Below, piece after piece: positions 1 to 64,000 of a DNA stretch of 64,000 nucleotides. The notes under the pieces are model-generated. The model worked only from the letters and a program-made list of their open reading frames with translations, searched no databases and was not told where the DNA came from. How positions within the stretch are numbered: position 1 is the first letter of the stretch; each line of letters starts with the position of its first letter. The position numbers and the translations under genes are program-made. The stretch is from an archaeon (lineage in GTDB: Archaea > Undinarchaeota > Undinarchaeia > Undinarchaeales > JBDRKL01): the NCBI GenBank assembly GCA_043814055.1, contig JBDRKL010000012.1, forward strand, positions 64,001 through 128,000, read 5' to 3'.

Positions 1-119
1 TTTGGACCAGGGCTTTGGGTGGATTTTGCAATTTGGTCCCTGGTAGCGTTCAACATTGTCCGGCTGGTCCTGCTGTTCGGGCGTTTGCCGCCGAAGAATA
101 CTGTGTTCTTTTTCCCCAT
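1..119 (-). CDS. 5' portion of a hypothetical protein running off the window edge
   Basis: Minus-strand ATG at 119, frame open to position 1 (MGKKNTVFFGGKRPNSRTSRTML...); divergent from the PhoU-like gene. Confidence 0.4.
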   Translation of the reverse strand, partial: MGKKNTVFFGGKRPNSRTSRTMLNATRDQIAKSTQSPGP

Positions 120-215
120 AAACGTGGGAATCAATTACTATCTAATTACCAATTATCTCGTTCCAATAATAACTTGGCTGGGTGGTAATGCTTAAAGCAT
201 AGGAGGACAAATAAA

Positions 216-1064
216 ATGAAAATGATAGAAAAAATCAGGGAAAAAATCAAGGCTTACAAGGAGATGTATTACATCTGGAGGAAGCGGCCTACTGCAACGT
301 TCCAGGAAATAACTGACATCTGGACCAAGGAACCTATGCTGAAGAAGGCAAGGAAGAACGCTGTAGACATGCTTAAGCGCGATCAGTTCATGTTCAACGA
401 GGTTTCAAATGCACTCCTGACAGGCGAGATAATAAGGAAGACTTCAAAGGGCAAGACAGAGAGCATAGTTGACATCCTGCAGAGGGAAGACGAGAAGATA
501 AACGAGTACACGCAACAGATAAGGAGAGAGGTAATGAATTATATGGCGGACAACTCTGCGCCGAATGTTGAAGCCTCGCTTGTGCTTACCAGCTTGGTAA
601 TAGACCTTGAAAGATTAGGAGACCAGACAAAGGACCTTGCAAAGCTCACACTTATTAGCAAACCTGATTTTGAGAAGCGGACATATATGAGGGACATAGA
701 GAAACAGCAGAGGAGAATAATGGGAATGTTTGACAAGACCATCACGGCCTTTGAGAACAAGGACAAGGAAGTGGCGGGCGAGGTGATGGATGATAACGTC
801 TCACTCAGGAACGAGACCGACGTTTTGCTGCACACGCTAAGCACTGACAAAAACATACGCGGCAGGGAAATGCTGATGTACACGCTTTATATTCGGTTTT
901 ACAGAAGGGCTGCAGCGCACTTGGAGAACATCGCGTCAAGCGTGATTTCCCCGTTCCCATATCTGGGATTCAAGAGCGCGCCTGATGTGAAACTGCACAA
1001 GAAAAGGAAGAAGATGAGTAGGATTGTTAAAAAGAAGAGCAAGACTGCTAAAAGCCAATCCTAG
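216..1064 (+). CDS. PhoU-domain phosphate uptake regulator-like protein with Lys-rich C-terminal tail
   Basis: PhoU repeat motifs (EDEKINEY, DLERLGD, RRAAAHLENIA); SD GGAGG upstream. Confidence 0.8.
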   Translation: MKMIEKIREKIKAYKEMYYIWRKRPTATFQEITDIWTKEPMLKKARKNAVDMLKRDQFMFNEVSNALLTGEIIRKTSKGKTESIVDILQREDEKINEYTQQIRREVMNYMADNSAPNVEASLVLTSLVIDLERLGDQTKDLAKLTLISKPDFEKRTYMRDIEKQQRRIMGMFDKTITAFENKDKEVAGEVMDDNVSLRNETDVLLHTLSTDKNIRGREMLMYTLYIRFYRRAAAHLENIASSVISPFPYLGFKSAPDVKLHKKRKKMSRIVKKKSKTAKSQS

Positions 1065-1731
1065 TTCCGGTGAATTCCTGGTTTGAAAGAATTTTTTCTA
1101 TGTTAGCCAGGTCTTTGCCATTTACAATAGCCATCTTGATTTTGCTCTCTGCGAGCATCTCCGCCGCGACCTTGTCCATTATGGTTGCCTTGTTGGCCTC
1201 GTGCTCCTGGTCGCCGAGCTTTTTCAGCTCTTCGTAGGAGATTGTTTCAAGTGGTTTCGCGTCCTTGTTCTTCTTTGGGTCTGAGTCGTAAACATAATCA
1301 ACGTCAGTTCCTTTCACAACAAGCTCTGCACCCCAGGTTTTTGCAATTTCCACAGCCACTGCGTCGGTTCTTTGCCCGGGCCTGAAGCCGCCAGCAACTA
1401 TGATTTTGCCAGGGTGAGCTTTTGTGAGTGCAATAAATTCTGCCTCGCTTCGCGGGACTTCGGGGCAGGCGTTTTGGTCAAGGGCTGAGATTAGAGTTGA
1501 AGCAACGAATCGTGATGCTTGGATTCCGATTAGGTCAAGAAGACGCGGGTCCTTGGTGAATTTTTTCCCAGCCTTGCCAAATTCGCGGGAGAGTTTTCCG
1601 CCGCCGACAACAATTGCGAGCTCATGCTCTGCTGACCAATTTGAGACAGAAGAAGCTAGTTTTTCAAGAAATTCAAAGTCAACGGAATTCGGCGCGAGAA
1701 TTGAGCCGCCGAATTTGAGGACTGCTTTCAT
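1048..1731 (-). CDS. pyrH: UMP kinase
   Basis: VLKFGGS, VVGGG, GQRTDAVA, DVDYVYDSDPK motifs; start reassigned to MKAVLK at 1731. Confidence 0.93.
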   Translation of the reverse strand: MKAVLKFGGSILAPNSVDFEFLEKLASSVSNWSAEHELAIVVGGGKLSREFGKAGKKFTKDPRLLDLIGIQASRFVASTLISALDQNACPEVPRSEAEFIALTKAHPGKIIVAGGFRPGQRTDAVAVEIAKTWGAELVVKGTDVDYVYDSDPKKNKDAKPLETISYEELKKLGDQEHEANKATIMDKVAAEMLAESKIKMAIVNGKDLANIEKILSNQEFTGTRIGF

Positions 1732-1735
1732 TATA

Positions 1736-1942
1736 TTATATTGTTTCCTTGCCTGTTGCGCGCACCATGAACCCTGCAAGGCGGTTTCGCACTTTCTTGC
1801 TCGGGCAGTTGAGCTCGCGCGAGTCCATGAGCTCCTGGAGCGTTTTCTTGATTTGTTCAAAGTCAGGCTTGAACTTGGTTGGGTACTTCTCAATAAGGTC
1901 CTTACCTGCTCTTTTTATGAAAGTTTGTTTTATATTGCCCAT
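1736..1942 (-). CDS. rps17e: 30S ribosomal protein S17e
   Basis: MGNIKQTFIKR...DFEQIK...SKKVRNRLAGF signature; start at 1942. Confidence 0.93.
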   Translation of the reverse strand: MGNIKQTFIKRAGKDLIEKYPTKFKPDFEQIKKTLQELMDSRELNCPSKKVRNRLAGFMVRATGKETI

Positions 1943-1977
1943 TGTGGCACTTGTATCTATTAACTGCTTTATAAAGA

Positions 1978-2027
1978 TTGTCAAAGCGCAAGCTTTGACA
2001 AACAGCAGTTCACTCAGTGAATCGCTG
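1978..2027. repeat. Twin hairpin in divergent intergenic region
   Basis: TTGTCAAAGC-GCAA-GCTTTGACAA perfect 10-bp stem, followed by CAGC-A-GTTCAC...GTGAAT-C-GCTG. Confidence 0.6.
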
Positions 2028-2053
2028 GATTATTAAAGGAGAAGATACAGATA

Positions 2054-2842
2054 ATGCCTATGAATTTCTCAAAAGAACAGCTAGCAGAGCATGAGAAGAA
2101 CTCGGCAATCACCAAGCGGGAGCTGAAGGAAGCTCTTTCTAGTTCAGACCAGAGGATTTCACAGATAGTGACCTCTATTAGCGAGCTGGATGAATCAATT
2201 AATGTTAATGTTGAAAGGCTTAGGGAGTGGTATATGTTATATTACCCAGAGGTTGTGGCGAAGATAAAGAACAACGAGGCGTTCGTGAAGGCGACTGCAA
2301 AAGCGAAGTCAAGGGATGATTTTCATGACGTGCCGAAGGACTCCATAGGCGCGGATTTCGCGCAGACTGATGTGGACACGATGAGGATTTTAGCGCGCTC
2401 AATTCAGGAGACCTACGAGCTTCAGGAGAAGTTTAGGAATGTTCTGAAGACCCTGATGAAGGCGAATTACCCGAACTTGCAGACAGTTGCTGGGGATATT
2501 GTCGGCGCAAAGCTCATCGCGCATGCAGGAGATGCTGAGCGTTTGGCAAGGATGGCGAGCTCAACGATTCAAATTCTCGGCGCTGAGAAGGCTTTGTTCA
2601 GGCACATGACCACTGGAGCGAAATCTCCTAAATATGGAATTTTGCTCCAGCATCAACTGCTTCAGAGCGCAAGGCGCGGGGAGAAAGGCAAGGTTGCGCG
2701 GGCTGTGGCTGGGAAGATTTCAATTGCGGTGAAAGTGGATGTTTACGGCGGCGAGTACTGCGGGGACAAATTGAGAAAGGACATGGAACGGGCTGTGGAG
2801 AGGATTAAGGAGAAAGCTAAGAGGAAGGGGTTGAAAGGATGA
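2054..2842 (+). CDS. nop5: C/D box RNP protein Nop5/Nop58 (short form)
   Basis: ERLREWY..YYPE, STIQILGAEKALFRH, SPKYG motifs. Confidence 0.92.
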   Translation: MPMNFSKEQLAEHEKNSAITKRELKEALSSSDQRISQIVTSISELDESINVNVERLREWYMLYYPEVVAKIKNNEAFVKATAKAKSRDDFHDVPKDSIGADFAQTDVDTMRILARSIQETYELQEKFRNVLKTLMKANYPNLQTVAGDIVGAKLIAHAGDAERLARMASSTIQILGAEKALFRHMTTGAKSPKYGILLQHQLLQSARRGEKGKVARAVAGKISIAVKVDVYGGEYCGDKLRKDMERAVERIKEKAKRKGLKG

Positions 2843-3492
2843 ATAAGAAATTTGACCAAATAAGATACATTGGAAAAGACGTTGCAACCGAGAACATTGT
2901 TCCAGGCAGCCGGGTATATGGTGAGAAGATTGAGAAGAAGGCTGGGGTTGAATTCAGGCTCTGGGACCCGTACCGCTCAAAGATGGCTGCAGCGCTCAGG
3001 CAGGGCGTCAAGACTTTCCCATTTAAGGAAGATTCAAAAGTTCTTTATCTCGGGGCTGGGAATGGAACCACGGTTTCGCACATTGCAGATGTTTGCAAAC
3101 ACGGTTTTGTTTACTCAGTTGAGTTCTCACCAAGAGCTGTGACTGACTTGATGATGGTTGCTGATGAGAGGAAAAACATAATTCCAATTCTGGCGAATGC
3201 GAAATTCCCAGAGAGATATGCAGAGAAGGTGCCGCAGGTTGATATTCTTTATGAGGATGTTGCGCAAAAGGGGCAGGTTGACATTCTGAAAGTGAATGCG
3301 GACAAGTTCCTGAAGCAGGATGGGTATTTGTTTTTGATGGTTAAAGCAAGGTCAATTGATGTTACAAAGGAGCCAAAGTATGTGTTTGAAGTTGTGGCGA
3401 ATGAATTGATGGAGAATTACAAAATTTTAGAACGCATTAAGCTTGACCCGTACGAGAAGGACCATATGTGCATTGTGATGCAGAAGAAATGA
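2839..3492 (+). CDS. flpA: Fibrillarin-like rRNA/tRNA 2'-O-methyltransferase
   Basis: VYGEK, WDPYRSKMAA, VLYLGAGNGTTVSH, YEKDH motifs; coupled to nop5. Confidence 0.95.
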   Translation: MNKKFDQIRYIGKDVATENIVPGSRVYGEKIEKKAGVEFRLWDPYRSKMAAALRQGVKTFPFKEDSKVLYLGAGNGTTVSHIADVCKHGFVYSVEFSPRAVTDLMMVADERKNIIPILANAKFPERYAEKVPQVDILYEDVAQKGQVDILKVNADKFLKQDGYLFLMVKARSIDVTKEPKYVFEVVANELMENYKILERIKLDPYEKDHMCIVMQKK

Positions 3493-3613
3493 TACAACCT
3501 TTTTCCGCGAAGGCGCGCAAAAAGCTCAAACACACAAAGTGTGTTGAGCAACACGCTGTCGCGTGTTTGCTTGACCAAAAAAATTCGCTTCGCTCGAAAG
3601 GTAGAATATGATA
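3489..3613 (+). mobile_element. Multi-hairpin insert flanked by ATGATA direct repeats
   Basis: ATGATA at 3489 and 3608; outer stem ACCTTT/AAAGGT; internal hairpins at 3524-3549 and 3550-3567. Confidence 0.5.
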
Positions 3614-4525
3614 AGAGAAGAACTGCTCAATAAGGTCTCGCAAACCCTGCGCGAGGCAGGCTACGAAGTTGCGCTCCAGTGCACGCCAAGCTGTTTTGAC
3701 ATACTCGCCCGCAGTGGGCACATTCTGCTCGTGAAAGTTTTGACAAATGTTGACTCGCTCTATGAGGAGCAGGCCGAGGATTTGAAAAGGATTGCGGATG
3801 TTCTGGACGCTTCGCCGCTGCTCGTTGGCGGCACTGCGCGGGGCGAGATGATGAAGGAGAGCACGATGTATGAGAGGCACGGGATTCCTGCTGTTTCGTT
3901 TGACACTTTTGCCGAGACCATAGTTGATAAAAGATTGCCTTTTGTTTACGCGAAGAAGGGCGGGTTCTACGCGCACATCAACGCGGACTTTTTGAAGAAG
4001 TTGCGGGAGAAGAAAGACCTTTCTTTGAATGATTTGGCGCGGGAAGCCGGGGTTTCAAAAGCAACGATTCAGAATTATGAGAAGGGTGAGGGCGCTGAGG
4101 TTGACAATATCTTCCGCCTGCAGGAAGCGCTGGGCGACTTGGTTCTGGATCCCATTGACTTATTTGACTTTGAGGAGAAACCTATAGAGGTTCAGCCGCG
4201 GACTGTCTACGAGCGCGAAATTCACGCGCAGCTTGGCGATATAGGTTTTAAAACAACTGCGGTTACAAAGGCGGCGTTTAGCATTGTTGGAAAGCACAAG
4301 GATGATATTCTGCTCACTGGCTTGAGGAAGGAGTCAATTGAGAAAAAAGCGCAGGACATCCACGGGGCTTCAATGGCGCTTGAGCAGCACGGGATGTTCG
4401 TTGTGAACAAGGCGGTGCAGAAAAGCGTTTCAGGAGTTCCTGTTCTTGAAAGGAAAGAGCTTGACAAGGTTGTTACATCAAGGGAATTACTTAAAATACT
4501 GAAAGAACTAGAGGAGGAACAATGA
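3608..4525 (+). CDS. Archaeal HTH (Cro/C1-type) transcriptional regulator, COG1395-like
   Basis: SCFDILAR..LLVKVLTNVDSL, YERHGIP, XRE HTH LSLNDLAREAGVSKATIQNYEKG. Confidence 0.85.
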   Translation: MIREELLNKVSQTLREAGYEVALQCTPSCFDILARSGHILLVKVLTNVDSLYEEQAEDLKRIADVLDASPLLVGGTARGEMMKESTMYERHGIPAVSFDTFAETIVDKRLPFVYAKKGGFYAHINADFLKKLREKKDLSLNDLAREAGVSKATIQNYEKGEGAEVDNIFRLQEALGDLVLDPIDLFDFEEKPIEVQPRTVYEREIHAQLGDIGFKTTAVTKAAFSIVGKHKDDILLTGLRKESIEKKAQDIHGASMALEQHGMFVVNKAVQKSVSGVPVLERKELDKVVTSRELLKILKELEEEQ

Positions 4526-4845
4526 GCGAAACCATTATTGTGCAGAAAGGATTCAGGAATTTGAAAGAGTTTATAGCAGGGCAGAATAATTTTTACGCGT
4601 ATTTCCTAAAAGGGAATGACTGGGGTGAGATTCGCAGGAGGCATCCTTGGTTCAAGAGATTCCAGAAAGAACATCCAGAGTTGGAAAAAGCACTGGTAAA
4701 GGCAGTGGGAAAAGCAGTAAAGGAACGGGACGAATATCCTTACGAGCAATTGTTTGAGGCGTACAAACTGATGTCAGAGATGGTGCATTCGGGCGATTTC
4801 AAGAAGGGAAGATACAAGGAACCTAGCCGGATTTTGATTTCGTGA
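4522..4845 (+). CDS. Hypothetical protein
   Basis: ATGA-coupled 107-aa ORF with GAGGAGG upstream. Confidence 0.6.
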   Translation: MSETIIVQKGFRNLKEFIAGQNNFYAYFLKGNDWGEIRRRHPWFKRFQKEHPELEKALVKAVGKAVKERDEYPYEQLFEAYKLMSEMVHSGDFKKGRYKEPSRILIS

Positions 4846-4866
4846 GTTGTTCAAATACCCCAAGGC

Positions 4867-6456
4867 TCACTCTTCACCCAACTTCTCAAGTATAGTGTCA
4901 AGTTTTGCATCAATCTCGTCAAGCCGCTTTTCAATATCCTCATCTGAAACAGCAGCAGGAGTTTCAACCACGGATTCTTCCGCCTCAACCACTTCAGCCC
5001 CACCGAACATTGTTTTCAGGAGCGCTGCGTGTACATCGTCAAGATTTGAATATTCCGCGGTCTTAATTACATAAGCCCGCTCCTCTTCGCCAAGCAAGTT
5101 GACCCCTGCAAGAGCCATTATCCTCTGGCCGCTGCCAGAGCCGCTCACGATTGATGACAGCGCATACAAATTCTTGTCTTCGTCCTGATAAATCTGAACC
5201 TGTTGCGGTATCCAGCCCTCAAAGTTCTGCACCTCTGCGCGCGCGAACCTGAATATCTTGTTCACTCCGGCGAGATTTCTCTCCAGCTTGTCAAGTTTTA
5301 ATAGCGTGATTTCTCCAGAGTTCGTATGGTCTGCTCCAACGAGGAGTATTCCCGCAATCCTTGCGCCGCTTATCTCTCCGCCTATCGGCTCGTAAACAAC
5401 CACCCAGTATAACTTGTCATTGTATACTGTGAGGAAGGGGTATTTCTGCCACGTGCTGGAGCTGCTGCTGAGCTGACCGCCTGGAATCTCGTACAGGGAT
5501 TCGCCATCTGATGAGCGCTGTGTGACGTGCTTAGCCCACCAGCCGAACCTGTTGTAACCGTATACATTGGCCTGCTGGAGCGCTAGGCTCTCTGGGTAGC
5601 AGCGGACGTCCCCACCCAGGAACTCTGAGAGCTCCTGAAGCTCGTCCGGGTTGTAATGCGTTATATCCGAATTTTTAGCGTTTACCAATGTGACGCCTTC
5701 AAATGATTTCTTGTATGTGAATATGAACCAGTTGATTGAGGTCCTTGGATAAACCCACCAGTACCCGCCGTCTGCGTCGGTTGTTATGTAGCCGTCATCA
5801 ACCAGCCAAAGCCTGTTGTGGTACCAGGCACGGCGCTTTGAGTAATCCCAAAAGAGCTTGGCCTCTGTGTGCTCCAAGTCAATCTCTGTGACAACAGGGC
5901 TGGCCTCTATCTCTGCCGAGGTTTGGGAAACGCCTGGTGCGCTTTTTGTGAGCTGGTTTATGAGGCCTCGCGGTTCTATTACTGCGCGCCACACGAGCTC
6001 TCCTTCTTCATAGACAGGGTCAGTGTCAATTACATCAGCCCAGCCAAAGCGGTTAGCGCGAAGCCTGATTCCTCCAGTGTTCTCCGGGACTTTTCTGACA
6101 ACGCTCGTCTGGAAGAGGGTGGTTTCCTTTAGCTCAGCGAGGTCTACTTCCTGCGCGTTGAAGTCTGCGCCATCCTCCACGTTGTAGAAGCTTGGGGACA
6201 TGCCGACCCAGAGAATGCTCCAGACGCCGCCGATAGCGATTACGGCGATGAAATATGCTATGATTAGCTTTGCAGAGTTGTTAATCTGCAGAGGGACTGG
6301 CTCTTCAGAATCAAACTTGAGTACATTGAGAGCCAGGAGTATGCCGGGAATTCCGAAGAAGATTCCGAAGTACACGATTTGCACGTCCAGGGATTGCCAC
6401 CATAGGAAATAAGTTATGAGCAAAAGCGGTATTACAAGAAATAGGTTTTTTTTCAT
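4867..6456 (-). CDS. Membrane-anchored hypothetical protein (about 3 N-terminal TM helices, large soluble domain)
   Basis: 529-aa ORF, hydrophobic N-terminus, short coiled-coil C-terminus. Confidence 0.7.
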   Translation of the reverse strand: MKKNLFLVIPLLLITYFLWWQSLDVQIVYFGIFFGIPGILLALNVLKFDSEEPVPLQINNSAKLIIAYFIAVIAIGGVWSILWVGMSPSFYNVEDGADFNAQEVDLAELKETTLFQTSVVRKVPENTGGIRLRANRFGWADVIDTDPVYEEGELVWRAVIEPRGLINQLTKSAPGVSQTSAEIEASPVVTEIDLEHTEAKLFWDYSKRRAWYHNRLWLVDDGYITTDADGGYWWVYPRTSINWFIFTYKKSFEGVTLVNAKNSDITHYNPDELQELSEFLGGDVRCYPESLALQQANVYGYNRFGWWAKHVTQRSSDGESLYEIPGGQLSSSSSTWQKYPFLTVYNDKLYWVVVYEPIGGEISGARIAGILLVGADHTNSGEITLLKLDKLERNLAGVNKIFRFARAEVQNFEGWIPQQVQIYQDEDKNLYALSSIVSGSGSGQRIMALAGVNLLGEEERAYVIKTAEYSNLDDVHAALLKTMFGGAEVVEAEESVVETPAAVSDEDIEKRLDEIDAKLDTILEKLGEE

Positions 6457-6615
6457 AAGAGTGGTGTAATGTGGAGGGGGTAATATAGTTTGGGGGATAG
6501 GGAGTTAGGAAAAAAGAGTTAGTTTTCTGCAAAGCCCCCCTCATTCGTAACACTTATATACTACTTTTAGTAGAGTATACAGTCCGATTAATTTTACTGG
6601 GAGGTAAATAAACAA

Positions 6616-8265
6616 ATGACACAAATGGGAGGGCAGCCTGTCTACATTATGTCAGACAAGGCGCAGAGGACCATGGGCAGGGATGCCCAGCGAATGAACA
6701 TCATGGCCGGTCGAATAGTTGCCGAGACCGTGAGAACTACTTTAGGCCCGAAGGGAATGGACAAGATGCTTGTTGATTCTTTGGGCGATGTTGTGATTAC
6801 GAACGACGGCGCGACCATACTGACCGAGATGGACATAAACCACCCGGCAGCGAAGATGCTGGTTGAGGTCGCGAAGACCCAGGACAAAGAGGTCGGCGAC
6901 GGAACAACTACAGCTGTTGTTATCGCAGGCGAGCTCCTGAAGAAGGCAGAGGAGCTTTTGGACCAGGGCATACACCCGACAGTCATAACAAGGGGTTACC
7001 GCCTGGCGAACGACAAGGCTCAGGAAGTGCTGGAGAGCATTGCCGAGAATGTCTCGCACACCGACAGGGACACGCTTGAGAAAATCGCAATGACCGCGAT
7101 GACCGGAAAATCAGCTGAGAGGGCAAGAGAAAGTCTTGCGAAGCTCGCTGTTGAGGCAGTCACGCTGGTCGCTGATGAACGCGATGGAAAAAGGACAGTG
7201 AACCAGGACAATATCAAGCTGGAGAAGAAGCAGGGCGGCTCAATTGACGACTCAGAGCTGATAAAAGGGATTATACTTGACAAGGAAAGAGCCCACTCTG
7301 GAATGCCAGAGCGCGTTGAAAAAGCAAAGATCGCTTTGGTTGACGCTGCGATTGAAATCAAGAAGACAGAGACCGACGCTGAGATAAGCATCACAGACCC
7401 GAGCAAGCTCAAGGACTTCCTTGACCAGGAAGAGAACATGCTGAAAGAGATGGTTGAGAAGGTCAAGAAGTCTGGCGCGAACGTGCTGTTCTGCCAGAAG
7501 GGCATAGAGGACATTGCACAGCACTTCCTAGCAAAGGCAGGAATCCTGGCTGCGCGAAGGGTTAAGAAGAGCGACATGGACGCGCTCGCAAGGGCCACGG
7601 GCGGAAAGGTTGTTTCAAGCCTTGACAGCCTGACAGAAAAGGACCTTGGCTACGCAGGCATTGTTGAGGAGAAGAAAATTGCAGGCGACGAAATGATGTT
7701 CGTGACCGGCTGCAAGTCCCCGAAAGCTGTTTCCGTTCTAGTGAGGGGCGGGACAGAGCACGTTGTGGACGAGGTTGAGCGCGCATTGAAGGACGCAGTC
7801 GGCGGAGTCGCATCTGCAATTGAGCTTGGAAAAATTGTTGGCGGCGGCGGGGCTGTTGAGATGGAAGTCGTGAAGGAGCTGAGAAAAGCTGCTGAGAAAA
7901 CAGGCGGCAGGGAACAGCTCGCAATGACAGCTTTCGCAGACGCGCTGGAAATCATTCCAAGAACCCTTGCTGAGAACGCAGGTCTTGACACAATAGACAA
8001 GCTCGTTGAGCTCAGGAGCCAGCACGAGAAAGCAGGAAACAAATGGATCGGGCTTGACGTGTTCACTGGAAAGACTATGGACATGTACAAGGAAGGCGTC
8101 ATAGAGCCGCTCAAGATAAAGACGCAGGCGATTAAGAGCGCGTCAGAAGCGGCAGAAATGATTCTGCGCATAGACGACATTATCAGCGCAAGGAACATGA
8201 GTGAGTCCGGCGGTGGCGGTGGAATGCCGCCTGAAGGAATGGGTGGAATGCCAGGGATGATGTAA
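6616..8265 (+). CDS. thsA: Thermosome (group II chaperonin) subunit
   Basis: [20 protein letters not shown]-rich tail; TATA TTATATA near 6555 and SD GGAGGT. Confidence 0.97.
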
Positions 8266-8356
8266 GGCCTCGGTCTGTTTAGCCCACTTCGCGAAGCGAA
8301 TGTGGGTGCTCACCCTCCGCGAGCAGGCGGAGGTGTGGATGCCGGGGATGATGTAG
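8266..8356. repeat. Palindromic insert followed by a second copy of the thermosome 3' end
   Basis: ATGCCAGGGATGATGTAA (8248-8265) vs ATGCCGGGGATGATGTAG (8339-8356), enclosing two hairpins. Confidence 0.7.
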
Positions 8357-8376
8357 ATACCCAATAAATAATCTGA

Positions 8377-8418
8377 AGAGGGGCTCAATACAAGGGCTCC
8401 TCTTTTTCTAATTTTTTA
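8377..8418 (+). terminator. Stem-loop plus T-tract terminator
   Basis: AGAGGGGCTC/GGGCTCCTCT stem followed by T-rich runs. Confidence 0.6.
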
Positions 8419-8470
8419 ATCGTTATCATAAGCTTTAAATAGATACTTTCTTTATTCCGCAGTGGTAACA

Positions 8471-9061
8471 ATGCCGCTAAGAGAGGAAACTTACGAAATA
8501 GTCCCGATTGACCCTGTTCACAAGGCTGAGAGGAAGCACGAGAGCCTTGAGAAGGAAATTGCAGACATAAAAGCCGCGATGAGGGGGACTGTTGGAATTT
8601 CAAAGCTCCAGTCAGGGGCTGATGAATTAATACATCACATGCTTGACTTGCTGAAGAGTTCGCAGAACATGGTTGAAGAGGTCGCGAAGTCAAACCAGCA
8701 GGTTTCGCTCAAGATTCAGGAGGGGCTGGACAAGATGAACGCGGTGAACGAGCAGATGTCCGGCAAGCTCGCGAAGATTCTTGAGATGTTCTCCCAGGCT
8801 GCAGCGGCAATGGGCGGGGACGATGGCTCCGAGGAGCTCGCCAAGGCAATTACTGGATTGAACAAGTCAATTGAAACTCTTGTTGAAAAGACCGGGGAGA
8901 ACACGCAGATACTAAAGTCAATTGAAAAGAACCTGAGAGGCCCGGCGGCAAAGCCGCGAAGCGCAATGCCAATGTTGCAGAGGCCGAACTTCCCGCCGGC
9001 TCCGAGGGGAATGCCGCCGCTCGGGCAGGGTGAGCTCCCACCACCGCCACCGCCAATGTGA
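8471..9061 (+). CDS. Coiled-coil protein with Pro-rich C-terminus, upstream of the pilus locus
   Basis: Heptad-like helical sequence with PPPPPPM end; ATG at 8471. Confidence 0.7.
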   Translation: MPLREETYEIVPIDPVHKAERKHESLEKEIADIKAAMRGTVGISKLQSGADELIHHMLDLLKSSQNMVEEVAKSNQQVSLKIQEGLDKMNAVNEQMSGKLAKILEMFSQAAAAMGGDDGSEELAKAITGLNKSIETLVEKTGENTQILKSIEKNLRGPAAKPRSAMPMLQRPNFPPAPRGMPPLGQGELPPPPPPM

Positions 9062-9074
9062 GGTAAAAAATTGA

Positions 9075-9281
9075 ATGACCACAAGAAAGTCACGGAAAAT
9101 AGTAATTCAACTTGCCATACTATTGGCTTTCATATTTGGGGCAATGGTTGCCGTGGTTGCATACTACACAGGAAGCACGATGATGGGGTTGATATTTTTG
9201 ACCGCGATACAAATCATAATACTGCTCGCTGTTCTGTTTATGATGGAGACCATAACAGAGTTGCTGGAGGCTAAACTATGA
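9075..9281 (+). CDS. Small two-TM membrane protein
   Basis: Two hydrophobic segments; GAGGT upstream. Confidence 0.6.
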   Translation: MTTRKSRKIVIQLAILLAFIFGAMVAVVAYYTGSTMMGLIFLTAIQIIILLAVLFMMETITELLEAKL

Positions 9282-9322
9282 CCCAAGAAACATATATAAA
9301 GGCAGAGGCATTAAGACGAAAT

Positions 9323-9787
9323 ATGAATTTCCCATTGGGCAACCGAAGAGGTATCACACCCATTATTTCAGTTATCTTATTACTGATGATGACCATAGCC
9401 ATCGCTGGCTTGGCTTATACCTGGCTGCAGGGCCTGCAGACAACTATAGAAGAGTCTACTGAGAACACTACAACGAGAATGCTAGGCGAGATGAATGTTG
9501 AGCTCAGACTAGATGGAGCATCTGGGTCACCCATCAGCGGGAGCGGCTACTGCAATGCGACTGTTTACGTGAGGAATAAAGGAACTGAGAGGGCGGACAA
9601 TCTTCAGCTCTATGTTAACGACTTAATGGTTGTTGGCGGGAATATAACTTCACTTTCACCCGGATCAACAGTCAGTTGGGCATACGTAAATTCATCCACG
9701 CTTAATGTCACGAACAACACATTCCACAAGTTCAAGATAGTGAGTGACGAGACCGAAGCATCTGAGAGCATAAAGGTTCTTTGCTGA
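9323..9787 (+). CDS. Type IV pilin (archaellin/pilin N-terminal domain), probable major pilin
   Basis: Class III signal RRG/ITPIISVILLLMMTIAIAG; own TATA (ATATATAAA near 9292); alternative start 9278. Confidence 0.85.
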   Translation: MNFPLGNRRGITPIISVILLLMMTIAIAGLAYTWLQGLQTTIEESTENTTTRMLGEMNVELRLDGASGSPISGSGYCNATVYVRNKGTERADNLQLYVNDLMVVGGNITSLSPGSTVSWAYVNSSTLNVTNNTFHKFKIVSDETEASESIKVLC

Positions 9788-9830
9788 ACCCTAAGCAAAC
9801 TATTTTAAATTCCACTGCTTAGACAGGAGT

Positions 9831-10466
9831 ATGTCAAAGGGGCAAATTACGTCATTCTCAACCATCCTGATGATAAGCCTGATAATCGTGCTTATTGTTG
9901 GGACTTACAGCTGGGGCAGTGATCTCGTGGAAACGCAAGAGACAAGAACAACGATTAATTACATGCAGGCAAATCTCCTTGACCTGGAGAGCGCCATAGT
10001 TGAGGTTTCCCACGAAGGCGAGAACGCGACGAGAGCAATCCAGATTGATGTTTCTGCTGGGAAGCTCTATGTTGCTGACGAGGATTATTGCATTGGAGAT
10101 GTTGTGAATAGCAATGGAATCGTGTATGAACTCAGCACTGAAAATGCGTTCATAGATTCAAGCGCAACTGGATGGATAAACATAGATCCATATGATTCCG
10201 GCACTGATTGCGAGGTTAGCTATTTTGATAACTCGGCTGGACTGCTCCTAGCCAGGACTCAGAATGTGGGAGACGCATACGTGAACCAGTACATGATTTG
10301 GTTCAGGAAGCTCACTTCGGGCGGCGGTAACTACTTGATTAACATTAGCAAAGGCACTTCAAGCGAAACCTCGGGCGGCGGGGCAGTGGTAAGTGTCCGA
10401 AATACTGGGACCGTGACAACAGGCGGGGTAACATACATCAACGTGGAAGTTAACCTCGGAGGATAA
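9831..10466 (+). CDS. Pilin-like protein (class III signal peptide)
   Basis: SKG/QITS followed by hydrophobic helix. Confidence 0.75.
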   Translation: MSKGQITSFSTILMISLIIVLIVGTYSWGSDLVETQETRTTINYMQANLLDLESAIVEVSHEGENATRAIQIDVSAGKLYVADEDYCIGDVVNSNGIVYELSTENAFIDSSATGWINIDPYDSGTDCEVSYFDNSAGLLLARTQNVGDAYVNQYMIWFRKLTSGGGNYLINISKGTSSETSGGGAVVSVRNTGTVTTGGVTYINVEVNLGG

Positions 10467-10498
10467 AAGATATATAAATAGCAACGCTAGTTCTGAAT

Positions 10499-10939
10499 AT
10501 GTGGTCAAACAGGAAAGGCGCAGCTATGGTTGTTGAGCAGGCCTTCATAGCAGTTTTTGGCATTGTAATACTCATAACCGTGATGATAGTATTCTCAAAT
10601 CTCAGGATAGATTTTTCAAAACACGTTGCAGAGGCGCAGTTTGACGAGGTGGGCGCGGTCACGCACAATGCTGTTCTGCAGGCCTATGAAAACGGGAAGT
10701 ATGCGAATAGTGCCAAGGTAGTGGTCAGACTGCCTGGCAAACTAGGGGGAATGCCGTACACGGTCTCGCTGACCAATGATAATATAACTGTCCAAAATAT
10801 ATACGGAGACGTGAACAGAACGCTGGGCGTGATGAATATTACCGCAAACCTGTCCGGAAATTGCAGCTCAACTGGCAGCGGACCTTGCGTGGTTGAGTAC
10901 AACAGCTCAAGTGGAAACATAACCCTGGAGACCCTCTGA
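10499..10939 (+). CDS. Pilin-like protein (class III signal peptide)
   Basis: RKG/AAMVVE followed by hydrophobic helix. Confidence 0.72.
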   Translation: MWSNRKGAAMVVEQAFIAVFGIVILITVMIVFSNLRIDFSKHVAEAQFDEVGAVTHNAVLQAYENGKYANSAKVVVRLPGKLGGMPYTVSLTNDNITVQNIYGDVNRTLGVMNITANLSGNCSSTGSGPCVVEYNSSSGNITLETL

Positions 10940-13005
10940 TGGGAAGGCAAGAACTTAAGGAGTTTATGAGAAAAGCGGCTGAAGTCTACCGTGAGGAGGA
11001 TGAAATACGCAAGAAGGTCACGATTAAATCAACTCCGAAGCCAGTGATTATAGATGACCTCCACAAGGAGCTCAGGGGCGAAGGCGTCCCAACCGGCCTG
11101 AGCCAGAAAATGCACGAGATTGTTAATAAAGAACCAGCCATTGACAGCAGCTCTGAACCTGACTTGCGCGAGGAGGTTGGCAGTGCGATAAAGGAAGCGG
11201 TTGAGCACAAGAAGAACGGCAAGATAAGCGAGGAAGGGCTCACGAAAATAGTGCAGGAAGCTGTTTCAGAGCACGAAAAAGGATTCACGAAAGATGACGT
11301 CAGGGCCATAATACAGGAGGTTCTCAAGTCAGAGTTGCAGAAGGGGGCGATTCTTTCAAGGTACGCCCCACAGGTGAATGCAACCCCTGTTGCGATTGAA
11401 GTAAAGGATGAAACGCAAAACCTGAGTATGCCGCTCCCGTCCATTAATGATGGGGGAATGATAAAGAGACGGCATGCGGATGCGAGCGGATTTGCAGGGG
11501 AGGATTTCACAAAGGTTAACATAACCTATCCGCTTGTGTACAGAGAGGGCAAGGTTCACGTTTACGCTAACATAAAATATGACCAGCAGGAGCGCGGTCT
11601 TTTGTACAGGATTATAGAGCCGCAGTTGAGCAAGGAAGAGCAGGAGAAGCTTGACAAGATAGAGACCACGCTAATAGAGGAGCTTGAAGTTGACTTTGCC
11701 GCACTAAAAATGCAGACCGCTGAGAAATACCTGAAAGAGAAAGTTGACGAGGTCATCATATATTATAAGATGGAAATCAGCAAGAGGACTAGGGACCTGA
11801 TGGATTATTTCATACATCGGGACCTGATAGGGCTTGGAAAAATTGAGGCGATGATGCAGGATGCGAACATAGAAGACATAAGCTGTGATGGTGTTGGAAT
11901 CCCAATTTACGTTTACCACAGGGACCCGAGGTTTGGATCAATAAAAACCAACATATCGTTCAATAACGCGGATGACCTGGACTCGTTCGTGATGAAAATC
12001 GCGCAGCGCTGCAACAGGTCAATAAGCGTGGCAGACCCTCTCTTGGATGGCGCGCTGCCGGACGGAAGCCGTGTCCAGGCAACATTTGGAACTGGAATAT
12101 CAATGAAGGGCTCCAACTTCACTATAAGAAAGTTCACGCTTGACCCATTGACATGCATTGACTTGCTTAATTATGGGACAATAGGCCCGGAGATGCTCGC
12201 ATACCTGTGGATTGCAATAGAAAACGGAAAGTCCGTGCTGATTGCAGGACCGACCGCGTCAGGAAAAACAACGATGCTCAACGCGCTCTCGCTGTTCATA
12301 CGGCCGGAACTCAAAATTGTTTCAATAGAGGACACTCCGGAATTGAGGCTGCCGCACGAGAACTGGATATCACAAGTCGCAAGAATTGGCTTCGGGCCTG
12401 AAACAATCTCTGGCAAGAAGCTCGGGGAGATTTCATTGTTTGACCTGCTCAAGGCATCGCTCAGGCAGAGGCCGGACACGATAATCGTGGGAGAAGTTCG
12501 TGGCAAGGAAGCCTACGTGCTGTTCCAGCAGATTGCAACCGGGCACCCTGGCATAAGCACGATTCACGCTGAGTCAATGGCCGCGGTCGTGAACAGGCTG
12601 AGAACGCCGCCAATAAATCTGCCGGCAAGCCTGGTGCAGCACTTGGACATATTGATAGTGGTTACGAGGCAAAGACTGCAGGGCAAGTACATGAGGAGAA
12701 CCAAGGAGATTGTTGAAGTCATTGGGTATGATATGGAAAAGGACTGGCCCAAGGTAAACACCACTTATGAGTGGGTGCCCGCAAAGGACAAGTTCAACTA
12801 CACCGGCAAGAGTTTGATACTTAAAGATGTTATGGAAACAATGGGCTCAGACCCTGCGGGAATTTTTTCAGAGGTTGAGCGAAGGATGAAAGTGCTTGAG
12901 TGGATGCAGGAAAATGGCGTTCGCGACTACAAGAATGTTGGACGCGTCATACATGAATACTACCAGAGCCCAGACACGCTAATGGAGAGGATAGGCGAGG
13001 ATTAG
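10939..13005 (+). CDS. Type II/IV secretion / pilus assembly ATPase (VirB11/ArlI family)
   Basis: Walker A GPTASGKTT, SIEDTPEL, LRQRPDTIIVGEVRG, GHPGISTIHA. Confidence 0.95.
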   Translation: MGRQELKEFMRKAAEVYREEDEIRKKVTIKSTPKPVIIDDLHKELRGEGVPTGLSQKMHEIVNKEPAIDSSSEPDLREEVGSAIKEAVEHKKNGKISEEGLTKIVQEAVSEHEKGFTKDDVRAIIQEVLKSELQKGAILSRYAPQVNATPVAIEVKDETQNLSMPLPSINDGGMIKRRHADASGFAGEDFTKVNITYPLVYREGKVHVYANIKYDQQERGLLYRIIEPQLSKEEQEKLDKIETTLIEELEVDFAALKMQTAEKYLKEKVDEVIIYYKMEISKRTRDLMDYFIHRDLIGLGKIEAMMQDANIEDISCDGVGIPIYVYHRDPRFGSIKTNISFNNADDLDSFVMKIAQRCNRSISVADPLLDGALPDGSRVQATFGTGISMKGSNFTIRKFTLDPLTCIDLLNYGTIGPEMLAYLWIAIENGKSVLIAGPTASGKTTMLNALSLFIRPELKIVSIEDTPELRLPHENWISQVARIGFGPETISGKKLGEISLFDLLKASLRQRPDTIIVGEVRGKEAYVLFQQIATGHPGISTIHAESMAAVVNRLRTPPINLPASLVQHLDILIVVTRQRLQGKYMRRTKEIVEVIGYDMEKDWPKVNTTYEWVPAKDKFNYTGKSLILKDVMETMGSDPAGIFSEVERRMKVLEWMQENGVRDYKNVGRVIHEYYQSPDTLMERIGED

Positions 13006-13006
13006 A

Positions 13007-13879
13007 ATGAATTTTTTTGAAAAGTACAGGGCAATCTCAGGGAGATTTTTTAATTCCTATGTGGAGAAGAATCTTGAGTCGTACAAGAACATACACCACG
13101 ACTTGCGGCTTGCGAACATAAACATAATGCTACGGGAGTACATTAGCATATGTTATTTCACGCTTTTCCTAGTGATGGCTGTTTCAATACCATCGCTTTT
13201 AGTGATTTTTCTTTTGATGGAAAAAGGAATTGTACTTTCCCTGCTACTTGCGTCAGGCATCGGGCTTGGCATCTCGTTCGGGAGCTTCGTGGTCGCGCTG
13301 AAGTACCCGATGACAAAGGCAGACGAGAGGAAGAGGAGCATAGAGAACAACCTGCCTTTCGCAGTCCTGTACATGAACACTATTGCTGGCACTGGCTCGC
13401 CGCCCTACTTGATATTCAAGCTGCTCACCGAATTCAAGGAGTATGGGGAAGTTTCAGTTGAGGCGCAGAGAATTGTTGAGGAAGTTGAGATAATGGGTCA
13501 GGATATAGAGGTTGCGATGCAGCGGACTGCTGACGAGACCCCGTCAAAACAGCTGCGGGACTTGCTCTGGGGAATGATTACGACAATTGTTGGCGGAGGA
13601 GACCTGAAGGCTCTGCTCAAGGAAGAGGCCTCCTTCCTTATGAATGACTACAGGAGGCGGATGGAGGAGTACACTAATACTCTGACGATGTACGTTGAGG
13701 TTTACATAACGCTCGTGATTGTTGGATCCATATTCGGGCTGGTCATGTCAACAATAATGGGGACCATCTCAGGATTTGCAGGCCTGCGCGTGATGCAAGA
13801 GCTGCTTGTATTCGTGTTCCTGCCGATTGCGTCAATTGTTTTCATAATGCTGCTGAAGGTGACATCACCTATTTCGTGA
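13007..13879 (+). CDS. Pilus platform membrane protein (TadB/TadC, T2SS F family)
   Basis: IENNLPFA, YGEVSVEAQRI, TPSKQLRDLL, multiple TM segments. Confidence 0.88.
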   Translation: MNFFEKYRAISGRFFNSYVEKNLESYKNIHHDLRLANINIMLREYISICYFTLFLVMAVSIPSLLVIFLLMEKGIVLSLLLASGIGLGISFGSFVVALKYPMTKADERKRSIENNLPFAVLYMNTIAGTGSPPYLIFKLLTEFKEYGEVSVEAQRIVEEVEIMGQDIEVAMQRTADETPSKQLRDLLWGMITTIVGGGDLKALLKEEASFLMNDYRRRMEEYTNTLTMYVEVYITLVIVGSIFGLVMSTIMGTISGFAGLRVMQELLVFVFLPIASIVFIMLLKVTSPIS

Positions 13880-14808
13880 GAAAAATGACTGAAGAAAAAA
13901 ACAAGAAACAGAAAGAGAAGAGAAAGATAGACCTAATCGGGTTTTTCAGGGACGATGCAAAGAAAGGGAAGACAATTGATGAGGGCAAGTTCCTAGGACT
14001 TTCAAAGACGCATCAGCTTATTTTGGTTTCTGGGATTGGAGTCATAATTCTTGTGTTTGCCGCATTGCTTATTGGAAGCGCGAAATTCTATGGACTTTTC
14101 CTGGGTATGGCGGTTATTGTTGGGTTTATCCCATACTCACTGCGCGTGTACTTTAGGAAACAGAGATTGGTGAAGTGGGAAGATAACCTGCCAGCGCTTT
14201 TGAGGGACATAGCAGAGGCCAGAAAGAGCGGGATGACCCTGCCGCAGGCAGTTTACAAGAGCGCAAAGGTTGATTATGGGGAATTGAATCCTGAGGTTAA
14301 GAGGATGGCGAATCAGATATCCTGGGGCGTGCCGTTCAATGAGGTCCTGACGAGCTTTGCGAAGCGGAGCAAGAGCAGGTTCATAGAGCGCGCGATTGCA
14401 ATCATAGTTGAGGCGCAGGTGAGCGGCGGTGCGCTGACTGACACGCTGGACGCAGTGGCGAGGGACGCGAGCATGATAAAGGAGCTGGAAAAGGAGAGGA
14501 AGACGCGGCTGAACCAGCAGGTTGTCGTGATGTACTCCATATTTTTCCTGTTCATCGCAATAGTTGTTGCACTACAAAGATTAATGATACCGCTCATAAC
14601 ATCGCGCGGATTCAGCCTTGCCTCTGAGAGCCCTGAGGAGGTTTTGTTCTTCTACAGAAACCTGTTCTTCTCAATGATTGTGATACAGGCAATATTCAAT
14701 GGAATGCTCGCGGGTCAGATAGGAGAGGGCTCCGCAGTCATTGGGCTGAAGCACAGCGCAGTATTCCTCGTGGTTGGCGTTGTGATATCAGTAATGTTCA
14801 TATTTTAA
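13876..14808 (+). CDS. Pilus platform membrane protein (TadB/TadC, T2SS F family)
   Basis: LPALLRDIAEARKSGMTL, DYGEL, WGVPF, GQIGEG..GLKH. Confidence 0.88.
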   Translation: MRKMTEEKNKKQKEKRKIDLIGFFRDDAKKGKTIDEGKFLGLSKTHQLILVSGIGVIILVFAALLIGSAKFYGLFLGMAVIVGFIPYSLRVYFRKQRLVKWEDNLPALLRDIAEARKSGMTLPQAVYKSAKVDYGELNPEVKRMANQISWGVPFNEVLTSFAKRSKSRFIERAIAIIVEAQVSGGALTDTLDAVARDASMIKELEKERKTRLNQQVVVMYSIFFLFIAIVVALQRLMIPLITSRGFSLASESPEEVLFFYRNLFFSMIVIQAIFNGMLAGQIGEGSAVIGLKHSAVFLVVGVVISVMFIF

Positions 14809-14809
14809 A

Positions 14810-15316
14810 ATGAAAAAAGGGCAAATAAACCTGGGATTCGTGGTGGCAGTATTGCTGCTGATAGTATTGATAATATCCACTACAATGACTGTTGTTGGGT
14901 GGGCTCCGGAAGTTGTGGACGAGGCGCGGCACAAGGCGCTTGAGTCCAAGGCAACTGACTTGGGTAAACTGATACTAGAAGACCCAGGAATGCCGGCGGA
15001 TTGGAATGACCCAACCCTTGTGGATGTGCCAGGACTCGCGCTTTATAATGAATATTCAAAAGAGACTGTTATCGGCAAGCTTGACACTATTAAAATAGTA
15101 GGCTGGGAGCTTTTGGGGTATCAGGAGGTCAAGATAAAATTAGGATTGGACAATGACACTAATTTCAGGCTGACCATAAATAGCTGTAATACCACTGATT
15201 TTTATGGGTCGCTTCCAGACGAAACAACGCGGGTTGTGCGGGTAAGGAGACATCTAGTGATTGGGAATTTAACAAATAATGATTGCACGTCAAATGTGAC
15301 ACTGTGGGTGTGGTGA
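14810..15316 (+). CDS. Minor pilin-like protein
   Basis: KKG/QINL, hydrophobic helix, PGMPADW motif. Confidence 0.72.
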   Translation: MKKGQINLGFVVAVLLLIVLIISTTMTVVGWAPEVVDEARHKALESKATDLGKLILEDPGMPADWNDPTLVDVPGLALYNEYSKETVIGKLDTIKIVGWELLGYQEVKIKLGLDNDTNFRLTINSCNTTDFYGSLPDETTRVVRVRRHLVIGNLTNNDCTSNVTLWVW

Positions 15317-15792
15317 TGAGGTCAATAAGAAATAACAAGGGATGGATAAGATTGGTTGAGGTAGCCTTGGCCAGCGCTCTTGTTTTTGGGTATATTACAT
15401 ACTTGCAGGGAACAATGCTGGTTGAAGACCCTGAACCGGAATGGGATTCTGCCAAATTGAAGTCCTATGGGGAGGATGCCTTCAAATCGCTTGACTTGAG
15501 CGATGTTCTCGGGGATTATAAGACAGACTTGAGGGAAAGACTGCTTGAAGGGACTTGGGTGACCTTGGGAGATGACTTGGATAGAATCCTACCAGAAAAT
15601 GTTGCATACGCTTTGTATTTTTACAGTAATACAACAGCTTTGTGGGAGCTCAAGGCAGGAATTGATGACTCGCAAGTCTCGGCTGGAAAGGACAAGGTTG
15701 TGGTGTTGTACGTTGTTGCCGGAGACCGCGGGGAATACTGCGAGGGAGAGGGCGCGTGCGTTCTGAAAATGGTGCTATGGTACATAATATGA
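15316..15792 (+). CDS. Minor pilin-like protein
   Basis: NKG/WIRLVEVAL class III-like signal; TGATG-coupled start. Confidence 0.7.
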   Translation: MRSIRNNKGWIRLVEVALASALVFGYITYLQGTMLVEDPEPEWDSAKLKSYGEDAFKSLDLSDVLGDYKTDLRERLLEGTWVTLGDDLDRILPENVAYALYFYSNTTALWELKAGIDDSQVSAGKDKVVVLYVVAGDRGEYCEGEGACVLKMVLWYII

Positions 15793-16550
15793 AACTTGGA
15801 AATAGGAAAGGACAGTTTTTCATAGCCGCGGGCGTGATAATGATAATGACGATTGCAATTATATTCCACTTTGTCGTGAACGTTGAGGAAGTTGACAGCG
15901 CAGGAGTTGTTTCAAGTGATGCCGGGTTCTTCTTCAAGAACATCAGGGACGAGTATGGGATGGTGACTGAGATTTGTTTGGAAAATGCGTCGCAAGAGGG
16001 GCTGGATCCAACACAATCCGCAGACGTGCTTGATGCAAATATTTCAAATTTCACAGAGTTTGTGAAGGAGGTTGCGCGATGGAAAGGAATGGACCTCCAG
16101 GTCAGCACGCAGAGGAACACTGCAAACAACAGTTTCATGAACACTACTGTGAACCTGACGCTGAAGACGCAGAGCAATGAGCTGTACAGCAGTTTTGAAG
16201 CGGTTAGGGGGATACAGGTGGAAATTGAGAATCTAATTGCTTCTTCAACTGGCCCGCCAACTTGCACCCTTAACATAACGGGAGTGGAGTTTAACGTGAC
16301 TAAGGAGCATTATGAGCCAATGCCAGGGCTTGATACCACCACTTTTGGAGATCTCATTGCTGATATTTCAGGTTGTGGAACTGTCACGAATACTTGCACA
16401 TACACAGAAGTAGGAGGAGGAAAATATGCAGGCGCTTGTAGCCCTCTAGTACTTACCTGTCCTTGCCCAACAACAGTTGAAGTAACTCAGGATGTTGTGG
16501 ACCGCAGGAACATATATGGTGCAGGAACAAGAAGTTTCCCAGTGCCTTAA
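15789..16550 (+). CDS. Minor pilin-like protein with Cys-rich C-terminal domain
   Basis: RKG/QFFI and hydrophobic helix; ATGA-coupled start. Confidence 0.7.
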   Translation: MKLGNRKGQFFIAAGVIMIMTIAIIFHFVVNVEEVDSAGVVSSDAGFFFKNIRDEYGMVTEICLENASQEGLDPTQSADVLDANISNFTEFVKEVARWKGMDLQVSTQRNTANNSFMNTTVNLTLKTQSNELYSSFEAVRGIQVEIENLIASSTGPPTCTLNITGVEFNVTKEHYEPMPGLDTTTFGDLIADISGCGTVTNTCTYTEVGGGKYAGACSPLVLTCPCPTTVEVTQDVVDRRNIYGAGTRSFPVP

Positions 16551-17740
16551 GCAGAGAGCAGAAACTTTCGCTCTTCCGGCTCAAGCCTAAAAAGTTCACT
16601 GTCTTTTGAAATCATTGCCAAGTAGGGAAACTGCTCAATCGCGCGCTTCTTTGAGCAGTGAAGCTCAGCGCCTATTTTTGCAGCGATTGCGTCACGAGTT
16701 GCCCGCGCAATTTTGGAGCGGCCCATTTTCATAATGATTGAGGGTGGGGCATACTTTGTGAACTTGCTGTATTTTTCGTGCTTCGCGCTTGAAACACCGA
16801 GAGCAATGTGGTCGTTGTAATACTTCAGCAAGCCCCAGGATTGTGTGCGCATTATTCTCCTGCTGAAAACGTCAGCGCGGGAAAGATGGTCATATGCCTT
16901 TGCGATTTCATCAGGCTTTTCATACTCGTTAGGAATGTTCTCAGCGAGCCAGTTGAATATTTCTTCAGGGTTCTTGCCAAAGCTGAAAAGGGTGTCCATT
17001 ATGAATTTTGAGTCCTTTGACTTGAAGATTGCCATAAGAACTTGGGTGATTTCTTTCTCGCGGTCACGGACCCCCATTGAATCCAAATCTTCAAACTTTA
17101 CATCTTTCACTCCGTTGGTTACACACTGCAAATCGTTTAAAGCAGCGCGCAAGTCTCCCTCGGAGCGGCGGGCTATTTCCGCAACAACATCCTTGCCAAT
17201 TTTCAGGTTTTCCAGACCTGCGATTTCCATAAGCTTTTTCGTTGCCTCGCGGATTCCAACCGGCTCCAACTTAATTGTTTTGCACTTCTTGCGGAGCAAG
17301 CTGAGCTTTGGCTTCCACGCGTCGTTGGCTGTGATTAGTACAGGGTAGCTTGACTCCTTGATTATCTCGTAAATCGCTGGCAAGCCGCCGCGGTCAGAGT
17401 TTCCGTGCACCCCGTCAATTTCATCAATGAGAATTATCTTGCCTTTTTTCTGGAGCAGGCTTTGCTGGCCTGATGCGTGGCCGAGCTTTTCCTTGATTGA
17501 GTTCTTTGTTCGGAAGTCTGAGGCGTTCATCTCAACGAGTTCATAATCAAACTCGTTGGCTAGCGCGATTGCAAGAGAGGTCTTGCCATTGCCTGTGGGG
17601 CCGTGGAGCAGGGGCGGCTTCGCTCCTTTCTTGAAATTTTTAACATAACTCAGGACGATTTCTATCGCTTTCTCGTGGCCGGCTATTTCGGAAAGTTTAT
17701 TGGGGCGGTATTTCTCAGTCCAGGGTGTTGATTCATTCAT
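16547..17740 (-). CDS. rfcL: Replication factor C large subunit
   Basis: PWTEKYRP, GPTGNGKT, EMNASD, IDEIDG. Confidence 0.93.
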   Translation of the reverse strand: MNESTPWTEKYRPNKLSEIAGHEKAIEIVLSYVKNFKKGAKPPLLHGPTGNGKTSLAIALANEFDYELVEMNASDFRTKNSIKEKLGHASGQQSLLQKKGKIILIDEIDGVHGNSDRGGLPAIYEIIKESSYPVLITANDAWKPKLSLLRKKCKTIKLEPVGIREATKKLMEIAGLENLKIGKDVVAEIARRSEGDLRAALNDLQCVTNGVKDVKFEDLDSMGVRDREKEITQVLMAIFKSKDSKFIMDTLFSFGKNPEEIFNWLAENIPNEYEKPDEIAKAYDHLSRADVFSRRIMRTQSWGLLKYYNDHIALGVSSAKHEKYSKFTKYAPPSIIMKMGRSKIARATRDAIAAKIGAELHCSKKRAIEQFPYLAMISKDSELFRLEPEERKFLLSA

Positions 17741-18711
17741 TGCTTCTTGCTGCCCAGCGCGTAGAACTGAGCCAGAAGAGCATCCAGCTGGACGCGCGCG
17801 TCAGAGCCCTCCGTAATCCTGAAGTCGTACTCGCCGAGCTTGTCTAGCAAAATAACGAGCTGATCCTGCGGCAGGTCCATTCCCATCAGCACTGAGTGCA
17901 CCTGGCGTATCACGTCCTCACCGGCGAGACCCTGCTTAATCATGAAATCATCCATCTTCTTCTTTGCGTCCTTGAATTTTCCATCCAAGGCGAGCTTGAC
18001 GCACTCCTCAACATCCTTTGGCTTTGCGCGGGTCGCGACCTTGAAGATTGTTTCCTCGTCTATCTTGTCGCCGAGCGCTGAGGACGCCTGGAGAAGGTTT
18101 ATCGCGTGGCGCAAATCTCCGCGGGCTATGCCGAGTATCGCATCTGACCCGCTGTCCTCAAGCTTAACATCCTCTTCTTTCGCGATGTGCTTAAGCTGTC
18201 CTGCGATGTCCTCGTCTGTGAGCGGGGTGAAGCGGAAGAGCATGCAGCGGCTCTGGATTGGATCTATGATTTTTGAGTTGTAGTTGCAGGCGAGTATAAA
18301 GCGGCATGTGTTGGTGTAGTTCTCCATTGTCCTGCGGAGTGCCTGCTGGGCTTCCCGGGTTAGAGCGTCGCTCTCGTCAAGGTAGATTATCTTGTAGGGG
18401 ATTTCGCCGAGCGGCCGGGTTCTCGCAAAGTTCTTGACCTTGTTGCGGATGACGTCAATGCCCCTTTCATCAGATGCGTTAAGCTCAAGAATGTTTGACT
18501 TCCAGCCCTCGCCAAAGAGCTCGCGGGCTATGGCTATTGCGCAAGTTGTCTTGCCTGTTCCAGCCGGACCTGAGAACATCAGGTGCTGCAGGGATTTATT
18601 TTCTACAAATGCCTTCAGCCGCGATACAACTTCCTTCTGCCCGACAACCTGGCCGAGCTTTAGCGGCCTGTACTTCTCAGTCCAGACCTGCGTGAATGAT
18701 TGTTCTGCCAT
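17737..18711 (-). CDS. rfcS: Replication factor C small subunit
   Basis: WTEKYRP, GPAGTGKTT, ELNASDERGIDVIR, AQQALRRTME, SRC; no intein. Confidence 0.96.
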   Translation of the reverse strand: MAEQSFTQVWTEKYRPLKLGQVVGQKEVVSRLKAFVENKSLQHLMFSGPAGTGKTTCAIAIARELFGEGWKSNILELNASDERGIDVIRNKVKNFARTRPLGEIPYKIIYLDESDALTREAQQALRRTMENYTNTCRFILACNYNSKIIDPIQSRCMLFRFTPLTDEDIAGQLKHIAKEEDVKLEDSGSDAILGIARGDLRHAINLLQASSALGDKIDEETIFKVATRAKPKDVEECVKLALDGKFKDAKKKMDDFMIKQGLAGEDVIRQVHSVLMGMDLPQDQLVILLDKLGEYDFRITEGSDARVQLDALLAQFYALGSKKQ

Positions 18712-18825
18712 CTTTTCTCCCAACACATACAAGGACAGCCCCATTTAAATAATGTTCACCTCCATAGGAAATTGTGCCTGAAAAAATTGGAAAAGGTTTA
18801 TATACTACAATTTATGAACTAGACG

Positions 18826-18935
18826 CTCCCAATGCGAAGTGCTTTGGCTGAAGTGCTTCCCTGATGTTTTTGGCTGAGGGCGCAGGAGAGAATTCCTGCG
18901 CATCTGATGCCAACGCCTGCTTTGGGAGGTGGGAG
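18826..18935 (+). promoter_or_regulatory. Structured 5' leader of histone gene (candidate cis-regulatory RNA)
   Basis: BRE/TATA GAAAAGGTTTATATA at about 18790-18804; nested stems CTCCCAA/TTGGGAG, TTGGC/GCCAA, GCGCAGGA/TCCTGCGC. Confidence 0.55.
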
Positions 18936-18940
18936 ATACA

Positions 18941-19141
18941 ATGGCTGAATTAGCTTTTGCAGCCGTGTCAAGCGTTATGAAACGCGCGGGTGCAGAAAGA
19001 GTTTCTGTTGAGGGAACAGAGAGCCTGCGGGAAATCCTTGAGTCATACGGGAACGAGATAGCGATTAAAGCGCTTGAGTTCGCCCAGCACGCTGGGAGAA
19101 AAACCGTACGCGCCGAGGACATTACCCTGGCTCTCGCATAA
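18941..19141 (+). CDS. Archaeal histone (HMf family)
   Basis: [24 protein letters not shown] histone-fold signature. Confidence 0.93.
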
Positions 19142-19148
19142 ACAATTT

Positions 19149-19179
19149 GGGGCACTTGGTGCCCCTTTTTCCTTTTTTT
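19149..19179 (+). terminator. Stem-loop plus T-tract terminator
   Basis: GGGGCAC-TTG-GTGCCCC followed by TTTTT. Confidence 0.75.
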
Positions 19180-19213
19180 AAAATTATTTAAACAAATAAA
19201 ATAAAGTCTTTTT

Positions 19214-19882
19214 ATGGAATATCCAATTCACTTGGCTGCGATTCCTGACGGATGCAGGCGATGGGCTGAGGAGCGGGGCAAAATGCCGTGGGAAGGGCAT
19301 AAGAAAGGCATTGAGACCCTGGAGGAAGTTGCAAAATGGGGCTTCAACAACACGCCGATAAAATATTTTACTGTTTACGGATTGTCAATGGAGAACCTGC
19401 AGAGGCCAAAGGCGCAGCTGAGCGCGCTAGACCGGCTGTACTCTGAACATTTCGCGCGGATTGCGGCAGATGAGGACATCCACAAGAATGAGGTGCGCGT
19501 TGACATGATAGGCCGTGAGGAATTATTGCCAAAGAGAATAAAAGCTGCTGTGAAAAAAGCGCGGGAAGAGACAGGGAAGTATAACAAGAGATTTTTGTAC
19601 ATCGCGCTGGCTTACTCTGGCAGGGCTGAGATTATTGACGCTGTCAAGAAAGTCAAAGGCGAGCTGACCGAGGAAGCGGTTTCAAAGAATCTTTACGCAA
19701 ACGCGCCAGAGCCGGACTTGATAATCAGAACCGCTGAGCAGAGGATGAGCAACTTCCTCCTGTGGCAGGGGGCATATGCAGAGCTTTACTTTTTTGACAA
19801 GCATTGGCCGGACTTCACGATTGAGGACTTGAAGAAAGCGCTGGAAGCTTATAATGAAAGGAAGAGGCGATTTGGGAAATGA
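19214..19882 (+). CDS. uppS: cis-prenyltransferase (undecaprenyl diphosphate synthase family)
   Basis: HLAAIPDGCRRWA, SMENLQR, PDLIIRT..RMSNFLLWQ, RRFGK. Confidence 0.93.
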   Translation: MEYPIHLAAIPDGCRRWAEERGKMPWEGHKKGIETLEEVAKWGFNNTPIKYFTVYGLSMENLQRPKAQLSALDRLYSEHFARIAADEDIHKNEVRVDMIGREELLPKRIKAAVKKAREETGKYNKRFLYIALAYSGRAEIIDAVKKVKGELTEEAVSKNLYANAPEPDLIIRTAEQRMSNFLLWQGAYAELYFFDKHWPDFTIEDLKKALEAYNERKRRFGK

Positions 19883-19883
19883 G

Positions 19884-20927
19884 CTAGAGGATGTGGCGCA
19901 GGTAGGGCAGAAGTTTCAGCGCCCTGGGGTTTTTTAAGAGATGCTTAACAAGAATTGAAGGTTTTTCAGTGTTCCCGTACTCTGCTATGACCTCGTTGAG
20001 ATTTGCGCTCTTTACTAGTTTAGTTATGTTGTCAATTTCAGAGTCCTGGAGCTTCTTGTAGATTTCATGGATTTTGTGGTTGAGTTTCAGTTCAGGGAGC
20101 GCTTCTATTTTCCAGTTTTCCTCGTAGCCCTGCAAATTGTTGTTCTTTATTGCTTCTGCGAGAATTTCTGCAGAGAGAAAACCCATATAAACCCCGCCGC
20201 CGGTTGTGGCTTTCACTTGCCCAGCTGCGTCGCCGAGCAGAGCAACATTATCTTTTACAAAGGACGAGCGCCACTTGAGCGGGATTTGTCCGGCGTTTTT
20301 CTGAAGAATTTCAGGCGAGCTGAACTTTTTCTTCACGAACTTGTCAAGGTATGCCACCGGGCTCTTGTTCGTTGCGAGGCCGACACGCAGGTTGTCGCCT
20401 GCAGGGACTATCCACGCGAAGAAATTAGGAGCCACCTCGCTGCCAGCGTAGGCCTCAACAAAATCTTCGTCGTAGCCTGGGTTTTTTATAACGTATTGCA
20501 CCCCGACCACGACGTCTTCAAGGGGAGGGAATCCTGCTAGCCGCGCGATTTCTGAGCTTGGCCCGTCAGCACCGATTACGTAATCGCTTTTTGGAATTTC
20601 AGAAACGCGCGTGTTGAATTTAACATCAACATCCTCGGCTAAGTGCTGGTCAAATTTCGCGCGGTCAACTATATACGCCTTCACTTCGCTTTGCTTCACC
20701 TCAATCATTTCCCCTGAGGGAGAGAATAGCCTGGCTCCGCGGATTTTGTTTAGTATAATTTCTTCAGGGATTTTCACGAACTGCTCTATTGTTTTGCTGA
20801 GTATGCCTGTACACTGCACTGGCTCGCCGACCTTTGGGTGCTCTTCAAGGATTTCAACGTCAAAATCTTTTAACTGCTTGGCTAAATATAATCCTGCAGG
20901 CCCGGCGCCGACAATTGAAATGTGCAT
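19884..20927 (-). CDS. Geranylgeranyl reductase family FAD oxidoreductase
   Basis: GAGPAG, PVQCTG, IGADG, FFAWIVP, GDAAGQVKATTGGG. Confidence 0.88.
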   Translation of the reverse strand: MHISIVGAGPAGLYLAKQLKDFDVEILEEHPKVGEPVQCTGILSKTIEQFVKIPEEIILNKIRGARLFSPSGEMIEVKQSEVKAYIVDRAKFDQHLAEDVDVKFNTRVSEIPKSDYVIGADGPSSEIARLAGFPPLEDVVVGVQYVIKNPGYDEDFVEAYAGSEVAPNFFAWIVPAGDNLRVGLATNKSPVAYLDKFVKKKFSSPEILQKNAGQIPLKWRSSFVKDNVALLGDAAGQVKATTGGGVYMGFLSAEILAEAIKNNNLQGYEENWKIEALPELKLNHKIHEIYKKLQDSEIDNITKLVKSANLNEVIAEYGNTEKPSILVKHLLKNPRALKLLPYLRHIL

Positions 20928-21035
20928 AAGTTTATATCTGCTTGAGTTAATTTAAATGTATGGCAGTACAAAGCATAACAAATTATACCAGCTTTGTACT
21001 AATTTCAAAGCCTGGGAAATTGGTGAAACTTTGAA

Positions 21036-21299
21036 ATGGCAGAGCACGAGAACCTCAAGCAGAAGATAAAGGACATTATTGAGAATGATATTGAGCACAA
21101 ATGGAGAACTTTCAGCCTTGCAGATGTTGTTGAAGAGGCGAAGATACAGGGAATTAGCGAGCACGAGGTTGAGGAGATTATGCACGAGCTCATTGAGGAC
21201 AATTACATTCACGAGGTCCGCGGGGCGCACGAGCTTTATGAGCGGACTGTTTGGAAAGATTACAACCCGGCGAATGAAGAGGGGCCGGATTTTAGCTGA
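21036..21299 (+). CDS. Small winged-helix protein
   Basis: Pattern resembles the C-terminal WH of MCM and RPA in this window; SD GGTGA. Confidence 0.6.
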   Translation: MAEHENLKQKIKDIIENDIEHKWRTFSLADVVEEAKIQGISEHEVEEIMHELIEDNYIHEVRGAHELYERTVWKDYNPANEEGPDFS

Positions 21300-21946
21300 T
21301 GGATAAAAAAAGCAACAAAGCAACAAGTACTGAGTTTAAGTGCACAAGCTGCAATGGCGTGATAATGCAGAGCGATAAGGTGCCGATAAAAATTGAAGGG
21401 GAAGAGTGCACAATTGACGGATATTTCTGCCCGAAGTGCGAGGTCGTATTTTTCAGGGATAGGAACGTTAGGAAGGCGAAAGAAATTATTATTCCGGCAG
21501 ATAATAAAGAAAGTGGGCTTATTGTAGAAGGCGGAAAAATTGGCATAGCAAATATAAAAAAGAATCACATCTGCATATGTAGAAACGATAGAAAAACTAT
21601 AAAAGAGAACCAAGAGGTTTTGATTACCCGAAAGAGTGGTGATATTGAAAGATATCATACCTGGGCTTTCTACTGCAAAAATTGCAAAACATTTGTTCCG
21701 ATAGGCGTTGAGAACATTAGATGGATTTGTGGTAATCGGGGGGAGAAATTTGAAATACATAAGAAACCAGAAACAAAAGGAAAATCCAAGTTTCAGAGAT
21801 GTTTCTGTGGCACTGAAGAGTGTGAAGAGCGAGTTGATTATATCTTAATTGGAAAAAAACAATTAAAGGTTAATGCAGCTGTCTGCACTAGAGATTATTG
21901 CGTGTTCATAAAACTTGACAAAAAGAGAATGAAAGACATTATGTAA
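21299..21946 (+). CDS. Cys-rich protein with about three YgiT/MqsA-like zinc ribbons
   Basis: CTSC...YFCPKC, CIC...FYCKNC, CFC...VCTRDYC; AT-rich DNA. Confidence 0.6.
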   Translation: MDKKSNKATSTEFKCTSCNGVIMQSDKVPIKIEGEECTIDGYFCPKCEVVFFRDRNVRKAKEIIIPADNKESGLIVEGGKIGIANIKKNHICICRNDRKTIKENQEVLITRKSGDIERYHTWAFYCKNCKTFVPIGVENIRWICGNRGEKFEIHKKPETKGKSKFQRCFCGTEECEERVDYILIGKKQLKVNAAVCTRDYCVFIKLDKKRMKDIM

Positions 21947-23099
21947 GAAGGTAAAAAGGGGTCGCCTTCTTGATTTCAACCTGCTTTGTTTCCCCGATTT
22001 TCCCTTCAATTATGATTTGCTTGTAAGCATAATTCCTGCCCTGGCTTTCTTCGTCAATTAAAACTGAACCCGTCCAGCCGAGCCAGGTGTTGTTGCGCTT
22101 TTGCCTGACTTCTTTCGCAAGGTCTGTGAGCTTTGAGCTGCGGTTCTTTTTCACAACTTCCTCATGCTCTTTGAGTTTTTCAGCTTCAGTGCCTGGGCGT
22201 TTTCCGAAGCGGGAGATGTTTATGTCGTCCGGCTCTATTTCTTTGATTAAATCCAGGGTGTCTTGGAACTGCGCTTCGGTTTCTGTGGGGTATCCAACAA
22301 TCACGTCTGTTGAGATTGCGAAGCCTGGGAATTCTTTTCTGAATCTCTCAACTATTTGCTTGAATTCTTCCACGGAATATTGCCGGTTCATATCTTTGAG
22401 GACTTGGTCATTCCCACTTTGAACTGGCAGATGCAGAAACTTAAACAATTTCTCGCTTTTGAAAGCCCCAATTAACTCATCTTGGATTTTTAAAACGTGA
22501 TTTGGATTCATCATACCCACGCGGACTTTGAAATCTCCATGCACTGCGCAGACTTTTGTGAGAAGCTCAGCGAGGTTGGAATTTATATCAAAGCCATACG
22601 CTGCGGTGTCCTGCGCTGTAATCCAGATTTCCTTACAGCCGTCCTGGATGAATTGCTCAACTGATTTGATTATTTTTTCAGGCGCGTAACTCTTTAATGG
22701 ACCACGCGCATTCTTCACAATACAATAAGTGCAATTACCCAAACAGCCTGAACTGATTGGAACTATTCCAATTATTTTGTTGGTTCGAATTACTGGACCA
22801 TCCAAGACCTCTTCATGCTTAACGCCCCAAAACTCTGCGTTCGGTGCAACTTTTTTCAATTCCTCAAGCTGGACTTCGGGCATGCAGCCTGCGATGATTA
22901 GTTTTTTGTGCCTGAGCTCTTTGACTCGCTTCAGGATTTTGAGCTCAGTTGGCTTTTTCACAGTGCAAGTGTTGATTACAATTAAATCCGCGTCTTTTTC
23001 AGACTCAACTTGCTCGTGCTCAGCGCTCAACACTCCTGCTATGTGCTCGGAGTCTGCGAAATTTCTGGAGCAGCCGTAGGTTTCGATGTAGAACTTCAT
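21939..23099 (-). CDS. mtaB: tRNA methylthiotransferase (MtaB/CDKAL1-type radical SAM)
   Basis: ETYGC, NTCTVK, CLGNCTYC, VRVGMMNP, HLPVQSG, TRAM domain. Confidence 0.88.
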   Translation of the reverse strand: MKFYIETYGCSRNFADSEHIAGVLSAEHEQVESEKDADLIVINTCTVKKPTELKILKRVKELRHKKLIIAGCMPEVQLEELKKVAPNAEFWGVKHEEVLDGPVIRTNKIIGIVPISSGCLGNCTYCIVKNARGPLKSYAPEKIIKSVEQFIQDGCKEIWITAQDTAAYGFDINSNLAELLTKVCAVHGDFKVRVGMMNPNHVLKIQDELIGAFKSEKLFKFLHLPVQSGNDQVLKDMNRQYSVEEFKQIVERFRKEFPGFAISTDVIVGYPTETEAQFQDTLDLIKEIEPDDINISRFGKRPGTEAEKLKEHEEVVKKNRSSKLTDLAKEVRQKRNNTWLGWTGSVLIDEESQGRNYAYKQIIIEGKIGETKQVEIKKATPFYLLT

Positions 23100-23151
23100 G
23101 ATTGATTTGTTGTTGAGAATGTTTATTAAGTTGGGGGTTTAATAATAAAAT

Positions 23152-23565
23152 ATGAATGAAAAAGAATTTTTCAGAAACTTTTTCCCCAAAATTCTTAGCG
23201 GAGAAATAAAGCAACCGATTGTGGCTTTTGAGGGGTCAGGCAAATGTTTTACAGATAGGACAGATTTGCATATCTCCAAAATACACCAAACTGCCCTTAT
23301 ACACATAATAAACGAAAAACCAGCCGTGATAGATCTTGCCCGCCGAGACTTTGGAACAGAAACAGGGGTACTGTACGTATATTCTGGAATGGAGAACCTA
23401 GGCAGGAAGGATATAAAGACTATTAGTGATCGCTTAAAGGATTTCCCTTTGCCCTACATAATTCTTGCAAATTCAAAAGAATATGAGAGATTAAGACGAA
23501 ATAATCACTTCCAAAAATTAAAGCCAATTTTTATTGATAATGAAGGAAATGTTTCTGAAGTTTAA
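23152..23565 (+). CDS. Hypothetical protein
   Basis: 137-aa AT-rich ORF filling the gap between minus-strand genes. Confidence 0.55.
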   Translation: MNEKEFFRNFFPKILSGEIKQPIVAFEGSGKCFTDRTDLHISKIHQTALIHIINEKPAVIDLARRDFGTETGVLYVYSGMENLGRKDIKTISDRLKDFPLPYIILANSKEYERLRRNNHFQKLKPIFIDNEGNVSEV

Positions 23566-23568
23566 GAA

Positions 23569-24357
23569 TTAAATCAACGAGCCATCCAAAGCACTCTTGC
23601 ACCCGCACTTTCTCTCTTTTGAAATCTTTGGAATAACTTCCGCGAGCAGTTTCTTGACTTTCTCCTCACTTTCCTTCATTGTCTTGATTACTTCTTCAAG
23701 TGTTACAGCGCCCTCTTTCCAGCAGTCGTAATCAGTCACAGTTGCGATTGAGGCGTAGCAGATTTGGGCTTCGCGGGCGAGGATGCACTCAGGCACAAGA
23801 GTCATTCCGATTACGTCGCAGCCCCACTGCCTGTAAAGAAGGGACTCGGCGCGGGTTGAGAAGCGCGGACCCTGGACGCAGATGTACGTGCCTTTAGGGT
23901 GGTGAGAGTACTCAAGCGCGTTGCACTGCTCTATGAGAGTATTGCGCAGTTCCGGACAGAATGGGTCTGCCATTGAGATATGGCACACCTGACCGTGGTC
24001 ATAGAATGTTTTCTGCCTGCCCCAGGTTCTGTCTATGAACTGGTCGCAAATTACGATGTCGCCGGGCTTGGTTTCTTCTTTCATTCCGCCAACTGCCTGC
24101 GGAGCGAGAATGTGCGTAACTCCTAACTGCTTGAGCGCGTCAATGTTCGCGCGGAAGTTGATTGAGTGTGGCGGGATTGTATGCTTTTTCCCGTGTCGCG
24201 GCAGGAACGCGATTTGCTTTCCCTGAAATTCGCCGATTGTGATTTTGTCAGAGGGCTCGCCGTACTTTGTCTTTACTGCGATTTCCTTAGAGTTCTTGAG
24301 CATCCCGGGGTCGTAGACGCCTGTGCCGCCGATTATTGCAATTTCTGCTTTTTCCAT
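23569..24357 (-). CDS. mtnP: 5'-methylthioadenosine phosphorylase
   Basis: IIGGTG, LPRHG, DQFIDRT, GPRFSTRAES, GMT, TDYDCW. Confidence 0.93.
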   Translation of the reverse strand: MEKAEIAIIGGTGVYDPGMLKNSKEIAVKTKYGEPSDKITIGEFQGKQIAFLPRHGKKHTIPPHSINFRANIDALKQLGVTHILAPQAVGGMKEETKPGDIVICDQFIDRTWGRQKTFYDHGQVCHISMADPFCPELRNTLIEQCNALEYSHHPKGTYICVQGPRFSTRAESLLYRQWGCDVIGMTLVPECILAREAQICYASIATVTDYDCWKEGAVTLEEVIKTMKESEEKVKKLLAEVIPKISKERKCGCKSALDGSLI

Positions 24358-24417
24358 AATGGACTTTTGGTTCAAAAGCTATATAAACTTTAAACCGTAT
24401 TTTTCCGAGGTGAGTTA

Positions 24418-24945
24418 ATGGATTTAAAATCAAGTATTCGCAACGTGCCGGATTTCCCGAAGAAGGGAATAATGTTCAGGGACATTACTACGCTTTTGGA
24501 AAACCCTGAAGCGTTCAAGTACTGCATAGACCAGTTCGCTGGGCACTACAAGGGCAAGGGAATTGACATTATTGTCGGGGTTGAGAGCCGCGGGTTCATG
24601 TTCGGCGCAGCACTTGCCTATGCAATGGGAAAGCCGCTTATGATTGTGCGCAAGCCAGGAAAGCTTCCGTGCGACGTGGTTTTTGAGGAGTACGAGCTTG
24701 AGTATGGCACTGACAAGATTGAGATGCACGCGAACTGCATCAAGCCCGGGCAGACCGCGCTTTTGATTGATGACCTGCTCGCCACGGGTGGAACCATACG
24801 CGCCACTGCGAATCTGGTTGAGAAGATTGGAGGGAAGATTGGCGGGATTGCTTTTGTGGTTGAACTCACGTTCCTGAACGGGAAAGATAAACTAAAAAAT
24901 TATGACGTGTTCACGCTTGTTGAATACGATTCAGAGGAGGAGTAA
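24418..24945 (+). CDS. apt: Adenine phosphoribosyltransferase
   Basis: PDFPKKGIMFRDIT, ESRGF, RKPGKLP, IDDLLATGGT. Confidence 0.95.
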   Translation: MDLKSSIRNVPDFPKKGIMFRDITTLLENPEAFKYCIDQFAGHYKGKGIDIIVGVESRGFMFGAALAYAMGKPLMIVRKPGKLPCDVVFEEYELEYGTDKIEMHANCIKPGQTALLIDDLLATGGTIRATANLVEKIGGKIGGIAFVVELTFLNGKDKLKNYDVFTLVEYDSEEE

Positions 24946-26199
24946 ATGAGCAAAATAGCAAACCCAAAACTGGCAGAACAGGGAAGAAAGAAGATTGAAT
25001 GGGCAGAAGCTAGAATGCCTGTAATGATGAAGATTCGCGAGAAATACTCAAAAGAGAAGCCGCTCAAGGGGCAGCGAATCGCAGGATGCCTGCACGTTAC
25101 AAAGGAGACTGCGGTTCTCGTGAAAACTTTGCGTGATGCTGGAGCTGAGATTGCGTGGAGTGGATGCAACCCGCTGAGCACCCAGGATGATATCGCGGCA
25201 GCGCTCGCTGAGGAGGAAAATGTTGAGATTTTCGCGTGGCACGGGCAGAACACTGAGGAGTTTTACTGGAGCATTGAGCAGTGCCTTGAGTTCAAGCCGA
25301 CCTTGACTTTGGACGATGGGGCTGACTTGATATTCACAGTGCACAACAAGCACCCAGAACTTGCTGACGGGATTATTGGCGGAAGCGAGGAAACAACCAC
25401 AGGAGTTCACAGGCTTAGGGCGATGTCTGATGCAGGGAAGCTCTTGTATCCGGTTATTGCAGTGAATGATGCAGAGACCAAATGGGACTTTGATAATGTT
25501 TACGGCACAGGGCAGAGCTCGCTTGACGGAATTTTGAGGGCGACTAATGTTCTGCTTGCTGGAAAGACTTTTGTGGTTGCAGGGTACGGGCACTGCGGCA
25601 AGGGCTGCGGAATGCGCACAAAGGGAATGGGCTGCAATGTTATTGCAACTGAGGTTGACCCAATACAGGCGCTCAAGGCAACTCTTGAGGGAATTAGGGT
25701 GATGAAGATGGATGACGCCGCAAAGGTCGGGGATATTTTCATAACCGCGACCGGAGTCAAGGACATTATTAGGAGGAATCATTTTGAGGTAATGAAGGAC
25801 GGTGCGATTGTGTGCAACACCGGGCACTATGACTGCGAGATAAACATTCCTGAGCTGGACTCGCTGGCCAAGAGCAAGAGGACCATAAGAGACAATTGCG
25901 AGGAATATACAATGAAAGACGGCAGAAGGATTTATCTGCTTGCACAAGGCAGGCTTGTCAATCTTGCGGCAGCTGAGGGGCACCCAAGCGAAGTTATGGA
26001 CATGAGCTTTGCGAACCAGTTCAACGCGATGATGCAGCTGGCAAAGGAAGGAAAAACCATGGGCAAAAAGGTCTATGACACTACCAAGGAGCAGGACCAG
26101 GAAATAGCCGGAGTGAAGCTAAGCACAATGGGCATTGAAATAGACAAGCTCACAAAGGAACAGGAAGCGTATCTCACGGATTACAGCATGGGGACATAG
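24946..26199 (+). CDS. ahcY: S-adenosylhomocysteine hydrolase
   Basis: CLHVTKETA, CNPLSTQD, EETTTG, FDNVYGTGQS, GRLVNL..GHP. Confidence 0.96.
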   Translation: MSKIANPKLAEQGRKKIEWAEARMPVMMKIREKYSKEKPLKGQRIAGCLHVTKETAVLVKTLRDAGAEIAWSGCNPLSTQDDIAAALAEEENVEIFAWHGQNTEEFYWSIEQCLEFKPTLTLDDGADLIFTVHNKHPELADGIIGGSEETTTGVHRLRAMSDAGKLLYPVIAVNDAETKWDFDNVYGTGQSSLDGILRATNVLLAGKTFVVAGYGHCGKGCGMRTKGMGCNVIATEVDPIQALKATLEGIRVMKMDDAAKVGDIFITATGVKDIIRRNHFEVMKDGAIVCNTGHYDCEINIPELDSLAKSKRTIRDNCEEYTMKDGRRIYLLAQGRLVNLAAAEGHPSEVMDMSFANQFNAMMQLAKEGKTMGKKVYDTTKEQDQEIAGVKLSTMGIEIDKLTKEQEAYLTDYSMGT

Positions 26200-26220
26200 A
26201 AAAGGTTCATAGGATGAGAT

Positions 26221-26266
26221 AACCCCTTTATAAAGAGAACCCTTTATATACCCCCTTACTTATATA
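26221..26266 (+). promoter_or_regulatory. Three tandem TATA-like boxes upstream of tbp
   Basis: CCCTTTATAAA, CCCTTTATATA and CTTATATA about 16-17 nt apart. Confidence 0.5.
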
Positions 26267-26318
26267 GTACTTCCCCGCGATGGAGGGGGCTAAATTTTAG
26301 TCATGAGGTGGTAATTGA

Positions 26319-26428
26319 ATGGCACCCAGCCCCTGAAGTTGGGGACTGGGTGTATTTCGAAGCGGCGGAAGTCGCTTCAAAAAAAAGAGGGAGGGAAATG
26401 CGGCATTTAATGCCGCTTCGAAATGGCA
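26319..26428 (+). promoter_or_regulatory. uORF plus double-hairpin leader of tbp, flanked by AATGGCA repeats
   Basis: SD GAGGTG then ATG at 26319 (MAPSP*); 13-bp stem ATTTCGAAGCGGC/GCCGCTTCGAAAT covers the tbp ATG. Confidence 0.6.
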
Positions 26429-27064
26429 AAAAAAACAACAAAAAAAAGTACAACAAAACCTGTTAAAAAACAGGTTATTAAGAAATCTAAGACAACAAAA
26501 CCTGTTAAAAGACAATTTATTAAGAAACCCAAGGTTAAGATTGAGAACGTGGTTGCGTCCGCTTCTGTGGATGCCGAAATAGACTTGGACAAAATTGCTG
26601 CAACGCTTCCGAATGCTGAGTATGAGCCGGAGCAGTTCCCAGGGCTTGTCCTAAGACTTACTGACCCCAAAGCCGCAATACTGGTCTTTTCCTCAGGAAA
26701 GATGGTCTGCACAGGCGCAAAAGAAGTAGCTATGATTAAGGTGGCAATAGACAAGACCATCAAGCAGATAAAGACAACCGGAACCAAGGTTAGGGGGGAG
26801 GCAACCATAACTGTGCAGAATATTGTGGCAAGCTCTGACCTAGGCGTAGAGCTCAACCTGGACAAGATTGCTTTCTCGCTTCAGAACGCTGAGTTTGAGC
26901 CAGAGCAGTTTCCCGGGCTCGTGTTCCGCGTGTTTGACCCTAAAGTGGTGTTCCTGCTGTTCAGGTCTGGGAAGATAGTGTGCACTGGCGCAAAGAAGAA
27001 GATTGATGTTGAGCGCGGAGTCGCAAAGCTGATACAAGAACTCAAAAAGATAAAGGCGCTTTGA
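26423..27064 (+). CDS. tbp: TATA-box binding protein with Lys-rich N-terminal extension
   Basis: Two TBP repeats: IENVVAS..EYEPEQFPGL..FSSGKMVCTG and VQNIVAS..EPEQFPGL..FRSGKIVCTG. Confidence 0.97.
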   Translation: MAKKTTKKSTTKPVKKQVIKKSKTTKPVKRQFIKKPKVKIENVVASASVDAEIDLDKIAATLPNAEYEPEQFPGLVLRLTDPKAAILVFSSGKMVCTGAKEVAMIKVAIDKTIKQIKTTGTKVRGEATITVQNIVASSDLGVELNLDKIAFSLQNAEFEPEQFPGLVFRVFDPKVVFLLFRSGKIVCTGAKKKIDVERGVAKLIQELKKIKAL

Positions 27065-27086
27065 ATCATTTCATAATGGGGAGAAT

Positions 27087-29123
27087 ATGGAGAGAGATCC
27101 AATAGAACGATTTGAGGAATTTTTCCGAGAGAAATACTACGACGACCTACTGAAGGTTGCGCGTGAATACCCTGACAAGAAATCTCTTGTCGTGGACTAC
27201 GCGGAGCTGGACAAGCACGATGTTGAGCTGGCTGATCTGCTTCTCAAGGACCCAGAGGAGACCTTCAAGATTGCCAAGGACGCCCTGATGGAGATTGACC
27301 TCCCTATTGAGGGAATCTACAGTATAAATGTGCGCTTCAAGAACTTGCCGAGCTCCCAGAACATAAATATCCGCGACGTCAGGTCAGAGCACATAGACCA
27401 CCTCATAACGCTTGAAGGGCTTGTGAAGAGTGCGGCGGACGTGAGGCCTGAGGCGATTAGGGTTGTGTATGAATGCCCAGACTGCAAGAAGGAAATTGTT
27501 GTGGCACAGGGCGGGAAGAAGCTCAAGACCCCGTTTATGTGTGATGACCCGCAATGCGCCAGGAAAGGGCGGTTCAAACTGCTCAGGGCAGATTTGATTG
27601 ACACGCAGAGCATAAAGATACAGGAGCCCCCTGAGACGATTATCGGCGGGGAGCAGCCATCACAGCTTTACTCACAGCTCAGTGAGGATTTGGTTTCACC
27701 TTTTGAGAGGAAGAAGTCGCTGCCTGGAAACAGGGTCAAAATAACCGGAATTCTCAGGAAGAGGGCAACGCACACGACTGCCGGCGCGCCCACCACAAGA
27801 TTTGACTTGTATCTTGAAGCAAACCACATTGAGACTATTGAGCGCGAGTTTTCAGAGATAGAGCTGAGCAACAAGGATATTGAGGATATAAAGAAATTGT
27901 CAAAGGACAAGAAGCTTTACAAGAAGTTTGTTGATTCGCTTGCACCTTCCATCCAGGGTTATGAGGATGTGAAGGAGGCCATATTGCTGCAATTGTTCGG
28001 CGGGGTTCCTAAGATTCAGCCGGACGGAACCAGAATTAGGGAAAATATTCACTTGTTCCTTGTTGGTGACCCAGCTGTTGGTAAGTCACAGCTGCTAAGG
28101 TATGTTGCTGAGTTGTCGCCAAAGGGCAGGTTTGTCTCTGGGCGAAAAGCGTCAGGGGTTGGTTTGACAGCAGCGGTTGTGCGCGATGAATTTGCCGGCG
28201 GCTGGACCCTTGAAGCAGGCGCGCTTATCCTTGCAAACAATGGAGTGGCTGCTGTTGACGAGTTTGACAAGATGGATGACGACGACAGGAGCGCTATGCT
28301 GGAAGCCATGGAGCAGGGGACGATTTCCATTGCCAAGGCAGGGATTGTAACAACGCTCAGGGCGAACACAACTGTGCTTGCTGCAGCGAATCCAAAGTAT
28401 GGAAGGTTTGACTTGTACAGGCCGCTACCTGACCAGATTGACTTGTCTCCGGTTATACTGAGCAGGTTTGACGTAAAGTTTCTGATACAGGACACGCCAG
28501 GCAGGGAAGCGGACGAGAAACTCGCTGATCACATTCTTAATTCGTTTATTTCTCCAAAAACTGTTGAGCCCGTGATAAAGGGGGAGTTCATCAGGAAGTA
28601 TGTTGCTTACGCAAAGACACATTGCAAGCCAAAGATGACAAGGGAAGCACAAAAAATCATAAAGGACTTCTATGTGACTTGGAGGGGAAAACACGGCGGC
28701 GGGGACAGCGGGGACAACAAAGTTGCGCTTACTCCGAGGCAACTGGAAGCGCTTGTGCGAATGTCAGAAGCATCTGCCAAGGTGCGGCTTGCTGATAAGG
28801 TTACTGTTGAGGATGCGAGGCGCGGCACAAGGTTGCTTGAGTTCTCGCTGAGGCAGCTTGGCACTGAGCCTGAGACAGGGCAGATTGACATTGACAGGAT
28901 AGAGGCGGGCACTAGTTCAATGCAGAGAAGCAAGATTTACACCATGCTCACAATTATTGAGGAGATTACAAAGGACGTTGGCAAGAATGTTCCGGTTGAG
29001 GATATCCTGAAAGAGGCAAAAGACCGCGGCATAGAGGAGCTCGCGGCGCTTGAGCTTATTGGAAAATTAAAGGAGAAAGGTGATTTGTTTGAGCCAAAAC
29101 CGGGCTACCTCCAAAAAGCGTAA
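27087..29123 (+). CDS. mcm: MCM replicative helicase
   Basis: Zn finger, GDPAVGKSQ, VDEFDKM, AANPKYGRFD, SRFD, C-terminal WH; no intein. Confidence 0.97.
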   Translation: MERDPIERFEEFFREKYYDDLLKVAREYPDKKSLVVDYAELDKHDVELADLLLKDPEETFKIAKDALMEIDLPIEGIYSINVRFKNLPSSQNINIRDVRSEHIDHLITLEGLVKSAADVRPEAIRVVYECPDCKKEIVVAQGGKKLKTPFMCDDPQCARKGRFKLLRADLIDTQSIKIQEPPETIIGGEQPSQLYSQLSEDLVSPFERKKSLPGNRVKITGILRKRATHTTAGAPTTRFDLYLEANHIETIEREFSEIELSNKDIEDIKKLSKDKKLYKKFVDSLAPSIQGYEDVKEAILLQLFGGVPKIQPDGTRIRENIHLFLVGDPAVGKSQLLRYVAELSPKGRFVSGRKASGVGLTAAVVRDEFAGGWTLEAGALILANNGVAAVDEFDKMDDDDRSAMLEAMEQGTISIAKAGIVTTLRANTTVLAAANPKYGRFDLYRPLPDQIDLSPVILSRFDVKFLIQDTPGREADEKLADHILNSFISPKTVEPVIKGEFIRKYVAYAKTHCKPKMTREAQKIIKDFYVTWRGKHGGGDSGDNKVALTPRQLEALVRMSEASAKVRLADKVTVEDARRGTRLLEFSLRQLGTEPETGQIDIDRIEAGTSSMQRSKIYTMLTIIEEITKDVGKNVPVEDILKEAKDRGIEELAALELIGKLKEKGDLFEPKPGYLQKA

Positions 29124-29126
29124 GAT

Positions 29127-29186
29127 AGGGGCTTCGCGAACTAAAGTGAGCGAACGCCCCAGCTCTACCTCCGCGAGCAGGCGGAG
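29127..29186. repeat. Palindromic element homologous to 8283-8332
   Basis: GGGGCTTCGC...GCGAACGCCCC hairpin plus identical 18-mer CTCCGCGAGCAGGCGGAG. Confidence 0.75.
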
Positions 29187-29202
29187 TGATTGGAAATTAG
29201 GA

Positions 29203-30015
29203 ATGTTCTTTTCCGAGCTTTCACTGTTTCTGGGCGCGCAGATTTTGGGAGTTTATGTTGGATTTTCGCTCATAAACATGGGTTACACCTATGTGCAGGA
29301 CACGGGCGCTTCGGTCTCAAGCTTTTTGATTTCCTTCACAATCGCAACATTGGTGCTTGTGTTAATGCTTAAGTTCCTGAAGAGCCACTTGTTCTTCAAG
29401 GGGCTTCTCGCGTTCCTGATATTCGTCGGCGCTGAAACCGTGTTCGCGGTTTTCATCTGGGAAGGCGCAGCGCTTTTGCTTGCCATAGCGCTTGTTGTTT
29501 TAAGATTTAAGCTGCCCAACGTGTTTATGCAAAACTTGGTGATGGTTATAGCCATAGCCGGGATTGGCGCGAACTTGGGGACGCTGTTCTCAGTTCCAGC
29601 TGTTTTGATAATACTCGCTGTTCTTTGCATCTATGACGTTGTTGCAGTGTACAAGACCAAGCACATGGTAAGCTTGTTTAAGGGAATGGTCAGTAAGGGC
29701 GTTCCATTTTCATTAATAGTGCCGGAGAGCATTGGGGATGTTAGGATTAATGTCAAGGATGCCGTGCCGGGAGAGGGGCGGTTTTTAATGCTTGGGACTG
29801 GAGATGTCGCGTTCCCTGTGATATTTGCTGTGGCTGCGCTACAGGTTGGGTTGATGAGTTCAGTGGCAGTTGTGGCAGGAGCTCTTGTCGGGCTTCTCAC
29901 GATTCATTTGCTCCTTGTGAGCAAGAAGACCGGAGCAATTCCAGCTCTTCCGCCGATAACATTTTTCTCAGTAATTTTCTTCCTGATTTCGCTGTATTTT
30001 AATGGAGGGCTCTGA
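29203..30015 (+). CDS. Presenilin/SPP-family intramembrane aspartyl protease
   Basis: YD, LGTGD and PALP motifs; multiple TM segments; start reassigned to 29203. Confidence 0.9.
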   Translation: MFFSELSLFLGAQILGVYVGFSLINMGYTYVQDTGASVSSFLISFTIATLVLVLMLKFLKSHLFFKGLLAFLIFVGAETVFAVFIWEGAALLLAIALVVLRFKLPNVFMQNLVMVIAIAGIGANLGTLFSVPAVLIILAVLCIYDVVAVYKTKHMVSLFKGMVSKGVPFSLIVPESIGDVRINVKDAVPGEGRFLMLGTGDVAFPVIFAVAALQVGLMSSVAVVAGALVGLLTIHLLLVSKKTGAIPALPPITFFSVIFFLISLYFNGGL

Positions 30016-30623
30016 TGGAGCTCGCAACGAAAATTCACATTAAGGATATACTTGACGGAAAATTCACTCCAGGGCAAGGCTACGAGTCTGGCACGCTGAA
30101 GACAACTGACGGGAAGGAAATCAAGAAAATTCATATTCTGGCCACTATTGTTGAAAAGTTCGTTGCGGAAGACAAGGGATTCGCGAGCATCACGCTGGAC
30201 GACGCCACTGAGACAATAAAAGTCAAGGTATTCAAGGAGCACGTGGCGAAGATTGAGCCCCGGAAGGTTGGGGATATTATTGACGTGATGGGTGTGCTAA
30301 GAGAATATGAGGGCGAGGTTTATGTAATGCCGGATTTTATTAAGATTATTGATGACCCTAATTGGGAGATATTGCGAAACTTGGAGCTTGATAAAAGGAC
30401 TTTGCAGAAAGCAAATGAAAACACAGCGCTGGGAGCAGCCAGAGTGGAGATTGACCTTGGGCCGATAATACTTGAGAAAGTTGGAGCAGGTAGAATAGCA
30501 ATTAAAGAATTGATAAATGATTTAAAGGAGCACGAAGAAGAGAATGTTCTTGGCAAGGTGCGAGAGCTGATGATGAAGGGCGATTTGTACGAGCCAAAAC
30601 CAGGAGTGATAAAAGCAGTATGA
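30015..30623 (+). CDS. RPA32-like OB-fold ssDNA-binding protein with C-terminal WH
   Basis: ITLDDATETIKV..GDIIDVMG.LREYEGE, DPNWE, GDLYEPKPG. Confidence 0.85.
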   Translation: MELATKIHIKDILDGKFTPGQGYESGTLKTTDGKEIKKIHILATIVEKFVAEDKGFASITLDDATETIKVKVFKEHVAKIEPRKVGDIIDVMGVLREYEGEVYVMPDFIKIIDDPNWEILRNLELDKRTLQKANENTALGAARVEIDLGPIILEKVGAGRIAIKELINDLKEHEEENVLGKVRELMMKGDLYEPKPGVIKAV

Positions 30624-31021
30624 GCTACGAAGACCTTTTAAAAAGAGCGAGGGAGAATTTGCCGGAACAGACCGCAGAAGATAACCGATTTGAGGCGCCG
30701 ACGTTTCAGAGCTTTAACCAAGGTTCTCAAACCATCATCAAGAACTTCACTGAGGTTGCAGGAACGCTTGAGCGGGATGTTGCCCATTTAATGAAATTCA
30801 TACTAGGAGAGTCAGGAGCTGCTGGCGATTTGGACGGGCACAGGCTGATACTGAAAGGCAGGAAGACCCAGGATTTTCTCAACCAAAAACTTGAGGTTTA
30901 TATTAACAGGTTCTTGATTTGTGACCAGTGCGGAAAGCCGGACACTGAGCTGAGGAAAGAAGAGGGTGTTTTGAGAATTAAGTGCAAAGCGTGTGGGGCG
31001 AAATACACACCTAAAAGATGA
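30620..31021 (+). CDS. eif2b: Translation initiation factor aIF-2 beta
   Basis: YEDLLKRA, RFEAP, TIIKNF, CDQCGKPDT, CKACGA. Confidence 0.93.
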   Translation: MSYEDLLKRARENLPEQTAEDNRFEAPTFQSFNQGSQTIIKNFTEVAGTLERDVAHLMKFILGESGAAGDLDGHRLILKGRKTQDFLNQKLEVYINRFLICDQCGKPDTELRKEEGVLRIKCKACGAKYTPKR

Positions 31022-31320
31022 TTAGCATAAAAGAAACTGAAACCACAGATGGAAAAGTTCTCGCCGCTTGCGACGAGGAATTGCTTGGGAAGAATTTTAA
31101 AGAGACCGGAAGGACTTTAGAGGTTAGAGAAAGTTTCTACGGCGGCAAGATTGTAACGATTGAGGAGTTTTCTGACAAATTACAAGCCTGCACGATTGCT
31201 AATTTGGTTGGGGATATTGTTGTTGGGAAAGCACTGGAGCTCGGACTGGTTGCTGAAAGCTCAGTTATTAGAATTCAAAATGTGCCGCACGCTCAGATAT
31301 TATTCTTTAAAACAGCATAG
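31018..31320 (+). CDS. DUF424 family protein
   Basis: [28 protein letters not shown]. Confidence 0.85.
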
Positions 31321-31555
31321 TTTCCAGGTCAGCGCTGGCTATGTCAATTATTATTGGCTCTTTTCCATCCGCGCGCCTTATCACGGTCATTGGGATTGCG
31401 CGGTCCTTGAACTCCAGGACTGCAACCTCGGTTGGAGAACCCTTGAGCTCATCAGGAACATTCACGAGCACAGGTGCGCCCATTGAAATCTGCAAAGAGC
31501 GGGCTCCAATGATGCGTGCGCGCTCAAAACGTGTAAGTTTGTTTGTAGGATACAT
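31307..31555 (-). CDS. rpoK: RNA polymerase subunit Rpo6 (K)
   Basis: [22 protein letters not shown]. Confidence 0.95.
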
Positions 31556-31595
31556 AAGCGAAATGATATCTATTGAAAGGTATTTAAAGGTTAGT

Positions 31596-31659
31596 ATGAG
31601 ACACACATTGGAGAAAGTTGTTACGTGTGTTCATCAACATCGGAGGCGATGTTGATGGA
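31596..31659 (+). promoter_or_regulatory. uORF/double-hairpin leader module before kinase
   Basis: ATGAGACAC...GTGTT stem 1; 13-bp stem 2 with GAGG loop covering both candidate ATGs; uORF stop overlaps ATG (TGATG). Confidence 0.55.
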
Positions 31660-32278
31660 GCCGAAGAAAGAAGAGCTGGAACAACTCAAAGCCACAGGAC
31701 TTGAGTACGTAGCGAAAGGGTGGCGCTCAAGCGTGTATAAAGCGCAAATGGGCAAGAAGGTTGCTGCGCTAAAGGTTTGCGAGGCTGGGACGGCTGTGAA
31801 GGAGGCCGAGATGCTCAGAGAAGCGAACAAAGTGGGCGTGGGGCCGGAGTTATATGGCAGTGCAGAGCACATTGTTGCGATGGAGTTTATTGACGGGGTT
31901 CGCTATGCGGACTGGGTTGAAACCGCTGAGCCAGTTGATGTTAAAAAAGTTGTTTTGAAAATACTTGAGCAGTGCAGGGCGCTTGACAAAGCCGGGATTG
32001 TGCACGGCCAGCTCTCCACTGCGGAGAAGCATATTATTGTGAGGGGGAATATTCCGTATATTATTGATTTTGAAAAGGGCTCCGCAGAGGGGAATGCGCG
32101 CAATTTTACAGCTGTTTTGAACTTTATTTTGCTTAATCCGAACGGGTATGCGGCAAAGACAACAGTAGAAAAGCTTAATATAGACGCCAACGAAGTAAAG
32201 CGCTATGCCAGGGAATACTCAGAACACGGGGAAGAAGCCTACGCCAAAACCAGGCGGTGGATACAGACCGGGATTTAG
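31655..32278 (+). CDS. RIO/Bud32-like Ser/Thr protein kinase (COG2112-like)
   Basis: AKGWRSSVY, ALK, EAEML, MEFIDG, HGQL, IIDFE; start 31649 or 31655. Confidence 0.8.
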   Translation: MEPKKEELEQLKATGLEYVAKGWRSSVYKAQMGKKVAALKVCEAGTAVKEAEMLREANKVGVGPELYGSAEHIVAMEFIDGVRYADWVETAEPVDVKKVVLKILEQCRALDKAGIVHGQLSTAEKHIIVRGNIPYIIDFEKGSAEGNARNFTAVLNFILLNPNGYAAKTTVEKLNIDANEVKRYAREYSEHGEEAYAKTRRWIQTGI

Positions 32279-32609
32279 GCCAGGATACCGCCCAGGTTTT
32301 AATAGGAACCAGGACGGAGATGGCTTTGTCCGCGTTCGCATGCCCAAGGAGCAATTTAGAGAGGTTTTGGGCACGGTTGAAGAGAACTATGGCAGCAAAC
32401 TATTGATAAAGTGCAAGGATGGGCACGATAGGATTTGCAGAATTCCCGGCAAGATACGCTACAAGCTAAGGCTCAAGATTGGGGACATAGTACTTGTCAA
32501 GAAGTGGACAGTGCAGGAGAATGAGAAAGGCGATTACCTTTATCGGTACACTCCGGCACAAATTGCAAAGCTCAAGACGATGGGCATTTTGAAGGATGAG
32601 GATATGTGA
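32205..32609 (+). CDS. eif1a: Translation initiation factor aIF-1A with Gly/Arg/Pro-rich N-terminal extension
   Basis: RVRMP, CKDGHDRICRIPGK, GDIVLV..W..KGD..YRY; start uncertain. Confidence 0.88.
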   Translation: MPGNTQNTGKKPTPKPGGGYRPGFRPGYRPGFNRNQDGDGFVRVRMPKEQFREVLGTVEENYGSKLLIKCKDGHDRICRIPGKIRYKLRLKIGDIVLVKKWTVQENEKGDYLYRYTPAQIAKLKTMGILKDEDM

Positions 32610-32731
32610 AAGGGCGGAGCGTGGCGATTTTGGTTTTTAGAGCTGTGTGTTTTGAAGACTAAATCAATATGCTGCGACGCAGTTACCTTTATATACCAAG
32701 AGAGATAAATAGCATATAGTCCTTCTGGATA

Positions 32732-33274
32732 GTGGTTAAAGTGGCAGAATACGTTAAAATACCAGCAGAGCGCATTGAGGTTTTGCTGGCAAACAAAGAG
32801 AAGATAAAGAGAGAGATTGAGAAGGGCACGAATACAGAACTTGAGATAGACGAAGAGGCCTGCGACGTAGAAATTATTGAAACCGAGAGAATGGAAGACC
32901 CCTTAGCTGTCTGGAAGGCGCGGGATATTGTAAAGGCAATTGGCCGCGGATTTGAGCCAGAGATTGCGATGATGCTGCTGGACGAGAACAATGTGCTTAA
33001 GGTTATAGACCTGAAAGCGTTTGTTGGAAAAAGTAAGAATGCGGCGATAAGAATAAAGGGCCGCGTGATTGGTCGCGAAGGAAAGTCCAAGAAGAAGATA
33101 AGCGAAATAACCGACACGGAAATGGTCGTATACAGCAAGACAGTGGCGATAATTGGAAAAATGGAGTACGTTGAAATTGCCGCAAGGGCCGTAGACATGC
33201 TTGCGTCAGGCTCAATGCACGGCTCAGCATTCAAGATGGTTGAGGAAGAAATGGCAAAAGCGGTGACAAAGTAA
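32732..33274 (+). CDS. KH-domain ribosome biogenesis protein (Dim2/Pno1)
   Basis: KARDIVKAIGRGF, RIKGRVIGREGK, GSMH. Confidence 0.9.
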   Translation: MVKVAEYVKIPAERIEVLLANKEKIKREIEKGTNTELEIDEEACDVEIIETERMEDPLAVWKARDIVKAIGRGFEPEIAMMLLDENNVLKVIDLKAFVGKSKNAAIRIKGRVIGREGKSKKKISEITDTEMVVYSKTVAIIGKMEYVEIAARAVDMLASGSMHGSAFKMVEEEMAKAVTK

Positions 33275-33275
33275 G

Positions 33276-33352
33276 ATGAGACACAAAGCAAAAAATTTGT
33301 TAAGCAACTTCATTGTGTTCAAAGCAGGTAAAGGGGGTGAAACTTTGAAATG
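33276..33352 (+). repeat. Leader/uORF module copy 1 (before top6B)
   Basis: 31/36 nt identical to 35098-35133; uORF MRHKAKNLLSNFIVFKAGKGGETLKWQEK* (33276-33365). Confidence 0.75.
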
Positions 33353-35101
33353 GCAGGAGAAATAACAGCAGAAGCATTATTCAAGGAATTCCAGAGCGTT
33401 CAATTGAGCGAGTTCTTTAGGAAGAATAGGCAGTTTCTTGGCTATGTTGGAAAAATAAAGTCACTCACTACGGTTATTCACGAGCTTGTTACTAATTCAT
33501 TAGACGCGTGCGAGGAAGCGGGCATACTGCCTGACCTTCGGGTTATTGTTGAAGAGCTTGGAGTTGAGCATTACAAGATTACTTGCCAGGACAACGGACC
33601 AGGAATCCCGGAAACACATCTGGAAAAAGTTTTCGGGCAATTACTCACAGGGACTAAATTTCACAGGAATATTCAACTCAGAGGACAGCAGGGGCTTGGT
33701 GTCAGCGGAGCAGTGCTGTTCTCACAGATCACTACTGGCCAGCCGAGCAGGATAAAATCAGGAACAGGCAAAGGCACAGTTGTTGATGCCATGATTGAGA
33801 TGGATATCAAGACGAACTCGCCAAAGATAATTTCAAAAAATGTTGAGCACGATTCCTGGAGGGGAACGCGCGTGGAAAGCGAATTCAAGGGGGTCCAATA
33901 CTCAAAGGGCTCTAAAGGGCCGTTTGAATATGTCAGGTGGACCGCTGCCTCAAATCCACACGCGAAAATTTACTTCAAGGACCCTGCGGGCAGTGAGATT
34001 GTGTTTGAGAGGGTTATTGACAAGATTCCGCAGACACCAAAGGAGATAAAGCCGCACCCGGAGGGGCTTGAGGCGCACGACCTGCTTGACCTAGCGCACA
34101 AGTCAACGGCAAGGCAGGTTTCAACGTTCCTGACCACAGAGCTCGCTCGAGTGAGCTCGCAGAAGGTCACGGAGATGGAAGACATAATCAACAAGGACAT
34201 GATTAGGGATTACTTGGTAGCTGCTGGAATTTCAAAGGAATCTGCTGAGACGCAAGCTGCTAGCATAACCCCTAAAGAGTGGACTGAGAAGCACGCGGAT
34301 AAGCCGCTCTTTGACACCCGCAGAAGCCCGAAGAGGATTGAGTGGAAAGACGCTGAACATCTCGTGAATGCTTTCAAGAAAACCAAGTTTATGGCGCCGC
34401 CGAGTTCTGGATTAATTCCAATTGGGCAGAAAACTGTTGAGAAGGCGCTAACAAATCTGCTCGCGCCTGACTTTGTTGAGGCAATCACACGAAACCCCAC
34501 AGTTTACAAAGGCGGAATTCCGTTCATGGTTGAGGCTGCGATTGCATACGGCGGAAACTCAGGGAGAGAAGGAGCAGAAGGCGGGAGAAAAGTTGAATTG
34601 ATGAGATTCGCAAACCGCGCTCCACTATTGTTTGACGCAGGCGGCTGCGCTTTAAACAAGTCAATGGAGTCAATTGACTGGAAGAGATACCACATAATGG
34701 ATATGGACCACGCGCCGGTGACTGTTTTCATAAATCTCGTATCAACGCACGTACCTTACACATCCGCAGGGAAGCAGGCGATTGCAGAGGAGGACGAGGT
34801 TGTGGCAGAGGTGCGGTTCGCGCTGATGCAGATAGCAAGAACACTTCAAAAGTTCTTGTCCGGAAAGAGGCGGGCTTCAGAGAGGAACGCGAAGAAAAAG
34901 CTGTTTGAAAAATATATCCCAGAGACCGCGAAGGCGATATCAAAGCTCAGCGGCGCAAAAGAAGAGGACCTGCGCAAGAATCTTGAGAAAATCGTTCTTG
35001 ACCGGTTTGGAAAGGAATTCGCCGGCGGCGAGCCAGAGGAAGAAGAGACCGCTGCGTATGAGGAGATTCCTGAAGAGATTGAAGAGGAGGCGGAAGAATG
35101 A
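33350..35101 (+). CDS. top6B: DNA topoisomerase VI subunit B
   Basis: EFFRKN, HELVTNSLDACE, DNGPGI, RGQQGLG, RFANRAPL, VPYTSAGK. Confidence 0.96.
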   Translation: MAGEITAEALFKEFQSVQLSEFFRKNRQFLGYVGKIKSLTTVIHELVTNSLDACEEAGILPDLRVIVEELGVEHYKITCQDNGPGIPETHLEKVFGQLLTGTKFHRNIQLRGQQGLGVSGAVLFSQITTGQPSRIKSGTGKGTVVDAMIEMDIKTNSPKIISKNVEHDSWRGTRVESEFKGVQYSKGSKGPFEYVRWTAASNPHAKIYFKDPAGSEIVFERVIDKIPQTPKEIKPHPEGLEAHDLLDLAHKSTARQVSTFLTTELARVSSQKVTEMEDIINKDMIRDYLVAAGISKESAETQAASITPKEWTEKHADKPLFDTRRSPKRIEWKDAEHLVNAFKKTKFMAPPSSGLIPIGQKTVEKALTNLLAPDFVEAITRNPTVYKGGIPFMVEAAIAYGGNSGREGAEGGRKVELMRFANRAPLLFDAGGCALNKSMESIDWKRYHIMDMDHAPVTVFINLVSTHVPYTSAGKQAIAEEDEVVAEVRFALMQIARTLQKFLSGKRRASERNAKKKLFEKYIPETAKAISKLSGAKEEDLRKNLEKIVLDRFGKEFAGGEPEEEETAAYEEIPEEIEEEAEE

Positions 35102-35176
35102 GACGCAAAGTAAGAAATTTGAAAAGCAACTTCGCGTTTATTTCAAACCTGATGCAGGCGGGGAGGGTTTGAAATG
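35098..35176 (+). repeat. Leader/uORF module copy 2 (before top6A)
   Basis: Homologous to 33276; uORF MRRKVRNLKSNFAFISNLMQAGRV* (35098-35172). Confidence 0.75.
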
Positions 35177-36289
35177 AGCGACGATGCAAAAAATAAGAGG
35201 AAGCTTGAAAAAGAGGAAGAATCCACTGAGAGAATAGGCGATTTTGGAAAGAATATTTCTGACACGATTCTTGCCGGGAAGTCCCCGGATTTCTCCATGC
35301 CAATAAGGTCAAAGAACAACGTCACATATGACGCTGGACATGGCTACCTTGAGCTTGGGGACAAGATGGCAAAGCGTTATTTCCTGAACGTGGCTCACAC
35401 CAGAAAATTCATGCAGTCAATGCTCGTTGCCTCGGCGTGCAAGACGTATATTGAAAACGACAGGACAGTAGGAAAACGTGAGTTGTACTACAACCTGAAG
35501 CACTCACTGCCAAATTCAAGGGAGAACACTTTTGAGGATGACATTGAGTCCGGCACTGTGCTTGATGATTTGGAGGCATCGCTTGACACCCTGCGTGAGA
35601 ACCTGCACATTGAAGCAAAAGCGCGCGGGTCAATTTATGGAGACATAACGCTGAGCCAGGCAGGGGACACTTTTGACTGCAGCAGGCTTGGCAGGGGCGG
35701 ATGGGCTATTCCTGGATACACCGAGGACGTTGAGGTAGTCAACCACAAGGCGGATTTCATATTAGCAATAGAGAACGATGCCATGATGTCCCGACTCATT
35801 CAGGAAAAGATTTACAAAAAGTTGAACTGCATCCTGATGACAGGAGAAGGCATGTTCCCGCGGGGCGTGAGGCGGTTCGTGAAGATACTGAGCGAGCGGC
35901 TCAAGCTGCCGGTCATAACTTTCGTTGACGGCGACCCGTACGGGTTTTACATATACTCTGTGCTGAAGTATGGGTCAATCCAGCTTGCGCACTTGTCAAG
36001 GAGGTACGCGATACCGGATGCAAAGTATGTTGGAATGACAATGGATGATATTGACACTTACGAGCTGGGGAATGTTACGGAAAGGCTCAAGGAGATTGAC
36101 AAGAAGAGAATCAGGGAGGAAATGGAGTACCCGTGGTTCAAGGGCAATGAGGTCTGGATGAGGCAGTTAAAAATGATGCTGGAGAAGGGTGTGCGTATTG
36201 AACAGCAAGCGCTTGCGAATAAATCACTGGACTTTGTCGCGAAGAAGTATCTGCCTGAGAAAATTGAGGCGGAGAAGTTCTTGTTTTAG
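35174..36289 (+). CDS. top6A: DNA topoisomerase VI subunit A (Spo11 family)
   Basis: RELYY, IEND, DGDPYG, EQQAL. Confidence 0.96.
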   Translation: MSDDAKNKRKLEKEEESTERIGDFGKNISDTILAGKSPDFSMPIRSKNNVTYDAGHGYLELGDKMAKRYFLNVAHTRKFMQSMLVASACKTYIENDRTVGKRELYYNLKHSLPNSRENTFEDDIESGTVLDDLEASLDTLRENLHIEAKARGSIYGDITLSQAGDTFDCSRLGRGGWAIPGYTEDVEVVNHKADFILAIENDAMMSRLIQEKIYKKLNCILMTGEGMFPRGVRRFVKILSERLKLPVITFVDGDPYGFYIYSVLKYGSIQLAHLSRRYAIPDAKYVGMTMDDIDTYELGNVTERLKEIDKKRIREEMEYPWFKGNEVWMRQLKMMLEKGVRIEQQALANKSLDFVAKKYLPEKIEAEKFLF

Positions 36290-36368
36290 TAGGCAGATAT
36301 CAGTTTGTAGTTCGTAGTAACTACCAACCACTAACTTTAAAAAGAGCTAAGAATATAAGAGTTGTACA

Positions 36369-36539
36369 ATGGGAAAGAAAGAAAAGGTCAGCCTGCCGCC
36401 AATGGGCGGGGGATTGTTCAGGCCAACAGAAGGCGAAGGAACAGGACTAAAGCTCAAGCCAGAGCACGTAATTGGAGCTGTTATTTTTGTGATTGTTTTT
36501 GAGGTTTTTCTTCACTTTTACGGGAACTCGCTGTTTTAA
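36369..36539 (+). CDS. secG: Preprotein translocase subunit Sec61beta (absent from ORF track)
   Basis: My translation: MGKKEKVSLPPMGGGLFRPTEGEGTGLKLKPEHVIGAVIFVIVFEVFLHFYGNSLF; LP.xGGGL.R...KxxPE + TM pattern. Confidence 0.88.
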   Translation: MGKKEKVSLPPMGGGLFRPTEGEGTGLKLKPEHVIGAVIFVIVFEVFLHFYGNSLF

Positions 36540-37566
36540 CTCCAGGAATTGAAAGTATTGGGGAATCACGTTCAGTAAAAGATGAGCCGTAGGTTTGCGT
36601 CCGTTCTATGCCGGGAATTTTGATAATCTCTTTGATGATTTGCTTCATGATTTCACGCTCGCTTGAGCCGTGAGCCTTCGCAACTATGTTGAACTTTCCG
36701 GAGAGGATATGTGCCTGAGTGATATTTGGTATGGCTGCAAGAGCCTTCAGGATGTCGTCAAGCTTTATGTTCTTGTCTATTAGTTTGTCAGCTGAGATTG
36801 TTGAGACGAAGATGAAAGCGGTTGCAGGAAGGCCTATTTTTCCAGGGACTATTTTTGCGTGGTAGCCAATGATAACCTCGTTTGTTTCAAGGCGGCGCCT
36901 GCGGTGGTGCACAGTGGTTGGAGGGATGTTAAGTTTTGAGCCAAGCTCACGGGAAGAGAGCATGCAATTCTGCTGAAGCTCAGCGAGGATTTTGCGGTCA
37001 GTGTTGTCAAGCTTGACCTCGCCTTCCTTGAGCACTGGGATTTCCTTTTTCACTGACTCGTGGATAGAAAGCTCGTGGCTGTCCAGGGCAGAGAGTCCGA
37101 TGAAAAGCGTCTCGGTTCGGTTGATTCCAGGAACAGCTCGGATTTGGTCAATAAAGAGACGACCGATCTCCCAATCAGTGGCGCCTGTTGCCCTAACGAG
37201 TATGTCCAAATCCCCTGTGAGAATGTCAACGCTTGAGACGTTGTTAAGCTTTCCAATCTCGTGAGTGATGTCATATACGCTCAGCTTTTCCTGCATCATC
37301 AGGTGTAGGGAGAGAATTTCAATAAGAATTAGGACTGATGTATTAAGGCCGACTGCGTTTGGATTTAATTTTGCGTGGTATCCTGATATCACGCCGGTTG
37401 CCTCAAGTCGCTTGCGCCTGTGATGTGCAGTGGTTGAGGGGATTCCAACTTTTGAGCCAAGCTCACGGGAGGAGAGCATGCAATTCTGCTGAAGCTCAGC
37501 AAGAATCAAGCGGTCAGTGTTGTCAAGCTTGACCGGAGCTATGGGATTTGGGAGAGTTTCTTTCAT
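36481..37566 (-). CDS. Tandem (double) Lrp/AsnC transcriptional regulator
   Basis: Two LDNTDRxILAELQQN HTH + RAM domain units. Confidence 0.9.
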   Translation of the reverse strand: MKETLPNPIAPVKLDNTDRLILAELQQNCMLSSRELGSKVGIPSTTAHHRRKRLEATGVISGYHAKLNPNAVGLNTSVLILIEILSLHLMMQEKLSVYDITHEIGKLNNVSSVDILTGDLDILVRATGATDWEIGRLFIDQIRAVPGINRTETLFIGLSALDSHELSIHESVKKEIPVLKEGEVKLDNTDRKILAELQQNCMLSSRELGSKLNIPPTTVHHRRRRLETNEVIIGYHAKIVPGKIGLPATAFIFVSTISADKLIDKNIKLDDILKALAAIPNITQAHILSGKFNIVAKAHGSSEREIMKQIIKEIIKIPGIERTQTYGSSFTERDSPILSIPGVKTASSRKSEEKPQKQSQK

Positions 37567-37838
37567 TTTGATATTGGCACATACAGTACAAAGTGTTATT
37601 TTTGTACATTATACCATAAATGAGTAGCTGTTTATATGTTTTTCTAATAATTTGCAATGTAAATCGCCTAAATAGGAACATACGTACAAGATAGCGAAGG
37701 AACGTATAAACAAGAAAATGGGTATTGATTGGATAATGTACAAGATTTAGTTAGTATTCGTTAGAATATCATAAAATATACAATATTTTTTAAGAAACTT
37801 ATATATAAGGAATAGTGTATAAGAAAGGCGTGGTGGAA

Positions 37839-37919
37839 ATGAAACTATATGGAGAGAGAGGCGCAATAGAAAGTTTGAGAGCCAATTTGTATGGCAGAAA
37901 GGTGGTGGAGAAATGGTAG
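37839..37919 (+). CDS. Candidate 26-aa uORF/small protein
   Basis: TATA near 37800, SD GGTGG, MKLYGERGAIESLRANLYGRKVVEKW*, overlaps next start. Confidence 0.35.
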   Translation: MKLYGERGAIESLRANLYGRKVVEKW

Positions 37920-38140
37920 TGGCTTTCATACTGGCCAATACAAAAACAGGGAAAGAGAGCGATGTAATAAACAGCCTGAAGGTTATGCCAGAGATTAAGG
38001 AGGCGCACAGCGTGTATGGAGACTATGACATTTACATACGGGCGGAGACTGAGAATCTTGAGCACCTGAATGACTTCCTGCTCAAGAAAATACGCGGCGT
38101 TACAGGCATATCTTGCACGACCACGATGATTGGCCTTTAG
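37913..38140 (+). CDS. Stand-alone Lrp/AsnC ligand-binding (RAM) domain protein
   Basis: AFILANT..GKE, EAHSVYGDYDI, KIRGVTGISCTTTMI. Confidence 0.88.
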   Translation: MVVAFILANTKTGKESDVINSLKVMPEIKEAHSVYGDYDIYIRAETENLEHLNDFLLKKIRGVTGISCTTTMIGL

Positions 38141-38232
38141 GCTCTGGGGTCTGCTAGTTCTGAATAGACGTGAGTATTGATTATAGAAAGTGTTAAAAGG
38201 GTTCGCGGAGAGAATAGTCTAGTTATAACATA

Positions 38233-38351
38233 GGGGGTGTGGTCTAGTTTGGTATGATACTTGCTTTGGGAGCAAGTGGTCCCCAGTTCAAAGGCGTGCG
38301 AAGCGTGACTTAACATGCGCTTGTGCGTGGAAAATCTGGGCACCCCCACCA
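38233..38351 (+). tRNA. tRNA-Pro(TGG) with 42-nt T-loop (59/60) intron at about 38293-38334
   Basis: GGGGGTG/CACCCCC acceptor, CTTGC-TTTGGGA-GCAAG anticodon arm, CCCAG-TTCAAA[intron]T-CTGGG, encoded CCA. Confidence 0.92.
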
Positions 38352-38457
38352 CTCCGCCTAGCCGCGGAGAAAGGCTGTCCCGCATCACACAACACACACT
38401 CGTGTGTGTGCATAAATCACCGCAATGCGGTGATTCATGTTTGTGATGCTGCGGGAC
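38352..38457. repeat. Multi-hairpin palindromic element downstream of tRNA-Pro
   Basis: CTCCGC/GCGGAG, GTCCCGCA/TGCGGGAC, ACACACAC/GTGTGTGT, AATCACCGC/GCGGTGATT stems. Confidence 0.7.
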
Positions 38458-38474
38458 TACTGGACAAGTACATC

Positions 38475-39035
38475 TTAAACAAGATTTCTGATTTCATCCT
38501 GCACTAAATCAACCTCGCGCGAGGCGTCAATTATTTTGAAACCGCTTTCCTCCGCGAGTTTCAGGTAGTTCCCCCGGACTTTTGTAAGAAACTCAGTGTT
38601 CTCAAATTTTTCCTCAGTTGTGGTTCTGCCTGCTCCGACTTCGGGCGGGACGTCAAGCAGGATTACAATGTCAGGCTTAGGGGCGAATGAATTCAATGAT
38701 TTCAACCATTCCATATCTAGGCCCTGCGCGGCTTGGTAAGCGATTGTTGAATAGGTATAGCGCTCGCAGATTACGGTTTTGCCCTGCTCAAGAGCTGGCT
38801 TTATTTCCTGCTCAACATGCTCAGCTCGGTCTGCGATGAAGAGCATTGTGTCAACGAGCGGCGGAGCATCCTGCCTGAGATACTCGCGGAGAAGTTTTCC
38901 AATTTGGCCGTGGCTCGGCTCGGCGGTGTGCAGGACTTCTTTGCCATGCTCTTTCAGAAATTCAGTAAGAAGCTCTGCGTGGGTTGACTTGCCGCAGCCG
39001 TCTATGCCTTCAAAAACTATGAGCTTACCCGGCAT
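38475..39035 (-). CDS. tmk: Thymidylate kinase
   Basis: FEGIDGCGKST, ADRAEH, ERYTYSTIAYQ. Confidence 0.95.
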   Translation of the reverse strand: MPGKLIVFEGIDGCGKSTHAELLTEFLKEHGKEVLHTAEPSHGQIGKLLREYLRQDAPPLVDTMLFIADRAEHVEQEIKPALEQGKTVICERYTYSTIAYQAAQGLDMEWLKSLNSFAPKPDIVILLDVPPEVGAGRTTTEEKFENTEFLTKVRGNYLKLAEESGFKIIDASREVDLVQDEIRNLV

Positions 39036-40191
39036 TTTTCTCCACTACCTCGCCTGGCTTTGTGGTTGCTCCGGATTTTATTTTTCTGCCAGGGTATATT
39101 ATTGAGCAGATTCCTGTTTTCACGTTGTCGCCAATTACTGCGCCGAATTTTCTCAGGCCTGTGTCAACCATTTCACCGTTCACTTCCATCTTTATGTTCG
39201 CGTTATCGTGGCGCAGGTTTCCGATTATTGTTCCTGCTGCGATGTTGCAGTTTTCCCCTATGATTGAATCTCCAACGTAATTCTGGTGTGGCAGGCAGGT
39301 ATTGTTAAATATGACTGAATTTTTTATCTCAACACTCTGGCCTATTTTGCAATTGTTGCCGATTGTTGAATACGGGCGGATGTAGCAGTTCGGGCCGATT
39401 CTGCAGTTAGTCCCAATAAGCACTGGGCCTTCTATGTAAGCTCCTGCGCGGATTATCGTGCCTTTGCCCGCGATTATCTTGCCCTTTAGTGTTGCGCCCT
39501 GCTCAACCTCAGCCTCATTCTTCCCTTCAATTTCATTTAGAAGCGACTGGTTTGCCTCAAGAATCTGCCACGGGTAGCCGACCGGCTGCCAGAAGATTGC
39601 GTCAACGTATTTCAAGCTGCCAAGTTGAAGCGCAGCCTGCGGGAGTTCGTAATCGCCGCGCTCGGATTTCTCAAGTTTCAGTTCAAAGAATTTTTTTGGG
39701 AGGATGAAAGCGCCGGTGTTTACAAAGCCATCTGCTCCTGATTTTTCAGAGAATGAAATTACCTTGTCATCATCCAGCTCTGCAACCCCGAATGCGGACG
39801 CATCTTTCACTTTTGCAAGAGCAACAGCGGGCGCGCCTTTTTCAATTAAGTTTTGTATTGTCCCGGCGTCTATTATGTCGTCTCCGTTTAGCACGAGGAA
39901 ATCTTTCTTGATAAAATCTTTTGCAGCTGCAACTGCGTTCGCGGTTCCGAGCGGCTCTTTCTGCACTGCGTATTCAAGCTTGACCCCAGCGGTTTCGGTT
40001 CCAAGTGCGCCCTTGAGTGTTCCGTCCGGCTTCTGGACTATGACTGCCTCGCTGATGCCTGCTGTTTTCAGGGCTTCAAGTATGTGCACTATGATTGGCT
40101 TGATTGCAATAGGGATGAGCGACTTGAGCCGCGTCTCGGTCAGCGGGAGCATTCTGGCCCCGTCTCCTGCGGCAAGGATTACAGCTTTCAT
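39025..40191 (-). CDS. glmU: Bifunctional sugar-1-phosphate nucleotidylyltransferase/acetyltransferase (archaeal GlmU)
   Basis: ILAAGDGARMLPLT, LGTANA, LNGD, hexapeptide repeats, NLRHD. Confidence 0.85.
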   Translation of the reverse strand: MKAVILAAGDGARMLPLTETRLKSLIPIAIKPIIVHILEALKTAGISEAVIVQKPDGTLKGALGTETAGVKLEYAVQKEPLGTANAVAAAKDFIKKDFLVLNGDDIIDAGTIQNLIEKGAPAVALAKVKDASAFGVAELDDDKVISFSEKSGADGFVNTGAFILPKKFFELKLEKSERGDYELPQAALQLGSLKYVDAIFWQPVGYPWQILEANQSLLNEIEGKNEAEVEQGATLKGKIIAGKGTIIRAGAYIEGPVLIGTNCRIGPNCYIRPYSTIGNNCKIGQSVEIKNSVIFNNTCLPHQNYVGDSIIGENCNIAAGTIIGNLRHDNANIKMEVNGEMVDTGLRKFGAVIGDNVKTGICSIIYPGRKIKSGATTKPGEVVEKNAG

Positions 40192-40267
40192 GGGCACTCA
40201 TTTGAGAAAAGCCTCTCTTATAGTTTACTACAATAATAATTTAAGGCAGCGCGGACAAGTGGGAGTT

Positions 40268-41020
40268 ATGGGATTGGAGGAAGAACTGGTTGAGGTTTAC
40301 AGGAAGGCAGCCTGCGAGCTGCCTGAGGATGTTCTAGCGGAGCTGAAGAAACGCGCAGGGGACAGGAAGATTGATACTATTTTGGATAACTGCGAGATTG
40401 CGAAAGCTGAGAGCAAACCGATTTGTCAGGACACCGGGACTCCGGTTTGGTATGTTAAAAAGCCAACTGGAAAAAGCGAGGATGAAATCCGCACAGCGAT
40501 TGAAAGCGCCACCAAGCGAGCTGTTGAAGAGGTTCCGCTTCGCGCTAATTCCGTCTGTCCTGTTACCGGGCAGAACTTTGGATTGATGCCATTCATACAT
40601 TTTGAAGAGCACGAGAAAGATTTAATTCAGTTTGACCTGCTTTTGAAAGGCGGCGGCTCTGAGAACATTGGACAAACTTATTTTGTGAAGGAAATGGAGT
40701 TTAGCGCTGTGAAGAATTACGTGAAGGACGCGGTTGAGAAAGCCGGAGACCGTGGCTGCCCGCCCTATGTGCTTGGTGTTTGCGTTGGAGGTTCAAGGGA
40801 TATTGTTTCTTATTACTCAAAGAGGATGCTGAGGCGGAAATTGGATGATGTTAATAAGAATCCGGTTGCAGCGGAGATGGAGAAAGAACTGGTTGAGGAA
40901 TTTGATAATGTGATGGGTGTGAAAATTGGAATTACTAATAGGCACCCTGCGTCGTATTTTGTTGATGTTTGCTTTTCGTGCTGGGCGCTGAGGAGAGGTA
41001 GGTTGGAATGGAAATTATAG
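40268..41020 (+). CDS. Class I fumarate hydratase / tartrate dehydratase alpha subunit
   Basis: PICQDTG, KGGGSEN, GCPP, RHPAS, CWALRR; true start 40268. Confidence 0.88.
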   Translation: MGLEEELVEVYRKAACELPEDVLAELKKRAGDRKIDTILDNCEIAKAESKPICQDTGTPVWYVKKPTGKSEDEIRTAIESATKRAVEEVPLRANSVCPVTGQNFGLMPFIHFEEHEKDLIQFDLLLKGGGSENIGQTYFVKEMEFSAVKNYVKDAVEKAGDRGCPPYVLGVCVGGSRDIVSYYSKRMLRRKLDDVNKNPVAAEMEKELVEEFDNVMGVKIGITNRHPASYFVDVCFSCWALRRGRLEWKL

Positions 41021-41760
41021 TTCTTACAGAGGATATTGCTAGAGAAGGATTCCTTGCTGAGCATGGAGTTTCATTTTTGATTAAACATAATGGGAAAAAA
41101 TTGCTTTTTGACACTGGACAAAGTGATGTTTTCATAAAAAATGCAGAGAAAATGGGAGTTATACTTGATGTTGATGCGATTACACTAAGCCACGGGCATT
41201 ATGATCACAGCAGGGGTTTGAAATATTTAGCTGGGAAAAAATTGAAGTTAATTGCTCATCCGCTTGCGTTTAAAGAGCAGATAGAAGAAGGACAGAACAT
41301 TGGAACTCCAATGAGCAAAGAGGAAGCGCAGAAAGCATTTAATCTAATTGAAGCCGTTGAGCCGTACAATATTTTTGACGAGGTTCTATTTTTAGGAGAG
41401 GTTCCAAGAGAGAGTGGATTTGAGCAGAATGAATACAATGAACTGCTTGATGATTCAGGGGTTGTGATAAAAACTAACAAAGGGCTCGTTGTTATTTCTG
41501 GCTGCGCGCATTCGGGCATTGTAAATATTATTGAGCATTCAAAAAGAGTTGCAGGTATTGAAAAAGTTTATGCAGTTATTGGTGGATTTCACCTTCGAAA
41601 AACTTCGCAGGAGCAGATTGAAAAAACAATTGAGTATTTCAAGGAAGAGAGAATTGAAAAAATAATGCCCTGCCATTGTAATGATGCTGAAGCAATGACA
41701 GCTTTCCATAATGCTTTTGAATTTAAAAAACCGTGTGCAGGAGATGTGATAGAATTATGA
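41008..41760 (+). CDS. Metallo-beta-lactamase fold hydrolase (COG1237-like)
   Basis: EHGVSFLI, FDTGQ, SHGHYDH, SGCAHSG, GGFHL, PCHC. Confidence 0.88.
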   Translation: MEIIVLTEDIAREGFLAEHGVSFLIKHNGKKLLFDTGQSDVFIKNAEKMGVILDVDAITLSHGHYDHSRGLKYLAGKKLKLIAHPLAFKEQIEEGQNIGTPMSKEEAQKAFNLIEAVEPYNIFDEVLFLGEVPRESGFEQNEYNELLDDSGVVIKTNKGLVVISGCAHSGIVNIIEHSKRVAGIEKVYAVIGGFHLRKTSQEQIEKTIEYFKEERIEKIMPCHCNDAEAMTAFHNAFEFKKPCAGDVIEL

Positions 41761-42191
41761 AAACAAGCGAGGATTTTTCAAAGCTCAAGAAGGGCGACGA
41801 GGTTTTGCTCTCTGGGAAAGTTTACATTGCCCGAGATTTGGCGCATAAAAAATTGCTTGAAGAGGATTTTGATTTGAAAATTGATGTTATTTACCACTGC
41901 GGACCTTTGTTTAAGGGCGATGAGATTGTTTCTGCAGGGCCGACCACTTCAAAGAGAATGGAACCATACACGAAAGAGGTTGTTGAGAAGTACGGGGTTC
42001 GCGGGATAATTGGGAAAGGCGGGATGGAAGTGCCTGAAGGTGTTGTTTATTTTGAAGCTGTGGGCGGAGCAGGAGCTCTGCTTGCGAAGAAAATTAAGAG
42101 CTGGAAGAAGATTGTTGACTTGGGACCGGTTGAGAGCATTCTTGAATGCGAGGTTGAGGAGTTTCCGGTTATAGTTTCATCTTCGCGCTGA
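41757..42191 (+). CDS. Class I fumarate hydratase / tartrate dehydratase beta subunit (short)
   Basis: ARDLAHK, IYHCGP, AGPTTSKRM, IIGKGGM. Confidence 0.88.
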   Translation: MKTSEDFSKLKKGDEVLLSGKVYIARDLAHKKLLEEDFDLKIDVIYHCGPLFKGDEIVSAGPTTSKRMEPYTKEVVEKYGVRGIIGKGGMEVPEGVVYFEAVGGAGALLAKKIKSWKKIVDLGPVESILECEVEEFPVIVSSSR

Positions 42192-42792
42192 GCAGTTCAT
42201 ACGCCTTTGTAGCATCTTTTTCATCAACTATAAAAATCGTGTCAGTGTAGCAGGATATTACCTCAACTATGTTTATACCTTCGGCTGAAAGGAGCCCTGT
42301 TGTATACTCAACAAAACCAAGTGTTTCTTCAACATCAATGGGGCTGATTAAAGCAATCTCCACAAGGTTCTTGCGTATTTCTATGGCGTTGACTACATCA
42401 ACCTTTTCCAGATCCTCGTTGTTTATCACTAGAGTGTCGGCATTTGAGCCGCTTGAGGTATGAATTGGCTTGAAACCTTTAACTTTCAGCTCCCCCTTCT
42501 TGAAAGTTATGTCAACAACACAGTTCTTCATGCTGATTTGAGACTTTGAAAGGAGCTTCAGGAGTTTTGTTTCCTGGACGCTGGCTTCCTTGCTCAAAGT
42601 TTCAGCAAAGCGGCGGGCTGAGACAGCGATTGCATCGTTGCTGACTTTTCGGCCAAGGGTTTCAACTATAGCGGGCTTTATTTTTTCAGCTAGAGCAGAG
42701 TAGTTTATTATGCCATTCTCCATTGCATACAACAAGTACGGCTTTTTCTCTAAGTTCTCGCGCACAGTTTTTGCGAGTGAGTTTTGCTTCAT
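42169..42792 (-). CDS. ACT-domain protein with N-terminal HTH-like region; candidate amino-acid-responsive regulator
   Basis: GIINYSALA N-domain; C-terminal ACT (LLSAEGINIVEVISCYTDTIFIV); start likely MKQNS at 42792. Confidence 0.8.
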   Translation of the reverse strand: MKQNSLAKTVRENLEKKPYLLYAMENGIINYSALAEKIKPAIVETLGRKVSNDAIAVSARRFAETLSKEASVQETKLLKLLSKSQISMKNCVVDITFKKGELKVKGFKPIHTSSGSNADTLVINNEDLEKVDVVNAIEIRKNLVEIALISPIDVEETLGFVEYTTGLLSAEGINIVEVISCYTDTIFIVDEKDATKAYELLSAKMKL

Positions 42793-42800
42793 ACATATAA

Positions 42801-42882
42801 TGTCGTATTTAAGACATATAAATATTGCGGTGATTTTAGAGAATACCACACAAAATTGGATTATTTTGTCTTATTTAAGACA
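42801..42882. promoter_or_regulatory. Two 16-bp palindromic operators TGTCKTATTTAAGACA
   Basis: TGTCGTATTTAAGACA (42801-42816) and TGTCTTATTTAAGACA (42867-42882) in the divergent promoter. Confidence 0.75.
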
Positions 42883-42920
42883 CATTTTTGATATAGGATG
42901 TTGAGCACTTTTAGTGGGCT

Positions 42921-43787
42921 ATGAAATTAGAATTTAAAAAATATCATCATTGCGGAAACGACTTCGTTATAGTTGATGATTTAACTGGGACGATCGAGCC
43001 AGAGTTTGCAAAGAAGCTCAGCAAAAACCTTCTCAAGAGAAAATATGCAATTGGGGGAAATGATTTACTTTATTTGAAAAGTGATGAAGATACTGATGCA
43101 TTTATGCACATTTACAATGTCTCGGATGTTGAGGGGAGTATGTGCGGAAATGGCAGTCTTTGTGCTGGAAAATATCTCAGTGGAAAGCTTGGTAAAAATG
43201 AAATAAAAATAAAAACCTTGTCTGGAATTGTTAATATTAAAAAGATAGGCAATAACTTCTTTGAACTTGGGCTAGGACAGGTTTTTCACAAGTATGGCGA
43301 GCTTTCAAAGTTTTTCAAGTATCCTGGGCTGGCTAAAGAGGAAAGTGTGCTTGCAGTTGAATTTAACATAAAAGAAGTTCCACCGTTTATTGGAAATGTT
43401 GTGCATGTTGGGGAACCACACTTGGTTGTTTTTGAAACTGAGGTAGATAAAGTGGATTTGCAGAAGTTTGGAGATGCTGTAAACAATTGCAAAAAACATT
43501 TTCCAGAATTTATAAACTTAAATCTTGTACAGATTTTGGACGAGAAAACAATAAAAATCCGCACATATGAGCGCAGCTGTTTTGAAGAAACCGATGCTTG
43601 CGCCACCGGAAGCACATGTGCAGCATATGTTTGCAAATTACTGGGAAATCTAAAAGAAGATATGATTACTGTCAAGGTCAAGGGTGGAGAATTCAAAGTT
43701 TATGCAAAAAAGAATATGAATTATCTTGTTGGGAGCCCAGAGAAAGTTTTTGAAGGTCATGTAGCGATACCAGAGGGGGAATTTTAG
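42921..43787 (+). CDS. dapF: Diaminopimelate epimerase-like PLP-independent epimerase
   Basis: GNDF, SMCGNG, GEPH, RTYER..ETDACATG (both catalytic Cys). Confidence 0.8.
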   Translation: MKLEFKKYHHCGNDFVIVDDLTGTIEPEFAKKLSKNLLKRKYAIGGNDLLYLKSDEDTDAFMHIYNVSDVEGSMCGNGSLCAGKYLSGKLGKNEIKIKTLSGIVNIKKIGNNFFELGLGQVFHKYGELSKFFKYPGLAKEESVLAVEFNIKEVPPFIGNVVHVGEPHLVVFETEVDKVDLQKFGDAVNNCKKHFPEFINLNLVQILDEKTIKIRTYERSCFEETDACATGSTCAAYVCKLLGNLKEDMITVKVKGGEFKVYAKKNMNYLVGSPEKVFEGHVAIPEGEF

Positions 43788-43788
43788 A

Positions 43789-44982
43789 ATGAACCAAAAA
43801 ATAATATTGGCATACAGTGGTGGACTTGATACATCGTTCTGTGTGCCATACCTGAAAGAGAAGGGATACGACGTAATAACCCTGACAGTTGATACTGGAG
43901 GGCTGAACAAGGATGAGCTTGAGTATATCGAGAGCCATTCAAAGGAGCTTGGGGCTTCAAAGCACTACTTTGTTGACGCGAAGGATGAGGTTTATGAGAA
44001 AATCATAACCAATGTGATAAAAGCGAACGGGCTTTACCAGGGAGTTTACCCCCTGATGTGCTCGGACAGGTTCCTTTTTGGGAAGTATGCCAAGGAAATC
44101 GCGGACAAGGAGGGCACGAATGTTATAGCGCACGGCTGTACAGGCACTGGGAATGACCAGTTTCGTATAGAGCTTCCTGTGCTTGCAATGTATCCTGAGA
44201 TTGAGATAGTTGCGCCAGTGAAGGAATTGGGGAGCACGCGTGATTATGAAATAGAATATCTGGAAAAGAAAGGGTTTGAAGTTCCGAAAGAGGTCAAGAA
44301 GTACACTTATAATCAGAATGTGTTTGGAGTTACGATTTCAGGCTCTGAGATTGACGAGAACAAGGAGATTCCTGAGAGCGCGTGGGTAATGTCTAAAGTC
44401 ACGAAGACTGAGCCGGAGTATGTTGAAATTGAATTTGAGAAAGGAGTCCCGGTTGGATTAGATGGTAAAAATTTGCCTGGGATTGAGATACTCGGAAAGC
44501 TGAATGAAGTTGCTGGAGCGCACGGATATGGCCAAGGATACTATATTGAAGATGAAATCCTTGGAATAAAGGGACAGCAGGCGTTTGAGGCTCCGGGTTT
44601 GATGCTAATTATAGAAGCACACAAAACATTGGAGAAATTGACGTTGACCAAGGAGCAGTTGAGCATTAAGCACGGGCTTGAGTATACTTGGGCTGAGTAC
44701 GCGTATTTGGGCAAGCTGTTTGACCCAATGATGAAGGATGTTCAGGCGTTTTTTGATTCAACGCAAGAGTCCGTGAATGGAAAGGTAAAGATGAAGCTGG
44801 AGCACAAATCAGCTTTCCTGTGCGAGGTGCACAGCCCGAACTCGTTGATTGACGAAGATGTGGCGTTGTATGCACAGAAGGCAACTTGGACCGGAGGGGA
44901 CGTGAATGCATTCATGAAATTCTATGGGATGCAAAGCACAACGTTCAATAAAAAAAATGAAAAAACAAATCTGGAAAACTGA
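43789..44982 (+). CDS. argG: Argininosuccinate synthase
   Basis: LAYSGGLDTS, HGCTGTGNDQFR, FEKGVPV, FEAPG. Confidence 0.95.
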   Translation: MNQKIILAYSGGLDTSFCVPYLKEKGYDVITLTVDTGGLNKDELEYIESHSKELGASKHYFVDAKDEVYEKIITNVIKANGLYQGVYPLMCSDRFLFGKYAKEIADKEGTNVIAHGCTGTGNDQFRIELPVLAMYPEIEIVAPVKELGSTRDYEIEYLEKKGFEVPKEVKKYTYNQNVFGVTISGSEIDENKEIPESAWVMSKVTKTEPEYVEIEFEKGVPVGLDGKNLPGIEILGKLNEVAGAHGYGQGYYIEDEILGIKGQQAFEAPGLMLIIEAHKTLEKLTLTKEQLSIKHGLEYTWAEYAYLGKLFDPMMKDVQAFFDSTQESVNGKVKMKLEHKSAFLCEVHSPNSLIDEDVALYAQKATWTGGDVNAFMKFYGMQSTTFNKKNEKTNLEN

Positions 44983-46132
44983 AAAAGAGAATGAATTGAA
45001 TCCAACTATTCTGGAGTATAATTCAGGAGAGAATATCCAGCTTGACCAGGCTTTGCTCAAATATGACATCAAAGTGAACAAAGCGCATGCGAATATGCTT
45101 GAGAAAACTGGGTTGATTTCAGCTGAAGAAAACAAAAAGATTCAGGAGGCATTGAACAAGATTCCAGAGGATTTTAAACTGGATCCGGAACTTGAAGACG
45201 TTCATATGAATGTTGAGTCTGCGCTTGGAGAAATTGGAAAGAAACTGCACACTAGCAAGAGCAGAAACGACCAGGTTATGGCTGACCTGCAACTCTATAT
45301 GAAAGACCAGATAGGAGAAATTGCTGGAGGACTGCAGGAGCTTCAGAAAGTTTTGAAAGAGAAAGCAGATGAGTACAAAGGAGCAGAAATGCCGGCTTAC
45401 ACGCACATGCAGCCAGCGGTTTCCACCACGTTTGATGAATGGATTGGAGCTTATGCCTGCCTGTTTGAGTCAGACGTTGAGTTTTTTAATACTGCAAAAA
45501 AGTCTCTTTTTTGCCCGCTTGGCGCGTGCGCTGTGGCCGGCACCAATCTTCCAATAGACAAGAAAATGACTGCAAAGGAGCTTGGGTTTGAAAAAAGCTT
45601 TGAGAATCCAATTGCAGTGATAAGCTCGCGCGGGGAGGTTGAGACACACTGCTTGTTCGGGCTTTCAATGGCAATGTTGCACTTGAATAAGCTGGCGAAT
45701 GACCTTCAGCTTTATTCCACATTTGAGTATGGAATGATTGAGCTAGCGGATGAAGTTTGCACTTCCAGTTCCATAATGCCGCAGAAGAAGAATCCAGACG
45801 TATTGGAGATTTTGCATTCTAAAAGTGTAGAGATTCACAGTTTGTTGATGCAAAACCTTATGATACTTAATTCATTGACTTCTGGGTTTCACATGGATAT
45901 GCAGCAGACCAAGAAGAATGTGATGCAAGGATTTGAGATTGTCCTGAAAAGTATTGAAGTTATGAAAATTGTAATTGCCGGACTAAAAGCAAACCCGGAG
46001 AAGATGAAAGAGTTGGTTGAGGCAAGTGGCTGCAATGCGATTAAGGAAGTTGAGCAGCTTGTTTTAGGTGGGATGCCGTTCCGTGATGCGTATAAGAAAG
46101 TGAGGCAAAACTATATAACCGCGAATAGGTAA
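44957..46132 (+). CDS. argH: Argininosuccinate lyase (short)
   Basis: EDVHMNVE, LHTSKSRNDQ, YTHMQ, SSIMPQKKNPD, PFRDAY. Confidence 0.93.
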   Translation: MKKQIWKTEKENELNPTILEYNSGENIQLDQALLKYDIKVNKAHANMLEKTGLISAEENKKIQEALNKIPEDFKLDPELEDVHMNVESALGEIGKKLHTSKSRNDQVMADLQLYMKDQIGEIAGGLQELQKVLKEKADEYKGAEMPAYTHMQPAVSTTFDEWIGAYACLFESDVEFFNTAKKSLFCPLGACAVAGTNLPIDKKMTAKELGFEKSFENPIAVISSRGEVETHCLFGLSMAMLHLNKLANDLQLYSTFEYGMIELADEVCTSSSIMPQKKNPDVLEILHSKSVEIHSLLMQNLMILNSLTSGFHMDMQQTKKNVMQGFEIVLKSIEVMKIVIAGLKANPEKMKELVEASGCNAIKEVEQLVLGGMPFRDAYKKVRQNYITANR

Positions 46133-46164
46133 ATTCAATACCTAATTGTAGGAGAGATTTAAGA

Positions 46165-47271
46165 ATGGCTGATAAGAGTCTAATTGTGTTCAGGGACGGC
46201 GCTGTGCTAGAGGGGAGAAGCTTTGGCGCGCGGAAAACTGTTGTCGGCGAGATAGTTTTCAATACTGCTATGACAGGTTACCAGGAATCGCTGACTGACC
46301 CTTCCTACCACAGGCAGATTCTGAACCAGACCTACCCGATTGTTGGAAATTACGGAATTGATGAGGAAAGTTTTGAGGGCAGCAAGCTCTGGGCCTCCGG
46401 GTTCCTGGTCAGGGACTTGTGCGAGAAGCCGTCGCATTATAAATCCATAAAAACTTTGGATGAATTTTTAAAAGAGCAGGATGTTCCCGGGGTTTGCGGG
46501 ATTGACACAAGGGCAGTCACTGTGAAGCTGAGGAATGCTGGCTCAATGCTTGGCGCGATTGTGCCTTATGAGGGAAAAAAGCCTGAGCTGGGAAAAATCA
46601 GGGAAGAAATCAGCTCGTTTGACTATGCAGGAGCGGACCTGGTCAAGGATTACGCAGAGGCTGAGTTCAAGGACAAGGAGAAAATTATCCACGGCAAAGG
46701 GAACACGTACAAGGTTGTGATGATTGACTGCGGAGTCAAGCTCGGGATTGTGCGCGAGATGGTGAAGCGCGATATTGAGGTTATAAGGGTTCACCCTGTG
46801 ACAAGCGCTGAGAAGATTCTTGCAATGAAGCCGGACTGCGTGCACATTTCAAACGGACCTGGGAATCCTGAGACAATACTTTACGCAATAGAAACTGCGA
46901 AGAAGCTTGTGGGAAAAGTTCCAATGCACGGGATTTGCGTTGGTCACGGCGTTATTGCCGCGGCGTGCGGAGGGAAAAATTTCAAGATGAAGTTCGGCCA
47001 CCGCGGAGGGAACCACGGGGTTAAGGATTTGAAAACCGGGAAGGTTTTCATCACTTCGCAGAACCACGGCTTCTGCGTGGATGGGGATTCGCTGAAAGGC
47101 ACTGGGCTTGAGGTTACTGAAGTTAACTGCAATGATGGGACTGTGGAAGGAATGGATCATACAAAGTATCCGATTTTTTCAACGCAGTACCATCCTGAGG
47201 CGAACCCAGGACCTTACGACGCGCTTGGGAAGTTTGACAGGCTTGTTGAGATGATAAAGGAGAACCGATGA
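46165..47271 (+). CDS. carA: Carbamoyl-phosphate synthase small subunit
   Basis: GEIVFNTAMTGYQE.LTDPSY, SNGPGNP, GICVGH, QYHPEA. Confidence 0.96.
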   Translation: MADKSLIVFRDGAVLEGRSFGARKTVVGEIVFNTAMTGYQESLTDPSYHRQILNQTYPIVGNYGIDEESFEGSKLWASGFLVRDLCEKPSHYKSIKTLDEFLKEQDVPGVCGIDTRAVTVKLRNAGSMLGAIVPYEGKKPELGKIREEISSFDYAGADLVKDYAEAEFKDKEKIIHGKGNTYKVVMIDCGVKLGIVREMVKRDIEVIRVHPVTSAEKILAMKPDCVHISNGPGNPETILYAIETAKKLVGKVPMHGICVGHGVIAAACGGKNFKMKFGHRGGNHGVKDLKTGKVFITSQNHGFCVDGDSLKGTGLEVTEVNCNDGTVEGMDHTKYPIFSTQYHPEANPGPYDALGKFDRLVEMIKENR

Positions 47272-50200
47272 AAAGAGATGTGAAAAAAGTGCTTGTGATT
47301 GGCTCTGGCCCGATTGTGATAGGCCAGGCTGCAGAGTTTGACTACTCAGGAAGCCAGGCGCTAAAGGCGATGAAAGAGGAAGGCGTCAAAACCGTGCTTG
47401 TCAATTCAAATCCCGCTACTATTCAGACTGACAGGGACATGGCTGATGCAGTTTACATAGAACCGCTGACCCCCGAGATTGTTGAGAAAGTGATTGAAAA
47501 GGAGAAACCGGACGGAATTTTGTCCGGGATGGGAGGGCAGACAGCGTTGAATATAATTTCTGAATTGGCTGAACGCGGAGTTCTTGAAAAGCACAATGTT
47601 CAAGTGCTTGGGACTCCGGTTGATACGATTGAAACCAGCGAAAACAGGGAGTTGTTCAAGCAGATGATGCTCAAGATTGGGGAGCCGGTTCCGAAGTCAA
47701 AGAGCGTGAACACAGTTCAAGAGGCGCTGGATTTTGCAGAGGAAATAGGATATCCGGTTGTTGTAAGGCCGGCTTACACACTTGGCGGCTCAGGCGGCGG
47801 CATTGCCCACGACTTCGTTGACCTAGAGAGGATTGCAGGCAATGGCATTTCGCTGAGCAGGATAGGCCAGGTTCTCATAGAGGAATACCTGAGCGGCTGG
47901 AAGGAGATAGAGTACGAGGTTATGCGCGATTCTGCTGACAACTGCATAACCATCTGCAATATGGAGAACCTTGACCCGATGGGAATACACACAGGGGATA
48001 GCATTGTTGTTGCGCCGTCGCAGACGCTGAGCGATGATGATTACCACATGCTGCGCTCGGCGAGCCTGAAAATTATCCGCGCGCTGAAAGTGGAGGGCGG
48101 GTGCAACATACAGTTTGCCCTTGACCCAAAAAGCAGCGATTATAGAATCATAGAAGTCAACCCGAGAGTTTCAAGAAGCTCAGCGCTCGCGTCAAAAGCA
48201 ACCGGATACCCAATAGCACTCATCTCCGCTAAGATAGCAATTGGCAGAACGCTTGGTGAGATACCAAACGCAGTAACTAAAGACACGCCAGCCTCTTTTG
48301 AGCCGGCGCTGGATTATATTGTTGTTAAAATACCAAGATGGCCATTTGAGAAGTTCCCAATGGCTGACAGAACCCTTGGAACCGAGATGCGCAGCACTGG
48401 TGAGGTGATGGCAATAGGCAGGACGTTTGAGGAGGCGCTGGACAAGGCAGTGAGGAGCTTGGATATTGGGAAGAAATTGATTGATGGGACTGGGGAGATG
48501 GATAAGGGGCACTTGAGAGAATTTTTGACAGTCGCAACTCACAAGCGGCTGTTCCACATAGTTGACGCGATTAAGAGCGGATTTTCAGACGAGGAGATTG
48601 TTGAGCTCACAAAGATAGATCCGTGGTTTATCTGGAAAGTACGGAGCATTGTGGAGAGTGGAGATGGGAAAAAGAAAAAGTGCTACAAGATGGTGGACAC
48701 TTGCGCGGCAGAGTTTGAGGCAAAGACGCCGTATTACTATTCGACTGAAGGCGATGTAAGTGAGAGCGTTGCATCAAACAAGAAGAAAATAATTATACTT
48801 GGCTCCGGGCCAATACGGATAGGACAGGGTATTGAGTTTGACTACTGCACTGTTCACGCGGTGTGGGCGCTTAGGGAGATGGGCATAGAGACAATTGTAA
48901 TTAACAACAACCCAGAGACAGTTTCAACTGATTATGACACTTCGGATAAATTGTATTTTGAGCCGCTTGATTTTGAGCACGTGATGAATGTTGTGAACGT
49001 GGAGAAACCAACAGGCATTATAACCCAGTTCGGCGGGCAGACAGCTGTAAATCTTTCTTTGCCTTTAGAAAAAGCAGGTGTTAAAGTCTTTGGAACCTCA
49101 CCAAAAAGTATGGACTTGGCTGAGGACAGGACTAAATTCACAAAGGTTTTGAAAAAGCTCAAGATACCGCAGGCAAACTATGGTGTTGCACACAGCTTTG
49201 AAGATGCAAAGAAGGTTGTTGCCAGTATTGGCTATCCGGTTTTGGTCAGGCCGTCTTATGTTCTTGGTGGCAGGGCAATGGAGATAGTGCATAGCGAAGA
49301 TGAACTTGTGAATTACATGAAAGAGGCCAGAAAAGTTTCTGAAAAGCGACCCATACTCATTGACCAATTTTTGCAGAATGCGATAGAAGTTGATGTTGAT
49401 GCGGTGTGTGATGGAAGTGAAGTGCTTATTGGCGGCATCATGGAGCACATAGAGCAGGCAGGAGTGCACTCTGGGGACAGCTCGTGCGTTGTGCCACCGC
49501 AGAGTTTGAGCAACGAGATTGTGAAGAAAATCAGGGATTACACTAAAAAGCTTGCGCTAGGTTTGAATGTTGTTGGGTTAATGAATGTGCAGTATGCGGT
49601 GAAAGATGAGGTGGTTTATGTTCTTGAGGCGAACCCGCGGAGCTCAAGGACAGTGCCGTTCATAAGCAAGGCAACAGGGATTCCGCTCGCGAAGATTGCG
49701 GCGCAGGTCATAGCCGGAAAGAAATTAAAAGAGTTAAAAGTGAAGAACAAAATTCTGAATCATGTTTCAGTTAAGTCCGTTGTTTTCCCGTTCAACAAGC
49801 TGCCTGGCTCTGACACCAAGCTCGGGCCTGAGATGAAGAGCACTGGAGAAAGCATGGGCATAGCTGACAGCTTCCCGGAGGCATTTTACAAGGCACAGCT
49901 CGGCGCAGGCGTTGAGATTCCATCAGATGGGTGTGTTTTTTTCGCTGTGAACCACGAGGACAAAGAGCATATCACTGAGATAGCGCGCGGCTTTGAGGGG
50001 CTGGGGTTTGAGATACTTGCAGTTGGCCGAACTGCAAAAATTCTCCGCGTGGACGGCGTTTCAGTTAGAAAAGTCTTTAAGGCCAGCGAGGGAAACCTAA
50101 ACATTGTTGACCTTATCAAGCGCGGAGAAGTGGACCTTGTGATTAACACGCCGACAAAAGGAGGATCAGCGAATAGGGATGGCTATAAGATACGGACGGC

Positions 50201-50321
50201 GTGCATACGCTCAAATGTTCCGTGCATAACAACGCTTGCAGGGGCAAGGGCTGCGCTCAAGGCGATTGAAAATGCAGGTAGGGGCGGGATGCAGGTTAAG
50301 CCGCTTGGGGATTACTACTGA
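47268..50321 (+). CDS. carB: Carbamoyl-phosphate synthase large subunit
   Basis: GSGPIVIGQAAEFDYSG, two ATP-grasp units, MGS domain. Confidence 0.97.
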   Translation: MKRDVKKVLVIGSGPIVIGQAAEFDYSGSQALKAMKEEGVKTVLVNSNPATIQTDRDMADAVYIEPLTPEIVEKVIEKEKPDGILSGMGGQTALNIISELAERGVLEKHNVQVLGTPVDTIETSENRELFKQMMLKIGEPVPKSKSVNTVQEALDFAEEIGYPVVVRPAYTLGGSGGGIAHDFVDLERIAGNGISLSRIGQVLIEEYLSGWKEIEYEVMRDSADNCITICNMENLDPMGIHTGDSIVVAPSQTLSDDDYHMLRSASLKIIRALKVEGGCNIQFALDPKSSDYRIIEVNPRVSRSSALASKATGYPIALISAKIAIGRTLGEIPNAVTKDTPASFEPALDYIVVKIPRWPFEKFPMADRTLGTEMRSTGEVMAIGRTFEEALDKAVRSLDIGKKLIDGTGEMDKGHLREFLTVATHKRLFHIVDAIKSGFSDEEIVELTKIDPWFIWKVRSIVESGDGKKKKCYKMVDTCAAEFEAKTPYYYSTEGDVSESVASNKKKIIILGSGPIRIGQGIEFDYCTVHAVWALREMGIETIVINNNPETVSTDYDTSDKLYFEPLDFEHVMNVVNVEKPTGIITQFGGQTAVNLSLPLEKAGVKVFGTSPKSMDLAEDRTKFTKVLKKLKIPQANYGVAHSFEDAKKVVASIGYPVLVRPSYVLGGRAMEIVHSEDELVNYMKEARKVSEKRPILIDQFLQNAIEVDVDAVCDGSEVLIGGIMEHIEQAGVHSGDSSCVVPPQSLSNEIVKKIRDYTKKLALGLNVVGLMNVQYAVKDEVVYVLEANPRSSRTVPFISKATGIPLAKIAAQVIAGKKLKELKVKNKILNHVSVKSVVFPFNKLPGSDTKLGPEMKSTGESMGIADSFPEAFYKAQLGAGVEIPSDGCVFFAVNHEDKEHITEIARGFEGLGFEILAVGRTAKILRVDGVSVRKVFKASEGNLNIVDLIKRGEVDLVINTPTKGGSANRDGYKIRTACIRSNVPCITTLAGARAALKAIENAGRGGMQVKPLGDYY

Positions 50322-50812
50322 GGAAGCCTTGGCCGACGGCCGGTTTCTTTAACAAGCCGGTTAAATTTGTCCTGCAAATCTGTCATAGCGTATTCAATCA
50401 GCTCATCCAATTTGGAGATGTCTTCTTCTGTGACTTTCAAAAAAAGAGTGAATGAATGCTGGACGCCTTTTAATTGATTCAAGTTGTTTTGGGTGGTTTC
50501 AAAATCTCTGCGAAGTGAGGTGATTGTGAAGGGGGATGAATGGTTTTCCTTTAAAGAGCGTGCGATGCCTGCAATTCGGAATTCCTCGTGCTGTATTGAA
50601 TCGTCTATTTGCGCCAGTATTCCTTTGAACTCTTCTTGCCGTGCGAGCAGAGCCTTTTTAAACGTATTCAAACCAGGCAGGATGGAATTGAAGTCCTTGT
50701 AGTCCTGATCAGAAATGCGGGCGCGTGACTTGGTAAAAAATTTGTCTGCCCACGCCCTGAGACCCTCTTCAAGTTCCTCAGTGAGGTGATTGTACCCCTT
50801 TTGATCACCCAT
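50315..50812 (-). CDS. Hypothetical coiled-coil protein
   Basis: 165-aa helical ORF with TATA-like box upstream. Confidence 0.6.
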   Translation of the reverse strand: MGDQKGYNHLTEELEEGLRAWADKFFTKSRARISDQDYKDFNSILPGLNTFKKALLARQEEFKGILAQIDDSIQHEEFRIAGIARSLKENHSSPFTITSLRRDFETTQNNLNQLKGVQHSFTLFLKVTEEDISKLDELIEYAMTDLQDKFNRLVKETGRRPRLPQ

Positions 50813-50891
50813 ATGATAAAATAGTTGTTTTCGCTGTATAAAAGCTTTTATGGAAAGGTATAAATCACATTTTAAACATGATATTTTAGAT

Positions 50892-50933
50892 ATGGGCGCA
50901 AAAACTTCAGTTCGGAGAAGCAGGCGGCTTTAG
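50892..50933 (+). promoter_or_regulatory. Candidate Arg-rich leader peptide MGAKTSVRRSRRL*
   Basis: TATA GTATAAAT 50858-50865; codons CGG AGA AGC AGG CGG; overlapping hairpins and downstream T-tract. Confidence 0.4.
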
Positions 50934-51015
50934 CCGCGCCCATCGGTATCTTTTTATTCACCCAAAGATTATTAGTCTTCAGCCAATGGGCTGTTGACGG
51001 TGTAAGGCAAAAAAA

Positions 51016-51202
51016 GGATCCGTAGCCTAGTCTGGATAAGGCGACAGCCTTCTAACAACCGCAAAATCGGTTGACGCTTTGGGTCGCATTCCGCTTCGCG
51101 GAAGCGACCCGGCTCGCGCGTTCGCACGCGCTCGCTCGGTCAATTCGAGCAAGTTGGTTGGAAGCCAGCTGTAAATCAGGGGTTCAAATCCCCTCGGATC
51201 CA
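51016..51202 (+). tRNA. tRNA-Arg(TCT) with 112-nt 37/38 intron (51055-51166)
   Basis: GGATCCG/CGGATCC acceptor; ACAGC-CTTCTA[intron]A-GCTGT; canonical BHB CTTC/GAAG with 3-nt bulges. Confidence 0.95.
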
Positions 51203-51216
51203 CTCAAACCTAAAAT

Positions 51217-51466
51217 GGGCCAGTAGCCTAGTCTGGATACGAGGCGGAAGCAAGCTCCCGCTTGTTTCCAGCTCCGCTGGAAAAGGCGTCAGGCTTCGGA
51301 CCAGCGGCAAATTCATTTGCTCTGGAAGGATACCTGAAGACCGAGGGTTCAAAACTCCGCCGCTGCGGAGGATAGCAGGGGGCTTGGTTAAAACCGAGCA
51401 TTCCGCCAAAAGCGGAAGCCCCCTATAAAATGCAGCGCCGGACTGAAAATCCCTTCTGGCCCACCA
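51217..51466 (+). tRNA. tRNA-Arg(TCG) with three introns (D-loop about 51240-51283, 37/38 about 51300-51331, 59/60 51354-51449)
   Basis: Removing the three inserts gives a complete cloverleaf GGGCCAG...CTGGCCC-A-CCA. Confidence 0.88.
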
Positions 51467-51502
51467 TAATCATTAAAACCAAGGAAAACCTACGGGAAAA
51501 CA

Positions 51503-53665
51503 ATGGCAAAGAAAGAAAAGTCAAAAAAAGCGGTAAAGAAGAAGGTAATGCCGAAAACTCTAAAGAAGAAGGCAGCCATTAAGAAGAAACTAGTAGTGAA
51601 GAAGAAAGCTTTGATTAAGAAAAAAATTGTAGTGAAGAAGAAACCAGTGTCTAAGAAGAAAGTGACACCAAAGAAGAAGGTTTCAAAACCAAAGAAAGCC
51701 CTTGCAAAGAAAAAGCTGGTGGTGAAAAAGAAAGCTGCAAAACCGAAAGCCAAAAAGGCAGCGATTAAGAAGAAACCGGTAAAAGCAAAGAAAACTGTGA
51801 AGAAGACAACAGTTAAGAAGAAGGTTTCAATAAAAAAGAAGGCTGTAAAAGCCAAGAAAAAAGCAGCAAAACCTAAGAAGCCGCCGGAACCAAAAGAAGA
51901 GCAAGAACCTGAGAAACCAAATGAACCTACCTATGACCCGTGGCAGGAACTAAAGAATCAGGCACAAGCAGCGATTGAAGAAGCTGTGAAGACCGCGAAG
52001 ATTAAGGTTCCATCAGAGGTAAATTTTGCAACTGCGATTGAAGAGCCGCCAAGCGCCAAGATGGGAGATGTGGCTTGTAGCATTGCGTTTTCATTGGGAA
52101 GAGCATCTAAGAAGAACCCAAGACAGCTTGCGGAACTGCTCATATCAAAAGTAAAGAAGCCGCCAATTTTCAAGAAGGTTGCGCTCGCAGGAGCGTACAT
52201 CAATTTCTTTCTGGATCACGATAAGTTCGCAAAGCACATTCTTGCAAAGGTTGTTGACGACGATTATGGCCGGGGAGGGAAGAAGGGCGACAAGGTAATG
52301 GCAGAGTTCTGCCAGGTTAACACGCACAAGGCGTTTCATATTGGGCATATTAGGGGAACCATACTTGGCGAGACTATTTCACGCATTTTGGAGTACAGCG
52401 GGTATGAAGTTGTGAGAGCAAATTACCAAGGGGACATTGGCTCGCACGTTGCAAAGTGGATGTGGTATTATAACAAGTTCAAGAGTGGAGAGAGCCCGCA
52501 TGGCAAGGGGGAAACCTGGCTTGCTAATATTTACCGGGCTGCCACGCAGGAGCTAAGGGAGCACCCTGAATACGAGAAAGAGACCAGCGAGATTCTGCAG
52601 AAGCTTGAAGCCGGTGAAGATGAAAAACTGATGCAGGCCTGGCGGGAAACTCGGCAGTGGTCGCTTGATGAGTATGAGAAAATTTACAAAGAGCTTGACG
52701 TGCGATTTGACCGATATTTCTTTGAGAGCGAGATGGGAAACTCTGGCAAGGAAATCGTGGACGAACTGCTCAAGAAAAAGATTGCAAAGATGAGCGAGGG
52801 CGCTATTGTGATAAATTTGGAGAAGTTTGGGCTCGGAACGTATCTTTTGCTTAAGAGCGACGGGACCGCGCTTTATTCCACCAAGGACCTGGCGCTTGCA
52901 AAGGCTAAGTTTGAAGAGTTTGGAATTGATATTTCACTTTATGTTGTTGGATCAGAGCAGCGGCTTTATTTCCAGCAGCTGTTCAAGACGCTTGAGCTGA
53001 TGGGCTTCAAGCGCGCGAAGAAGTGCCACCATCTTGCTTTTGACCTGATAAGCCTGAAGGAAGGCAAGATGTCCTCAAGGGAAGGTACTGCCATTTTATA
53101 TTCTGAGCTGAGAGACGGGATGTTCAAGAGGGCGCTTGAAGAAGTTATGGAAAGAAATCCGGAGATGGACCCGCACGAACAGAAGATCATTGCGAATAAA
53201 GTTGCGTACGGCGCGATGAAGTTTGACATACTTAACATAAACAACAACAAGACAATATTCTTTGACTGGGAAAAAGCACTTGAATTTGAGGGCGAGACCG
53301 CGCCTTATGTGCAGTACGCCGGAGTTCGATGCAAGAGAATACTTGAGAAGGCTGGAAAAGTGCCTGAGACTGGAAAAGTTGACTTCGGAAAGCTGAAGCT
53401 TGCAGCAGAGCACGAGCTTGTCAAGATGCTCGCGAGATTCCCTGGGGTTATTGCCACGGCTGCGAAGGAGTACAAACCGCACTTCATTGCGAATTATGTA
53501 TATGGGCTAGCTGACAAGTTTAGCACTTTCTATACCGAGGCGCCTATAATGGACGCGGGAGATAAGGCAACAAAAGATGCTCGGCTTATGCTGCTAAGCG
53601 CAACATATAAAACCCTTGAGAAAGCCCTATATCTGCTCGGAATAGAAATTCCTGAGCGTATGTAA
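51503..53665 (+). CDS. argS: Arginyl-tRNA synthetase with about 140-aa Lys/Ala/Pro/Val-rich N-terminal extension
   Basis: NTHKAFHIGHIR (HIGH), KMSSREG, GETAPYVQYA, LGIEIPERM. Confidence 0.96.
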   Translation: MAKKEKSKKAVKKKVMPKTLKKKAAIKKKLVVKKKALIKKKIVVKKKPVSKKKVTPKKKVSKPKKALAKKKLVVKKKAAKPKAKKAAIKKKPVKAKKTVKKTTVKKKVSIKKKAVKAKKKAAKPKKPPEPKEEQEPEKPNEPTYDPWQELKNQAQAAIEEAVKTAKIKVPSEVNFATAIEEPPSAKMGDVACSIAFSLGRASKKNPRQLAELLISKVKKPPIFKKVALAGAYINFFLDHDKFAKHILAKVVDDDYGRGGKKGDKVMAEFCQVNTHKAFHIGHIRGTILGETISRILEYSGYEVVRANYQGDIGSHVAKWMWYYNKFKSGESPHGKGETWLANIYRAATQELREHPEYEKETSEILQKLEAGEDEKLMQAWRETRQWSLDEYEKIYKELDVRFDRYFFESEMGNSGKEIVDELLKKKIAKMSEGAIVINLEKFGLGTYLLLKSDGTALYSTKDLALAKAKFEEFGIDISLYVVGSEQRLYFQQLFKTLELMGFKRAKKCHHLAFDLISLKEGKMSSREGTAILYSELRDGMFKRALEEVMERNPEMDPHEQKIIANKVAYGAMKFDILNINNNKTIFFDWEKALEFEGETAPYVQYAGVRCKRILEKAGKVPETGKVDFGKLKLAAEHELVKMLARFPGVIATAAKEYKPHFIANYVYGLADKFSTFYTEAPIMDAGDKATKDARLMLLSATYKTLEKALYLLGIEIPERM

Positions 53666-53680
53666 TAGAGACAAAAGTGT

Positions 53681-53863
53681 GCCAGGGTAGCCTAGTTTGG
53701 ATAAGGCGACAGCCTCCTAACAGCGGCAAATTCCGCTGGCAAATTGGGCCGCATTCGGCTTTCAGCCGAAGCGACCCGGCCCGCTGCGCGGGCAAAAGCC
53801 AATAGCGGAAAGCTGATGGAAGCAAGCTGTAAGTCGAGGGTTCAAATCCCTCCTCTGGTGCCA
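53681..53863 (+). tRNA. tRNA-Arg(CCT) with 105-nt 37/38 intron (53720-53824)
   Basis: GCCAGGG/CTCTGGT acceptor; ACAGC-CTCCTA[intron]A-GCTGT; encoded CCA. Confidence 0.92.
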
Positions 53864-53868
53864 TAATA

Positions 53869-54351
53869 ATGACCTTAGTAGACGAATGCAAAATAAGGGA
53901 CGCAGCGCCTGAAGATGTTGATGCAATCATAGAACTGTACAAGGAAGCCCTAGTCCCGATATGGGACAGGATACACAGGCCCTATGACCTTGTTAGGCTA
54001 AGGAGAACGCTTGAGAAACGGTTTGAAAAAGGGCATAGCGGTCTGGTGGTTGTTAGGGAGAACAAGATTATTGGGTGCGTTCTGACCGCACTGCGAACCG
54101 GGAAGATATCCAATAAAAAAGTAATGAAAATATCGTCTCTTCTGGTCAAGCCGGAATTTTTTGGGAAAGGCTTAGGCCAGGAACTCATTAGAATCGTAGA
54201 AGACACAGCAAGGCAAAATGGCGTGGAGCGGATAAGACTGAAGTGCGCCTATAAGAACACTGCACTGGAGTTCTACAACAAAATGGGTTTTCAGGAAGAC
54301 CAGATAAGCTTTATCAAGGAGCTAAAAACAAAAAAAGCCCCCGTAGTCTAG
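53869..54351 (+). CDS. GNAT family acetyltransferase
   Basis: IRDAAPEDVDAI, LLVKPEFFGKGLG, NTALEFYNKMGF. Confidence 0.85.
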   Translation: MTLVDECKIRDAAPEDVDAIIELYKEALVPIWDRIHRPYDLVRLRRTLEKRFEKGHSGLVVVRENKIIGCVLTALRTGKISNKKVMKISSLLVKPEFFGKGLGQELIRIVEDTARQNGVERIRLKCAYKNTALEFYNKMGFQEDQISFIKELKTKKAPVV

Positions 54352-54410
54352 TTTGGATAGGATGTGAGCTTGCGGAGCTCGAGGCTTGGGTTCAAATCCC
54401 GACGGGGGCA
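54337..54410 (+). tRNA. tRNA-Arg(GCG), intronless
   Basis: GCCCCCG/CGGGGGC acceptor; TGAGC-TTGCGGA-GCTCG; TTGGG-TTCAAAT-CCCGA. Confidence 0.92.
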
Positions 54411-55886
54411 CTAATGTTTTCTTTTACTAAAACTCTTTTTGAACTCGTGGCGCCAGAGCTTGTCGCGGAATGACTTTCGCTTTGAGTTGAAAAAGAAGAC
54501 TGCAGCTATTATGAGGAGTATTACAACAGCTAAAAGCAGTTTTCCGCCTAAGGAGTCCAGCAACCTGACCGGTTTTTCCTCAATTACAAATGCTGCAGAT
54601 TCGCTCTCCGCAAGCCGCTGTTCATCCACAAGAATCGTGACCTTGAGCAAGTGGTCGCCAGGCGCTTCTGGGATGTCCCAGACGCTCAACACATCCTTTT
54701 TCTCGCCCCTGAGAAGCGTGAATGAATTAAAACCAATTTTATAAGAGTCCATATAGAAGTTTACCGTGCCCTGAATGTCAATGTTTCCTGTGTTCTCAAG
54801 CGCGGCAACCAAATCTACTTGGTCTCCAATGTACGCGGAGCTGGCGTTGAGCTTGAGGCCGGCAAGTAATTTCTTTTCTTCCGCGACTGTGAAAGTCTTT
54901 GCGCACTTGCCCTTGTTGCCATACTCATCAGTTGCCTCTGCCTTTGCAGTGTACTGGCCGGGAGGGTCCTGCTTGCTTATCGGGGCTTCAAAAGAGAAGT
55001 GGCCGTTGCTATCTGAGATTGCGTCATATGTTGTTGAGATGTCCTCTGAGGTTGTAAACCAGGATTTTGTGCTTATTTTATCAAGTGGCTCGTCGTGCAC
55101 ATTGTCTATGGTTCCAAAGAGGACCACAACACCGCCTGGGTTTATGTTTGTCTTCTGGAGAGAACACGCCATCTTGAGCTCATCCGTGACAATGATGTCA
55201 TCAATGATGGAGGTTCTTGCGTTCCCGTAGTTGTCAAGAAAGTTTGCTTCTAGTGAATATGTTCCAGGAGGGTCTGACGCTTTGAATGTGTAAGCGTAGG
55301 ATATGTAGCCGTTCTTAAGGTCTGCGGAATCTGTAACAATGCCACCCAGACCGGACTCCTCAAGGCTTATGGACGCTTTGCCCTCTACCGGGAACCCGTG
55401 GGCGTTAAGGACTATACTGCTGAACTCAAGGGTTTCGCCTCGGTTGAAGATGCGAGCGTTTATGCTACGCTCAACAAAGAGGTTCTCGGTTATGGTGAAT
55501 TTGCCAGAGTAAAAATCTGCATAGGAATCGTAGCCGGTCTTTATCTTTACCTTGATTCTCCAGTCGTCCGCGGTGTTTATGGTGCTGGTTACGTCCCAGA
55601 GGAGTGTGCCCTTGGTGATTAGAGAGAATGAAACTGGGGTGTCTGCGAGGAAGGAGTATATTTTAGTGGTTATTGGAATTTCCTGGGAAGTAGAGTCGCT
55701 CACAGCAAGGAACTGGACCTCAGAGCCTGGAATGTTCTCGCCGAGCTCAATTGTTCCAGTAATCACGATTTGGTCGCCGTAGTTGAACGTGCTGTTCGCC
55801 CGCGGGTTTGAAACTGTCATTCCAGCGTGAGCCCCGGATAGCACGATTAGAAATAACACTAGGGCGCATAATGCAAGCTTTTTCAT
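54411..55886 (-). CDS. Secreted cell-surface protein with Ig-like/CARDB-like repeats and C-terminal TM anchor
   Basis: Signal peptide, repeated DPPGxY..D.YGN beta modules, LENTGN motif, TM + basic tail. Confidence 0.75.
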   Translation of the reverse strand: MKKLALCALVLFLIVLSGAHAGMTVSNPRANSTFNYGDQIVITGTIELGENIPGSEVQFLAVSDSTSQEIPITTKIYSFLADTPVSFSLITKGTLLWDVTSTINTADDWRIKVKIKTGYDSYADFYSGKFTITENLFVERSINARIFNRGETLEFSSIVLNAHGFPVEGKASISLEESGLGGIVTDSADLKNGYISYAYTFKASDPPGTYSLEANFLDNYGNARTSIIDDIIVTDELKMACSLQKTNINPGGVVVLFGTIDNVHDEPLDKISTKSWFTTSEDISTTYDAISDSNGHFSFEAPISKQDPPGQYTAKAEATDEYGNKGKCAKTFTVAEEKKLLAGLKLNASSAYIGDQVDLVAALENTGNIDIQGTVNFYMDSYKIGFNSFTLLRGEKKDVLSVWDIPEAPGDHLLKVTILVDEQRLAESESAAFVIEEKPVRLLDSLGGKLLLAVVILLIIAAVFFFNSKRKSFRDKLWRHEFKKSFSKRKH

Positions 55887-55926
55887 ATTCTCCCAAGGAT
55901 GGGTATGAATTTTGAGTATTTAAGGG

Positions 55927-56826
55927 TTACTTTGTGATTTGAGTTCCTGCTTTTCCGCCAAGAGCTTTCTCAATATCGCTGAGGTGGCAGATTATTGCAC
56001 GCTCGCCGCCGGATTCAATAAAGTTTATTGCGGCTTGAATTTTCGGGCCCATTGAGCCCGCTGGGAAAGAATCCATGTGTTTTTTTGCTTCTTTAACCGT
56101 GAGTTTGTCAAGGAGCTTTTGGTTTGGCTTGCCGAAGTTGAGGTATGCGCCTTTCGTGTCCGTGACTATTAACAAAATATCTGCTCCGATTTCCTCGCCG
56201 AGCTTCGCGCTTGCAAGGTCCTTGTCTATGACTGCTTCTATGCCATGGTAGTTGTGCTCTTCCCTTTTTATCACAGGAATTCCGCCCCCGCCGCAGGTTA
56301 CAACCAGGAAGCCGGCCTTGAGGAGCTCCTTGATTTTGTAAGAGCCGACAATCCTTATTGGTTTTGGAGATGCCACGACTTTGCGCCAGCCCTTTGCGGT
56401 TTTCACAAAGCCTGGTTTTTTGTTTTTGTAAGCAGGGCCGATTGGCTTTGTCGGGTTCTTGAACGCTGGGTCGTTCGCGTCAACCTGAACGTAAGTTGAA
56501 AGGGTGGAGAGGAGCGGGTGCATAATTCCGATTTTCATTAATTCGTTATCAAGTGTTTTCTCAATCATGTAACCGATTTGACCCTGAGTCATAGCGACCA
56601 GGACTTCAAGGGGCATTTCAGGGACTTCAGAAGTTGCCTGCTGCTGGAGAAGAAGGTTGCCGACCTGGGGTCCGTTGCCGTGCGTGATTACAAGATTGTA
56701 TTTGCCGTATAATTTCGCGACCTTGCTCAGCGGGATTTCAAGGTTGTTGAACTGCTCGCTCACGTTCCCTTCCTGACCTTTCTGGATGAGGGCGTTGCCT
56801 CCGAGCGCGATAATTAGAGTTTTCAT
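55927..56826 (-). CDS. arcC: Carbamate kinase
   Basis: IALGGNAL, THGNGPQVG, NPTKPIG, GGGGIPV, AVIDKD, GSMGPK. Confidence 0.96.
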   Translation of the reverse strand: MKTLIIALGGNALIQKGQEGNVSEQFNNLEIPLSKVAKLYGKYNLVITHGNGPQVGNLLLQQQATSEVPEMPLEVLVAMTQGQIGYMIEKTLDNELMKIGIMHPLLSTLSTYVQVDANDPAFKNPTKPIGPAYKNKKPGFVKTAKGWRKVVASPKPIRIVGSYKIKELLKAGFLVVTCGGGGIPVIKREEHNYHGIEAVIDKDLASAKLGEEIGADILLIVTDTKGAYLNFGKPNQKLLDKLTVKEAKKHMDSFPAGSMGPKIQAAINFIESGGERAIICHLSDIEKALGGKAGTQITK

Positions 56827-56914
56827 TAATTTTGTATTATTTTGAGGGGTAATATGCTTTTTTGTTTGTGGAAAAACAAAATGTTTATGAAGGAATGAAT
56901 TTAAATGAAATAAA

Positions 56915-57655
56915 ATGGCAGTAACAAGCTATAGGAGAGACGGCGCTTTGCTTTTGGACAAGCTTTTCCCAGGGTTCGGGTTGGATGTTAAGATTTATGA
57001 AATCTGGAGGGATTTTGACTTAGATGATTACAAGATGGGGAAAGACGATCGTCTTATGGTGAGAACATTCGGCAGTAATTCTCCAAATGTTAGAAACCCA
57101 GATATAATTGTTAAGAATACTGCGGATGCGCTTAAGTTTATGAAAAGGCAGGCTAAGAAAAATCGGTTTGGATACATAGGTCAAAGGACCATGAATGAAA
57201 ATGATATAAAATATTCTGTGAGTGGCTCGCTTGATTATAGGAGAATTCCTTCATTAGCATTCACAATACGAGAAGTGGACAAAGGATTCATATTGAATAA
57301 TATGGAAACAGATGAGCGCGGAACAACTACACGAGAGGCAAAGGTGCTTGTTGAGTTCAAATATGATTATTTCTCCGCAACTCCGAAAGCTCCTAGCTTG
57401 TCACCACCTAATTTTCCGAAGAGCGAGCTTAGAAAACTGAAGAAAACTGTACTTCAGGTAGTGAAGTTCGCAAAAATAGTTGATGATAATTACACTAAAA
57501 ACTATGCGAAGAAGGACCTAATGCCAAATTTCCTTTTGTATGTTTCAAAGAAGGGCGACATTTTGCCAGTTGATTTAAAGCAGAAATACAATTTGAAGAG
57601 TACACAAAGAAAAATCTGGATGGGGATTAAAGTTTCCCCATCAAAAACAGCATAA
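56915..57655 (+). CDS. Hypothetical protein (possible divergent ATP-grasp fold)
   Basis: 246-aa AT-rich ORF; weak VRT / IGQ / SG pattern. Confidence 0.55.
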   Translation: MAVTSYRRDGALLLDKLFPGFGLDVKIYEIWRDFDLDDYKMGKDDRLMVRTFGSNSPNVRNPDIIVKNTADALKFMKRQAKKNRFGYIGQRTMNENDIKYSVSGSLDYRRIPSLAFTIREVDKGFILNNMETDERGTTTREAKVLVEFKYDYFSATPKAPSLSPPNFPKSELRKLKKTVLQVVKFAKIVDDNYTKNYAKKDLMPNFLLYVSKKGDILPVDLKQKYNLKSTQRKIWMGIKVSPSKTA

Positions 57656-58559
57656 TCGCGTTCTGGGCGTGCATTCTGTTCTCCGCCTGGTCGTACACGA
57701 TGCTCTGCGGTCCGTCAATCACGTCAGCTGTTTGCTCAAGCCCACGGGCTGCTGGGAGGCAGTTCATGAAAATCGCGTCCGGCTTTGCCTTGCTCATGAA
57801 GTCCGCGTTAATTTGGTACGGCATGAACTTTGCCTTGCGCGCTTCCATCTGGTCTTCTGGAATGTGGTAGGACATCCAGGAGTCAGTGTAGACCACATCC
57901 GCGTCCTTTGCTGCCTCAGCTGCGTCGTGTGTTACGATTACTTTGCCTCCAGAGGTTTTGCAGAGCTCTTTGCACTCGTCAAGAACTTCCTGCTCAGGGG
58001 AATATTCAGCACCCTCTGGGCAGGCTACTGCGATTTCAAAGCCCATCACAGCTGCTGCGCGCATCAGGTCGTAGGTCACGTTGTTGTGGCAGTCGCCGGA
58101 GTATGCCATCTTGATTCCTTCCAGACTTCCTTTCTTTTCAACTATTGCTTGGAGGTCGCAGATGATTTGGCACGGGTGCGCGAAGTCGTCAAGCGCGTTT
58201 ATTACTGGCACGTTGGATTCTTCAGAGAATTCTTTAAGGTCTTCCTTCTTGTTCACGCGGGCCATAATTATGTCAACATATCTTGAGGCGCACTTCGCAG
58301 TGTCCTTGATGTTCTCTTTCTTGCCGAGCGGGGAGTCCTTGATGCTGTAGAATATTGCGTGGCCACCGAGGCGAGTCATACCGGTTTCAAAGGAGACGCG
58401 GGTGCGCAGAGAGGGTTTCTCAAAGAGCATTAGAAGGGTCTTACTCTTCATTGTTGTGTTGTAATTCTCAGGGTTCTTTTTTATGTCAATTGCTTTTTCA
58501 ATAATAGTTGCAATCTCGTCCTTTGTAAAATCAGATACTTTTAGCAAATGTCTTGTCAT
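57627..58559 (-). CDS. argF: Ornithine carbamoyltransferase
   Basis: FEKPSLRTR, HPCQ, DVVYTDSWMS, CLPA, QAENR. Confidence 0.95.
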   Translation of the reverse strand: MTRHLLKVSDFTKDEIATIIEKAIDIKKNPENYNTTMKSKTLLMLFEKPSLRTRVSFETGMTRLGGHAIFYSIKDSPLGKKENIKDTAKCASRYVDIIMARVNKKEDLKEFSEESNVPVINALDDFAHPCQIICDLQAIVEKKGSLEGIKMAYSGDCHNNVTYDLMRAAAVMGFEIAVACPEGAEYSPEQEVLDECKELCKTSGGKVIVTHDAAEAAKDADVVYTDSWMSYHIPEDQMEARKAKFMPYQINADFMSKAKPDAIFMNCLPAARGLEQTADVIDGPQSIVYDQAENRMHAQNAIMLFLMGKL

Positions 58560-58671
58560 TCATCTCACCTTGGCACAAGTAAGGATGTATCGTTTATAAG
58601 AGTATTTATAAAAAATTTTTAAAAGGTTTTATAAATCAATATTTCTTAGTTGGTGCAAGGAGGGATTTAAA

Positions 58672-60009
58672 ATGGCAGAAAAAAAGAAAGTATTGATTAT
58701 GGGTGCGGCAGGCACAGATTTCCATGTTTTTAACACGTACTATCGGGACAACGATGAGTATGAGGTTGTGGCGTTCACAGCCGAACAGATTCCAGGGATT
58801 GGAGGAAGAATCTATACAAAGGAACTTGCAGGGGATTTGTATCCTGATGGGATTCCAATTTTTGATGAATCAGAACTTCCAAAACTCATAAAGGAAAAGG
58901 GAGTTGAGCTCGTGGTATTTGCATACCACGATTTGACTTATGAGTATGTTATGCACCGCGCGTCCATTGTGAATGCGAACGGTGCAGACTTCATGCTGAC
59001 CGGGACGAAGAAGAGGATGATAAAATCAGAGAAGCCTGTTATTGCAGTGTGCGCTGTGAGAACTGGTTGTGGCAAGTCGCAGACAGCGAGAAAGATTTGC
59101 GACATAATGCTGAAGAAAGGCTACAAGATTGTTGCAATAAGGCACCCGATGCCTTATGACCAGGATTTGAATTCGCAAACCTGCCAGAGATTTGCAAGCC
59201 GCGAGGATTTGGACAAGTACAGGTGCACTATTGAGGAGAGGGAAGAGTACGAGCCATACATAGAGCGCGGCATGGTGATTTATGCCGGGGTGGATTATGA
59301 GAAGATTCTGCGCGAGGCAGAGAAAGAGGCGGACATAATCCTCTGGGACGGGGGGAACAATGACTTCTCGTTCTACAAGCCAGATTTGTACATAACTGTT
59401 GCAGACCCTAGGCGACCTGGCCACGAGATTTCTTACTATGCAGGTGAAATAAATTCGCGGCTTGCTGACTATGTTATAATAAATAAGGTTGACAGCGCGG
59501 AAGAGAAGGACATCAAGACTGTTGAGAAAAATATCAAGAGCGTCAATCCGAATGCAATTATTATCAGGGCTGAGTCAAAACTGACTCTGGATGATGCTGA
59601 GGCGATTAAAGGCAGGCGGGTTCTTGTGGTTGATGACGGACCAACGCTCACACACGGCGGACTGCCTACAGGAGCTGGCTACTTCGCAGCGAAGAGGAAC
59701 GGGGCAAAGGAGATAATTGACCCAAGGCCTTACGCGGTTGGTTCTATAAAGGCAACTTTTGAAAAGTATCCGCAGACAACCGAGGTTCTGCCAGCGATGG
59801 GTTATGGAGATGAGCAGATTAAAGAGCTTGAAGAGACCATAAACGCTGCGGACTGTGATGTGGTGGTTGATGGCAGTCCGGTTGACTTGGCAAAGATTGT
59901 CAAGGTGAACAAGCCGATTATAAGGGTAACCTATGACCTTGAAGAGATTGGCGAGCCAAATCTTGAAACTGTCCTGGACGAGTTTGAGCAAAAGTTCATA
60001 AAGAAGTAA
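58672..60009 (+). CDS. arcE: Arginine synthetase ArcE-like P-loop protein (often annotated GTPase / cDPG synthetase-like)
   Basis: IMGAAGTDFHVFN, AVRTGCGKSQ, RHPMPY, TIEEREEYEP, WDGGNND, DGPTLTHGG; divergent from OTC and near arcC. Confidence 0.8.
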   Translation: MAEKKKVLIMGAAGTDFHVFNTYYRDNDEYEVVAFTAEQIPGIGGRIYTKELAGDLYPDGIPIFDESELPKLIKEKGVELVVFAYHDLTYEYVMHRASIVNANGADFMLTGTKKRMIKSEKPVIAVCAVRTGCGKSQTARKICDIMLKKGYKIVAIRHPMPYDQDLNSQTCQRFASREDLDKYRCTIEEREEYEPYIERGMVIYAGVDYEKILREAEKEADIILWDGGNNDFSFYKPDLYITVADPRRPGHEISYYAGEINSRLADYVIINKVDSAEEKDIKTVEKNIKSVNPNAIIIRAESKLTLDDAEAIKGRRVLVVDDGPTLTHGGLPTGAGYFAAKRNGAKEIIDPRPYAVGSIKATFEKYPQTTEVLPAMGYGDEQIKELEETINAADCDVVVDGSPVDLAKIVKVNKPIIRVTYDLEEIGEPNLETVLDEFEQKFIKK

Positions 60010-60025
60010 GTAGTTGCACTACAGC

Positions 60026-60661
60026 ATGATACTTGAACTGCATATGCATTCGCACTACTCGGACGGCATGTATTCTCCGCGGGTTATGGCAAAGCATGTA
60101 AAGAAGCTTGACTTGGATGGTTTTGCTCTTGTTGACCACGAGACTGTGAAGGGGCACAAGGATGCGAGGGCTGCTGCGAAGGAATTTGGTTTGGAGTTTG
60201 TTCCTGGAATAGAAGTTGCCGCGGACAAGGGGCACATTCTCGGGCTTGGAGTCACTGAGTACATAGACAAGGGGCCTGTTGAGGATGTTCTTGAGGAGAT
60301 TAAGAGCCAGGGCGGGGTGAGCGTTGCAGCGCACCCGTATGATTTTTTCAGGCACGGCATAGGCGGAGATTTGCGCAAGTTCAAGTTTGATTATGTTGAG
60401 GGGTTCAACTCGCGGGTTGTGCTCTTGTTTTTGAATTACTTCGCGCAGAAAGCAGCGAAGGAGCTGAAACTGCCGATGACCGCAGGCTCGGACGCACACG
60501 ACCTGGCATGCCTTGGATTGGGGACAACCAGAGTTGATTCAATTGAGGACTTGTATAAGGGAAAAGCGCAGATGCATAAGACAGAGTGGGCTGGTATAAG
60601 GCGCATATCTGTTGAGAAAACGCAGAGGATACTCCGATCTGTTAGAGAGAGCACTGCCTAG
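60026..60661 (+). CDS. PHP-domain metal-dependent phosphoesterase
   Basis: LHMHSHYSDG, DH, PGIEV, AHP, GSDAH. Confidence 0.88.
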   Translation: MILELHMHSHYSDGMYSPRVMAKHVKKLDLDGFALVDHETVKGHKDARAAAKEFGLEFVPGIEVAADKGHILGLGVTEYIDKGPVEDVLEEIKSQGGVSVAAHPYDFFRHGIGGDLRKFKFDYVEGFNSRVVLLFLNYFAQKAAKELKLPMTAGSDAHDLACLGLGTTRVDSIEDLYKGKAQMHKTEWAGIRRISVEKTQRILRSVRESTA

Positions 60662-60688
60662 AGCCAGAATAAATATTTTCTGAAATTC

Positions 60689-60898
60689 TTACATCAACTG
60701 CTCTATCTTGCGGACTATCGGCACTGTGAAGAGCAGAAGCCCGAGCCAGAGCACGAAGATGCCCAGCACGAAGTTCGCCCAGCCTGCGCTCATTATCACA
60801 ATGATGCCGAATGCGAGCACAAGAGCTCCGATAAAGCTGAGGATTATTTCCTCAATAGCGAACATCAGCCGCTTCTCCGCTTTGCTTGTCTTTGCCAT
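60689..60898 (-). CDS. Small two-TM membrane protein
   Basis: 69 aa, two hydrophobic helices. Confidence 0.6.
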   Translation of the reverse strand: MAKTSKAEKRLMFAIEEIILSFIGALVLAFGIIVIMSAGWANFVLGIFVLWLGLLLFTVPIVRKIEQLM

Positions 60899-60972
60899 GG
60901 GGCGGAATAAGTTGAACCCTATTAAATACTTTTTCCCAAGATATTTATAGAGGTTTATCCACGTGAAAGGGT

Positions 60973-61743
60973 ATGAAAAGAATACTGCTTCTTGGAATTG
61001 TATTGCTTGTTATTTTGACCAGTTCGGCATATGCACAAATGCCCGGCGATGACTGCGTGGTTGGAAAAGTTGATGCCTCAGTGGCTTATGACGGGACAGC
61101 GCACGTCAAGATGATTTACAGGTTCACCTGCAGCGGCACGATTGACTATACAGGGCAGGTTACCAAGATGCTCATAAGCCTTCCCTTGAATGATGTGAAA
61201 AATGTAGAGGTAGAGGATGGGCTTGGGTCAATGAAAGTTCTTGAGGGACCGGAGTATGTCAAAGTTGAGAAGGATTCTGACGAATCCAAAATTGGAATCA
61301 TATTTAGAAAAGGGCTTTTGATTAATAGGGAGACCAATGATTATGACATTGCGATTGAGTTTGACACAGACTCGCTTGTCACAGAAGGGGAGAGTGTGAA
61401 TAGCATTAGCTCCGGGGTGCTTGTTGCGAATCCCAAAGTCACGATAATAACCAGCGGAATGACTGAAACCGTACTGCCAGTGAACGCTTTTGATTTCGCG
61501 CTCAAGCTGGACGAAGAGGCGAGCATACAAAGCGTGAAGCCGAGCGTTTGTGCAATAGAGGGCGGTGACGTTGAATGCGCAGACTTGAGTAAACAGGAGA
61601 TGGAGCAGCTTGAAATAAGCTGGACTGGCGGAAGCACAGGCTGGGGCGGGAAGATTCAGGGATTCACAAAGAAATACCTGCCCGCTGCTGGGGATTTCTT
61701 AGGCAGCTTGTTTGGTAATATAAAGGATATGCTGGACAAGTAA
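60973..61743 (+). CDS. Secreted beta-rich hypothetical protein
   Basis: Sec signal peptide ending AYA; beta-strand-rich sequence. Confidence 0.7.
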   Translation: MKRILLLGIVLLVILTSSAYAQMPGDDCVVGKVDASVAYDGTAHVKMIYRFTCSGTIDYTGQVTKMLISLPLNDVKNVEVEDGLGSMKVLEGPEYVKVEKDSDESKIGIIFRKGLLINRETNDYDIAIEFDTDSLVTEGESVNSISSGVLVANPKVTIITSGMTETVLPVNAFDFALKLDEEASIQSVKPSVCAIEGGDVECADLSKQEMEQLEISWTGGSTGWGGKIQGFTKKYLPAAGDFLGSLFGNIKDMLDK

Positions 61744-62024
61744 TGAGTATAGAAGCGGTTATTTTTGCTGTAATCGGGCTGATAGTTGCGATTATTGCGT
61801 ATTTTACTTATTTTAGGGAGCTAGGAATTCCGAAGGTAAGGATGCCGAAAAAGAAATCTGTTGCTGAGATTACGCCGCCGAATAAAAAGAAGCTGAGCCC
61901 GGTGAGCGGGAAGTGCGCAAAGTGCAGGAAGAAAGTTACAATGCCGTTCAGGTGCAAGCATTGCGAGGGGCTTTATTGCGATGATCACAGGCTGCCTGAG
62001 AATCATGATTGTAAGGAGTTATAG
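61743..62024 (+). CDS. Membrane-anchored AN1-type zinc finger protein
   Basis: N-terminal TM; CAKC..PFRCKHCEGLYCDDHRLPENHDC. Confidence 0.85.
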   Translation: MSIEAVIFAVIGLIVAIIAYFTYFRELGIPKVRMPKKKSVAEITPPNKKKLSPVSGKCAKCRKKVTMPFRCKHCEGLYCDDHRLPENHDCKEL

Positions 62025-62115
62025 CTAAATCGCAATCTATATATAGCACTTTATTCACCCTTATGGAGTAGTAACAAGGAGTTGGGAGACTCTAACACGT
62101 AGTGAGGACAATGTA

Positions 62116-62958
62116 ATGATATGGATGCTTGCAGCTGTACCAGTGATTCTGATTTTGGGAGGCTTGGGTCTAGCTGCAAAATCGCCAAAGGGCATTATAA
62201 TCGGCAAGCTTATTTTTGAGTTTCGCGAATACGAGCGAGGCGTAGTCTTCCGGTTTGGTAAGTTTCATAGAGTTGTTGGCCCCGGCTGGGTTTTTGTGAT
62301 TCCCACTATTGAGAAATTCGTTTTGTACGACCTGCGTACTGAGACAATTGATATTCCTCCGCAGGAGGTTATTACCAAGGACGCGGTAAAGCTGCTTATT
62401 GATGCTGTCATTTTTATGCGTGTTGAGGACCCTGTAAAAGCCGAGCTGTATGTTGAAGAGGATTACAGGAAGGCTGTTGAGGAATATACCAAGGGCAGAA
62501 TCCGAAACGTTATTGGCAGTGTTGAACTCGGCGAGCTATATGCCAAAATAGGGGAGATTAACGAAACGCTCAAGAAGGATGTCCAGAACATCGCAGAACG
62601 CTGGGGAGTCATGATTACGGATATTGAACTTATTGATGTTACCCCGCCCCCAGAGGTTGTAGAAGCAATGCAAGCCCAGGAGATTGCGGAGAGGTACAAG
62701 GCTGCGGCTGCTGAAGAGGCTAAAACCACTCAGATTAGAATAGGTGCGATTCAGGAGGCTGCGGGCAAGTTGACAGCGCCTGCGCTGACTTACCTTTACC
62801 TGAACGCGCTCAAGGACATTGCAAACGGCCAGGCTTCAAAGCTCATATTCCCACTTGAATTCTCAAAGCTGGCTGAAGGCATTTCAAAGGGAATCGGCGG
62901 CAAGGCTACAGACCTGGAGGCGCTGGCTGAGAAAGTTCTGGTGAATGTAAAGGGATAA
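62116..62958 (+). CDS. SPFH/Band 7 (stomatin-like) protein
   Basis: EYERGVVFRFGK, DLRTETIDIPPQEVITKDAV, ERWGV. Confidence 0.92.
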   Translation: MIWMLAAVPVILILGGLGLAAKSPKGIIIGKLIFEFREYERGVVFRFGKFHRVVGPGWVFVIPTIEKFVLYDLRTETIDIPPQEVITKDAVKLLIDAVIFMRVEDPVKAELYVEEDYRKAVEEYTKGRIRNVIGSVELGELYAKIGEINETLKKDVQNIAERWGVMITDIELIDVTPPPEVVEAMQAQEIAERYKAAAAEEAKTTQIRIGAIQEAAGKLTAPALTYLYLNALKDIANGQASKLIFPLEFSKLAEGISKGIGGKATDLEALAEKVLVNVKG

Positions 62959-62960
62959 AA

Positions 62961-63194
62961 ATGGATGAATATATTCTGGCGAACAAAAATGACCTGAAAA
63001 ACGTGTCGGAGAGAACAAGAACTCTTAAAATCAGCTGTAGCCTGAAGCATCAGGACGCGGCCGATATTATGAAAAGATGCCGGCTGCTTGAGGAGATTAT
63101 TTTTGACCACAAGGCATTTGGCGAGACAGAGGACTCGGCAAAGGAGTATCTCAACAAATGGGTTTTTGTTGACACAGACGCAAGGCTTATTTAA
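62961..63194 (+). CDS. Small DUF1699-like protein, paralog of the next gene
   Basis: Aligns by eye with the N-terminus of 63217 (TRxL..C.L...AA...RCRxLE.IIFD). Confidence 0.55.
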   Translation: MDEYILANKNDLKNVSERTRTLKISCSLKHQDAADIMKRCRLLEEIIFDHKAFGETEDSAKEYLNKWVFVDTDARLI

Positions 63195-63216
63195 ATTCCC
63201 GTTCTATTTCTTTTTC

Positions 63217-63594
63217 ATGCTTATTGAATCCACGCTGGAGCACAAAGAGGATGTTTGGCAGGTTCCAGGAAATACGCGAATTTTGCACGTTCACTGCAAG
63301 CTGGACAGGCACTCCGCAGCTGAGGTTTTGGCTAGATGCAGGGAGTTAGAGGTTGTGATTTTTGACGCGAACGCTCACACGCTGATTGATGAGGAAACTA
63401 AAACATATTTAAGCGAGCGAGTATTTTTAGAGATAGAGGGAGAGCTCAGGGAACACAAAGTTTCGCGCGAAGAGGCGCACAAGATTCGCGAGCTTTACAT
63501 GCGGGGCGACCATAGCATTGACGAGCTCGCCAGGGAATTTGAGCTGGATAGGGATATGGTATGGCAAATAATAAAGGAGAAAGCACATGGCTGA
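63217..63594 (+). CDS. DUF1699-like protein with C-terminal HTH
   Basis: KIRELYMRGDHSIDELAREFELDRDMVWQII HTH; start at MLIES. Confidence 0.6.
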   Translation: MLIESTLEHKEDVWQVPGNTRILHVHCKLDRHSAAEVLARCRELEVVIFDANAHTLIDEETKTYLSERVFLEIEGELREHKVSREEAHKIRELYMRGDHSIDELAREFELDRDMVWQIIKEKAHG

Positions 63595-64000
63595 AGATAA
63601 AACAATGGTAACTGTTGACGTCCTTGTATCGGACGAGAAGAACGAGAAGTTTCTGCTCGTGAAGAGGAAGAACGAGCCTTTCGCAGGAAAGTGGGCGCTG
63701 CCAGGCGGATTCGTTGAGGCAAACGAGACTGTTGAGCAGGCAGCAGTGCGGGAAGTGAAAGAGGAGCTGGACATTGATGTTGAGCTGGAAGGACTCCTTG
63801 GGGTTTACTCAGAGCCGGGAAGGGATCCGCGAGGTCACACGGTTTCTATTGTGTTCTTTGGGAAGAAGAAAAGCGGCAAGGAGAAAGCTGGGAGCGACGC
63901 AGAGGACTTTATGTGGGCGCTTCTTGGAAAGACAGATTCAATTGACTTTGCCTTTGACCACGCGGTTATGGCAGAGGATTTCAAAATCATATATATGAGC
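63587..64000 (+). CDS. NUDIX hydrolase (3'-partial; absent from ORF track)
   Basis: WALPGGFVEANETVEQAAVREVKEE Nudix box, GRDPRG, AFDH. Confidence 0.9.
   Translation, partial: MAEDKTMVTVDVLVSDEKNEKFLLVKRKNEPFAGKWALPGGFVEANETVEQAAVREVKEELDIDVELEGLLGVYSEPGRDPRGHTVSIVFFGKKKSGKEKAGSDAEDFMWALLGKTDSIDFAFDHAVMAEDFKIIYMS

Follow-up and report, generated by a model that had tools for sequence, protein, structure and literature searches.

A two-hairpin cassette family common to intergenic inserts and tRNA introns in a very small archaeal genome

Intergenic inserts and tRNA introns in a very small archaeal genome carry one family of two-hairpin cassettes of about 60 nt. The cassette codes for no protein and is composed of hairpin A, a linker pairing with the loop of A, and a bulged hairpin B; copies lie dispersed over this genome and those of its relatives, some next to genes and others at the head of tRNA introns, many of which begin in this way. 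From the evidence below, it is probably a mobile, non-autonomous DNA element, and one whose arrival in a tRNA loop starts a spliceable intron or lengthens one. If that reading is true, it would offer a route for the arrival of archaeal tRNA introns and, with a donor sequence, its boundary, its strand and filled and empty sites now in hand, the question of intron origin becomes testable. It also accounts for the many tRNAs of the lineage that standard annotation calls wrongly or overlooks.

The window, the stretch of 64,000 nucleotides analysed here, had been said in a preliminary description to contain two palindromic modules at nine sites. All nine are present and exceed chance: the module 2 pattern matches four places (8315, 29169, 38352 and 51355) and none in 100 shuffles, while the module 1 pattern, composed after the sites were known, matches exactly the five places described, against at most two in any of 100 shuffles. 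Across the genome there are 27 matches for module 2 (reversed control, 0) and 26 for module 1 (0-3 in five shuffles). The modules are real and shared but not independent, being halves of one cassette, of which the genome holds at least 24 copies, against 0-1 in shuffled sequence. A structural descriptor gave 38 matches, one of which (C1 of genome G006, AT-rich and lacking the B core) was left out of the counts; those counted are 32 non-intron and 5 intron copies.

Unity of the family was assessed with covariance models trained on non-intron copies only, R1 on 13 from two relatives and R2 on 18, the tRNA introns being held out. The held-out introns were recovered at full length with up to 59 bits: R2 scored introns of tRNA-Met at 59.3, Arg(CCU) at about 51.1 (E 9.3e-10), Arg(UCU) of the window at 35.0 (E 3.6e-6), Trp at 32.7 and Arg(UCU) of genome G002 at 32.3 bits, and R1 scored the window T-loop intron of Arg(UCG) at 29.7 bits (E 4.1e-7). 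One model therefore fits both intron and intergenic copies, a check that the preliminary description had itself named. The Leu(CAG) intron was matched by the descriptor only and is absent from both model lists; an Rfam search returned tRNA only. Intron and intergenic copies of the same subtype also align directly, at 82/119, 51/57, 48/61, 45/58 and 35/41 nt (0/500 shuffles each), whereas two unrelated introns give no such alignment in the same shuffle test. Fourteen of the 20 cassette base pairs covary on both sides, and the loop-linker pairing averages 4.0 nt against 2.6 nt in permutations, none of 2000 reaching the observed value. Two other folds were considered. A triplex reading of family I was rejected, no mirror covariation being visible by eye and both stems covarying as Watson-Crick pairs; family II may yet form one. 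An HDV/theta-ribozyme fold was likewise set aside, since it would have an unpaired junction and the corresponding stretch of the cassette is base-paired.

The copies outside introns in the window, with the features beside them, are as follows; ten window proteins were scanned against Pfam.

3495..3596, + strand: family II intergenic copy, related to family I, with a long T/A stem and nested hairpins
8248..8264, + strand: first copy of a target duplication, formed by the final 17 nt of the thermosome gene (6616-8265)
8275..8332, - strand: family I cassette, hairpin A 8315-8332, linker, hairpin B 8283-8306; R1 30.6 bits held out, descriptor match
8339..8355, + strand: copy 2 of the target duplication, 1 mismatch in 17, 6 nt from hairpin A
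29124..29186, - strand: family I cassette, hairpin A 29169-29186, hairpin B 29127-29160; R1 38.2 bits held out
38233..38351, + strand: tRNA-Pro(UGG), whose 42-nt T-loop intron (38293-38334) is not a family member
38352..38456, + strand: family I copy, hairpin A 38352-38369, variant hairpin B with nested small hairpins; R1 23.6 bits

The first of the family I cassettes points towards the end of the thermosome gene. The second sits between the genes for MCM (27087-29123) and a presenilin-type protease, a junction empty of cassette in G006 and G002; a duplication search at this copy gives nothing above chance. At 38352 module 2 had been correctly noted, to which it must be added that the copy starts right behind the CCA of tRNA-Pro(UGG) and that its hairpin B is a variant one. 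Family II also starts three tRNA introns elsewhere in the genome.

The tRNA genes of the window that host cassettes, and their introns, are these.

51016..51203, + strand: tRNA-Arg(UCU) gene, Rfam tRNA 51.9 bits, spliced form Arg(tct)
51055..51166, + strand: its 112-nt intron at 37/38, with hairpin A from base 2 (51056-51073), hairpin B 51081-51110, a third domain and a splice tail
51217..51466, + strand: tRNA-Arg(UCG) gene with three predicted introns, removal of which leaves a 78-nt Arg(tcg)
51239..51282, + strand: its 44-nt D-loop intron, not a family member
51300..51331, + strand: its 32-nt anticodon intron, resembling from base 3 onward hairpin A of the Arg(CCU) intron and at its end the tail of that intron
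51354..51449, + strand: its 96-nt T-loop intron at 59/60, with hairpin A at base 2 (51355-51370) and a hairpin B containing an inserted small hairpin
53681..53863, + strand: tRNA-Arg(CCU) gene
53720..53824, + strand: its 105-nt intron at 37/38, with hairpin A at base 2 (53721-53738) and hairpin B 53746-53777

These inserts are predicted to be archaeal bulge-helix-bulge tRNA introns, which agrees with the preliminary description; its intron sites were right, although the variant hairpin A of both anticodon introns (Arg(UCU) and Arg(CCU)) had been missed. Each host intron has a full or relaxed bulge-helix-bulge, several being relaxed in form; the central helix has 3-4 of 4 pairs in all six window introns, and that at 37/38 of Arg(UCU) belongs to a predicted motif of 4/4/6 pairs. 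Computational removal of the introns yields normal tRNAs by ARAGORN, and the genome encodes RtcB and an EndA (one found, 177 aa). The predicted fold of pre-tRNA-Arg(CCU) forms the splice motif; in that of pre-tRNA-Arg(UCU) hairpin A stays closed and the motif is not formed. The tail of the Arg(UCG) T-loop intron (51432-51443) is complementary to its first 12 nt at 10 of 12 positions. Judging by sequence resemblance, the 32-nt Arg(UCG) intron is likely to be an internal-deletion remnant.

The 5' edge of the cassette is fixed at hairpin A by duplications of 13-35 nt of adjoining host DNA, present at 15 of the 32 non-intron copies. A duplication score of at least 13 was reached by these 15, by none of the five intron copies and by 1 of 129 controls. 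Eleven of these duplications end no more than 2 nt from hairpin A, and at the other 17 non-intron copies no clear duplication was found. In many cases the duplication restores the 3' end of a tRNA, starting in the T-loop. Integrases do likewise, and integration is proposed as a route of intron gain in the part of PMC3293823 available, so that the copies might be hairpin-rich stubs left at tRNA ends by viruses or plasmids that integrate there, in the manner of attL/attR scars. We regard this as highly improbable: the duplicated targets also include protein-gene starts and ends and tRNA 5' ends, unrelated to one another in sequence and without a constant att core, the duplications vary in length, no tyrosine recombinase (PF00589) was found in G000, and four viral scans gave 0, 39, 0 and 19 pattern matches, none of which (58 in all) scores with the models or is a true copy.

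The same edge recurs in introns. Among 18 element-led introns from six genomes it lies at base 2 in 13, base 1 in three and base 3 in one, overlaps the exon in one, and is never seen in the intron interior; nine of the 18 introns were assigned by eye, and since all of them belong to about six groups of homologues they do not count as independent events. The cassette thereby forms the 5' end of the intron and one strand of the predicted splice helix, and the earlier notion that tRNA introns merely serve as safe sites does not survive. Terminal inverted repeats were not apparent, no complement of the first 12 nt occurring above shuffles downstream of the 32 non-intron copies. Host regulatory hairpins, terminators or RNA stabilisers spread by gene conversion without dedicated mobility, might also cluster strongly at gene and tRNA ends as the copies do, with conserved structure and with no enzyme found. 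Copies, however, lie in both orientations relative to transcription and in some cases in frame within proteins, and their patchy presence at orthologous sites, target duplications and DNA-suited loops tell further against this explanation, to which we give hardly any credence.

The strand of the fold bears on whether DNA or RNA came first. Of the 37 copies, 26 bear GNA/AAA apical triloops, a type extra-stable in DNA according to the accessible part of PMC13037366, on the strand opposite to that of the intron RNA, and none bears them on the RNA-type strand; tandem GA/GA is found 10 times on the non-RNA strand against 0, and within the 18 element-led introns DNA-type loops number 16 on the non-RNA strand against 1. 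The intron tail has no match above its own shuffles in any of the 32 non-intron copies. Within introns, in an anchored test allowing one bulge, tails pair best with hairpin A of their own intron (7.7 against 6.0 of 10; 0/5000 swaps), an unanchored search being significant in only one of five; in T-loop introns the pairing extends over the loop of hairpin A. Taken together, the DNA-type loops, the tail-less non-intron copies and the mostly intron-free orthologues argue that the DNA element came first and the intron second, and that reinsertion of excised introns, which the preliminary description had entertained, is unlikely. In its full form this alternative has excised tRNA introns reverse-spliced or ligated, reverse-transcribed and re-inserted as intergenic copies. 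It draws on the coincidence of the cassette 5' edge with the 5' splice site, on RtcB in 5/5 genomes, and on short introns with the look of hairpin A plus a few linker bases (Thr(GGU) of G011, Leu(UAA) of G005, Gly(UCC) of G001), so that A may itself descend from an ancient intron. Besides the loops and the missing tails, it is opposed by G006 and G010, which hold 12-15 copies each yet no member in the tRNA introns examined, and by reverse transcriptase, seen in 1 of 17 genomes, which is not an element-rich one, and there on a 1.9-kb contig without a copy. The scarcity of reverse transcriptase and the strand of the fold likewise set the cassette apart from SINE-like retroelements. We consider reinsertion of excised introns largely refuted and very unlikely.

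No intron interrupts Arg(UCG) in any of the nine relatives seen; the 37/38 intron is missing from Arg(UCU) in 5 of 6 and the window-type intron from Arg(CCU) in 9 of 9. Presence or absence between relatives, proposed as a check in the preliminary description, indeed varies: besides the MCM junction, the Arg(CCU) 3' end gives a filled/empty pair in G006/G010, a comparison between relatives and not within a species. A mobile DNA element might nevertheless never create introns, landing instead at the 5' edge of existing short introns whose 3' half is then re-tuned to hairpin A. This happens to fit tRNA-Trp of G000, where the cassette precedes an old 56-58-nt intron known from G006 and G010, as well as the short unrelated introns at the same Arg(CCU) position in G003 and G007 and the 14 element-free introns of G000. 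As a general account it is nonetheless unlikely, given the mostly intron-free orthologues, the tails matched to their own hairpin A, and copies placed at bases 1-3 rather than at hairpin tips, where an unrelated repeat inserts in G009. Similar introns also occur in different tRNAs (T-loops of Arg(UCG) and Lys(CUU); anticodon loop of Arg(CCU) and T-loop of Met). Further afield, a pattern scan of genomes of all species gave nine matches, two of them real; six of the others had no model score and one scored a weak 18.8 bits with broken pairs. A metagenome scan found no close relative, the best full-length match having 44% identity.

For the mobile element that we favour, the following course may be envisaged. 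The cassette would fold as a single strand of DNA; on insertion its end at hairpin A would be exact, whereas the one beyond hairpin B would be left ragged by repair. Surviving copies would be those at harmless sites: gene and tRNA ends, tolerated because the duplication rebuilds the end, in-frame flexible protein regions and, inside tRNA, the sense strand. There the 5' arm of hairpin A and an intron-specific 3' tail would form the outer helix of the bulge-helix-bulge, for EndA to cut and RtcB to seal. The tail may come from fold-back copying of the junction or from a re-tuned older small intron, as seen for tRNA-Trp. Finished introns would probably be copied between tRNA genes and positions, and could shrink through internal deletion to ordinary short hairpin introns. 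A bolder version, which we put forward as speculation, makes the cassette an archaeal 'introner': a protein-less element of single-stranded DNA that depends for its movement on a not-yet-recognised class of enzyme and whose insertion copies neighbouring DNA either directly (gene ends) or as a fold-back (a one-step bulge-helix-bulge) and so makes tRNA introns that spread and decay to typical short hairpin introns.

Candidate enzymes are scarce. Neither Y1 (RAYT) transposase (PF01797) nor DUF559 was found in 17 genomes, 72-98% complete; GIY-YIG and Cas1, like reverse transcriptase, occur in one each and DDE in four, none being the element-rich G000, G002, G006 or G010 (76-82% complete), so that, of the linked genes which the preliminary description proposed to look for, RAYT, GIY-YIG and reverse transcriptase were not found in these. 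Searches of the four for the DDE families PF01609 and PF02371 and for TnpB-type, IS4-type DDE and IS110 proteins found nothing. In G011, with one weak copy and one element-led intron, reverse transcriptase, DDE and IS110 matches lie on small contigs with no cassette nearby. Within the mobile-element model our best guess, a tentative one, is an HUH-type nuclease, acting in trans on single strands and supplied by a virus or plasmid in passing.

We found no description of these cassettes in the literature, although subscription papers and bioRxiv supplements could hold one. An October 2026 preprint on Asgard archaea, in which hallmark proteins and published mobile elements were tested, reports finding no general route of tRNA intron arrival, and a review calls the mechanism of intron transposition unknown (PMC4090602).

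Among known systems, the earlier likening to a non-autonomous REP/MITE-like element holds as regards a common family, target duplications and empty orthologous sites, but not the defining tests of either class. REP/REPIN repeats are mobilised by RAYT (Y1 HUH) transposases. With them the cassette shares short GC-rich bulged hairpins, many extragenic copies, a strand-asymmetric fold, composite arrays and a non-coding nature (overview, in its accessible part, PMC3184786); it differs in the lack of a Y1 gene in 17/17 genomes, in showing no fixed terminal tetranucleotide, and in its long variable duplications, loop-linker pseudoknot and formation of tRNA introns. Prokaryotic MITEs, as outlined in the same part of that overview, are similarly non-autonomous, shorter than 200 bp, folded and flanked by direct repeats. 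Unlike them, non-intron cassettes lack terminal inverted repeats, no DDE partner of families PF01609 or PF02371 was found in the element-rich genomes, and the duplication is not of fixed length and is absent at about half of the sites. Rickettsia palindromic elements are tolerated within proteins, where they lie in frame, as well as within structural RNAs. The cassette shares both habits but is shorter, is predicted to be spliced out in tRNA, and has long variable duplications. Eukaryotic introners are non-autonomous DNA elements with an edge at the splice site that add introns lineage by lineage. The cassette edge similarly coincides with a splice site and orthologues are intron-free, yet the introns are archaeal bulge-helix-bulge tRNA introns, not spliceosomal ones, most copies lie outside introns, there is no TIR transposon structure, copies outside introns lack the 3' tail, and Trp represents insertion into an older intron. 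In Thermoproteales, tRNA introns have been transposed (Fujishima et al. 2010, as summarised in the available parts of PMC4090602 and 10.64898/2026.10.13.758758), and there, as here also within one genome, homologous introns sit in different tRNAs and positions; while those parts of the summaries name no donor, the intron body here has a dispersed non-intron source bearing target duplications.

The two hairpin modules named in the preliminary description are both real, but they are the halves of a single cassette of about 60 nt (family I), and every site reported for them is present in the window sequence. The second module matches four times in the window, against none in 100 shuffles, and 27 times genome-wide; a pattern for the first, framed post hoc, recovers its five reported sites, against no more than two in 100 shuffles. 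In hairpin A a 6-bp stem carries a loop of 4-6 nt; a linker of 8-11 nt leads to hairpin B, in which two 5-bp stems are separated by one bulged purine and the tip varies. A structural descriptor that ignores position found 24 copies in the genome under study (G000), five in introns and 19 outside; shuffled sequence gave 1, 0 and 1. The fetched parts of two relatives, G006 (694 kb) and G010 (359 of about 700 kb), added 13 further copies. Across 18 non-intron copies 96% of stem cells are paired, with both-side changes in 14 of 20 pairs. Pairing between the linker and loop A spans 4.0 nt; permuting the 28 distinct pairs gives 2.6 (0/2000). Family II, a relative built on a long T/A stem, gave 13 pattern matches in G000, two of them in introns, and none in three shuffles; smaller hairpins are nested within the tips and loops of both families. 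In family II copies, such as that at window positions 3495-3596, the T-tract/A-tract stem is followed by a second A tract, an arrangement that, judged by sequence, would be compatible with a switch or triplex.

G000, of which the window is C12:64001-128000, is an 82% complete archaeal genome (980 kb, 14 contigs) and the sole member of its family in a phylum represented by 17 genomes; the arginyl-tRNA synthetases (ArgRS) of its nearest relatives are 53-57% identical. Six window inserts have full or relaxed bulge-helix-bulge (BHB) splice motifs at their ends, and their scripted removal yields normal Arg(UCU), Arg(UCG), Arg(CCU) and Pro(UGG) genes. ARAGORN alone calls one tRNA in the window and Rfam two.

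Inserts and neighbouring features (window positions)
38293-38334, insert
51055-51166, insert
51239-51282, insert
51300-51331, insert
51354-51449, insert
53720-53824, insert
51503-51930, ArgRS N-terminal extension of about 140 aa, Lys/Ala-rich and repetitive, preceding the first Pfam domain
36481-37566, two tandem Lrp/AsnC units in one ORF (169-nt repeat, 79% identity)

Covariance models were built from non-intron copies only. R1, from 13 copies in G006 and G010, ranks highest in the window the sites at 29118 (38.2 bits) and 8276 (30.6), the T-loop intron (29.7, E 4e-7) and 38346 (23.6), and gives only 12.4 and 9.4 bits on two anticodon introns. R2, from 18 G000 copies including variant hairpin A, scores the same two introns, of Arg(CCU) and Arg(UCU), at 51.1 and 35.0 bits across the whole model, and the T-loop intron at 19.2; the best unexplained window site reaches 17.5. 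This weak match (30388-30448, minus strand) lies within an ORF, has broken stems, and is either a chance match or a decayed copy. Among the 150 of 224 candidates scored, R2 has at least 46 genome-wide matches at E ≤0.1, including the Met T-loop intron (59.3 bits) and the Trp intron (32.7) and lacking the Arg(UCU) and Leu(CAG) introns. Between introns and intergenic copies of the same subtype, alignment continues well past the hairpins, as for the G002 Arg(UCU) intron and a G002 intergenic copy bearing a 14-nt duplication (82/119 nt), or the initiator-Met intron and the copy behind tRNA-Ile (51/57 nt). Nine such pairs exceed 500/500 shuffles; two control introns do not. Failure of the two classes to fit one model was looked for and did not occur, since held-out scores of R1 and R2 cover both and the alignments beat shuffles; on this the preliminary description was right.

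A family member stands at the start of 12 of the 26 introns catalogued in G000. Together with six from G002, G003, G005, G009 and G011 these make 18 element-led introns in about six homologous groups, nine of them detected without regard to position, by pattern, descriptor or model, and the others assigned by eye; hairpin A starts at base 2 in 13, base 1 in three and base 3 in one, and overlaps the exon in one. Its 5' arm pairs with the intron's 3' tail as the outer BHB helix (7.7/10, against 6.0/10 on tail swapping; 0/5000). A place other than the 5' position can also be safe, as shown in G009 by an unrelated repeat at intron hairpin tips. This AT-rich repeat of about 70 nt (sequences L165, L238 and L255) caps the Ile(UAU) and Phe introns at their hairpin tips, these introns being short in G001, and recurs intergenically after tRNA-Ser; it makes a third family, one that inserts differently. 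Although several D- and T-loop introns are relaxed, the 82% complete G000 has a single EndA (177 aa).

Whole introns are shared between the Arg(UCG) and Lys(CUU) T-loops, and between the Arg(CCU) anticodon loop and the Met T-loop; of the latter unit, the 32-nt Arg(UCG) anticodon intron retains only both ends. The Arg(UCG) T-arm exons (window 51332-51466) match Lys(CUU) (G000:C10:139214-139436) and differ from the relatives' Arg(UCG), so that exon and intron co-conversion is possible from the sequences. Two near-identical intron-bearing tRNA-Thr(UGU) genes of G011 (L240, L241), on two contigs and one at a contig end, are either an assembly duplicate or a recent copy.

Direct repeats of host sequence (13-35 nt), some of them tandem arrays, accompany 15/32 non-intron copies, against 1/129 controls and 0/5 intron copies. 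In 11/15 no more than 2 nt separate the end of the repeat from hairpin A; the distance to hairpin B is 1-72 nt. The repeat restores the end of a gene or tRNA, for example that of the thermosome gene (8248-8264 and 8339-8355). Neither the thermosome end nor the MCM junction carries a copy in G002 or G006, and at the Arg(CCU) 3' end G006 has one where G010 does not. Two family I copies are in-frame within long ORFs: G000:C9:26243-26304, in the acidic N-terminal region of what we take to be an SRP-receptor-like protein, and G000:C4:24794-24906, at the start of a presumed hydrogenase-large-subunit-like protein. R2 copies occur in 7/17 phylum genomes (E 0.01) and, under stricter filters (E 1e-4), in only 4/150 sampled archaea. 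At tRNA 3' ends in G006, G010, G002 and G000 (for example L060:5020 and L089:12539) independent tRNAs show near-identical changes in the T-loop duplicate beside hairpin A, perhaps left by the insertion chemistry or by selection against a second T-arm.

Arg(UCG) has no intron in 9/9 relatives seen. The Arg(CCU) intron of G000 is missing from 9/9, two carrying an unrelated 18-nt intron, and the Arg(UCU) intron occurs in one of six, G002. An ArgRS tree (15 rows, G013 left out) pairs G002 with G010, places G006 outside and leaves G000 on a long unresolved branch; given this tree, the Arg(UCU) and Ala(CGC) introns shared by G000 and G002 require repeated loss or repeated gain. In the Trp gene of G000 the cassette precedes an older intron retained in G006 and G010.

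The preliminary description had also envisaged excised tRNA introns re-inserting in the genome. Against this, the tip of hairpin B is a GNA/AAA triloop in 26/37 copies when read on the strand opposing the intron RNA, and in none on the RNA-type strand (16 versus 1 within the 18 introns). GNA triloops form extra-stable DNA mini-hairpins, which occur at single-strand replication origins; the only RNA counterpart cited is far less stable (PMC13037366). Tandem GA/GA occurs in ten long tips, again opposite the intron RNA and never on the other strand. In G000 the old introns of Met and Trp have instead a C-UUCG-G loop, which we take to be RNA-type. Non-intron copies showed no intron-type 3' tail, a family search of the element-rich genomes found no reverse transcriptase, and G006 and G010 have 12-15 copies each and none within the introns examined. 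Together these observations favour a DNA element first and an intron second, which makes re-insertion of excised introns unlikely. Counted against DNA first are some relatives' short introns that look like hairpin A alone, so that A may itself descend from an ancient intron. A further point against it is that pre-tRNA-Arg(UCU), folded at minimum energy, does not form the BHB; pre-tRNA-Arg(CCU) does.

No mobilising enzyme was found among nine families tried in the element-rich genomes, which are incomplete; one of these families, the tyrosine recombinases (PF00589), has no member in the 82% complete G000. IS200/IS605, REP and rolling-circle elements move by single-strand transfer by an HUH-type nuclease. 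Precise and ragged ends, strand-specific bulged hairpins and DNA mini-loops would, by analogy, point to such a nuclease acting in trans on the cassette, which would transfer a single strand and leave host repair to close the other end.

Copying of introns among tRNAs, by an unknown mechanism, is described for Thermoproteales (PMC4090602), and integration of a larger element is proposed as a route of intron gain (PMC3293823); an Asgard preprint finds no general route of arrival (10.64898/2026.10.13.758758). Literature listings yielded no description of the present elements. On balance we regard the cassette as real, as a novel form of small non-autonomous repeat, and as likely to contribute to the gain of introns by tRNA genes. 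The earlier REP/MITE-like label holds as to manner of working and not as to class: the cassette works similarly to REP and MITE repeats, yet misses the defining tests of both. It also works similarly to eukaryotic introners, and its in-frame copies inside protein ORFs resemble the Rickettsia palindromic elements.

Follow-up and report, generated by a model that had tools for sequence, protein, structure and literature searches.

The structured leader of an undinarchaeal tbp gene read as a diverged copy of a two-hairpin repeat found at start codons

The locus analyzed here raises the question of why the gene for the TATA-binding protein (tbp) of an archaeon should start 104 nt behind a Shine-Dalgarno (SD) sequence and start codon that seem made for it, in a leader that folds as if it were a switch. 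A sequence-only reading of the same DNA had proposed either a two-state translational switch or an excisable insert. Our comparisons support an insert and point to its origin. The segment from 26322 or 26325 to 26425 or 26428 probably belongs to a protein-less, lineage-specific family of two-hairpin DNA repeats; it would be a diverged copy that reached the start codon of tbp by insertion. Coordinates refer to the window, which is the whole 64,000-nt stretch of DNA analyzed (C12:64001-128000 of G000, a genome of 0.98 Mb in 14 contigs and 82% complete); coordinates with another prefix give the contig or locus.

The tbp leader and its counterparts in relatives

The leader is bracketed by an AdoHcyase gene (24946..26199) and tbp (26423..27064), with an MCM gene (27087..29123) downstream of tbp. 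Its features, all on the plus strand, are as follows.

26227..26267, +, three TATA-like boxes read from the sequence: TTTATAAA (26227-34), TTTATATA (26243-50) and TTATATAG (26260-67)
26305..26310, +, SD GAGGTG, by its sequence ancestral for tbp; a comparable SD is found in 10/12 relatives
26318..26324, +, left copy of the direct repeat AATGGCA, which includes the ancestral start codon (26319-21)
26319-26336, +, upstream open reading frame (uORF) ATG GCA CCC AGC CCC TGA (5 codons), opened by the ancestral start codon
26322..26353, +, hairpin A, predicted by folding, in which 26322-26333 pairs with 26341-26353 with one bulged A; aligns with hairpin A of the repeat family
26354..26366, +, hairpin B 5' arm ATTTCGAAGCGGC, able to pair with either 3' arm
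26367..26387, +, GGAA loop, first (degenerate) 3' arm GTCGCTTC and a run of eight A; with 26359-66 it forms local hairpin 2
26388..26396, +, internal SD-like GAGGGAGGG, counterpart of the SD in the hairpin B loop of family copies
26400..26416, +, hairpin 3 (GCGGCA-TTTAA-TGCCGC), letters GCGGCATTTAATGCCGC; also in sister copy e2
26412..26428, +, second 3' arm GCCGCTTCGAAAT (26412-26424), overlapping the right AATGGCA and the working tbp start codon (26423-25)
26422-26428, +, right copy of AATGGCA, 104 nt from the left copy and overlapping the tbp start (26423-25)
26423..27064, +, tbp (Pfam TBP, E 2.2e-62), the only TBP match in G000

The three TATA-like boxes are presumed from their sequence to be the tbp promoter, and the motif cctttatatacccccttatata also precedes tbp in relatives. 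The usual archaeal distance from TATA box to transcription start is about 26 nt and, when it is applied to these boxes, transcription of tbp would begin near 26290, upstream of the insert. All letters and coordinates given in the sequence-only reading are correct. GAGGTG lies 8 nt 5' of the ATG at 26319, which that reading took to be served by the best SD (MAPSP*) in place of tbp. The AATGGCA that it noted at both ATGs, 104 nt apart, is present at 26318-26324 and 26422-26428, and its expectation that removal of the insert would set tbp directly behind the SD also holds, as deletion of 26325-26428 gives GAGGTGGTAATTGAATGGCAAAAAAAA. Deleting the block in this way restores SD-N8-ATGGCAAAAAAA, the layout seen in relatives.

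To look for empty sites, we retrieved tbp in each of the 12 remaining genomes of the order, and the 104-nt block is in none of these loci (0/12). In 10 of the 12, GGAGG, GAGGTG or GGGAGG stands 5-9 nt before a tbp start of the form ATGGCA or ATGCC, with TATA boxes upstream; the remaining two (L041 and L044) have other long tbp leaders without an SD. A DNA search with the 115-nt leader gave no full-length match among 60 other genomes. Relative to all relatives examined, the block between the AATGGCA copies is an insertion. The leader in L044 (1426-1512, genome G009) is a different two-hairpin structure of its own, ending AAACTTTTTGCGAAAAAGTTT-ATG before tbp.

The only public run found to contain the leader, X1, is a DNA run (share 0.06) and shows the filled site, with no empty-site joint among its contigs; among public RNA runs, none is listed as containing the locus. 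One 151-nt contig is 98% identical to 26303-26425 (2 substitutions and 1 extra A), and the only tbp-coding contig of the run is 88% identical over 26507-26643, with differences mostly at third codon positions. These contigs reflect either two organisms or an unusually conserved leader, the coverage being too thin to tell. If both came from one organism, the leader would be under strong constraint, which would argue for function over neutral junk.

A family of two-hairpin repeats at start codons

A second copy of the element (e2, C6:70695-70792) is 76% identical to the tbp copy (e1), with which it shares the terminal TTYGAAATGRCA. A TATA box precedes it by about 25 nt, and at its end stands TTTGAAATGACA, whose ATG starts an RHH gene. 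A profile built from e1 and e2 finds three further copies, e3 (C4:16815-16881, E 2.9e-7), e4 (C9:52778-52839, E 9.5e-5) and e5 (C4:23509-23593, E 3e-4). A larger family was exposed by scanning every ATG for upstream letters that pair to an earlier 11-mer. Its canonical layout consists of a left half, AATG-(A/G)GACACAAAGC, a loop of about 16 nt and GCTT(C/T)GTGT(T/G), and a right half, (C/T)ATTTCAAAGC, a 16-nt loop with GGAGG and (A/G)CTTTGAAATG. Twenty-five canonical copies make up alignment A3, nhmmer finds 33 copies in G000, and a covariance model (R1) gives 35 matches at E<=0.01 in the same genome, with units of 65-85 nt that together occupy about 0.3% of it. In 16 other genomes of the phylum R1 has no real match, the single one (in G011) being an A/T-rich false positive.

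The five copies recovered from the tbp side score 36 (e5), 35.7 (e4), 27.5 (e3), 21.3 (e1, E 0.048) and 17.7 bits (e2) in unfiltered R1 searches. Because e1 matches R1 weakly (E 0.048), its place in the family is argued from the intermediates e3-e5 and from collinearity. R1 aligns 26318-26384 of e1 as one whole unit, and in alignment A4 all copies are collinear, with e1 and e2 longer than the others by 35-45 nt within the loop of hairpin B. Sequence comparison thereby places the tbp block as a diverged member of a two-hairpin repeat family that occurs at start codons all over the genome. The extended loop is restricted to e1 and e2, both of which stand ahead of genes for DNA-binding proteins, and this could be a hint of shared regulation.

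Beginning directly behind the left ATG and reaching to the right ATG, the unit is made up of two hairpins that abut, separated by one free base or none. Across the family, hairpins A and B are 81.4% paired against 77.7% in shuffled alignments, a value reached by 0/500 shuffles, and controls slid along the alignment are 25-48% paired. Eleven pairs have changed on both sides; the covariation lies in hairpin A (8/10 pairs), and hairpin B shows hardly any variation. In 20/25 canonical copies it is the complementary strand that folds better, and two frequent A.C mismatches would be G.U pairs on that opposite strand, for which reasons the hairpins may be important as DNA rather than as mRNA. A reading of the inverted repeats as operators for a transcription factor was rejected, as the stems covary and the loops range from 4 to 51 nt.

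The copies are placed with respect to genes in a consistent manner. The left flank is an ATG after a normal SD, and 27 of the 33 tabulated copies end in an ATG that opens an ORF of at least 47 codons. Pfam places RIO kinase, Topo VI A and Topo VI B among the downstream genes; one more is an EF-2-like ORF, and others we take, by eye from their N-terminal translations, to be transketolase halves, NDK and PyrI. In eight copies the TGA of the upstream gene overlaps the left ATG as ATGA, a classic coupled junction. The small frame opened by the left ATG stops at -4 (TGAaATG) in 10, at +1 (ATGA) in 7 and at +13 in 1 of the 18 canonical ATG-to-ATG copies, e3 and e4 being left out of these counts, and it is in frame with the gene in 0/18; in 17 of the 18 the spacing is thus that of translational coupling. 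Five frame-0 copies have ATC or ATA in place of the left ATG, or an early stop. We rejected the idea that the small frames encode a peptide, since the copies use two different frames with unrelated peptides. The flanking repeats measure 3-9 nt and in 6 of 20 readable copies (e4 left out) extend 3-4 nt beyond the ATG; the extension is always GCA or ACA, matching the left end of the element, RCAC.

The EF-2 locus offers a second comparison of filled and empty sites. The element is found in 0/11 relatives, 9 of which have an upstream stop, 5-10 nt and then the start (ATGGCACG), which is the ancestral junction, and in G000 AAATGGCAC stands on both sides of the element. The letters ATGGCAC are seen at the left end of the EF-2 copy and also of an FKBP-like copy. 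At this locus one relative (L219, G005) has a palindromic spacer of about 95 nt between the upstream ORF and EF-2.

Within the window there are three further canonical copies, at 20959-21038, 33275-33352 and 35097-35176 (R1 64.7, 56.4 and 83.1 bits), followed in that order by an 87-aa ORF that Pfam does not match and by the genes for subunits B and A of Topo VI. Variant units were also seen. One sub-family copy (31597-31657) reads ATGAGACACACATTGG...ACGTGTGTT, then CATCAACATCG-GAGG-CGATGTTGATG, and its last ATG starts the RIO-domain gene; similar copies are at C12:46259 and C1:7655. Composite copies of 134 nt (C10:26384-26517 and C11:6812-6945) have a palindrome, CACAATGAAACTCCAG...CTGGAGATTCATTGTG, nested between hairpins A and B. 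Hairpins with the conserved loop of e2-e4, ACCTTnnAnTTGGTTA, adjoin tRNA-Ser(GGA) (L054, C10:117072-117185) and tRNA-Cys (L055, C10:18644-18741), each flanked by letters of the tRNA acceptor end, with three occurrences of GCCGAGG ahead of tRNA-Ser. About 165 nt upstream of the 23S rRNA 5' end lies a short unit of two hairpins that has no ATG (L064, C12:12376-12407, minus strand).

Beyond this genome, a pattern scan of metagenomes returned 95 loci and, among the 80 fetched, only L171 is a true family member. There, positions 18-97 carry a 16-nt flanking repeat, GAAATGAACACACAAA, at the start of a gene that we take, from its sequence alone, to be L19e-like. The first codons of this gene themselves resemble the left arm of the element. 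A tblastn search of G000 for an L19e ortholog, which would have given an empty site to set beside L171, found none. About 50 of the fetched loci (within L105-L184, on OMLO... and Ga0126337... contigs) carry an unrelated, highly repeated element, aataagccatttccgagttcgctcgagcctct-ATTTCAAAGCGAGTCTAAGTGCGAAGTCTTTGAAATG-aaaatgag, that shares the search pattern by chance, and most of the others are chance palindromes. A pattern scan of genome contigs gave one match, in a Fodinibius contig, judged to be chance.

Folding, translation and spread

The arms of the tbp copy are ATTTCGAAGCGGC (26354-26366) and its exact reverse complement GCCGCTTCGAAAT (26412-26424), and the 13-bp stem that they can form includes the first two letters of the tbp ATG (26423-26425), as the sequence-only reading had proposed. 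The segment 26290-26440 folds at -58.6 kcal/mol, against -36.1 +/- 3.4 for 200 shuffled sequences (z = -6.65), none of which is as stable. Constrained folding yields three competing states. In RNA that begins at 26319, the energy is lowest (-52.3) when the 13-bp long-range stem forms, and a state of two local hairpins with a free AUG is 4.1 kcal/mol worse (-48.2), so that the competition it described between this stem and two local hairpins is borne out. One of the local hairpins is GAAGCGGC-GGAA-GTCGCTTC at 26359-26378, with one G.T pair. If the RNA begins at 26290 instead, the best state is a third one (-58.6), in which the upstream SD and the ATG of the uORF are paired with 26403-26428. The tbp AUG is mostly paired across all favored folds in these calculations, and GAGGGAGGG, a feature that the sequence-only reading did not list, is predicted to be unpaired, with P 0.85-0.99 at 7 of its 9 bases and about 0.5 at the last two.

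Such folding invites the view that the leader is a co-opted translational switch or brake, in which TBP synthesis depends on the opening of the ATG-burying stem by temperature, by a protein or by ribosomes on the uORF. It would fit the presence of three low-energy folds that exclude one another and differ by no more than about 7 kcal/mol, the unusual stability of the whole, and the pairing of the start codon in the most stable folds while the internal SD is exposed; hairpin 3 and the SD-hairpin-ATG layout are kept in e2, and the 98%-identical contig of X1 may indicate conservation. Set against this, the minimum-energy fold of e2 is the open state, its long stem containing a U.U mismatch. The alternative helix in the family (the 3' arm of A with the 5' arm of B) is 76% paired, which is not above shuffles (89/500 reach it). 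The uORF ends 89 nt before the ATG, which is too far for coupling. Compared with what marks a riboswitch or conserved leader RNA, the block is present in 0/12 orthologous tbp leaders, the alternative helix does not exceed shuffles, and Rfam gives no match at E<0.09 over 26100-26600, chance-level hits only; 11 other copies likewise yield only chance-level Rfam matches, besides genuine tRNA and 23S. There is instead a simple origin for the competing folds. As the extra loop piece of the tbp copy includes a second 3' arm, one 5' arm (26354-66) has two possible partners, and the switch-like hairpins would thus be a by-product of the duplicated 3' arm. These observations lend no support to the two-state switch of the sequence-only reading as a designed device, and we regard even a co-opted switch or brake as unlikely. 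No evidence of a trigger for switching was seen by folding or sequence comparison.

The diverged-repeat reading also suggests how genes may live with the element. In the family layout the original SD-ATG is followed by hairpin A. Hairpin B comes next; its loop carries an SD and its 3' arm contains the new ATG. In canonical copies, ribosomes could load at the original SD-ATG, translate about 24 codons across both hairpins and melt hairpin B in doing so, terminate at -4 or +1 and reinitiate at the new ATG, aided by the loop SD. Such a relay would make the insertion nearly harmless, and it agrees with what a review says of mycobacterial interspersed repetitive units, or MIRUs (PMC12548453). The same review describes little translational coupling beyond about 30 nt (PMC12548453).

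At tbp the coupled frame of the family has been lost. The old SD and ATGGCA on the left would open a dead-end frame of five codons whose TGA sits in the hairpin A loop, and the right ATGGCA would be the working start. Because this frame ends at 26336, at -89 relative to the tbp ATG, the tbp copy could not relay ribosomes, and tbp would therefore have to initiate directly at 26423. The only plausible SD for this is probably the element's own GAGGGAGGG. It lies 26 nt from the ATG in linear sequence, and hairpin 26400-26416, if formed, would draw it to about 9 nt; e2 keeps this SD-hairpin-ATG arrangement. Initiation by this route would face a start codon that is mostly base paired, and a passive structural brake on tbp translation is possible.

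How the family has spread must be judged from where the copies lie. Searches of the G000 assembly (82% complete) gave no match to Y1_Tnp (PF01797), only a 16.5-bit match to TnpB (PF07282), below the cut-off, and detected no tyrosine recombinase, reverse transcriptase, Cas1 or DDE_Tnp_1; Phage_integrase (XerA-type) had no match in this 82%-complete assembly, the control having found that family in 14/14 reference genomes. Because no mobilizing enzyme was found, it is the distribution of the copies that suggests mobility. Flanking repeats of variable length (3-9 nt), GCA/ACA microhomology at the second codon and the lack of a transposase lead us to favor copying by the host's replication or repair, through homology or annealing, rather than the action of a classical transposase. 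A bolder version would see in the family a new type of mobile DNA that encodes no protein. In circular or tandem form, the two abutting hairpins would make a dumbbell with AAATG in its stem, which could anneal through CATTT/AATGRCA to start regions and be copied by the host, leaving flanking repeats of variable length, with the tbp copy later co-opted as a structural gate. We consider this full combination improbable.

Transfer in single-stranded form, with a Y1 transposase acting in trans, as for palindrome-associated elements (PATEs) of the IS200/IS605 type, appears less probable still. Two hairpins do span the element from end to end with no terminal inverted repeats, the insertion adjoins a short constant motif, (A)ATG, with a 5' arm (CATTT) complementary to the target AAATG, and the better folding of the complementary strand would also suit such a route; yet no Y1_Tnp and no TnpB above cut-off was found in the 82%-complete assembly, and flanking repeats of 3-9 nt that run 3-4 nt past the ATG in 6/20 copies are unexpected for IS200/IS605. 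A miniature inverted-repeat element (MITE) was considered and rejected, as the ends (RCAC.../...GAAATG) are not inverted copies but each pair inward, the duplication varies from 3 to 9 nt and DDE_Tnp_1 has no match.

It could also be proposed that the element is a promoter-carrying cassette, with tbp transcribed from inside it and the hairpins never in the mRNA. The hairpin A loops of canonical copies are indeed A/T-rich, but three good TATA boxes common to relatives lie upstream (26227-26267) and e1 has no comparable TATA box inside it, which leaves this proposal with a small chance. Weakest is the excisable insert, in which the 104 nt would be removed from DNA (between the AATGGCA repeats) or from RNA (as an intron) to restore SD-ATG-tbp: perfect 7-nt direct repeats at both edges, recreation of the ancestral leader upon removal and the many large tRNA introns of this genome speak for it, but no fold, inspected by eye, has both junctions in 3-nt bulges flanking a 4-bp helix as in the archaeal bulge-helix-bulge, the left junction pairing inside hairpin A, the right inside hairpin B and the downstream A-run having no partner, no recombinase was detected, and the one public contig that crosses the site carries the insert and shows no joint, so that of this earlier proposal the insert stands and its excision is very improbable.

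ARAGORN in intron mode reports many tRNA genes with large introns (25-193 nt), such as C6:51029-51297 and window 51016-51203. One in-window tRNA is read with the anticodon CTA and a 95-nt intron; it is absent from the no-intron scan and may be a miscall.

Comparison with known repeat systems

Two known systems resemble single aspects of the family. Rickettsia palindromic elements (Ogata 2000, as listed in PMC3184786) are reportedly palindromic selfish repeats translated in frame within proteins. Both they and the present repeats are palindromic, selfish and tolerated inside expressed regions of a reduced genome, but the Rickettsia elements are in frame, whereas here 0/18 ATG-to-ATG copies are. 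A split SD with a bridging hairpin is known from phage T4 genes 38 and 25. In e1 and e2 an SD-like motif is similarly split from the ATG by a 17-nt hairpin that is predicted to restore the spacing, with the difference that here the arrangement arises inside a repeat.

In the literature searched, no archaeal report of such start-codon repeats was found, and the main text of the Undinarchaeota genome paper makes no mention of repeats, introns or transposition. By analogy, the closest known systems are bacterial, namely MIRUs and the Neisseria REP2 and Borrelia IR repeats. The latter two carry a promoter too (Morelle 2003 and Dunn 1994, via PMC3184786), and REP2 marks a co-regulated gene set (PMC3184786). 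The genes downstream of the present family, in contrast, are unrelated housekeeping genes.

The likeness to MIRUs (Supply et al. 1997, via PMC12548453, PMC3184786) is much broader. Each family has tens of short copies (40-100 bp) that lie at start codons and run in the direction of the gene; in each, a small frame is coupled to the gene at -4 spacing, there are empty and filled sites, short direct repeats and internal inverted repeats, and no protein is encoded. They differ in that the host here is an archaeon, in that +1 (ATGA) is almost as common as -4, and in flanking repeats of 3-9 nt against the tetranucleotides of MIRUs; moreover, the tbp copy has lost the coupled frame. At tbp itself we find the start-codon site, gene orientation, empty sites and flanking repeats of a MIRU, and not its -4 coupling. 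The likeness is one of working like a MIRU rather than of being a member of that family.

In conclusion, the structure of the tbp leader is probably that of a repeat copy much like a MIRU and not of a purpose-built RNA switch. A selfish repeat can, on this evidence, occupy the translation start of an essential single-copy gene for a general transcription factor in an archaeal genome of about 1 Mb, and such repeats would stay tolerable by carrying their own SD and ATG and relaying ribosomes. For annotation, the true start of about 30 genes would lie some 80 nt downstream of a well-placed SD-ATG. With no transposase detectable, the family prompts one to ask by what means such DNA spreads, and it would extend a MIRU-like lifestyle to the archaea.

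Follow-up and report, generated by a model that had tools for sequence, protein, structure and literature searches.

Why do short spacers that begin with the same letters, ATGAGAC, stand directly before the start codons of a RIO-domain kinase gene and of both topoisomerase VI subunit genes in this archaeal DNA? The longer word ATGAGACRC occurs exactly three times in the window, i.e., the whole stretch of 64,000 nucleotides under analysis, at 31596, 33276 and 35098 (shuffle mean 0.9; three occurrences reached in 7 of 100 shuffles), and the common start pointed out by an earlier sequence-only reading is thus real. The same reading had proposed that every spacer forms a stem 1 and an SD-bearing stem 2. 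This holds for copies 31596 and 35098, for which both stems were recovered at –23.6 kcal/mol (z –4.0) and –22.3 kcal/mol (z –2.6), respectively, with no equal among 200 shuffles in either case, the downstream ATG lying inside the 3′ arm of stem 2. It does not hold for copy 33276, of which stem 1 folds while the AU-rich stem 2 lies outside the MFE structure (–9.9 kcal/mol, z +0.99; 171 of 200 shuffles equally stable). The upstream ORFs of 19–29 codons that had been noted near the next starts were all found again (Table 1).

Table 1. Positions of the repeat copies, their mini-ORFs and the neighbouring genes in the window
Feature	Position	Strand	Details
tbp leader	26353..26425	+	14-bp stem, arms ATTTCGAAGCGGC + GCCGCTTCGAAAT, SD enclosed, closes on TBP ATG at 26423
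Type-A copy 20960 (fourth in window)	20960..21038	+	nhmmer/CM; mini-ORF of 24 codons, stop at –4
Type-B copy 31596	31596..31657	+	stem 1, 31600-31606 with 31625-31631; stem 2, 31632-31642 with 31647-31657
SD of copy 31596	atop stem 2	+	GGAGG; from sequence and fold
Mini-ORF of copy 31596	31596-31655	+	19 codons, stop at –2; TGA overlaps RIO ATG at 31655
RIO-domain kinase gene	31655..32278	+	3′ of type-B copy
KH-domain (KRR1/PNO1-like) gene	32732..33274	+	5′ of copy 33276
Type-A copy 33276, hybrid or degraded	33276..33352	+	stem 1 present, stem 2 weak
Mini-ORF of copy 33276	33276-33365	+	29 codons; stop at +13, beyond Top6B ATG at 33350
Topoisomerase VI subunit B gene	33350..35101	+	
Type-A copy 35098	35098..35176	+	stem 1, 35102-35111 with 35129-35138; stem 2, 35139-35150 with 35165-35176
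Mini-ORF of copy 35098	35098-35172	+	24 codons, TGA at –4; new Top6A ATG at 35174
Topoisomerase VI subunit A gene	35174..36289	+	

Elsewhere in the window, the leader of the tbp gene had been credited with the same layout. Its fold (–30.3 kcal/mol, z –4.5) indeed reproduces the layout of stem 2; it is matched neither by nhmmer nor by the covariance model (CM) and is a distant (type-C) relative. The two spacers proposed as looser cases dropped out, neither being matched by a model: the one at 37839 shows no structure (z –0.8), and the one at 3489 has hairpins of another kind (z –2.8). The 5′ ATG of copy 35098 overlaps the Top6B stop (ATGA), and the 5′ ATGGCAG of copy 20960 is identical to the first seven nucleotides of the downstream 87-aa ORF, which starts at 21036. 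This fourth copy had escaped the earlier reader, as had some 35 further copies in the genome. Copy 33276 begins 1 nt past the TAA of the KH-domain gene. Among the Rfam covariance models, none matched any copy between positions 20000 and 40000 of the window at E ≤ 1.

The spacers belong to a dispersed two-hairpin repeat of 60–80 nt that precedes about 40 genes, each at the start codon, in this archaeal MAG (0.98 Mb, 82% complete). Searching the genome with nhmmer gave 34 matches at E < 1e-3, corresponding to 30 loci, and the CM gave 38 matches, which came down to 34 type-A loci once three reverse-strand echoes and one double hit were taken out. Type B adds three full copies and a partial one (3–4 loci), and there are two leaders of the tbp type. 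Tandem, truncated and hybrid copies are also present, the tandem dimers being only two. The reading that we consider fairly probable (about 0.68) is that each spacer is a copy of one lineage-specific, MIRU-like repeat, which inserts at start codons and brings a termination-reinitiation cassette with it.

The position of the repeat is strict. Of the 30 nhmmer loci, 28 have their 3′ end precisely at the ATG that opens a real gene (ORFs of 47–729 aa), and all copies share the orientation of the downstream gene. At 22 of 25 scored loci, an ORF of 60 aa or more on the same strand ends no further than 60 nt upstream. The downstream ORFs, 24 of 28 with Pfam matches, represent mixed housekeeping families (among them EF-2, NDK, transketolase halves, PyrI, SBDS, S28e, L18Ae, FKBP, Mnh subunits, sugar enzymes, ferredoxin and an ABC ATPase), which contradicts the suggestion that the cassette sits on DNA-transaction genes. 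A complement to the 16S tail of at least 5 nt is found in the stem-2 loop of 20 of 26 aligned copies, mostly 7–10 nt 5′ of the ATG.

Both hairpins covary: 86.7% of the cells pair, with two-sided changes in 11 of 21 pairs, a result matched in none of 500 shuffles, and only 26–47% of cells pair in slid-alignment controls. A CAAAGC/GCTTYG core is common to stem 1 and stem 2. The two-hairpin layout is kept in divergent copies with quite different arm sequences, such as type B, the copy with flipped arms at C9:271–334 and the arm variant ATTTCGAAG/CTTCGAAAT at C4:23510–23593. Among the non-Watson-Crick cells, 31 are of G.U type vs. 48 of A.C type, so that there is no sense-strand bias and the stems may be kept as DNA rather than as sense RNA. 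Genome-wide, 55 stems of at least 9 bp close on start codons, the two control offsets giving 19 and 25, and of the 88 stems that reach 8 bp, 14 are family copies; the starts were called crudely from ORFs and no general design rule is drawn from these counts.

Between its two ATGs, the repeat carries an open mini-ORF whose stop falls at –4 (12 loci), +1 (8) or –2 (2) of the gene ATG, i.e., at 22 of the 25 loci with a 5′ ATG. The latter is lacking in 3 of 28 loci, and two mini-ORFs overshoot the gene start. When the copies are sorted by the distance between their two ATGs, nine of ten length classes put the 5′ ATG in a frame other than that of the gene, and the sole in-frame class (144 nt) contains an early stop. 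The mini-ORF stays open in the variant with a third hairpin (the 130-nt form, 54 nt longer) as well as in the 137-nt tandem dimer, which has ATC in place of the internal ATG. On the upstream side, the 5′ ATG forms an ATGA overlap with the preceding stop in 8 of 25 loci and TAATG in two. The N-termini are alike (MRHK, MRRK, MAQQS, MTQQS), and the frame of the 3′ half differs between copies, two being in use (..SFVFISKL..KL vs. ..RVYFKAG..LK), indicating that conservation acts at the level of nucleotide and structure, not of the peptide. A leader-peptide attenuator based on a stalling peptide does not fit, since there is no conserved peptide and the 3′ half occurs in two frames.

Comparison with relatives of the same order points to insertion. 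The module occupies, in this genome, junctions at which genes of the relatives overlap or nearly touch: Top6B/Top6A (overlapping or at most ~14 nt apart in 9 of 10), KH/Top6B (overlapping or ≤ 11 nt apart in 9 of 12), tktN/tktC (overlap in 7 of 9) and S7/EF-2 (a gap of 7–10 nt in 9 of 11), the sequence upstream of the last being orthologous as far as ATGGCAC. At the RIO junction, the upstream neighbour differs in all three relatives with a RIO gene. Moreover, each end of the module carries a copy of the start codon region: the 4 nt after both ATGs are identical at 36 of 84 positions vs. a permuted mean of 27.0 (67 of 20,000 permutations as high), and a 13-nt direct repeat lies at both ends of the locus L123. 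Hence, the proposal that the shared cassette originated as an insertion element is borne out by the empty junctions and the flanking duplications. The flanking repeats range from 4 to 13 nt (4, 7, 13) and type-1 copies keep a constant 5′ heptamer regardless of the following gene, which does not fit a single cut-and-paste enzyme. A fixed 7-nt target duplication was also tried and fits type-2 copies but not type-1 copies. The L19e, L18 and S5 genes are missing from this assembly, so L123 gives no empty-site control here.

The family hardly occurs outside this genome. The suggested scan of relatives with the covariance model returned 0–1 weak matches in each of 12 same-order genomes, and a stem-2 pattern matched 24 times in this genome vs. 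once in the other 12 of the order. In public genome contigs, the pattern matched 45 scattered stretches from bacteria and none from archaea; viral contigs had no match and metagenome contigs a single one, L123. In the 82% complete MAG, neither Y1_Tnp nor DDE_Tnp_1 or rve was matched, and TnpB scored 16.5 bits, under its cut-off. Repeats are often left out of assemblies.

These features suggest how a gene could tolerate the repeat. Each insertion duplicates the ATG and 1–10 bases after it, and supplies two hairpins, the second with an SD in the loop and a new ATG at the base of the stem. The old ATG, still served by the upstream ATGA/TAATG stop-start overlap or by the old SD of the gene, now starts a bridging ORF of 19–46 codons that runs through both hairpins and has its stop either on the new ATG or 4 or 2 nt ahead of it. 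A ribosome on this ORF would unwind stem 2, terminate next to the new ATG with the loop SD 7–10 nt upstream, and reinitiate there, so that gene expression would survive the insertion and stay coupled. Judged from sequence, such coupling, in which translation of the mini-ORF opens stem 2 and passes ribosomes to the gene, is plausible; its logic fits the stops at –4/+1/–2, the SD in the loop and the frame kept in the third-hairpin variant and the dimer. Translation of the uORFs, reinitiation and the mode of spread are what we infer.

Another reading is that of a host regulon, in which the module is kept to gate translation of a gene set and its insertion origin is secondary. The AUG would be locked in stem 2 and released by uORF translation, temperature or a hairpin-binding protein. 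The two-hairpin layout retained by divergent copies (type B, those at C9 and C4, the tbp leader), the core present in both stems and the central expression genes among the targets (EF-2, TBP, Spt4, RpoP, S28e, L18Ae) are in its favor. However, the target genes have no common theme, the orthologous junctions of relatives are without the module, the family is almost limited to one genome, wobble pairs show no sense-strand bias and no candidate factor was identified. We regard a regulon as unlikely, even if it comes first among the alternatives, and nothing favors the dedicated regulatory system initially proposed over tolerated insertions. That the repeat has been domesticated as a genome-wide translational gate, with the AUG locked in stem 2, appears improbable as well, slightly more so than a regulon. 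If this were the case, about 3% of genes (EF-2, TBP, Top6A/B, Spt4, RpoP, ribosomal proteins) would be reachable only via the bridging ORF, a single signal such as a hairpin-binding factor or the general translation load could tune them all, and the cassette would be a natural, self-spreading archaeal counterpart of the synthetic bicistronic design.

The repeat could also act purely at the DNA level, as a REP/BIME or IS200/IS605-derived palindrome with hairpins that function in mobility or in DNA transactions; the mini-ORF, its openness and its stop positions would then be a passive inheritance from a few master copies, with no role in translation. Covariation can arise among mobile copies devoid of host function, and the similar cores in two adjacent hairpins, the A.C-type cells at least as numerous as the G.U-type ones and the tandem, truncated and hybrid copies agree with this. 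Such a palindrome would hardly account for copies co-oriented with the gene and ending exactly on ATG in 28 of 30 cases, for the 16S-tail complement at normal spacing in the loop, for a frame 0 avoided in nine of ten length classes and stop-blocked in the tenth, or for a frame that persists both in the third-hairpin variant and in the dimer (internal ATG changed to ATC); nor was a Y1 transposase found in the genome. This makes it quite improbable. Least credible of all, and by far, is a family of small-protein genes with basic peptides of 19–29 residues as functional product: the similar N-termini and open ORFs would suit it, whereas the 3′ halves lie in two frames among copies. MITEs, REP/BIME and IS200/IS605-derived elements are small, non-coding, multi-copy, hairpin-rich and lineage-expanded, in contrast to which the repeat here is strict in orientation and position relative to start codons. 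Its terminal inverted repeats are of ~5–6 nt only (CAAAG/CTTTG). A MITE does not fit, the target duplication being of no fixed length (4, 7, 13 nt) and the ends sharing only CAAAG/CTTTG, and neither does an IS200/IS605-derived or REP-RAYT element, of which the hairpins alone were found, with no Y1_Tnp, TnpB below cut-off and flanking duplications present.

The favored MIRU-like repeat takes its name from elements reportedly going back to Supply et al. 1997. In the extracts of two reviews, MIRUs are repeats of 40–100 bp, in tens of copies between operon genes, with an ORF co-oriented with its neighbours that overlaps the preceding stop at one end and the following start at the other (–4 nt, ATGA); occupied as well as empty sites and tetranucleotide direct repeats are described, and MIRUs are said to insert at start codons with expression little disturbed (PMC12548453; PMC3184786). 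As far as these extracts go, the repeat studied here is likewise short, present in tens of copies between co-oriented genes, bridges the upstream stop and the downstream start by an internal ORF, and has filled vs. empty sites with short flanking direct repeats (four junctions, L123). The host here is however an archaeon, and the likeness is an analogy only, sequence homology not being expected across domains. Further differences are the two defined hairpins, the second presenting an SD in the loop and the new start codon in the stem, the variable flanking repeats (4–13 nt) and the presence of only two tandem dimers with no VNTR arrays. Neisseria REP2 and Borrelia IR, according to the part of the source at hand, are dispersed repeats directly upstream of genes that carry a promoter (PMC3184786). 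Two internal stem-loops, an RBS and a 3′-end ATG are shared with them, whereas most copies here lie within operons and contain a bridging ORF, none being described for REP2/IR in that part (PMC3184786). In termination-reinitiation and the bicistronic design, as excerpted, a short leader ORF containing the downstream SD stops at –4 or –1 relative to the next start and its ribosome clears inhibitory start structure (PMC12548453, citing Huber et al., 2019, 2023 and Sun et al., 2021 on coupling). By its sequence, the cassette resembles this excerpted design in its leader ORF with the SD inside and the stop by the start, and would be a natural, self-spreading form of it.

No archaeal counterpart of MIRU-type repeats was found described in the article literature searched, and the present family would be such a counterpart. 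It would illustrate a way in which a selfish repeat stays hidden at a gene's most sensitive base, through a stop-SD-start relay of its own. Besides, the compact coupling cassette comes in some 30 natural versions, which could be used to test archaeal termination-reinitiation and as parts. Annotation of such genomes will misread start codons, short ORFs and intergenic distances unless the repeat is recognised.

A TATA-like box lies 8–15 nt 5′ of the 5′ ATG of copy 31596. With the usual archaeal promoter geometry, the transcript could start inside stem 1, leaving the uORF ATG outside the mRNA. By eye, a TATA-like box was seen upstream of, and outside, two type-B copies.

The two-hairpin module is a dispersed repeat of the host genome, G000, whose assembly comprises 979,685 bp in 14 contigs and is 82% complete. 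The window corresponds to C12:64001-128000 of this assembly, and the archaeal nature of the genome is shown by TBP, Top6, aIF-1A and EF-2. An HMM built from 11 copies gave 34 matches in G000 at E<1e-3, and a covariance model based on an alignment of 26 copies gave 38 matches at E<=0.01. The 38 come down to 34 loci once one double match and three echoes of the palindromic stem 2 on the reverse strand are set aside. The shared cassette proposed in the sequence-only reading was thereby recovered at the scale of the genome. None of the copies matched Rfam in a scan of window positions 20000-40000. Both helices (21 pairs) were then tested for covariation in the 26-copy alignment: 86.7% of the cells were paired, against 26-47% with slid partners, both sides had changed in 11 of the 21 pairs, and the covariation score was reached by 0 of 500 shuffles. 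Because the non-canonical cells comprised 31 of G.U type and 48 of A.C type, sense RNA is favoured over neither the other strand nor DNA. The layout is retained with different arms in type B, the form found at 31596 (three full copies and one partial; CATCAACATC/GATGTTGATG versus ATCAAAATC/GATTTTGAT), and in a divergent member at C4:23510-23593 (ATTTCGAAG/CTTCGAAAT), and with swapped arms at C9:271-334. In three copies (C10:26378-26516, C11:6813-6956 and C10:112043-112167), stems 1 and 2 are separated by a third hairpin whose stem is about 16 bp long; for more than 120 nt, the two long copies, on C10 and C11, are near-identical despite different downstream genes.

The location at start codons implied by the original proposal was evident, the end of 28 of 30 loci coinciding exactly with the ATG of an ORF. 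The 28 ORFs encode 47-729 aa and are all co-oriented with their module. Pfam names could be given to 24 of the products: 2-hydroxyacid dehydrogenase, two Mnh/Mrp-type subunits, SBDS, RNA polymerase subunit P, S28e, NDK, dCMP deaminase, DegT aminotransferase, GDP-mannose dehydratase, SIS protein, L18Ae, FKBP, TPP enzyme, EF-2, Spt4, both transketolase halves, ABC ATPase, ferredoxin, PyrI, RIO, Top6B and Top6A. This is no set of DNA-transaction genes, and the suggestion that such genes are the targets is not supported. The 3' end of the G000 16S rRNA reads ...GATCACCTCC, and the loop of stem 2 offers at least 5 complementary bases in 20 of 26 copies, 8 of them in five of these copies, mostly 7-10 nt ahead of the ATG.

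A 5' ATG is present at 25 of the 28 loci and opens a mini-ORF that bridges the module (see table). The two ATGs are 59, 62, 65, 67, 74, 76, 77, 130, 137 or 144 nt apart; in nine of these ten distance classes the mini-ORF and the gene lie in different frames, the sole in-frame class (144 nt) being the early-stop locus. The mini-ORF is still open, with 42 codons, in the 130-nt form with a third hairpin. In the 137-nt tandem dimer, ATC replaces ATG at the internal junction, leaving one 46-codon ORF across both units. Since copies differ in which of two frames their 3' half is read, the peptide itself is not conserved. The 5' ATG overlaps the upstream gene's stop codon as ATGA in eight loci and as TAATG in two, and an SD-like motif precedes it at some other loci.

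Location of a window copy, ends of the bridging mini-ORFs, and four gene junctions compared between same-order relatives and G000
Feature	Position or count	Same-order relatives	G000
Fourth window copy of the module	20960-21038		
Mini-ORF stop at -4 (TGAAATG)	12 of 25 loci with a 5' ATG		
Mini-ORF stop at +1 (ATGA)	8 of 25 loci		
Mini-ORF stop at -2 (TGATG)	2 of 25 loci		
Mini-ORF overshooting by 4 or 13 nt	2 of 25 loci		
Mini-ORF stopping early (tandem pair)	1 of 25 loci		
Top6B/Top6A		9/10 overlap (TAATG) or are separated by no more than about 14 nt	76-nt module
tktN/tktC		7/9 overlap (5 ATGA, 1 TAATG, 1 longer)	ATGA-module-ATGA
S7-like ORF/EF-2		7-10 nt from stop to ATG in 9/11	stop 88 nt upstream of ATG
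KH/Top6B		9/12 overlap or lie at most 11 nt apart	78 nt

Four junctions that hold a module in G000 are mostly overlapping or near-adjacent in relatives of the same order, which argues for the insertion-element origin raised earlier. The relatives, whose Top6A is 72-78% identical to that of G000, have no module there. Before EF-2, the orthologous sequence of G000 runs through ATGGCAC and is followed by the module, then by a second ATGGCAC leading into the gene. When the four bases that follow each of the two ATGs were compared at 21 loci, 36 of 84 positions were identical, against a permuted mean of 27.0; 67 of 20,000 permutations scored as high as 36. A copy before L19e on a metagenome contig (L123) is flanked by a 13-nt direct repeat. 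At an aaRS junction, the relative G003 carries a divergent full copy and G000 keeps the SD-plus-3'-arm part only. The G000 aaRS/acidic-protein junction (C3:23130-23150) holds just the SD-plus-TTTGAAATG end, which is either a truncated remnant or native context resembling the module end. Spacers of other kinds were also seen. In G009, Top6B and Top6A are separated by 60 nt (L061) with a 17-codon bridging ORF of its own, whose TGA overlaps the Top6A ATG; this spacer does not resemble the module of G000, and the Top6A start region appears duplicated. The tktN/tktC spacer of G009 and G001 (L068, L069), of about 100 nt, encodes a Cys-rich, zinc-ribbon-like mini-ORF of about 30 codons beginning at an ATGA overlap with tktN.

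We infer from this arrangement a translational relay. Ribosomes ending the upstream gene, or starting at the SD and ATG that the gene had originally, would translate the bridging ORF and thereby melt both stems; on their termination the loop SD would lie 7-10 nt upstream of the new AUG, from which they would reinitiate. In Haloferax, according to a review, coupling is lost once spacing exceeds about 30-40 nt (PMC12548453), so that a 76-nt insert would be expected to break coupling unless bridged, for instance by such an ORF. According to a second review, mycobacterial MIRUs have tetranucleotide direct repeats with filled and empty sites, and Neisseria REP2 and Borrelia IR repeats combine an RBS and an ATG with two stem-loops (PMC3184786); the G000 module unites both sets of features in an archaeon.

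Within the window, ATGAGACRC occurs three times, at 31596, 33276 and 35098, in agreement with the three spacers opening with ATGAGAC in the sequence-only reading. All three can be aligned with one another, 33276 and 35098 forming a close pair. Of the two stems ascribed to each, RNA folding returned both as adjacent hairpins at 31596 (-23.6 kcal/mol, z -4.0) and 35098 (-22.3 kcal/mol, z -2.6), with the downstream ATG in the 3' arm of hairpin 2, whereas at 33276 only hairpin 1 forms and the AU-rich hairpin 2 is absent from the minimum-energy fold (z +0.99). The basic uORFs of 19-29 codons were retrieved, with 19, 29 and 24 codons at 31596, 33276 and 35098 and stops at -2, +13 and -4 from the A of the next ATG, respectively. 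A possible TATA box lies ahead of the 31596 copy, judging by the usual archaeal promoter geometry. The tbp leader has the layout attributed to it, a 14-bp stem around the SD closing on the ATG (26353-26425; -30.3 kcal/mol, z -4.5), and one homologue, before a 77-aa ORF (C6, about 70720-70786). A 22-codon ORF from 26398, beginning MRH, overlaps the tbp start. The supposed looser cases at 3489 and 37839 match neither model, and 37839 is unstructured; intergenic 3488-3612 forms several nested hairpins (-38.1 kcal/mol, z -2.8) unrelated to the family.

The covariance model gave 0-1 weak matches in each of 12 other genomes of the order and none in 28 more distant genomes. A stem-2 pattern had 24 matches in G000 and a single one in those 12 genomes together, with no archaeal match among species representatives and none in viral contigs. 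Transposases Y1, DDE_Tnp_1 and rve were not found in the 82% complete G000 assembly, where TnpB scored below the cut-off. Two rumen Lachnospiraceae MAGs had several contigs each matching the stem-2 pattern (L078, L087, L088, L090, L098, L103 and others), which may represent an unrelated hairpin repeat. Besides, G005, of the same order, has a different dispersed repeat of its own, with the 13-mer AAATAAATTAAGG occurring 38 times and its reversed control 0 times; two copies lie at the S7/EF-2 and KH/Top6B junctions (L159, about 1390-1500; L170, about 1360-1500), the same junctions that bear the module in G000.

Follow-up and report, generated by a model that had tools for sequence, protein, structure and literature searches.

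An uncharacterised archaeal protein family as a likely arginine-sensing gene switch where the bacterial-type ArgR is absent

An archaeal gene of an uncharacterised protein family faces an arginine operon across a promoter region with twin palindromes, and this family is likely an arginine-sensing gene switch where the bacterial-type ArgR is absent. The gene lies in a stretch of 64,000 nucleotides (hereafter the window; C12:64001-128000) taken from a genome of 980 kb which is 82% complete. The closest relatives of the encoded protein are from Undinarchaeota. The presence of the regulator gene with twin palindromes facing the arg operon is confirmed. Its reading as a regulator with its operator is, on comparative grounds, very probable. 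The whole reading, i.e., a dimeric arginine-sensing factor which would repress its own gene and activate dapF-argG-argH-carAB when arginine is short, is moderately probable. A literature search (subscription journals being largely outside it) gives no description of the regulator family or system; within the same range of journals, no publication is found that names a regulator of arginine synthesis in archaea.

The regulator gene (42169..42792, minus strand) starts at the ATG at 42792 and encodes 207 aa. A longer ORF starting at GTG 42849 is rejected as too long, because homologs start at ATG 42792. Across 128 nt, on the plus strand, lie dapF (diaminopimelate epimerase family, first operon gene, 42921..43787; TIGR00652 172 bits, cut-off 114.65), argG (argininosuccinate synthase, 43789..44982), argH (argininosuccinate lyase, 44924..46132; the ATG at 44957 may be its start), carA (carbamoyl-phosphate synthase small chain, 46165..47271) and carB (large chain, 47268..50321). 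The divergent arrangement put forward in the original prediction is borne out: dapF, argG, argH and carA are identified by family profiles, and carB is recognised from its translation alone. ArgR is not found in this genome. dapF is absent beside the regulator in the three closest orthologs. It heads here an arg operon in a genome where DapA is not found (82% complete), and its product may be a racemase/epimerase acting on another substrate.

A second arginine cluster (55927-60009) contains carbamate kinase, an unknown ORF, ornithine carbamoyltransferase and a divergent 445-aa gene, which we take to resemble the arginine synthetase ArcE. This last gene has 56% identity to a gene of locus L030, where the regulator lies inside a carbamate kinase/argF/ArcE-like cluster with a site before argF. 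Between the two clusters are found an arginyl-tRNA synthetase with a lysine-rich N-terminus (51503-53665) and a tRNA-Arg(GCG) (54337-54411). Elsewhere in the genome (C7:7607-10927, L197) occurs its sole PLP decarboxylase of LysA/SpeA type. A polyamine enzyme is a likelier identity for it than LysA, because its neighbours, as assessed by eye from their translations, are agmatinase-like and deoxyhypusine-synthase-like.

The region between regulator and operon contains two predicted operator sites of 16 bp. Site 1 (TGTCGTATTTAAGACA, 42801..42816) has one mismatch and a score of 15.4 with a matrix trained without this locus; site 2 (TGTCTTATTTAAGACA, 42867..42882) is a perfect palindrome with a score of 17.2, the best in the genome. 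Coordinates and sequence agree with the claim that both sites are identical at 15/16 positions, with starts 66 nt apart. Site 1 abuts the predicted TATA-like element of the regulator (TTTATA, 42817..42822, minus strand) and stands 8 nt before its ATG, i.e., between TATA and ATG as had been stated. Site 2 is 54 nt before the dapF ATG, and an imperfect TATA-like element of the operon is predicted 5 nt after it (TTGATATA, 42888..42895, plus strand). The position of site 2, −91/−92 from the regulator ATG, is kept in two Undinarchaeota orthologs; TTSAWATA is found at the matching offset after site 2 in orthologs L031 and L032.

At three mismatches, the count of 2 palindromes (2.46 expected) is not above chance. 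In the whole 980-kb genome, though, no site besides these two has 0 or 1 mismatch, and 2 more have two mismatches. A twin near-palindrome pair occurs in 0/30 locally shuffled windows. Four more such pairs, resembling repeat elements, occur on three other contigs of the genome, and a twin palindrome is therefore no proof by itself. As an observation apart, C10:138488-138640 carries a 67-nt unit with three copies of its palindromic core, and C8:32640-32720 a related 56-nt duplication; both immediately follow tRNA-like 3' ends. The near-perfect twin pair is peculiar to the genome studied. The exact 16-mer is present in 1/17 genomes of the phylum, this one alone, and the pattern TGTCTTA-NN-TAAGACA first proposed, which fits the two sites of the window, is thus too strict family-wide, the family motif being the looser TGTyy-N6-rrACA. 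A sigma-70 promoter scan, which is inapplicable to an archaeon, shows no excess.

The motif was sought by counting spaced palindromes in 23 dereplicated promoters, with the window left out. TGT-N10-ACA ranks fourth (6/23 promoters; shuffle mean 0.64, maximum 4) and GTC-N8-GAC third. A matrix was then derived from 100 other promoters; its pattern is wTGTyynAWWTnrrACAw. Trained without the window, it ranks the two sites 1 and 2 in the window, and 1 and 4 genome-wide. Ten other high-scoring genome matches were inspected and all lie within ORFs; in addition, the matrix scan gives no operator site before the argF/arcE-like pair of the window. A wider regulon in this genome, which is 82% complete, is rejected for now on these two grounds.

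As had been expected, the motif co-occurs with the gene in homologs. A score of at least 12 is reached by 23 of 67 homolog promoters, against 0/160 control promoters, which belong to other genes of these loci, in a sample where some loci belong to the same families as training loci and one (L126) is apparently on the same contig as training locus L088. The other 44 promoters score under 12; 34 of the 67 exceed their own shuffles at p<=0.05. Lack of co-occurrence, named at the outset as refuting the prediction, was looked for at argG promoters distant from the regulator. A score of at least 10 is reached there in 7/25 loci whose genome has the gene and in 0/27 where the gene is not found (Fisher p 0.004, a value overstated owing to kinship; the counts exclude three argG loci that are broken or truncated by contig ends). 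In the large carA-linked group, no site is found at distant argG promoters. More sites away from the regulator promoter stand before carA, argC/argG, argF and ADI-like genes, and a score of 12 or more is found at 8 of the 163 distal promoters taken as candidates. The motif is equally frequent without nearby arginine/LysW genes (10/30 loci) and with core arg genes (11/34). It therefore marks the protein family and not arginine as such, so that arginine specificity rests on context and pocket.

These counts also bear on the possibility that the palindrome is read by another protein, e.g., of Lrp/AsnC type, and that the protein studied here serves arginine enzymes as a stand-alone allosteric partner. 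The window does encode a possible reader of this type, a double Lrp/AsnC protein in one chain (36481-37566); stand-alone ACT modules are known (1zvp, 1zhv); and the N-domain of the regulator matches no HTH family of Pfam, its sole N-terminal match being DUF7523. Against this, the motif accompanies the gene even beside unrelated neighbours, it is missing from argG promoters of genomes without the gene, and the N-terminal head is basic (12 K/R vs 8 D/E in residues 1-70) with an invariant arginine. Such a division of labour is thus highly improbable.

A protein reading its own operator is preferred. Pfam recognises DUF7523 (PF24367, residues 5-80, 38.8 bits) and ACT_7 (PF13840, residues 145-202, 30.6 bits; cut-off 27), and the nearest ESM Atlas clusters are the same DUF7523 + ACT_7 family. 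The AlphaFold model (pLDDT 95) predicts four N-terminal helices (about residues 1-82) followed by an interleaved module of two ACT units of aspartokinase type (about residues 83-207). This type had been proposed from the sequence and it holds in the predicted model, since aspartokinase regulatory domains are the best fold match (Z 13-14.7 over 116-130 residues). A single-sequence search of the PDB gives 2 chance matches and nothing more. The head is wingless in the model, a helical bundle with faint likeness to FF, BEN, GARP and homeodomain folds. Searched alone, it gives nothing at E<=0.001 in Foldseek and best Z values of 4.4-6.9 in VIA, all to assorted helical bundles. The HTH nature of the N-domain is plausible. 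R61 is invariant and N30 near-invariant; two such heads (R61, N30-Y-S-A-L-A) would in all probability read the TGTyy and rrACA halves. Four relatives (P0184, P0198, P0199, P0308; 460-485 aa) contain two whole regulator copies per chain, and these tandem-fused forms fit a dimeric regulator.

The sign of control is suggested by promoter geometry. Towards the operon, the strong site stands 50-54 nt before a TATA-like core in 21/30 dereplicated loci (shuffles: mean 2.3, maximum 7 loci). Aligned on the strong site, a second half-site appears at +30/33 and a BRE-like CGCAA at +44-48; three distant argG promoters show the same spacing (51-52). On the opposite strand, the sites of the family cover the TATA and start of the regulator itself. 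Archaeal activators have their binding sites upstream of BRE/TATA (PMC6737238, PMC3597687). Because the strong site has such a position, operon activation combined with self-repression appears somewhat likelier than plain repression for the family. The term repressor used in the original prediction thus fits the promoter of the regulator, but is doubtful at the operon, the strong site being well upstream of BRE/TATA family-wide.

In the proposed mechanism, site 1 would cover the start region of the regulator and quite likely represses that gene. Site 2 would help TBP/TFB to load on the weak operon promoter and arginine would end this help, a step for which the balance is only slightly favourable. 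It is the weakest step in the window because site 2 abuts the BRE position there. No TATA is found 51 nt after either site of the window; site 2 contains TTTAAG and ends 5 nt before the predicted TATA, an arrangement which would fit repression. The geometry of the window is thus ambiguous, being compatible with recruitment to a weak promoter as well as with a block on TFB.

The second option corresponds to a system in which the same protein and operator repress both promoters and arginine acts as co-repressor in the manner of ArgR, site 2 blocking TFB at BRE. The 5-nt distance to TATA, common to the window, L031 and L032, speaks for it, and so does the superposition of full-length AhrC on 131/149 residues (Z 8.2, rmsd 4.0; a Z near 8 may reflect a common arrangement). 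Tandem sites moreover recur at 21 nt in some loci, a period like that of tandem ARG boxes. However, the strong site is about 35 nt clear of TATA in the 21/30 loci and at the three distant argG promoters, and a repressor would need no fixed upstream phase. Co-repression at both promoters is accordingly rather unlikely, and activation of the operon with self-repression is retained.

The effector is approached through the pocket of CASTOR1. According to PMC5187391 and PMC5020642, G279-I280-V281 of CASTOR1 hold the carboxyl group of arginine, S111-V112 the amino group and T300-D304 the guanidinium, and D304A abolishes arginine binding. The regulator has G159-F160-V161, N174-I175 and S180-D184, i.e., the same 21- and 25-residue spacings as between G279, T300 and D304. 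The residue equivalence, with N174 in the place of S111, is a putative one deduced from spacing and end-points; the offset of the superposition end-points (119-120) places D184 within one residue of CASTOR1 D304. The ligand would bind between ACT modules, with G159-F160 on its carboxyl group, N174-I175 of the partner chain on its amino group and S180-D184 on its side chain, and this ligand would probably be arginine.

The predicted ligand loop S180-C-Y-T-D184-T varies with gene context. Of 57 dereplicated members with arg context, 55 have C/S at position 181 and 55 have T at position 185; at position 184, 37 have D and 16 have E. The lys-context members have T181, E184 and L/F185 in 5/5 cases, which resembles the STSE loop of aspartokinases; the basis of this code is thin, as the five sequences with lys context come from related branches. 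In a tree of 106 proteins made by a quick method, six lysW/HCS-linked rows and three others form one branch (support 94), which includes the second paralog of the genome studied. This paralog (L193, C12:147544-148221, outside the window) has the lysine-type loop STTTEL; it is divergent from lysW-lysX-argC-argB-argD, and a weaker site, scoring 8.9-10.4, lies 43 nt ahead of its start. The window protein clusters with argG/argF-linked Undinarchaeota orthologs (support 99).

A regulator with this operator and another effector, i.e., lysine, ornithine, citrulline or any basic amino acid, must also be considered. dapF, a lysine-pathway enzyme, heads the operon, the closest folds are ACT modules of aspartokinases, which bind lysine or threonine, and sister members adjoin lysW, homocitrate synthase or a PLP decarboxylase. 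On the other side, the window protein has the arg-context loop SCYTDT and the grouping just described, the lysine-type paralog of the same genome adjoins lysW-lysX, and DapA is not found in this incomplete genome. A different effector is therefore unlikely. Arginine is probably the effector of the window protein, because of its arg-context loop and its grouping with argG/argF-linked orthologs. In a separate long-branch subfamily divergent from hsp20 (f12: L020, L021, L146, L149, L167, L174, L189), the pocket is degenerate (no PG, FSQD loop) and the motif occurs in some promoters with scores up to 18.9; this subfamily is possibly rewired to heat-shock control.

The family is large. A profile search of 1.84 billion representatives gives 964 clusters at E<=1e-30, and 2485 at 1e-10, a figure which may contain aspartokinase ACT matches. 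A match is found in 88/301 archaeal genomes; 85 are of full-length type and three are partial matches in frames of 417-426 aa, probably aspartokinases. The family occurs in DPANN archaea, Thermoplasmata and methanogens. Automatic cluster labels place some members in Bacteroidota, where they are named «aspartate kinase». Among the best 80 of 236 GTDB loci, chosen by the SCYTD pattern and many from heavily related genomes, 75 have genes of the arginine pathway no further than about 5 kb away (core arg genes in 64 loci, argBCD alone in 11). A broad sample of 67/106 places (left out: genomes already sampled, near-duplicates, split or partial matches) gives, within about 5 kb, 34 loci with core arg/car genes, 3 with lysW/homocitrate synthase and 30 with neither. 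About 3% of the genome studied is as close to such genes. The neighbours include argG, argH, argF, carAB, argCBD, carbamate kinase and ADI-like genes.

The family offers a candidate regulator for which a predicted operator is defined, the promoter geometry is fixed and a specificity loop is predicted; the proposed reading would assign a function to all of it, which amounts to at least 964 clusters at 50% identity. Three questions become testable: (i) how archaea regulate arg genes; (ii) what tunes an ACT pocket of aspartokinase type to arginine or lysine; (iii) whether ArgR and CASTOR1 have this ancestry in common. A broader proposal is speculative and doubtful at present: the family would be the founding type of pan-archaeal amino-acid-sensing activators with a new DNA-binding head, its arginine and lysine subfamilies would differ by a three-residue change in the pocket loop, and it would form a structural bridge between ArgR (of identical layout, with one ACT unit fewer) and the pocket of animal CASTOR1.

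Among known systems, the tandem ACT modules of aspartokinases (2re1, 3c1n, 3tvi, 5yei) are the closest to residues 75-207 (Z 14.3-14.7, rmsd 2.0-2.4). Aspartokinase 3l76 is matched by sequence profile (E 4e-10). The PG, NI and S-x-x-E/D loops of the aspartokinase modules are aligned with those of the regulator. Unlike aspartokinases, the regulator has no kinase domain (no AA_kinase match in its 207 aa) and its ACT module is fused to a helical head; the NCBIfam aspartate kinase models give it 20-29 bits for cut-offs of 209-402. For arginine-bound CASTOR1 (5gs9, 5i2c), the C-terminal half (170-323) can be superposed on residues 75-204 of the regulator (Z 10.1, rmsd 2.7, 125 residues). The relation to CASTOR1 suggested at the outset stands at the level of fold, but aspartokinases are closer (Z 14.7) and CASTOR1 gives no sequence-profile match at E<=10. 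CASTOR1 has four ACT units per chain, signals through GATOR2 and does not bind DNA, whereas the regulator has two units.

ArgR/AhrC resembles the regulator in its role and in the order head, linker, ACT-like tail. The C-domain (1f9n, 1b4a, 1b4b) matches one of the two ACT units with Z 8.3 and the full length gives Z 8.0-8.2, the caution on values near 8 applying here too. The PG and D-T loops of ArgR fall in register with the regulator in hhalign, at a probability of at most 3.7% (with an ArgR profile of 6 sequences, the proteins collected for it being near-identical ones from Bacillus). ArgR is not among the top 50 matches of the head alone, an absence which does not exclude kinship, yet full-length AhrC aligns from residue 2. 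The regulator differs by its extra ACT unit and by the lack of wing strands in the model, ArgR being a hexamer with a winged HTH head and a single ACT-like oligomerisation domain. The statement that it is not of the ArgR family is upheld: no match to Arg_repressor or Arg_repressor_C (PF01316, PF02863) occurs at E<=0.1, and no ArgR Pfam match among 44 family members (25 families listed). With the family motif, a score of 0.7 is obtained for the argR promoter of E. coli, and the family operator does not qualify as an ARG box.

Tar and TrpY are also archaeal regulators of amino-acid biosynthesis, compared here with the regulator by description; TrpY has an ACT domain. According to PMC6737238, TrpY is a repressor which acts between divergent promoters and represses itself, and Tar (TK0271) is a MarR-like protein which activates from the palindrome TGGACA-N8-TGTCCA upstream of BRE/TATA and is not released by end products. 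LysM of Sulfolobus is, according to PMC3597687, a sensor of basic amino acids and a proposed activator released by its ligand, with a strong site upstream of BRE/TATA and a weaker site 21 bp away. It has the Lrp/AsnC fold, and the strong site of the regulator family is further upstream than that of LysM. No Pfam match of Lrp/AsnC type, to the AsnC-type HTH or the RAM domain, is found for the window protein, while the double Lrp/AsnC protein at 36481-37566, taken as a control, matches at E 4e-27. By the tests applied the regulator is a member of none of these families; it resembles LysM and TrpY in its logic and ArgR in its pathway.
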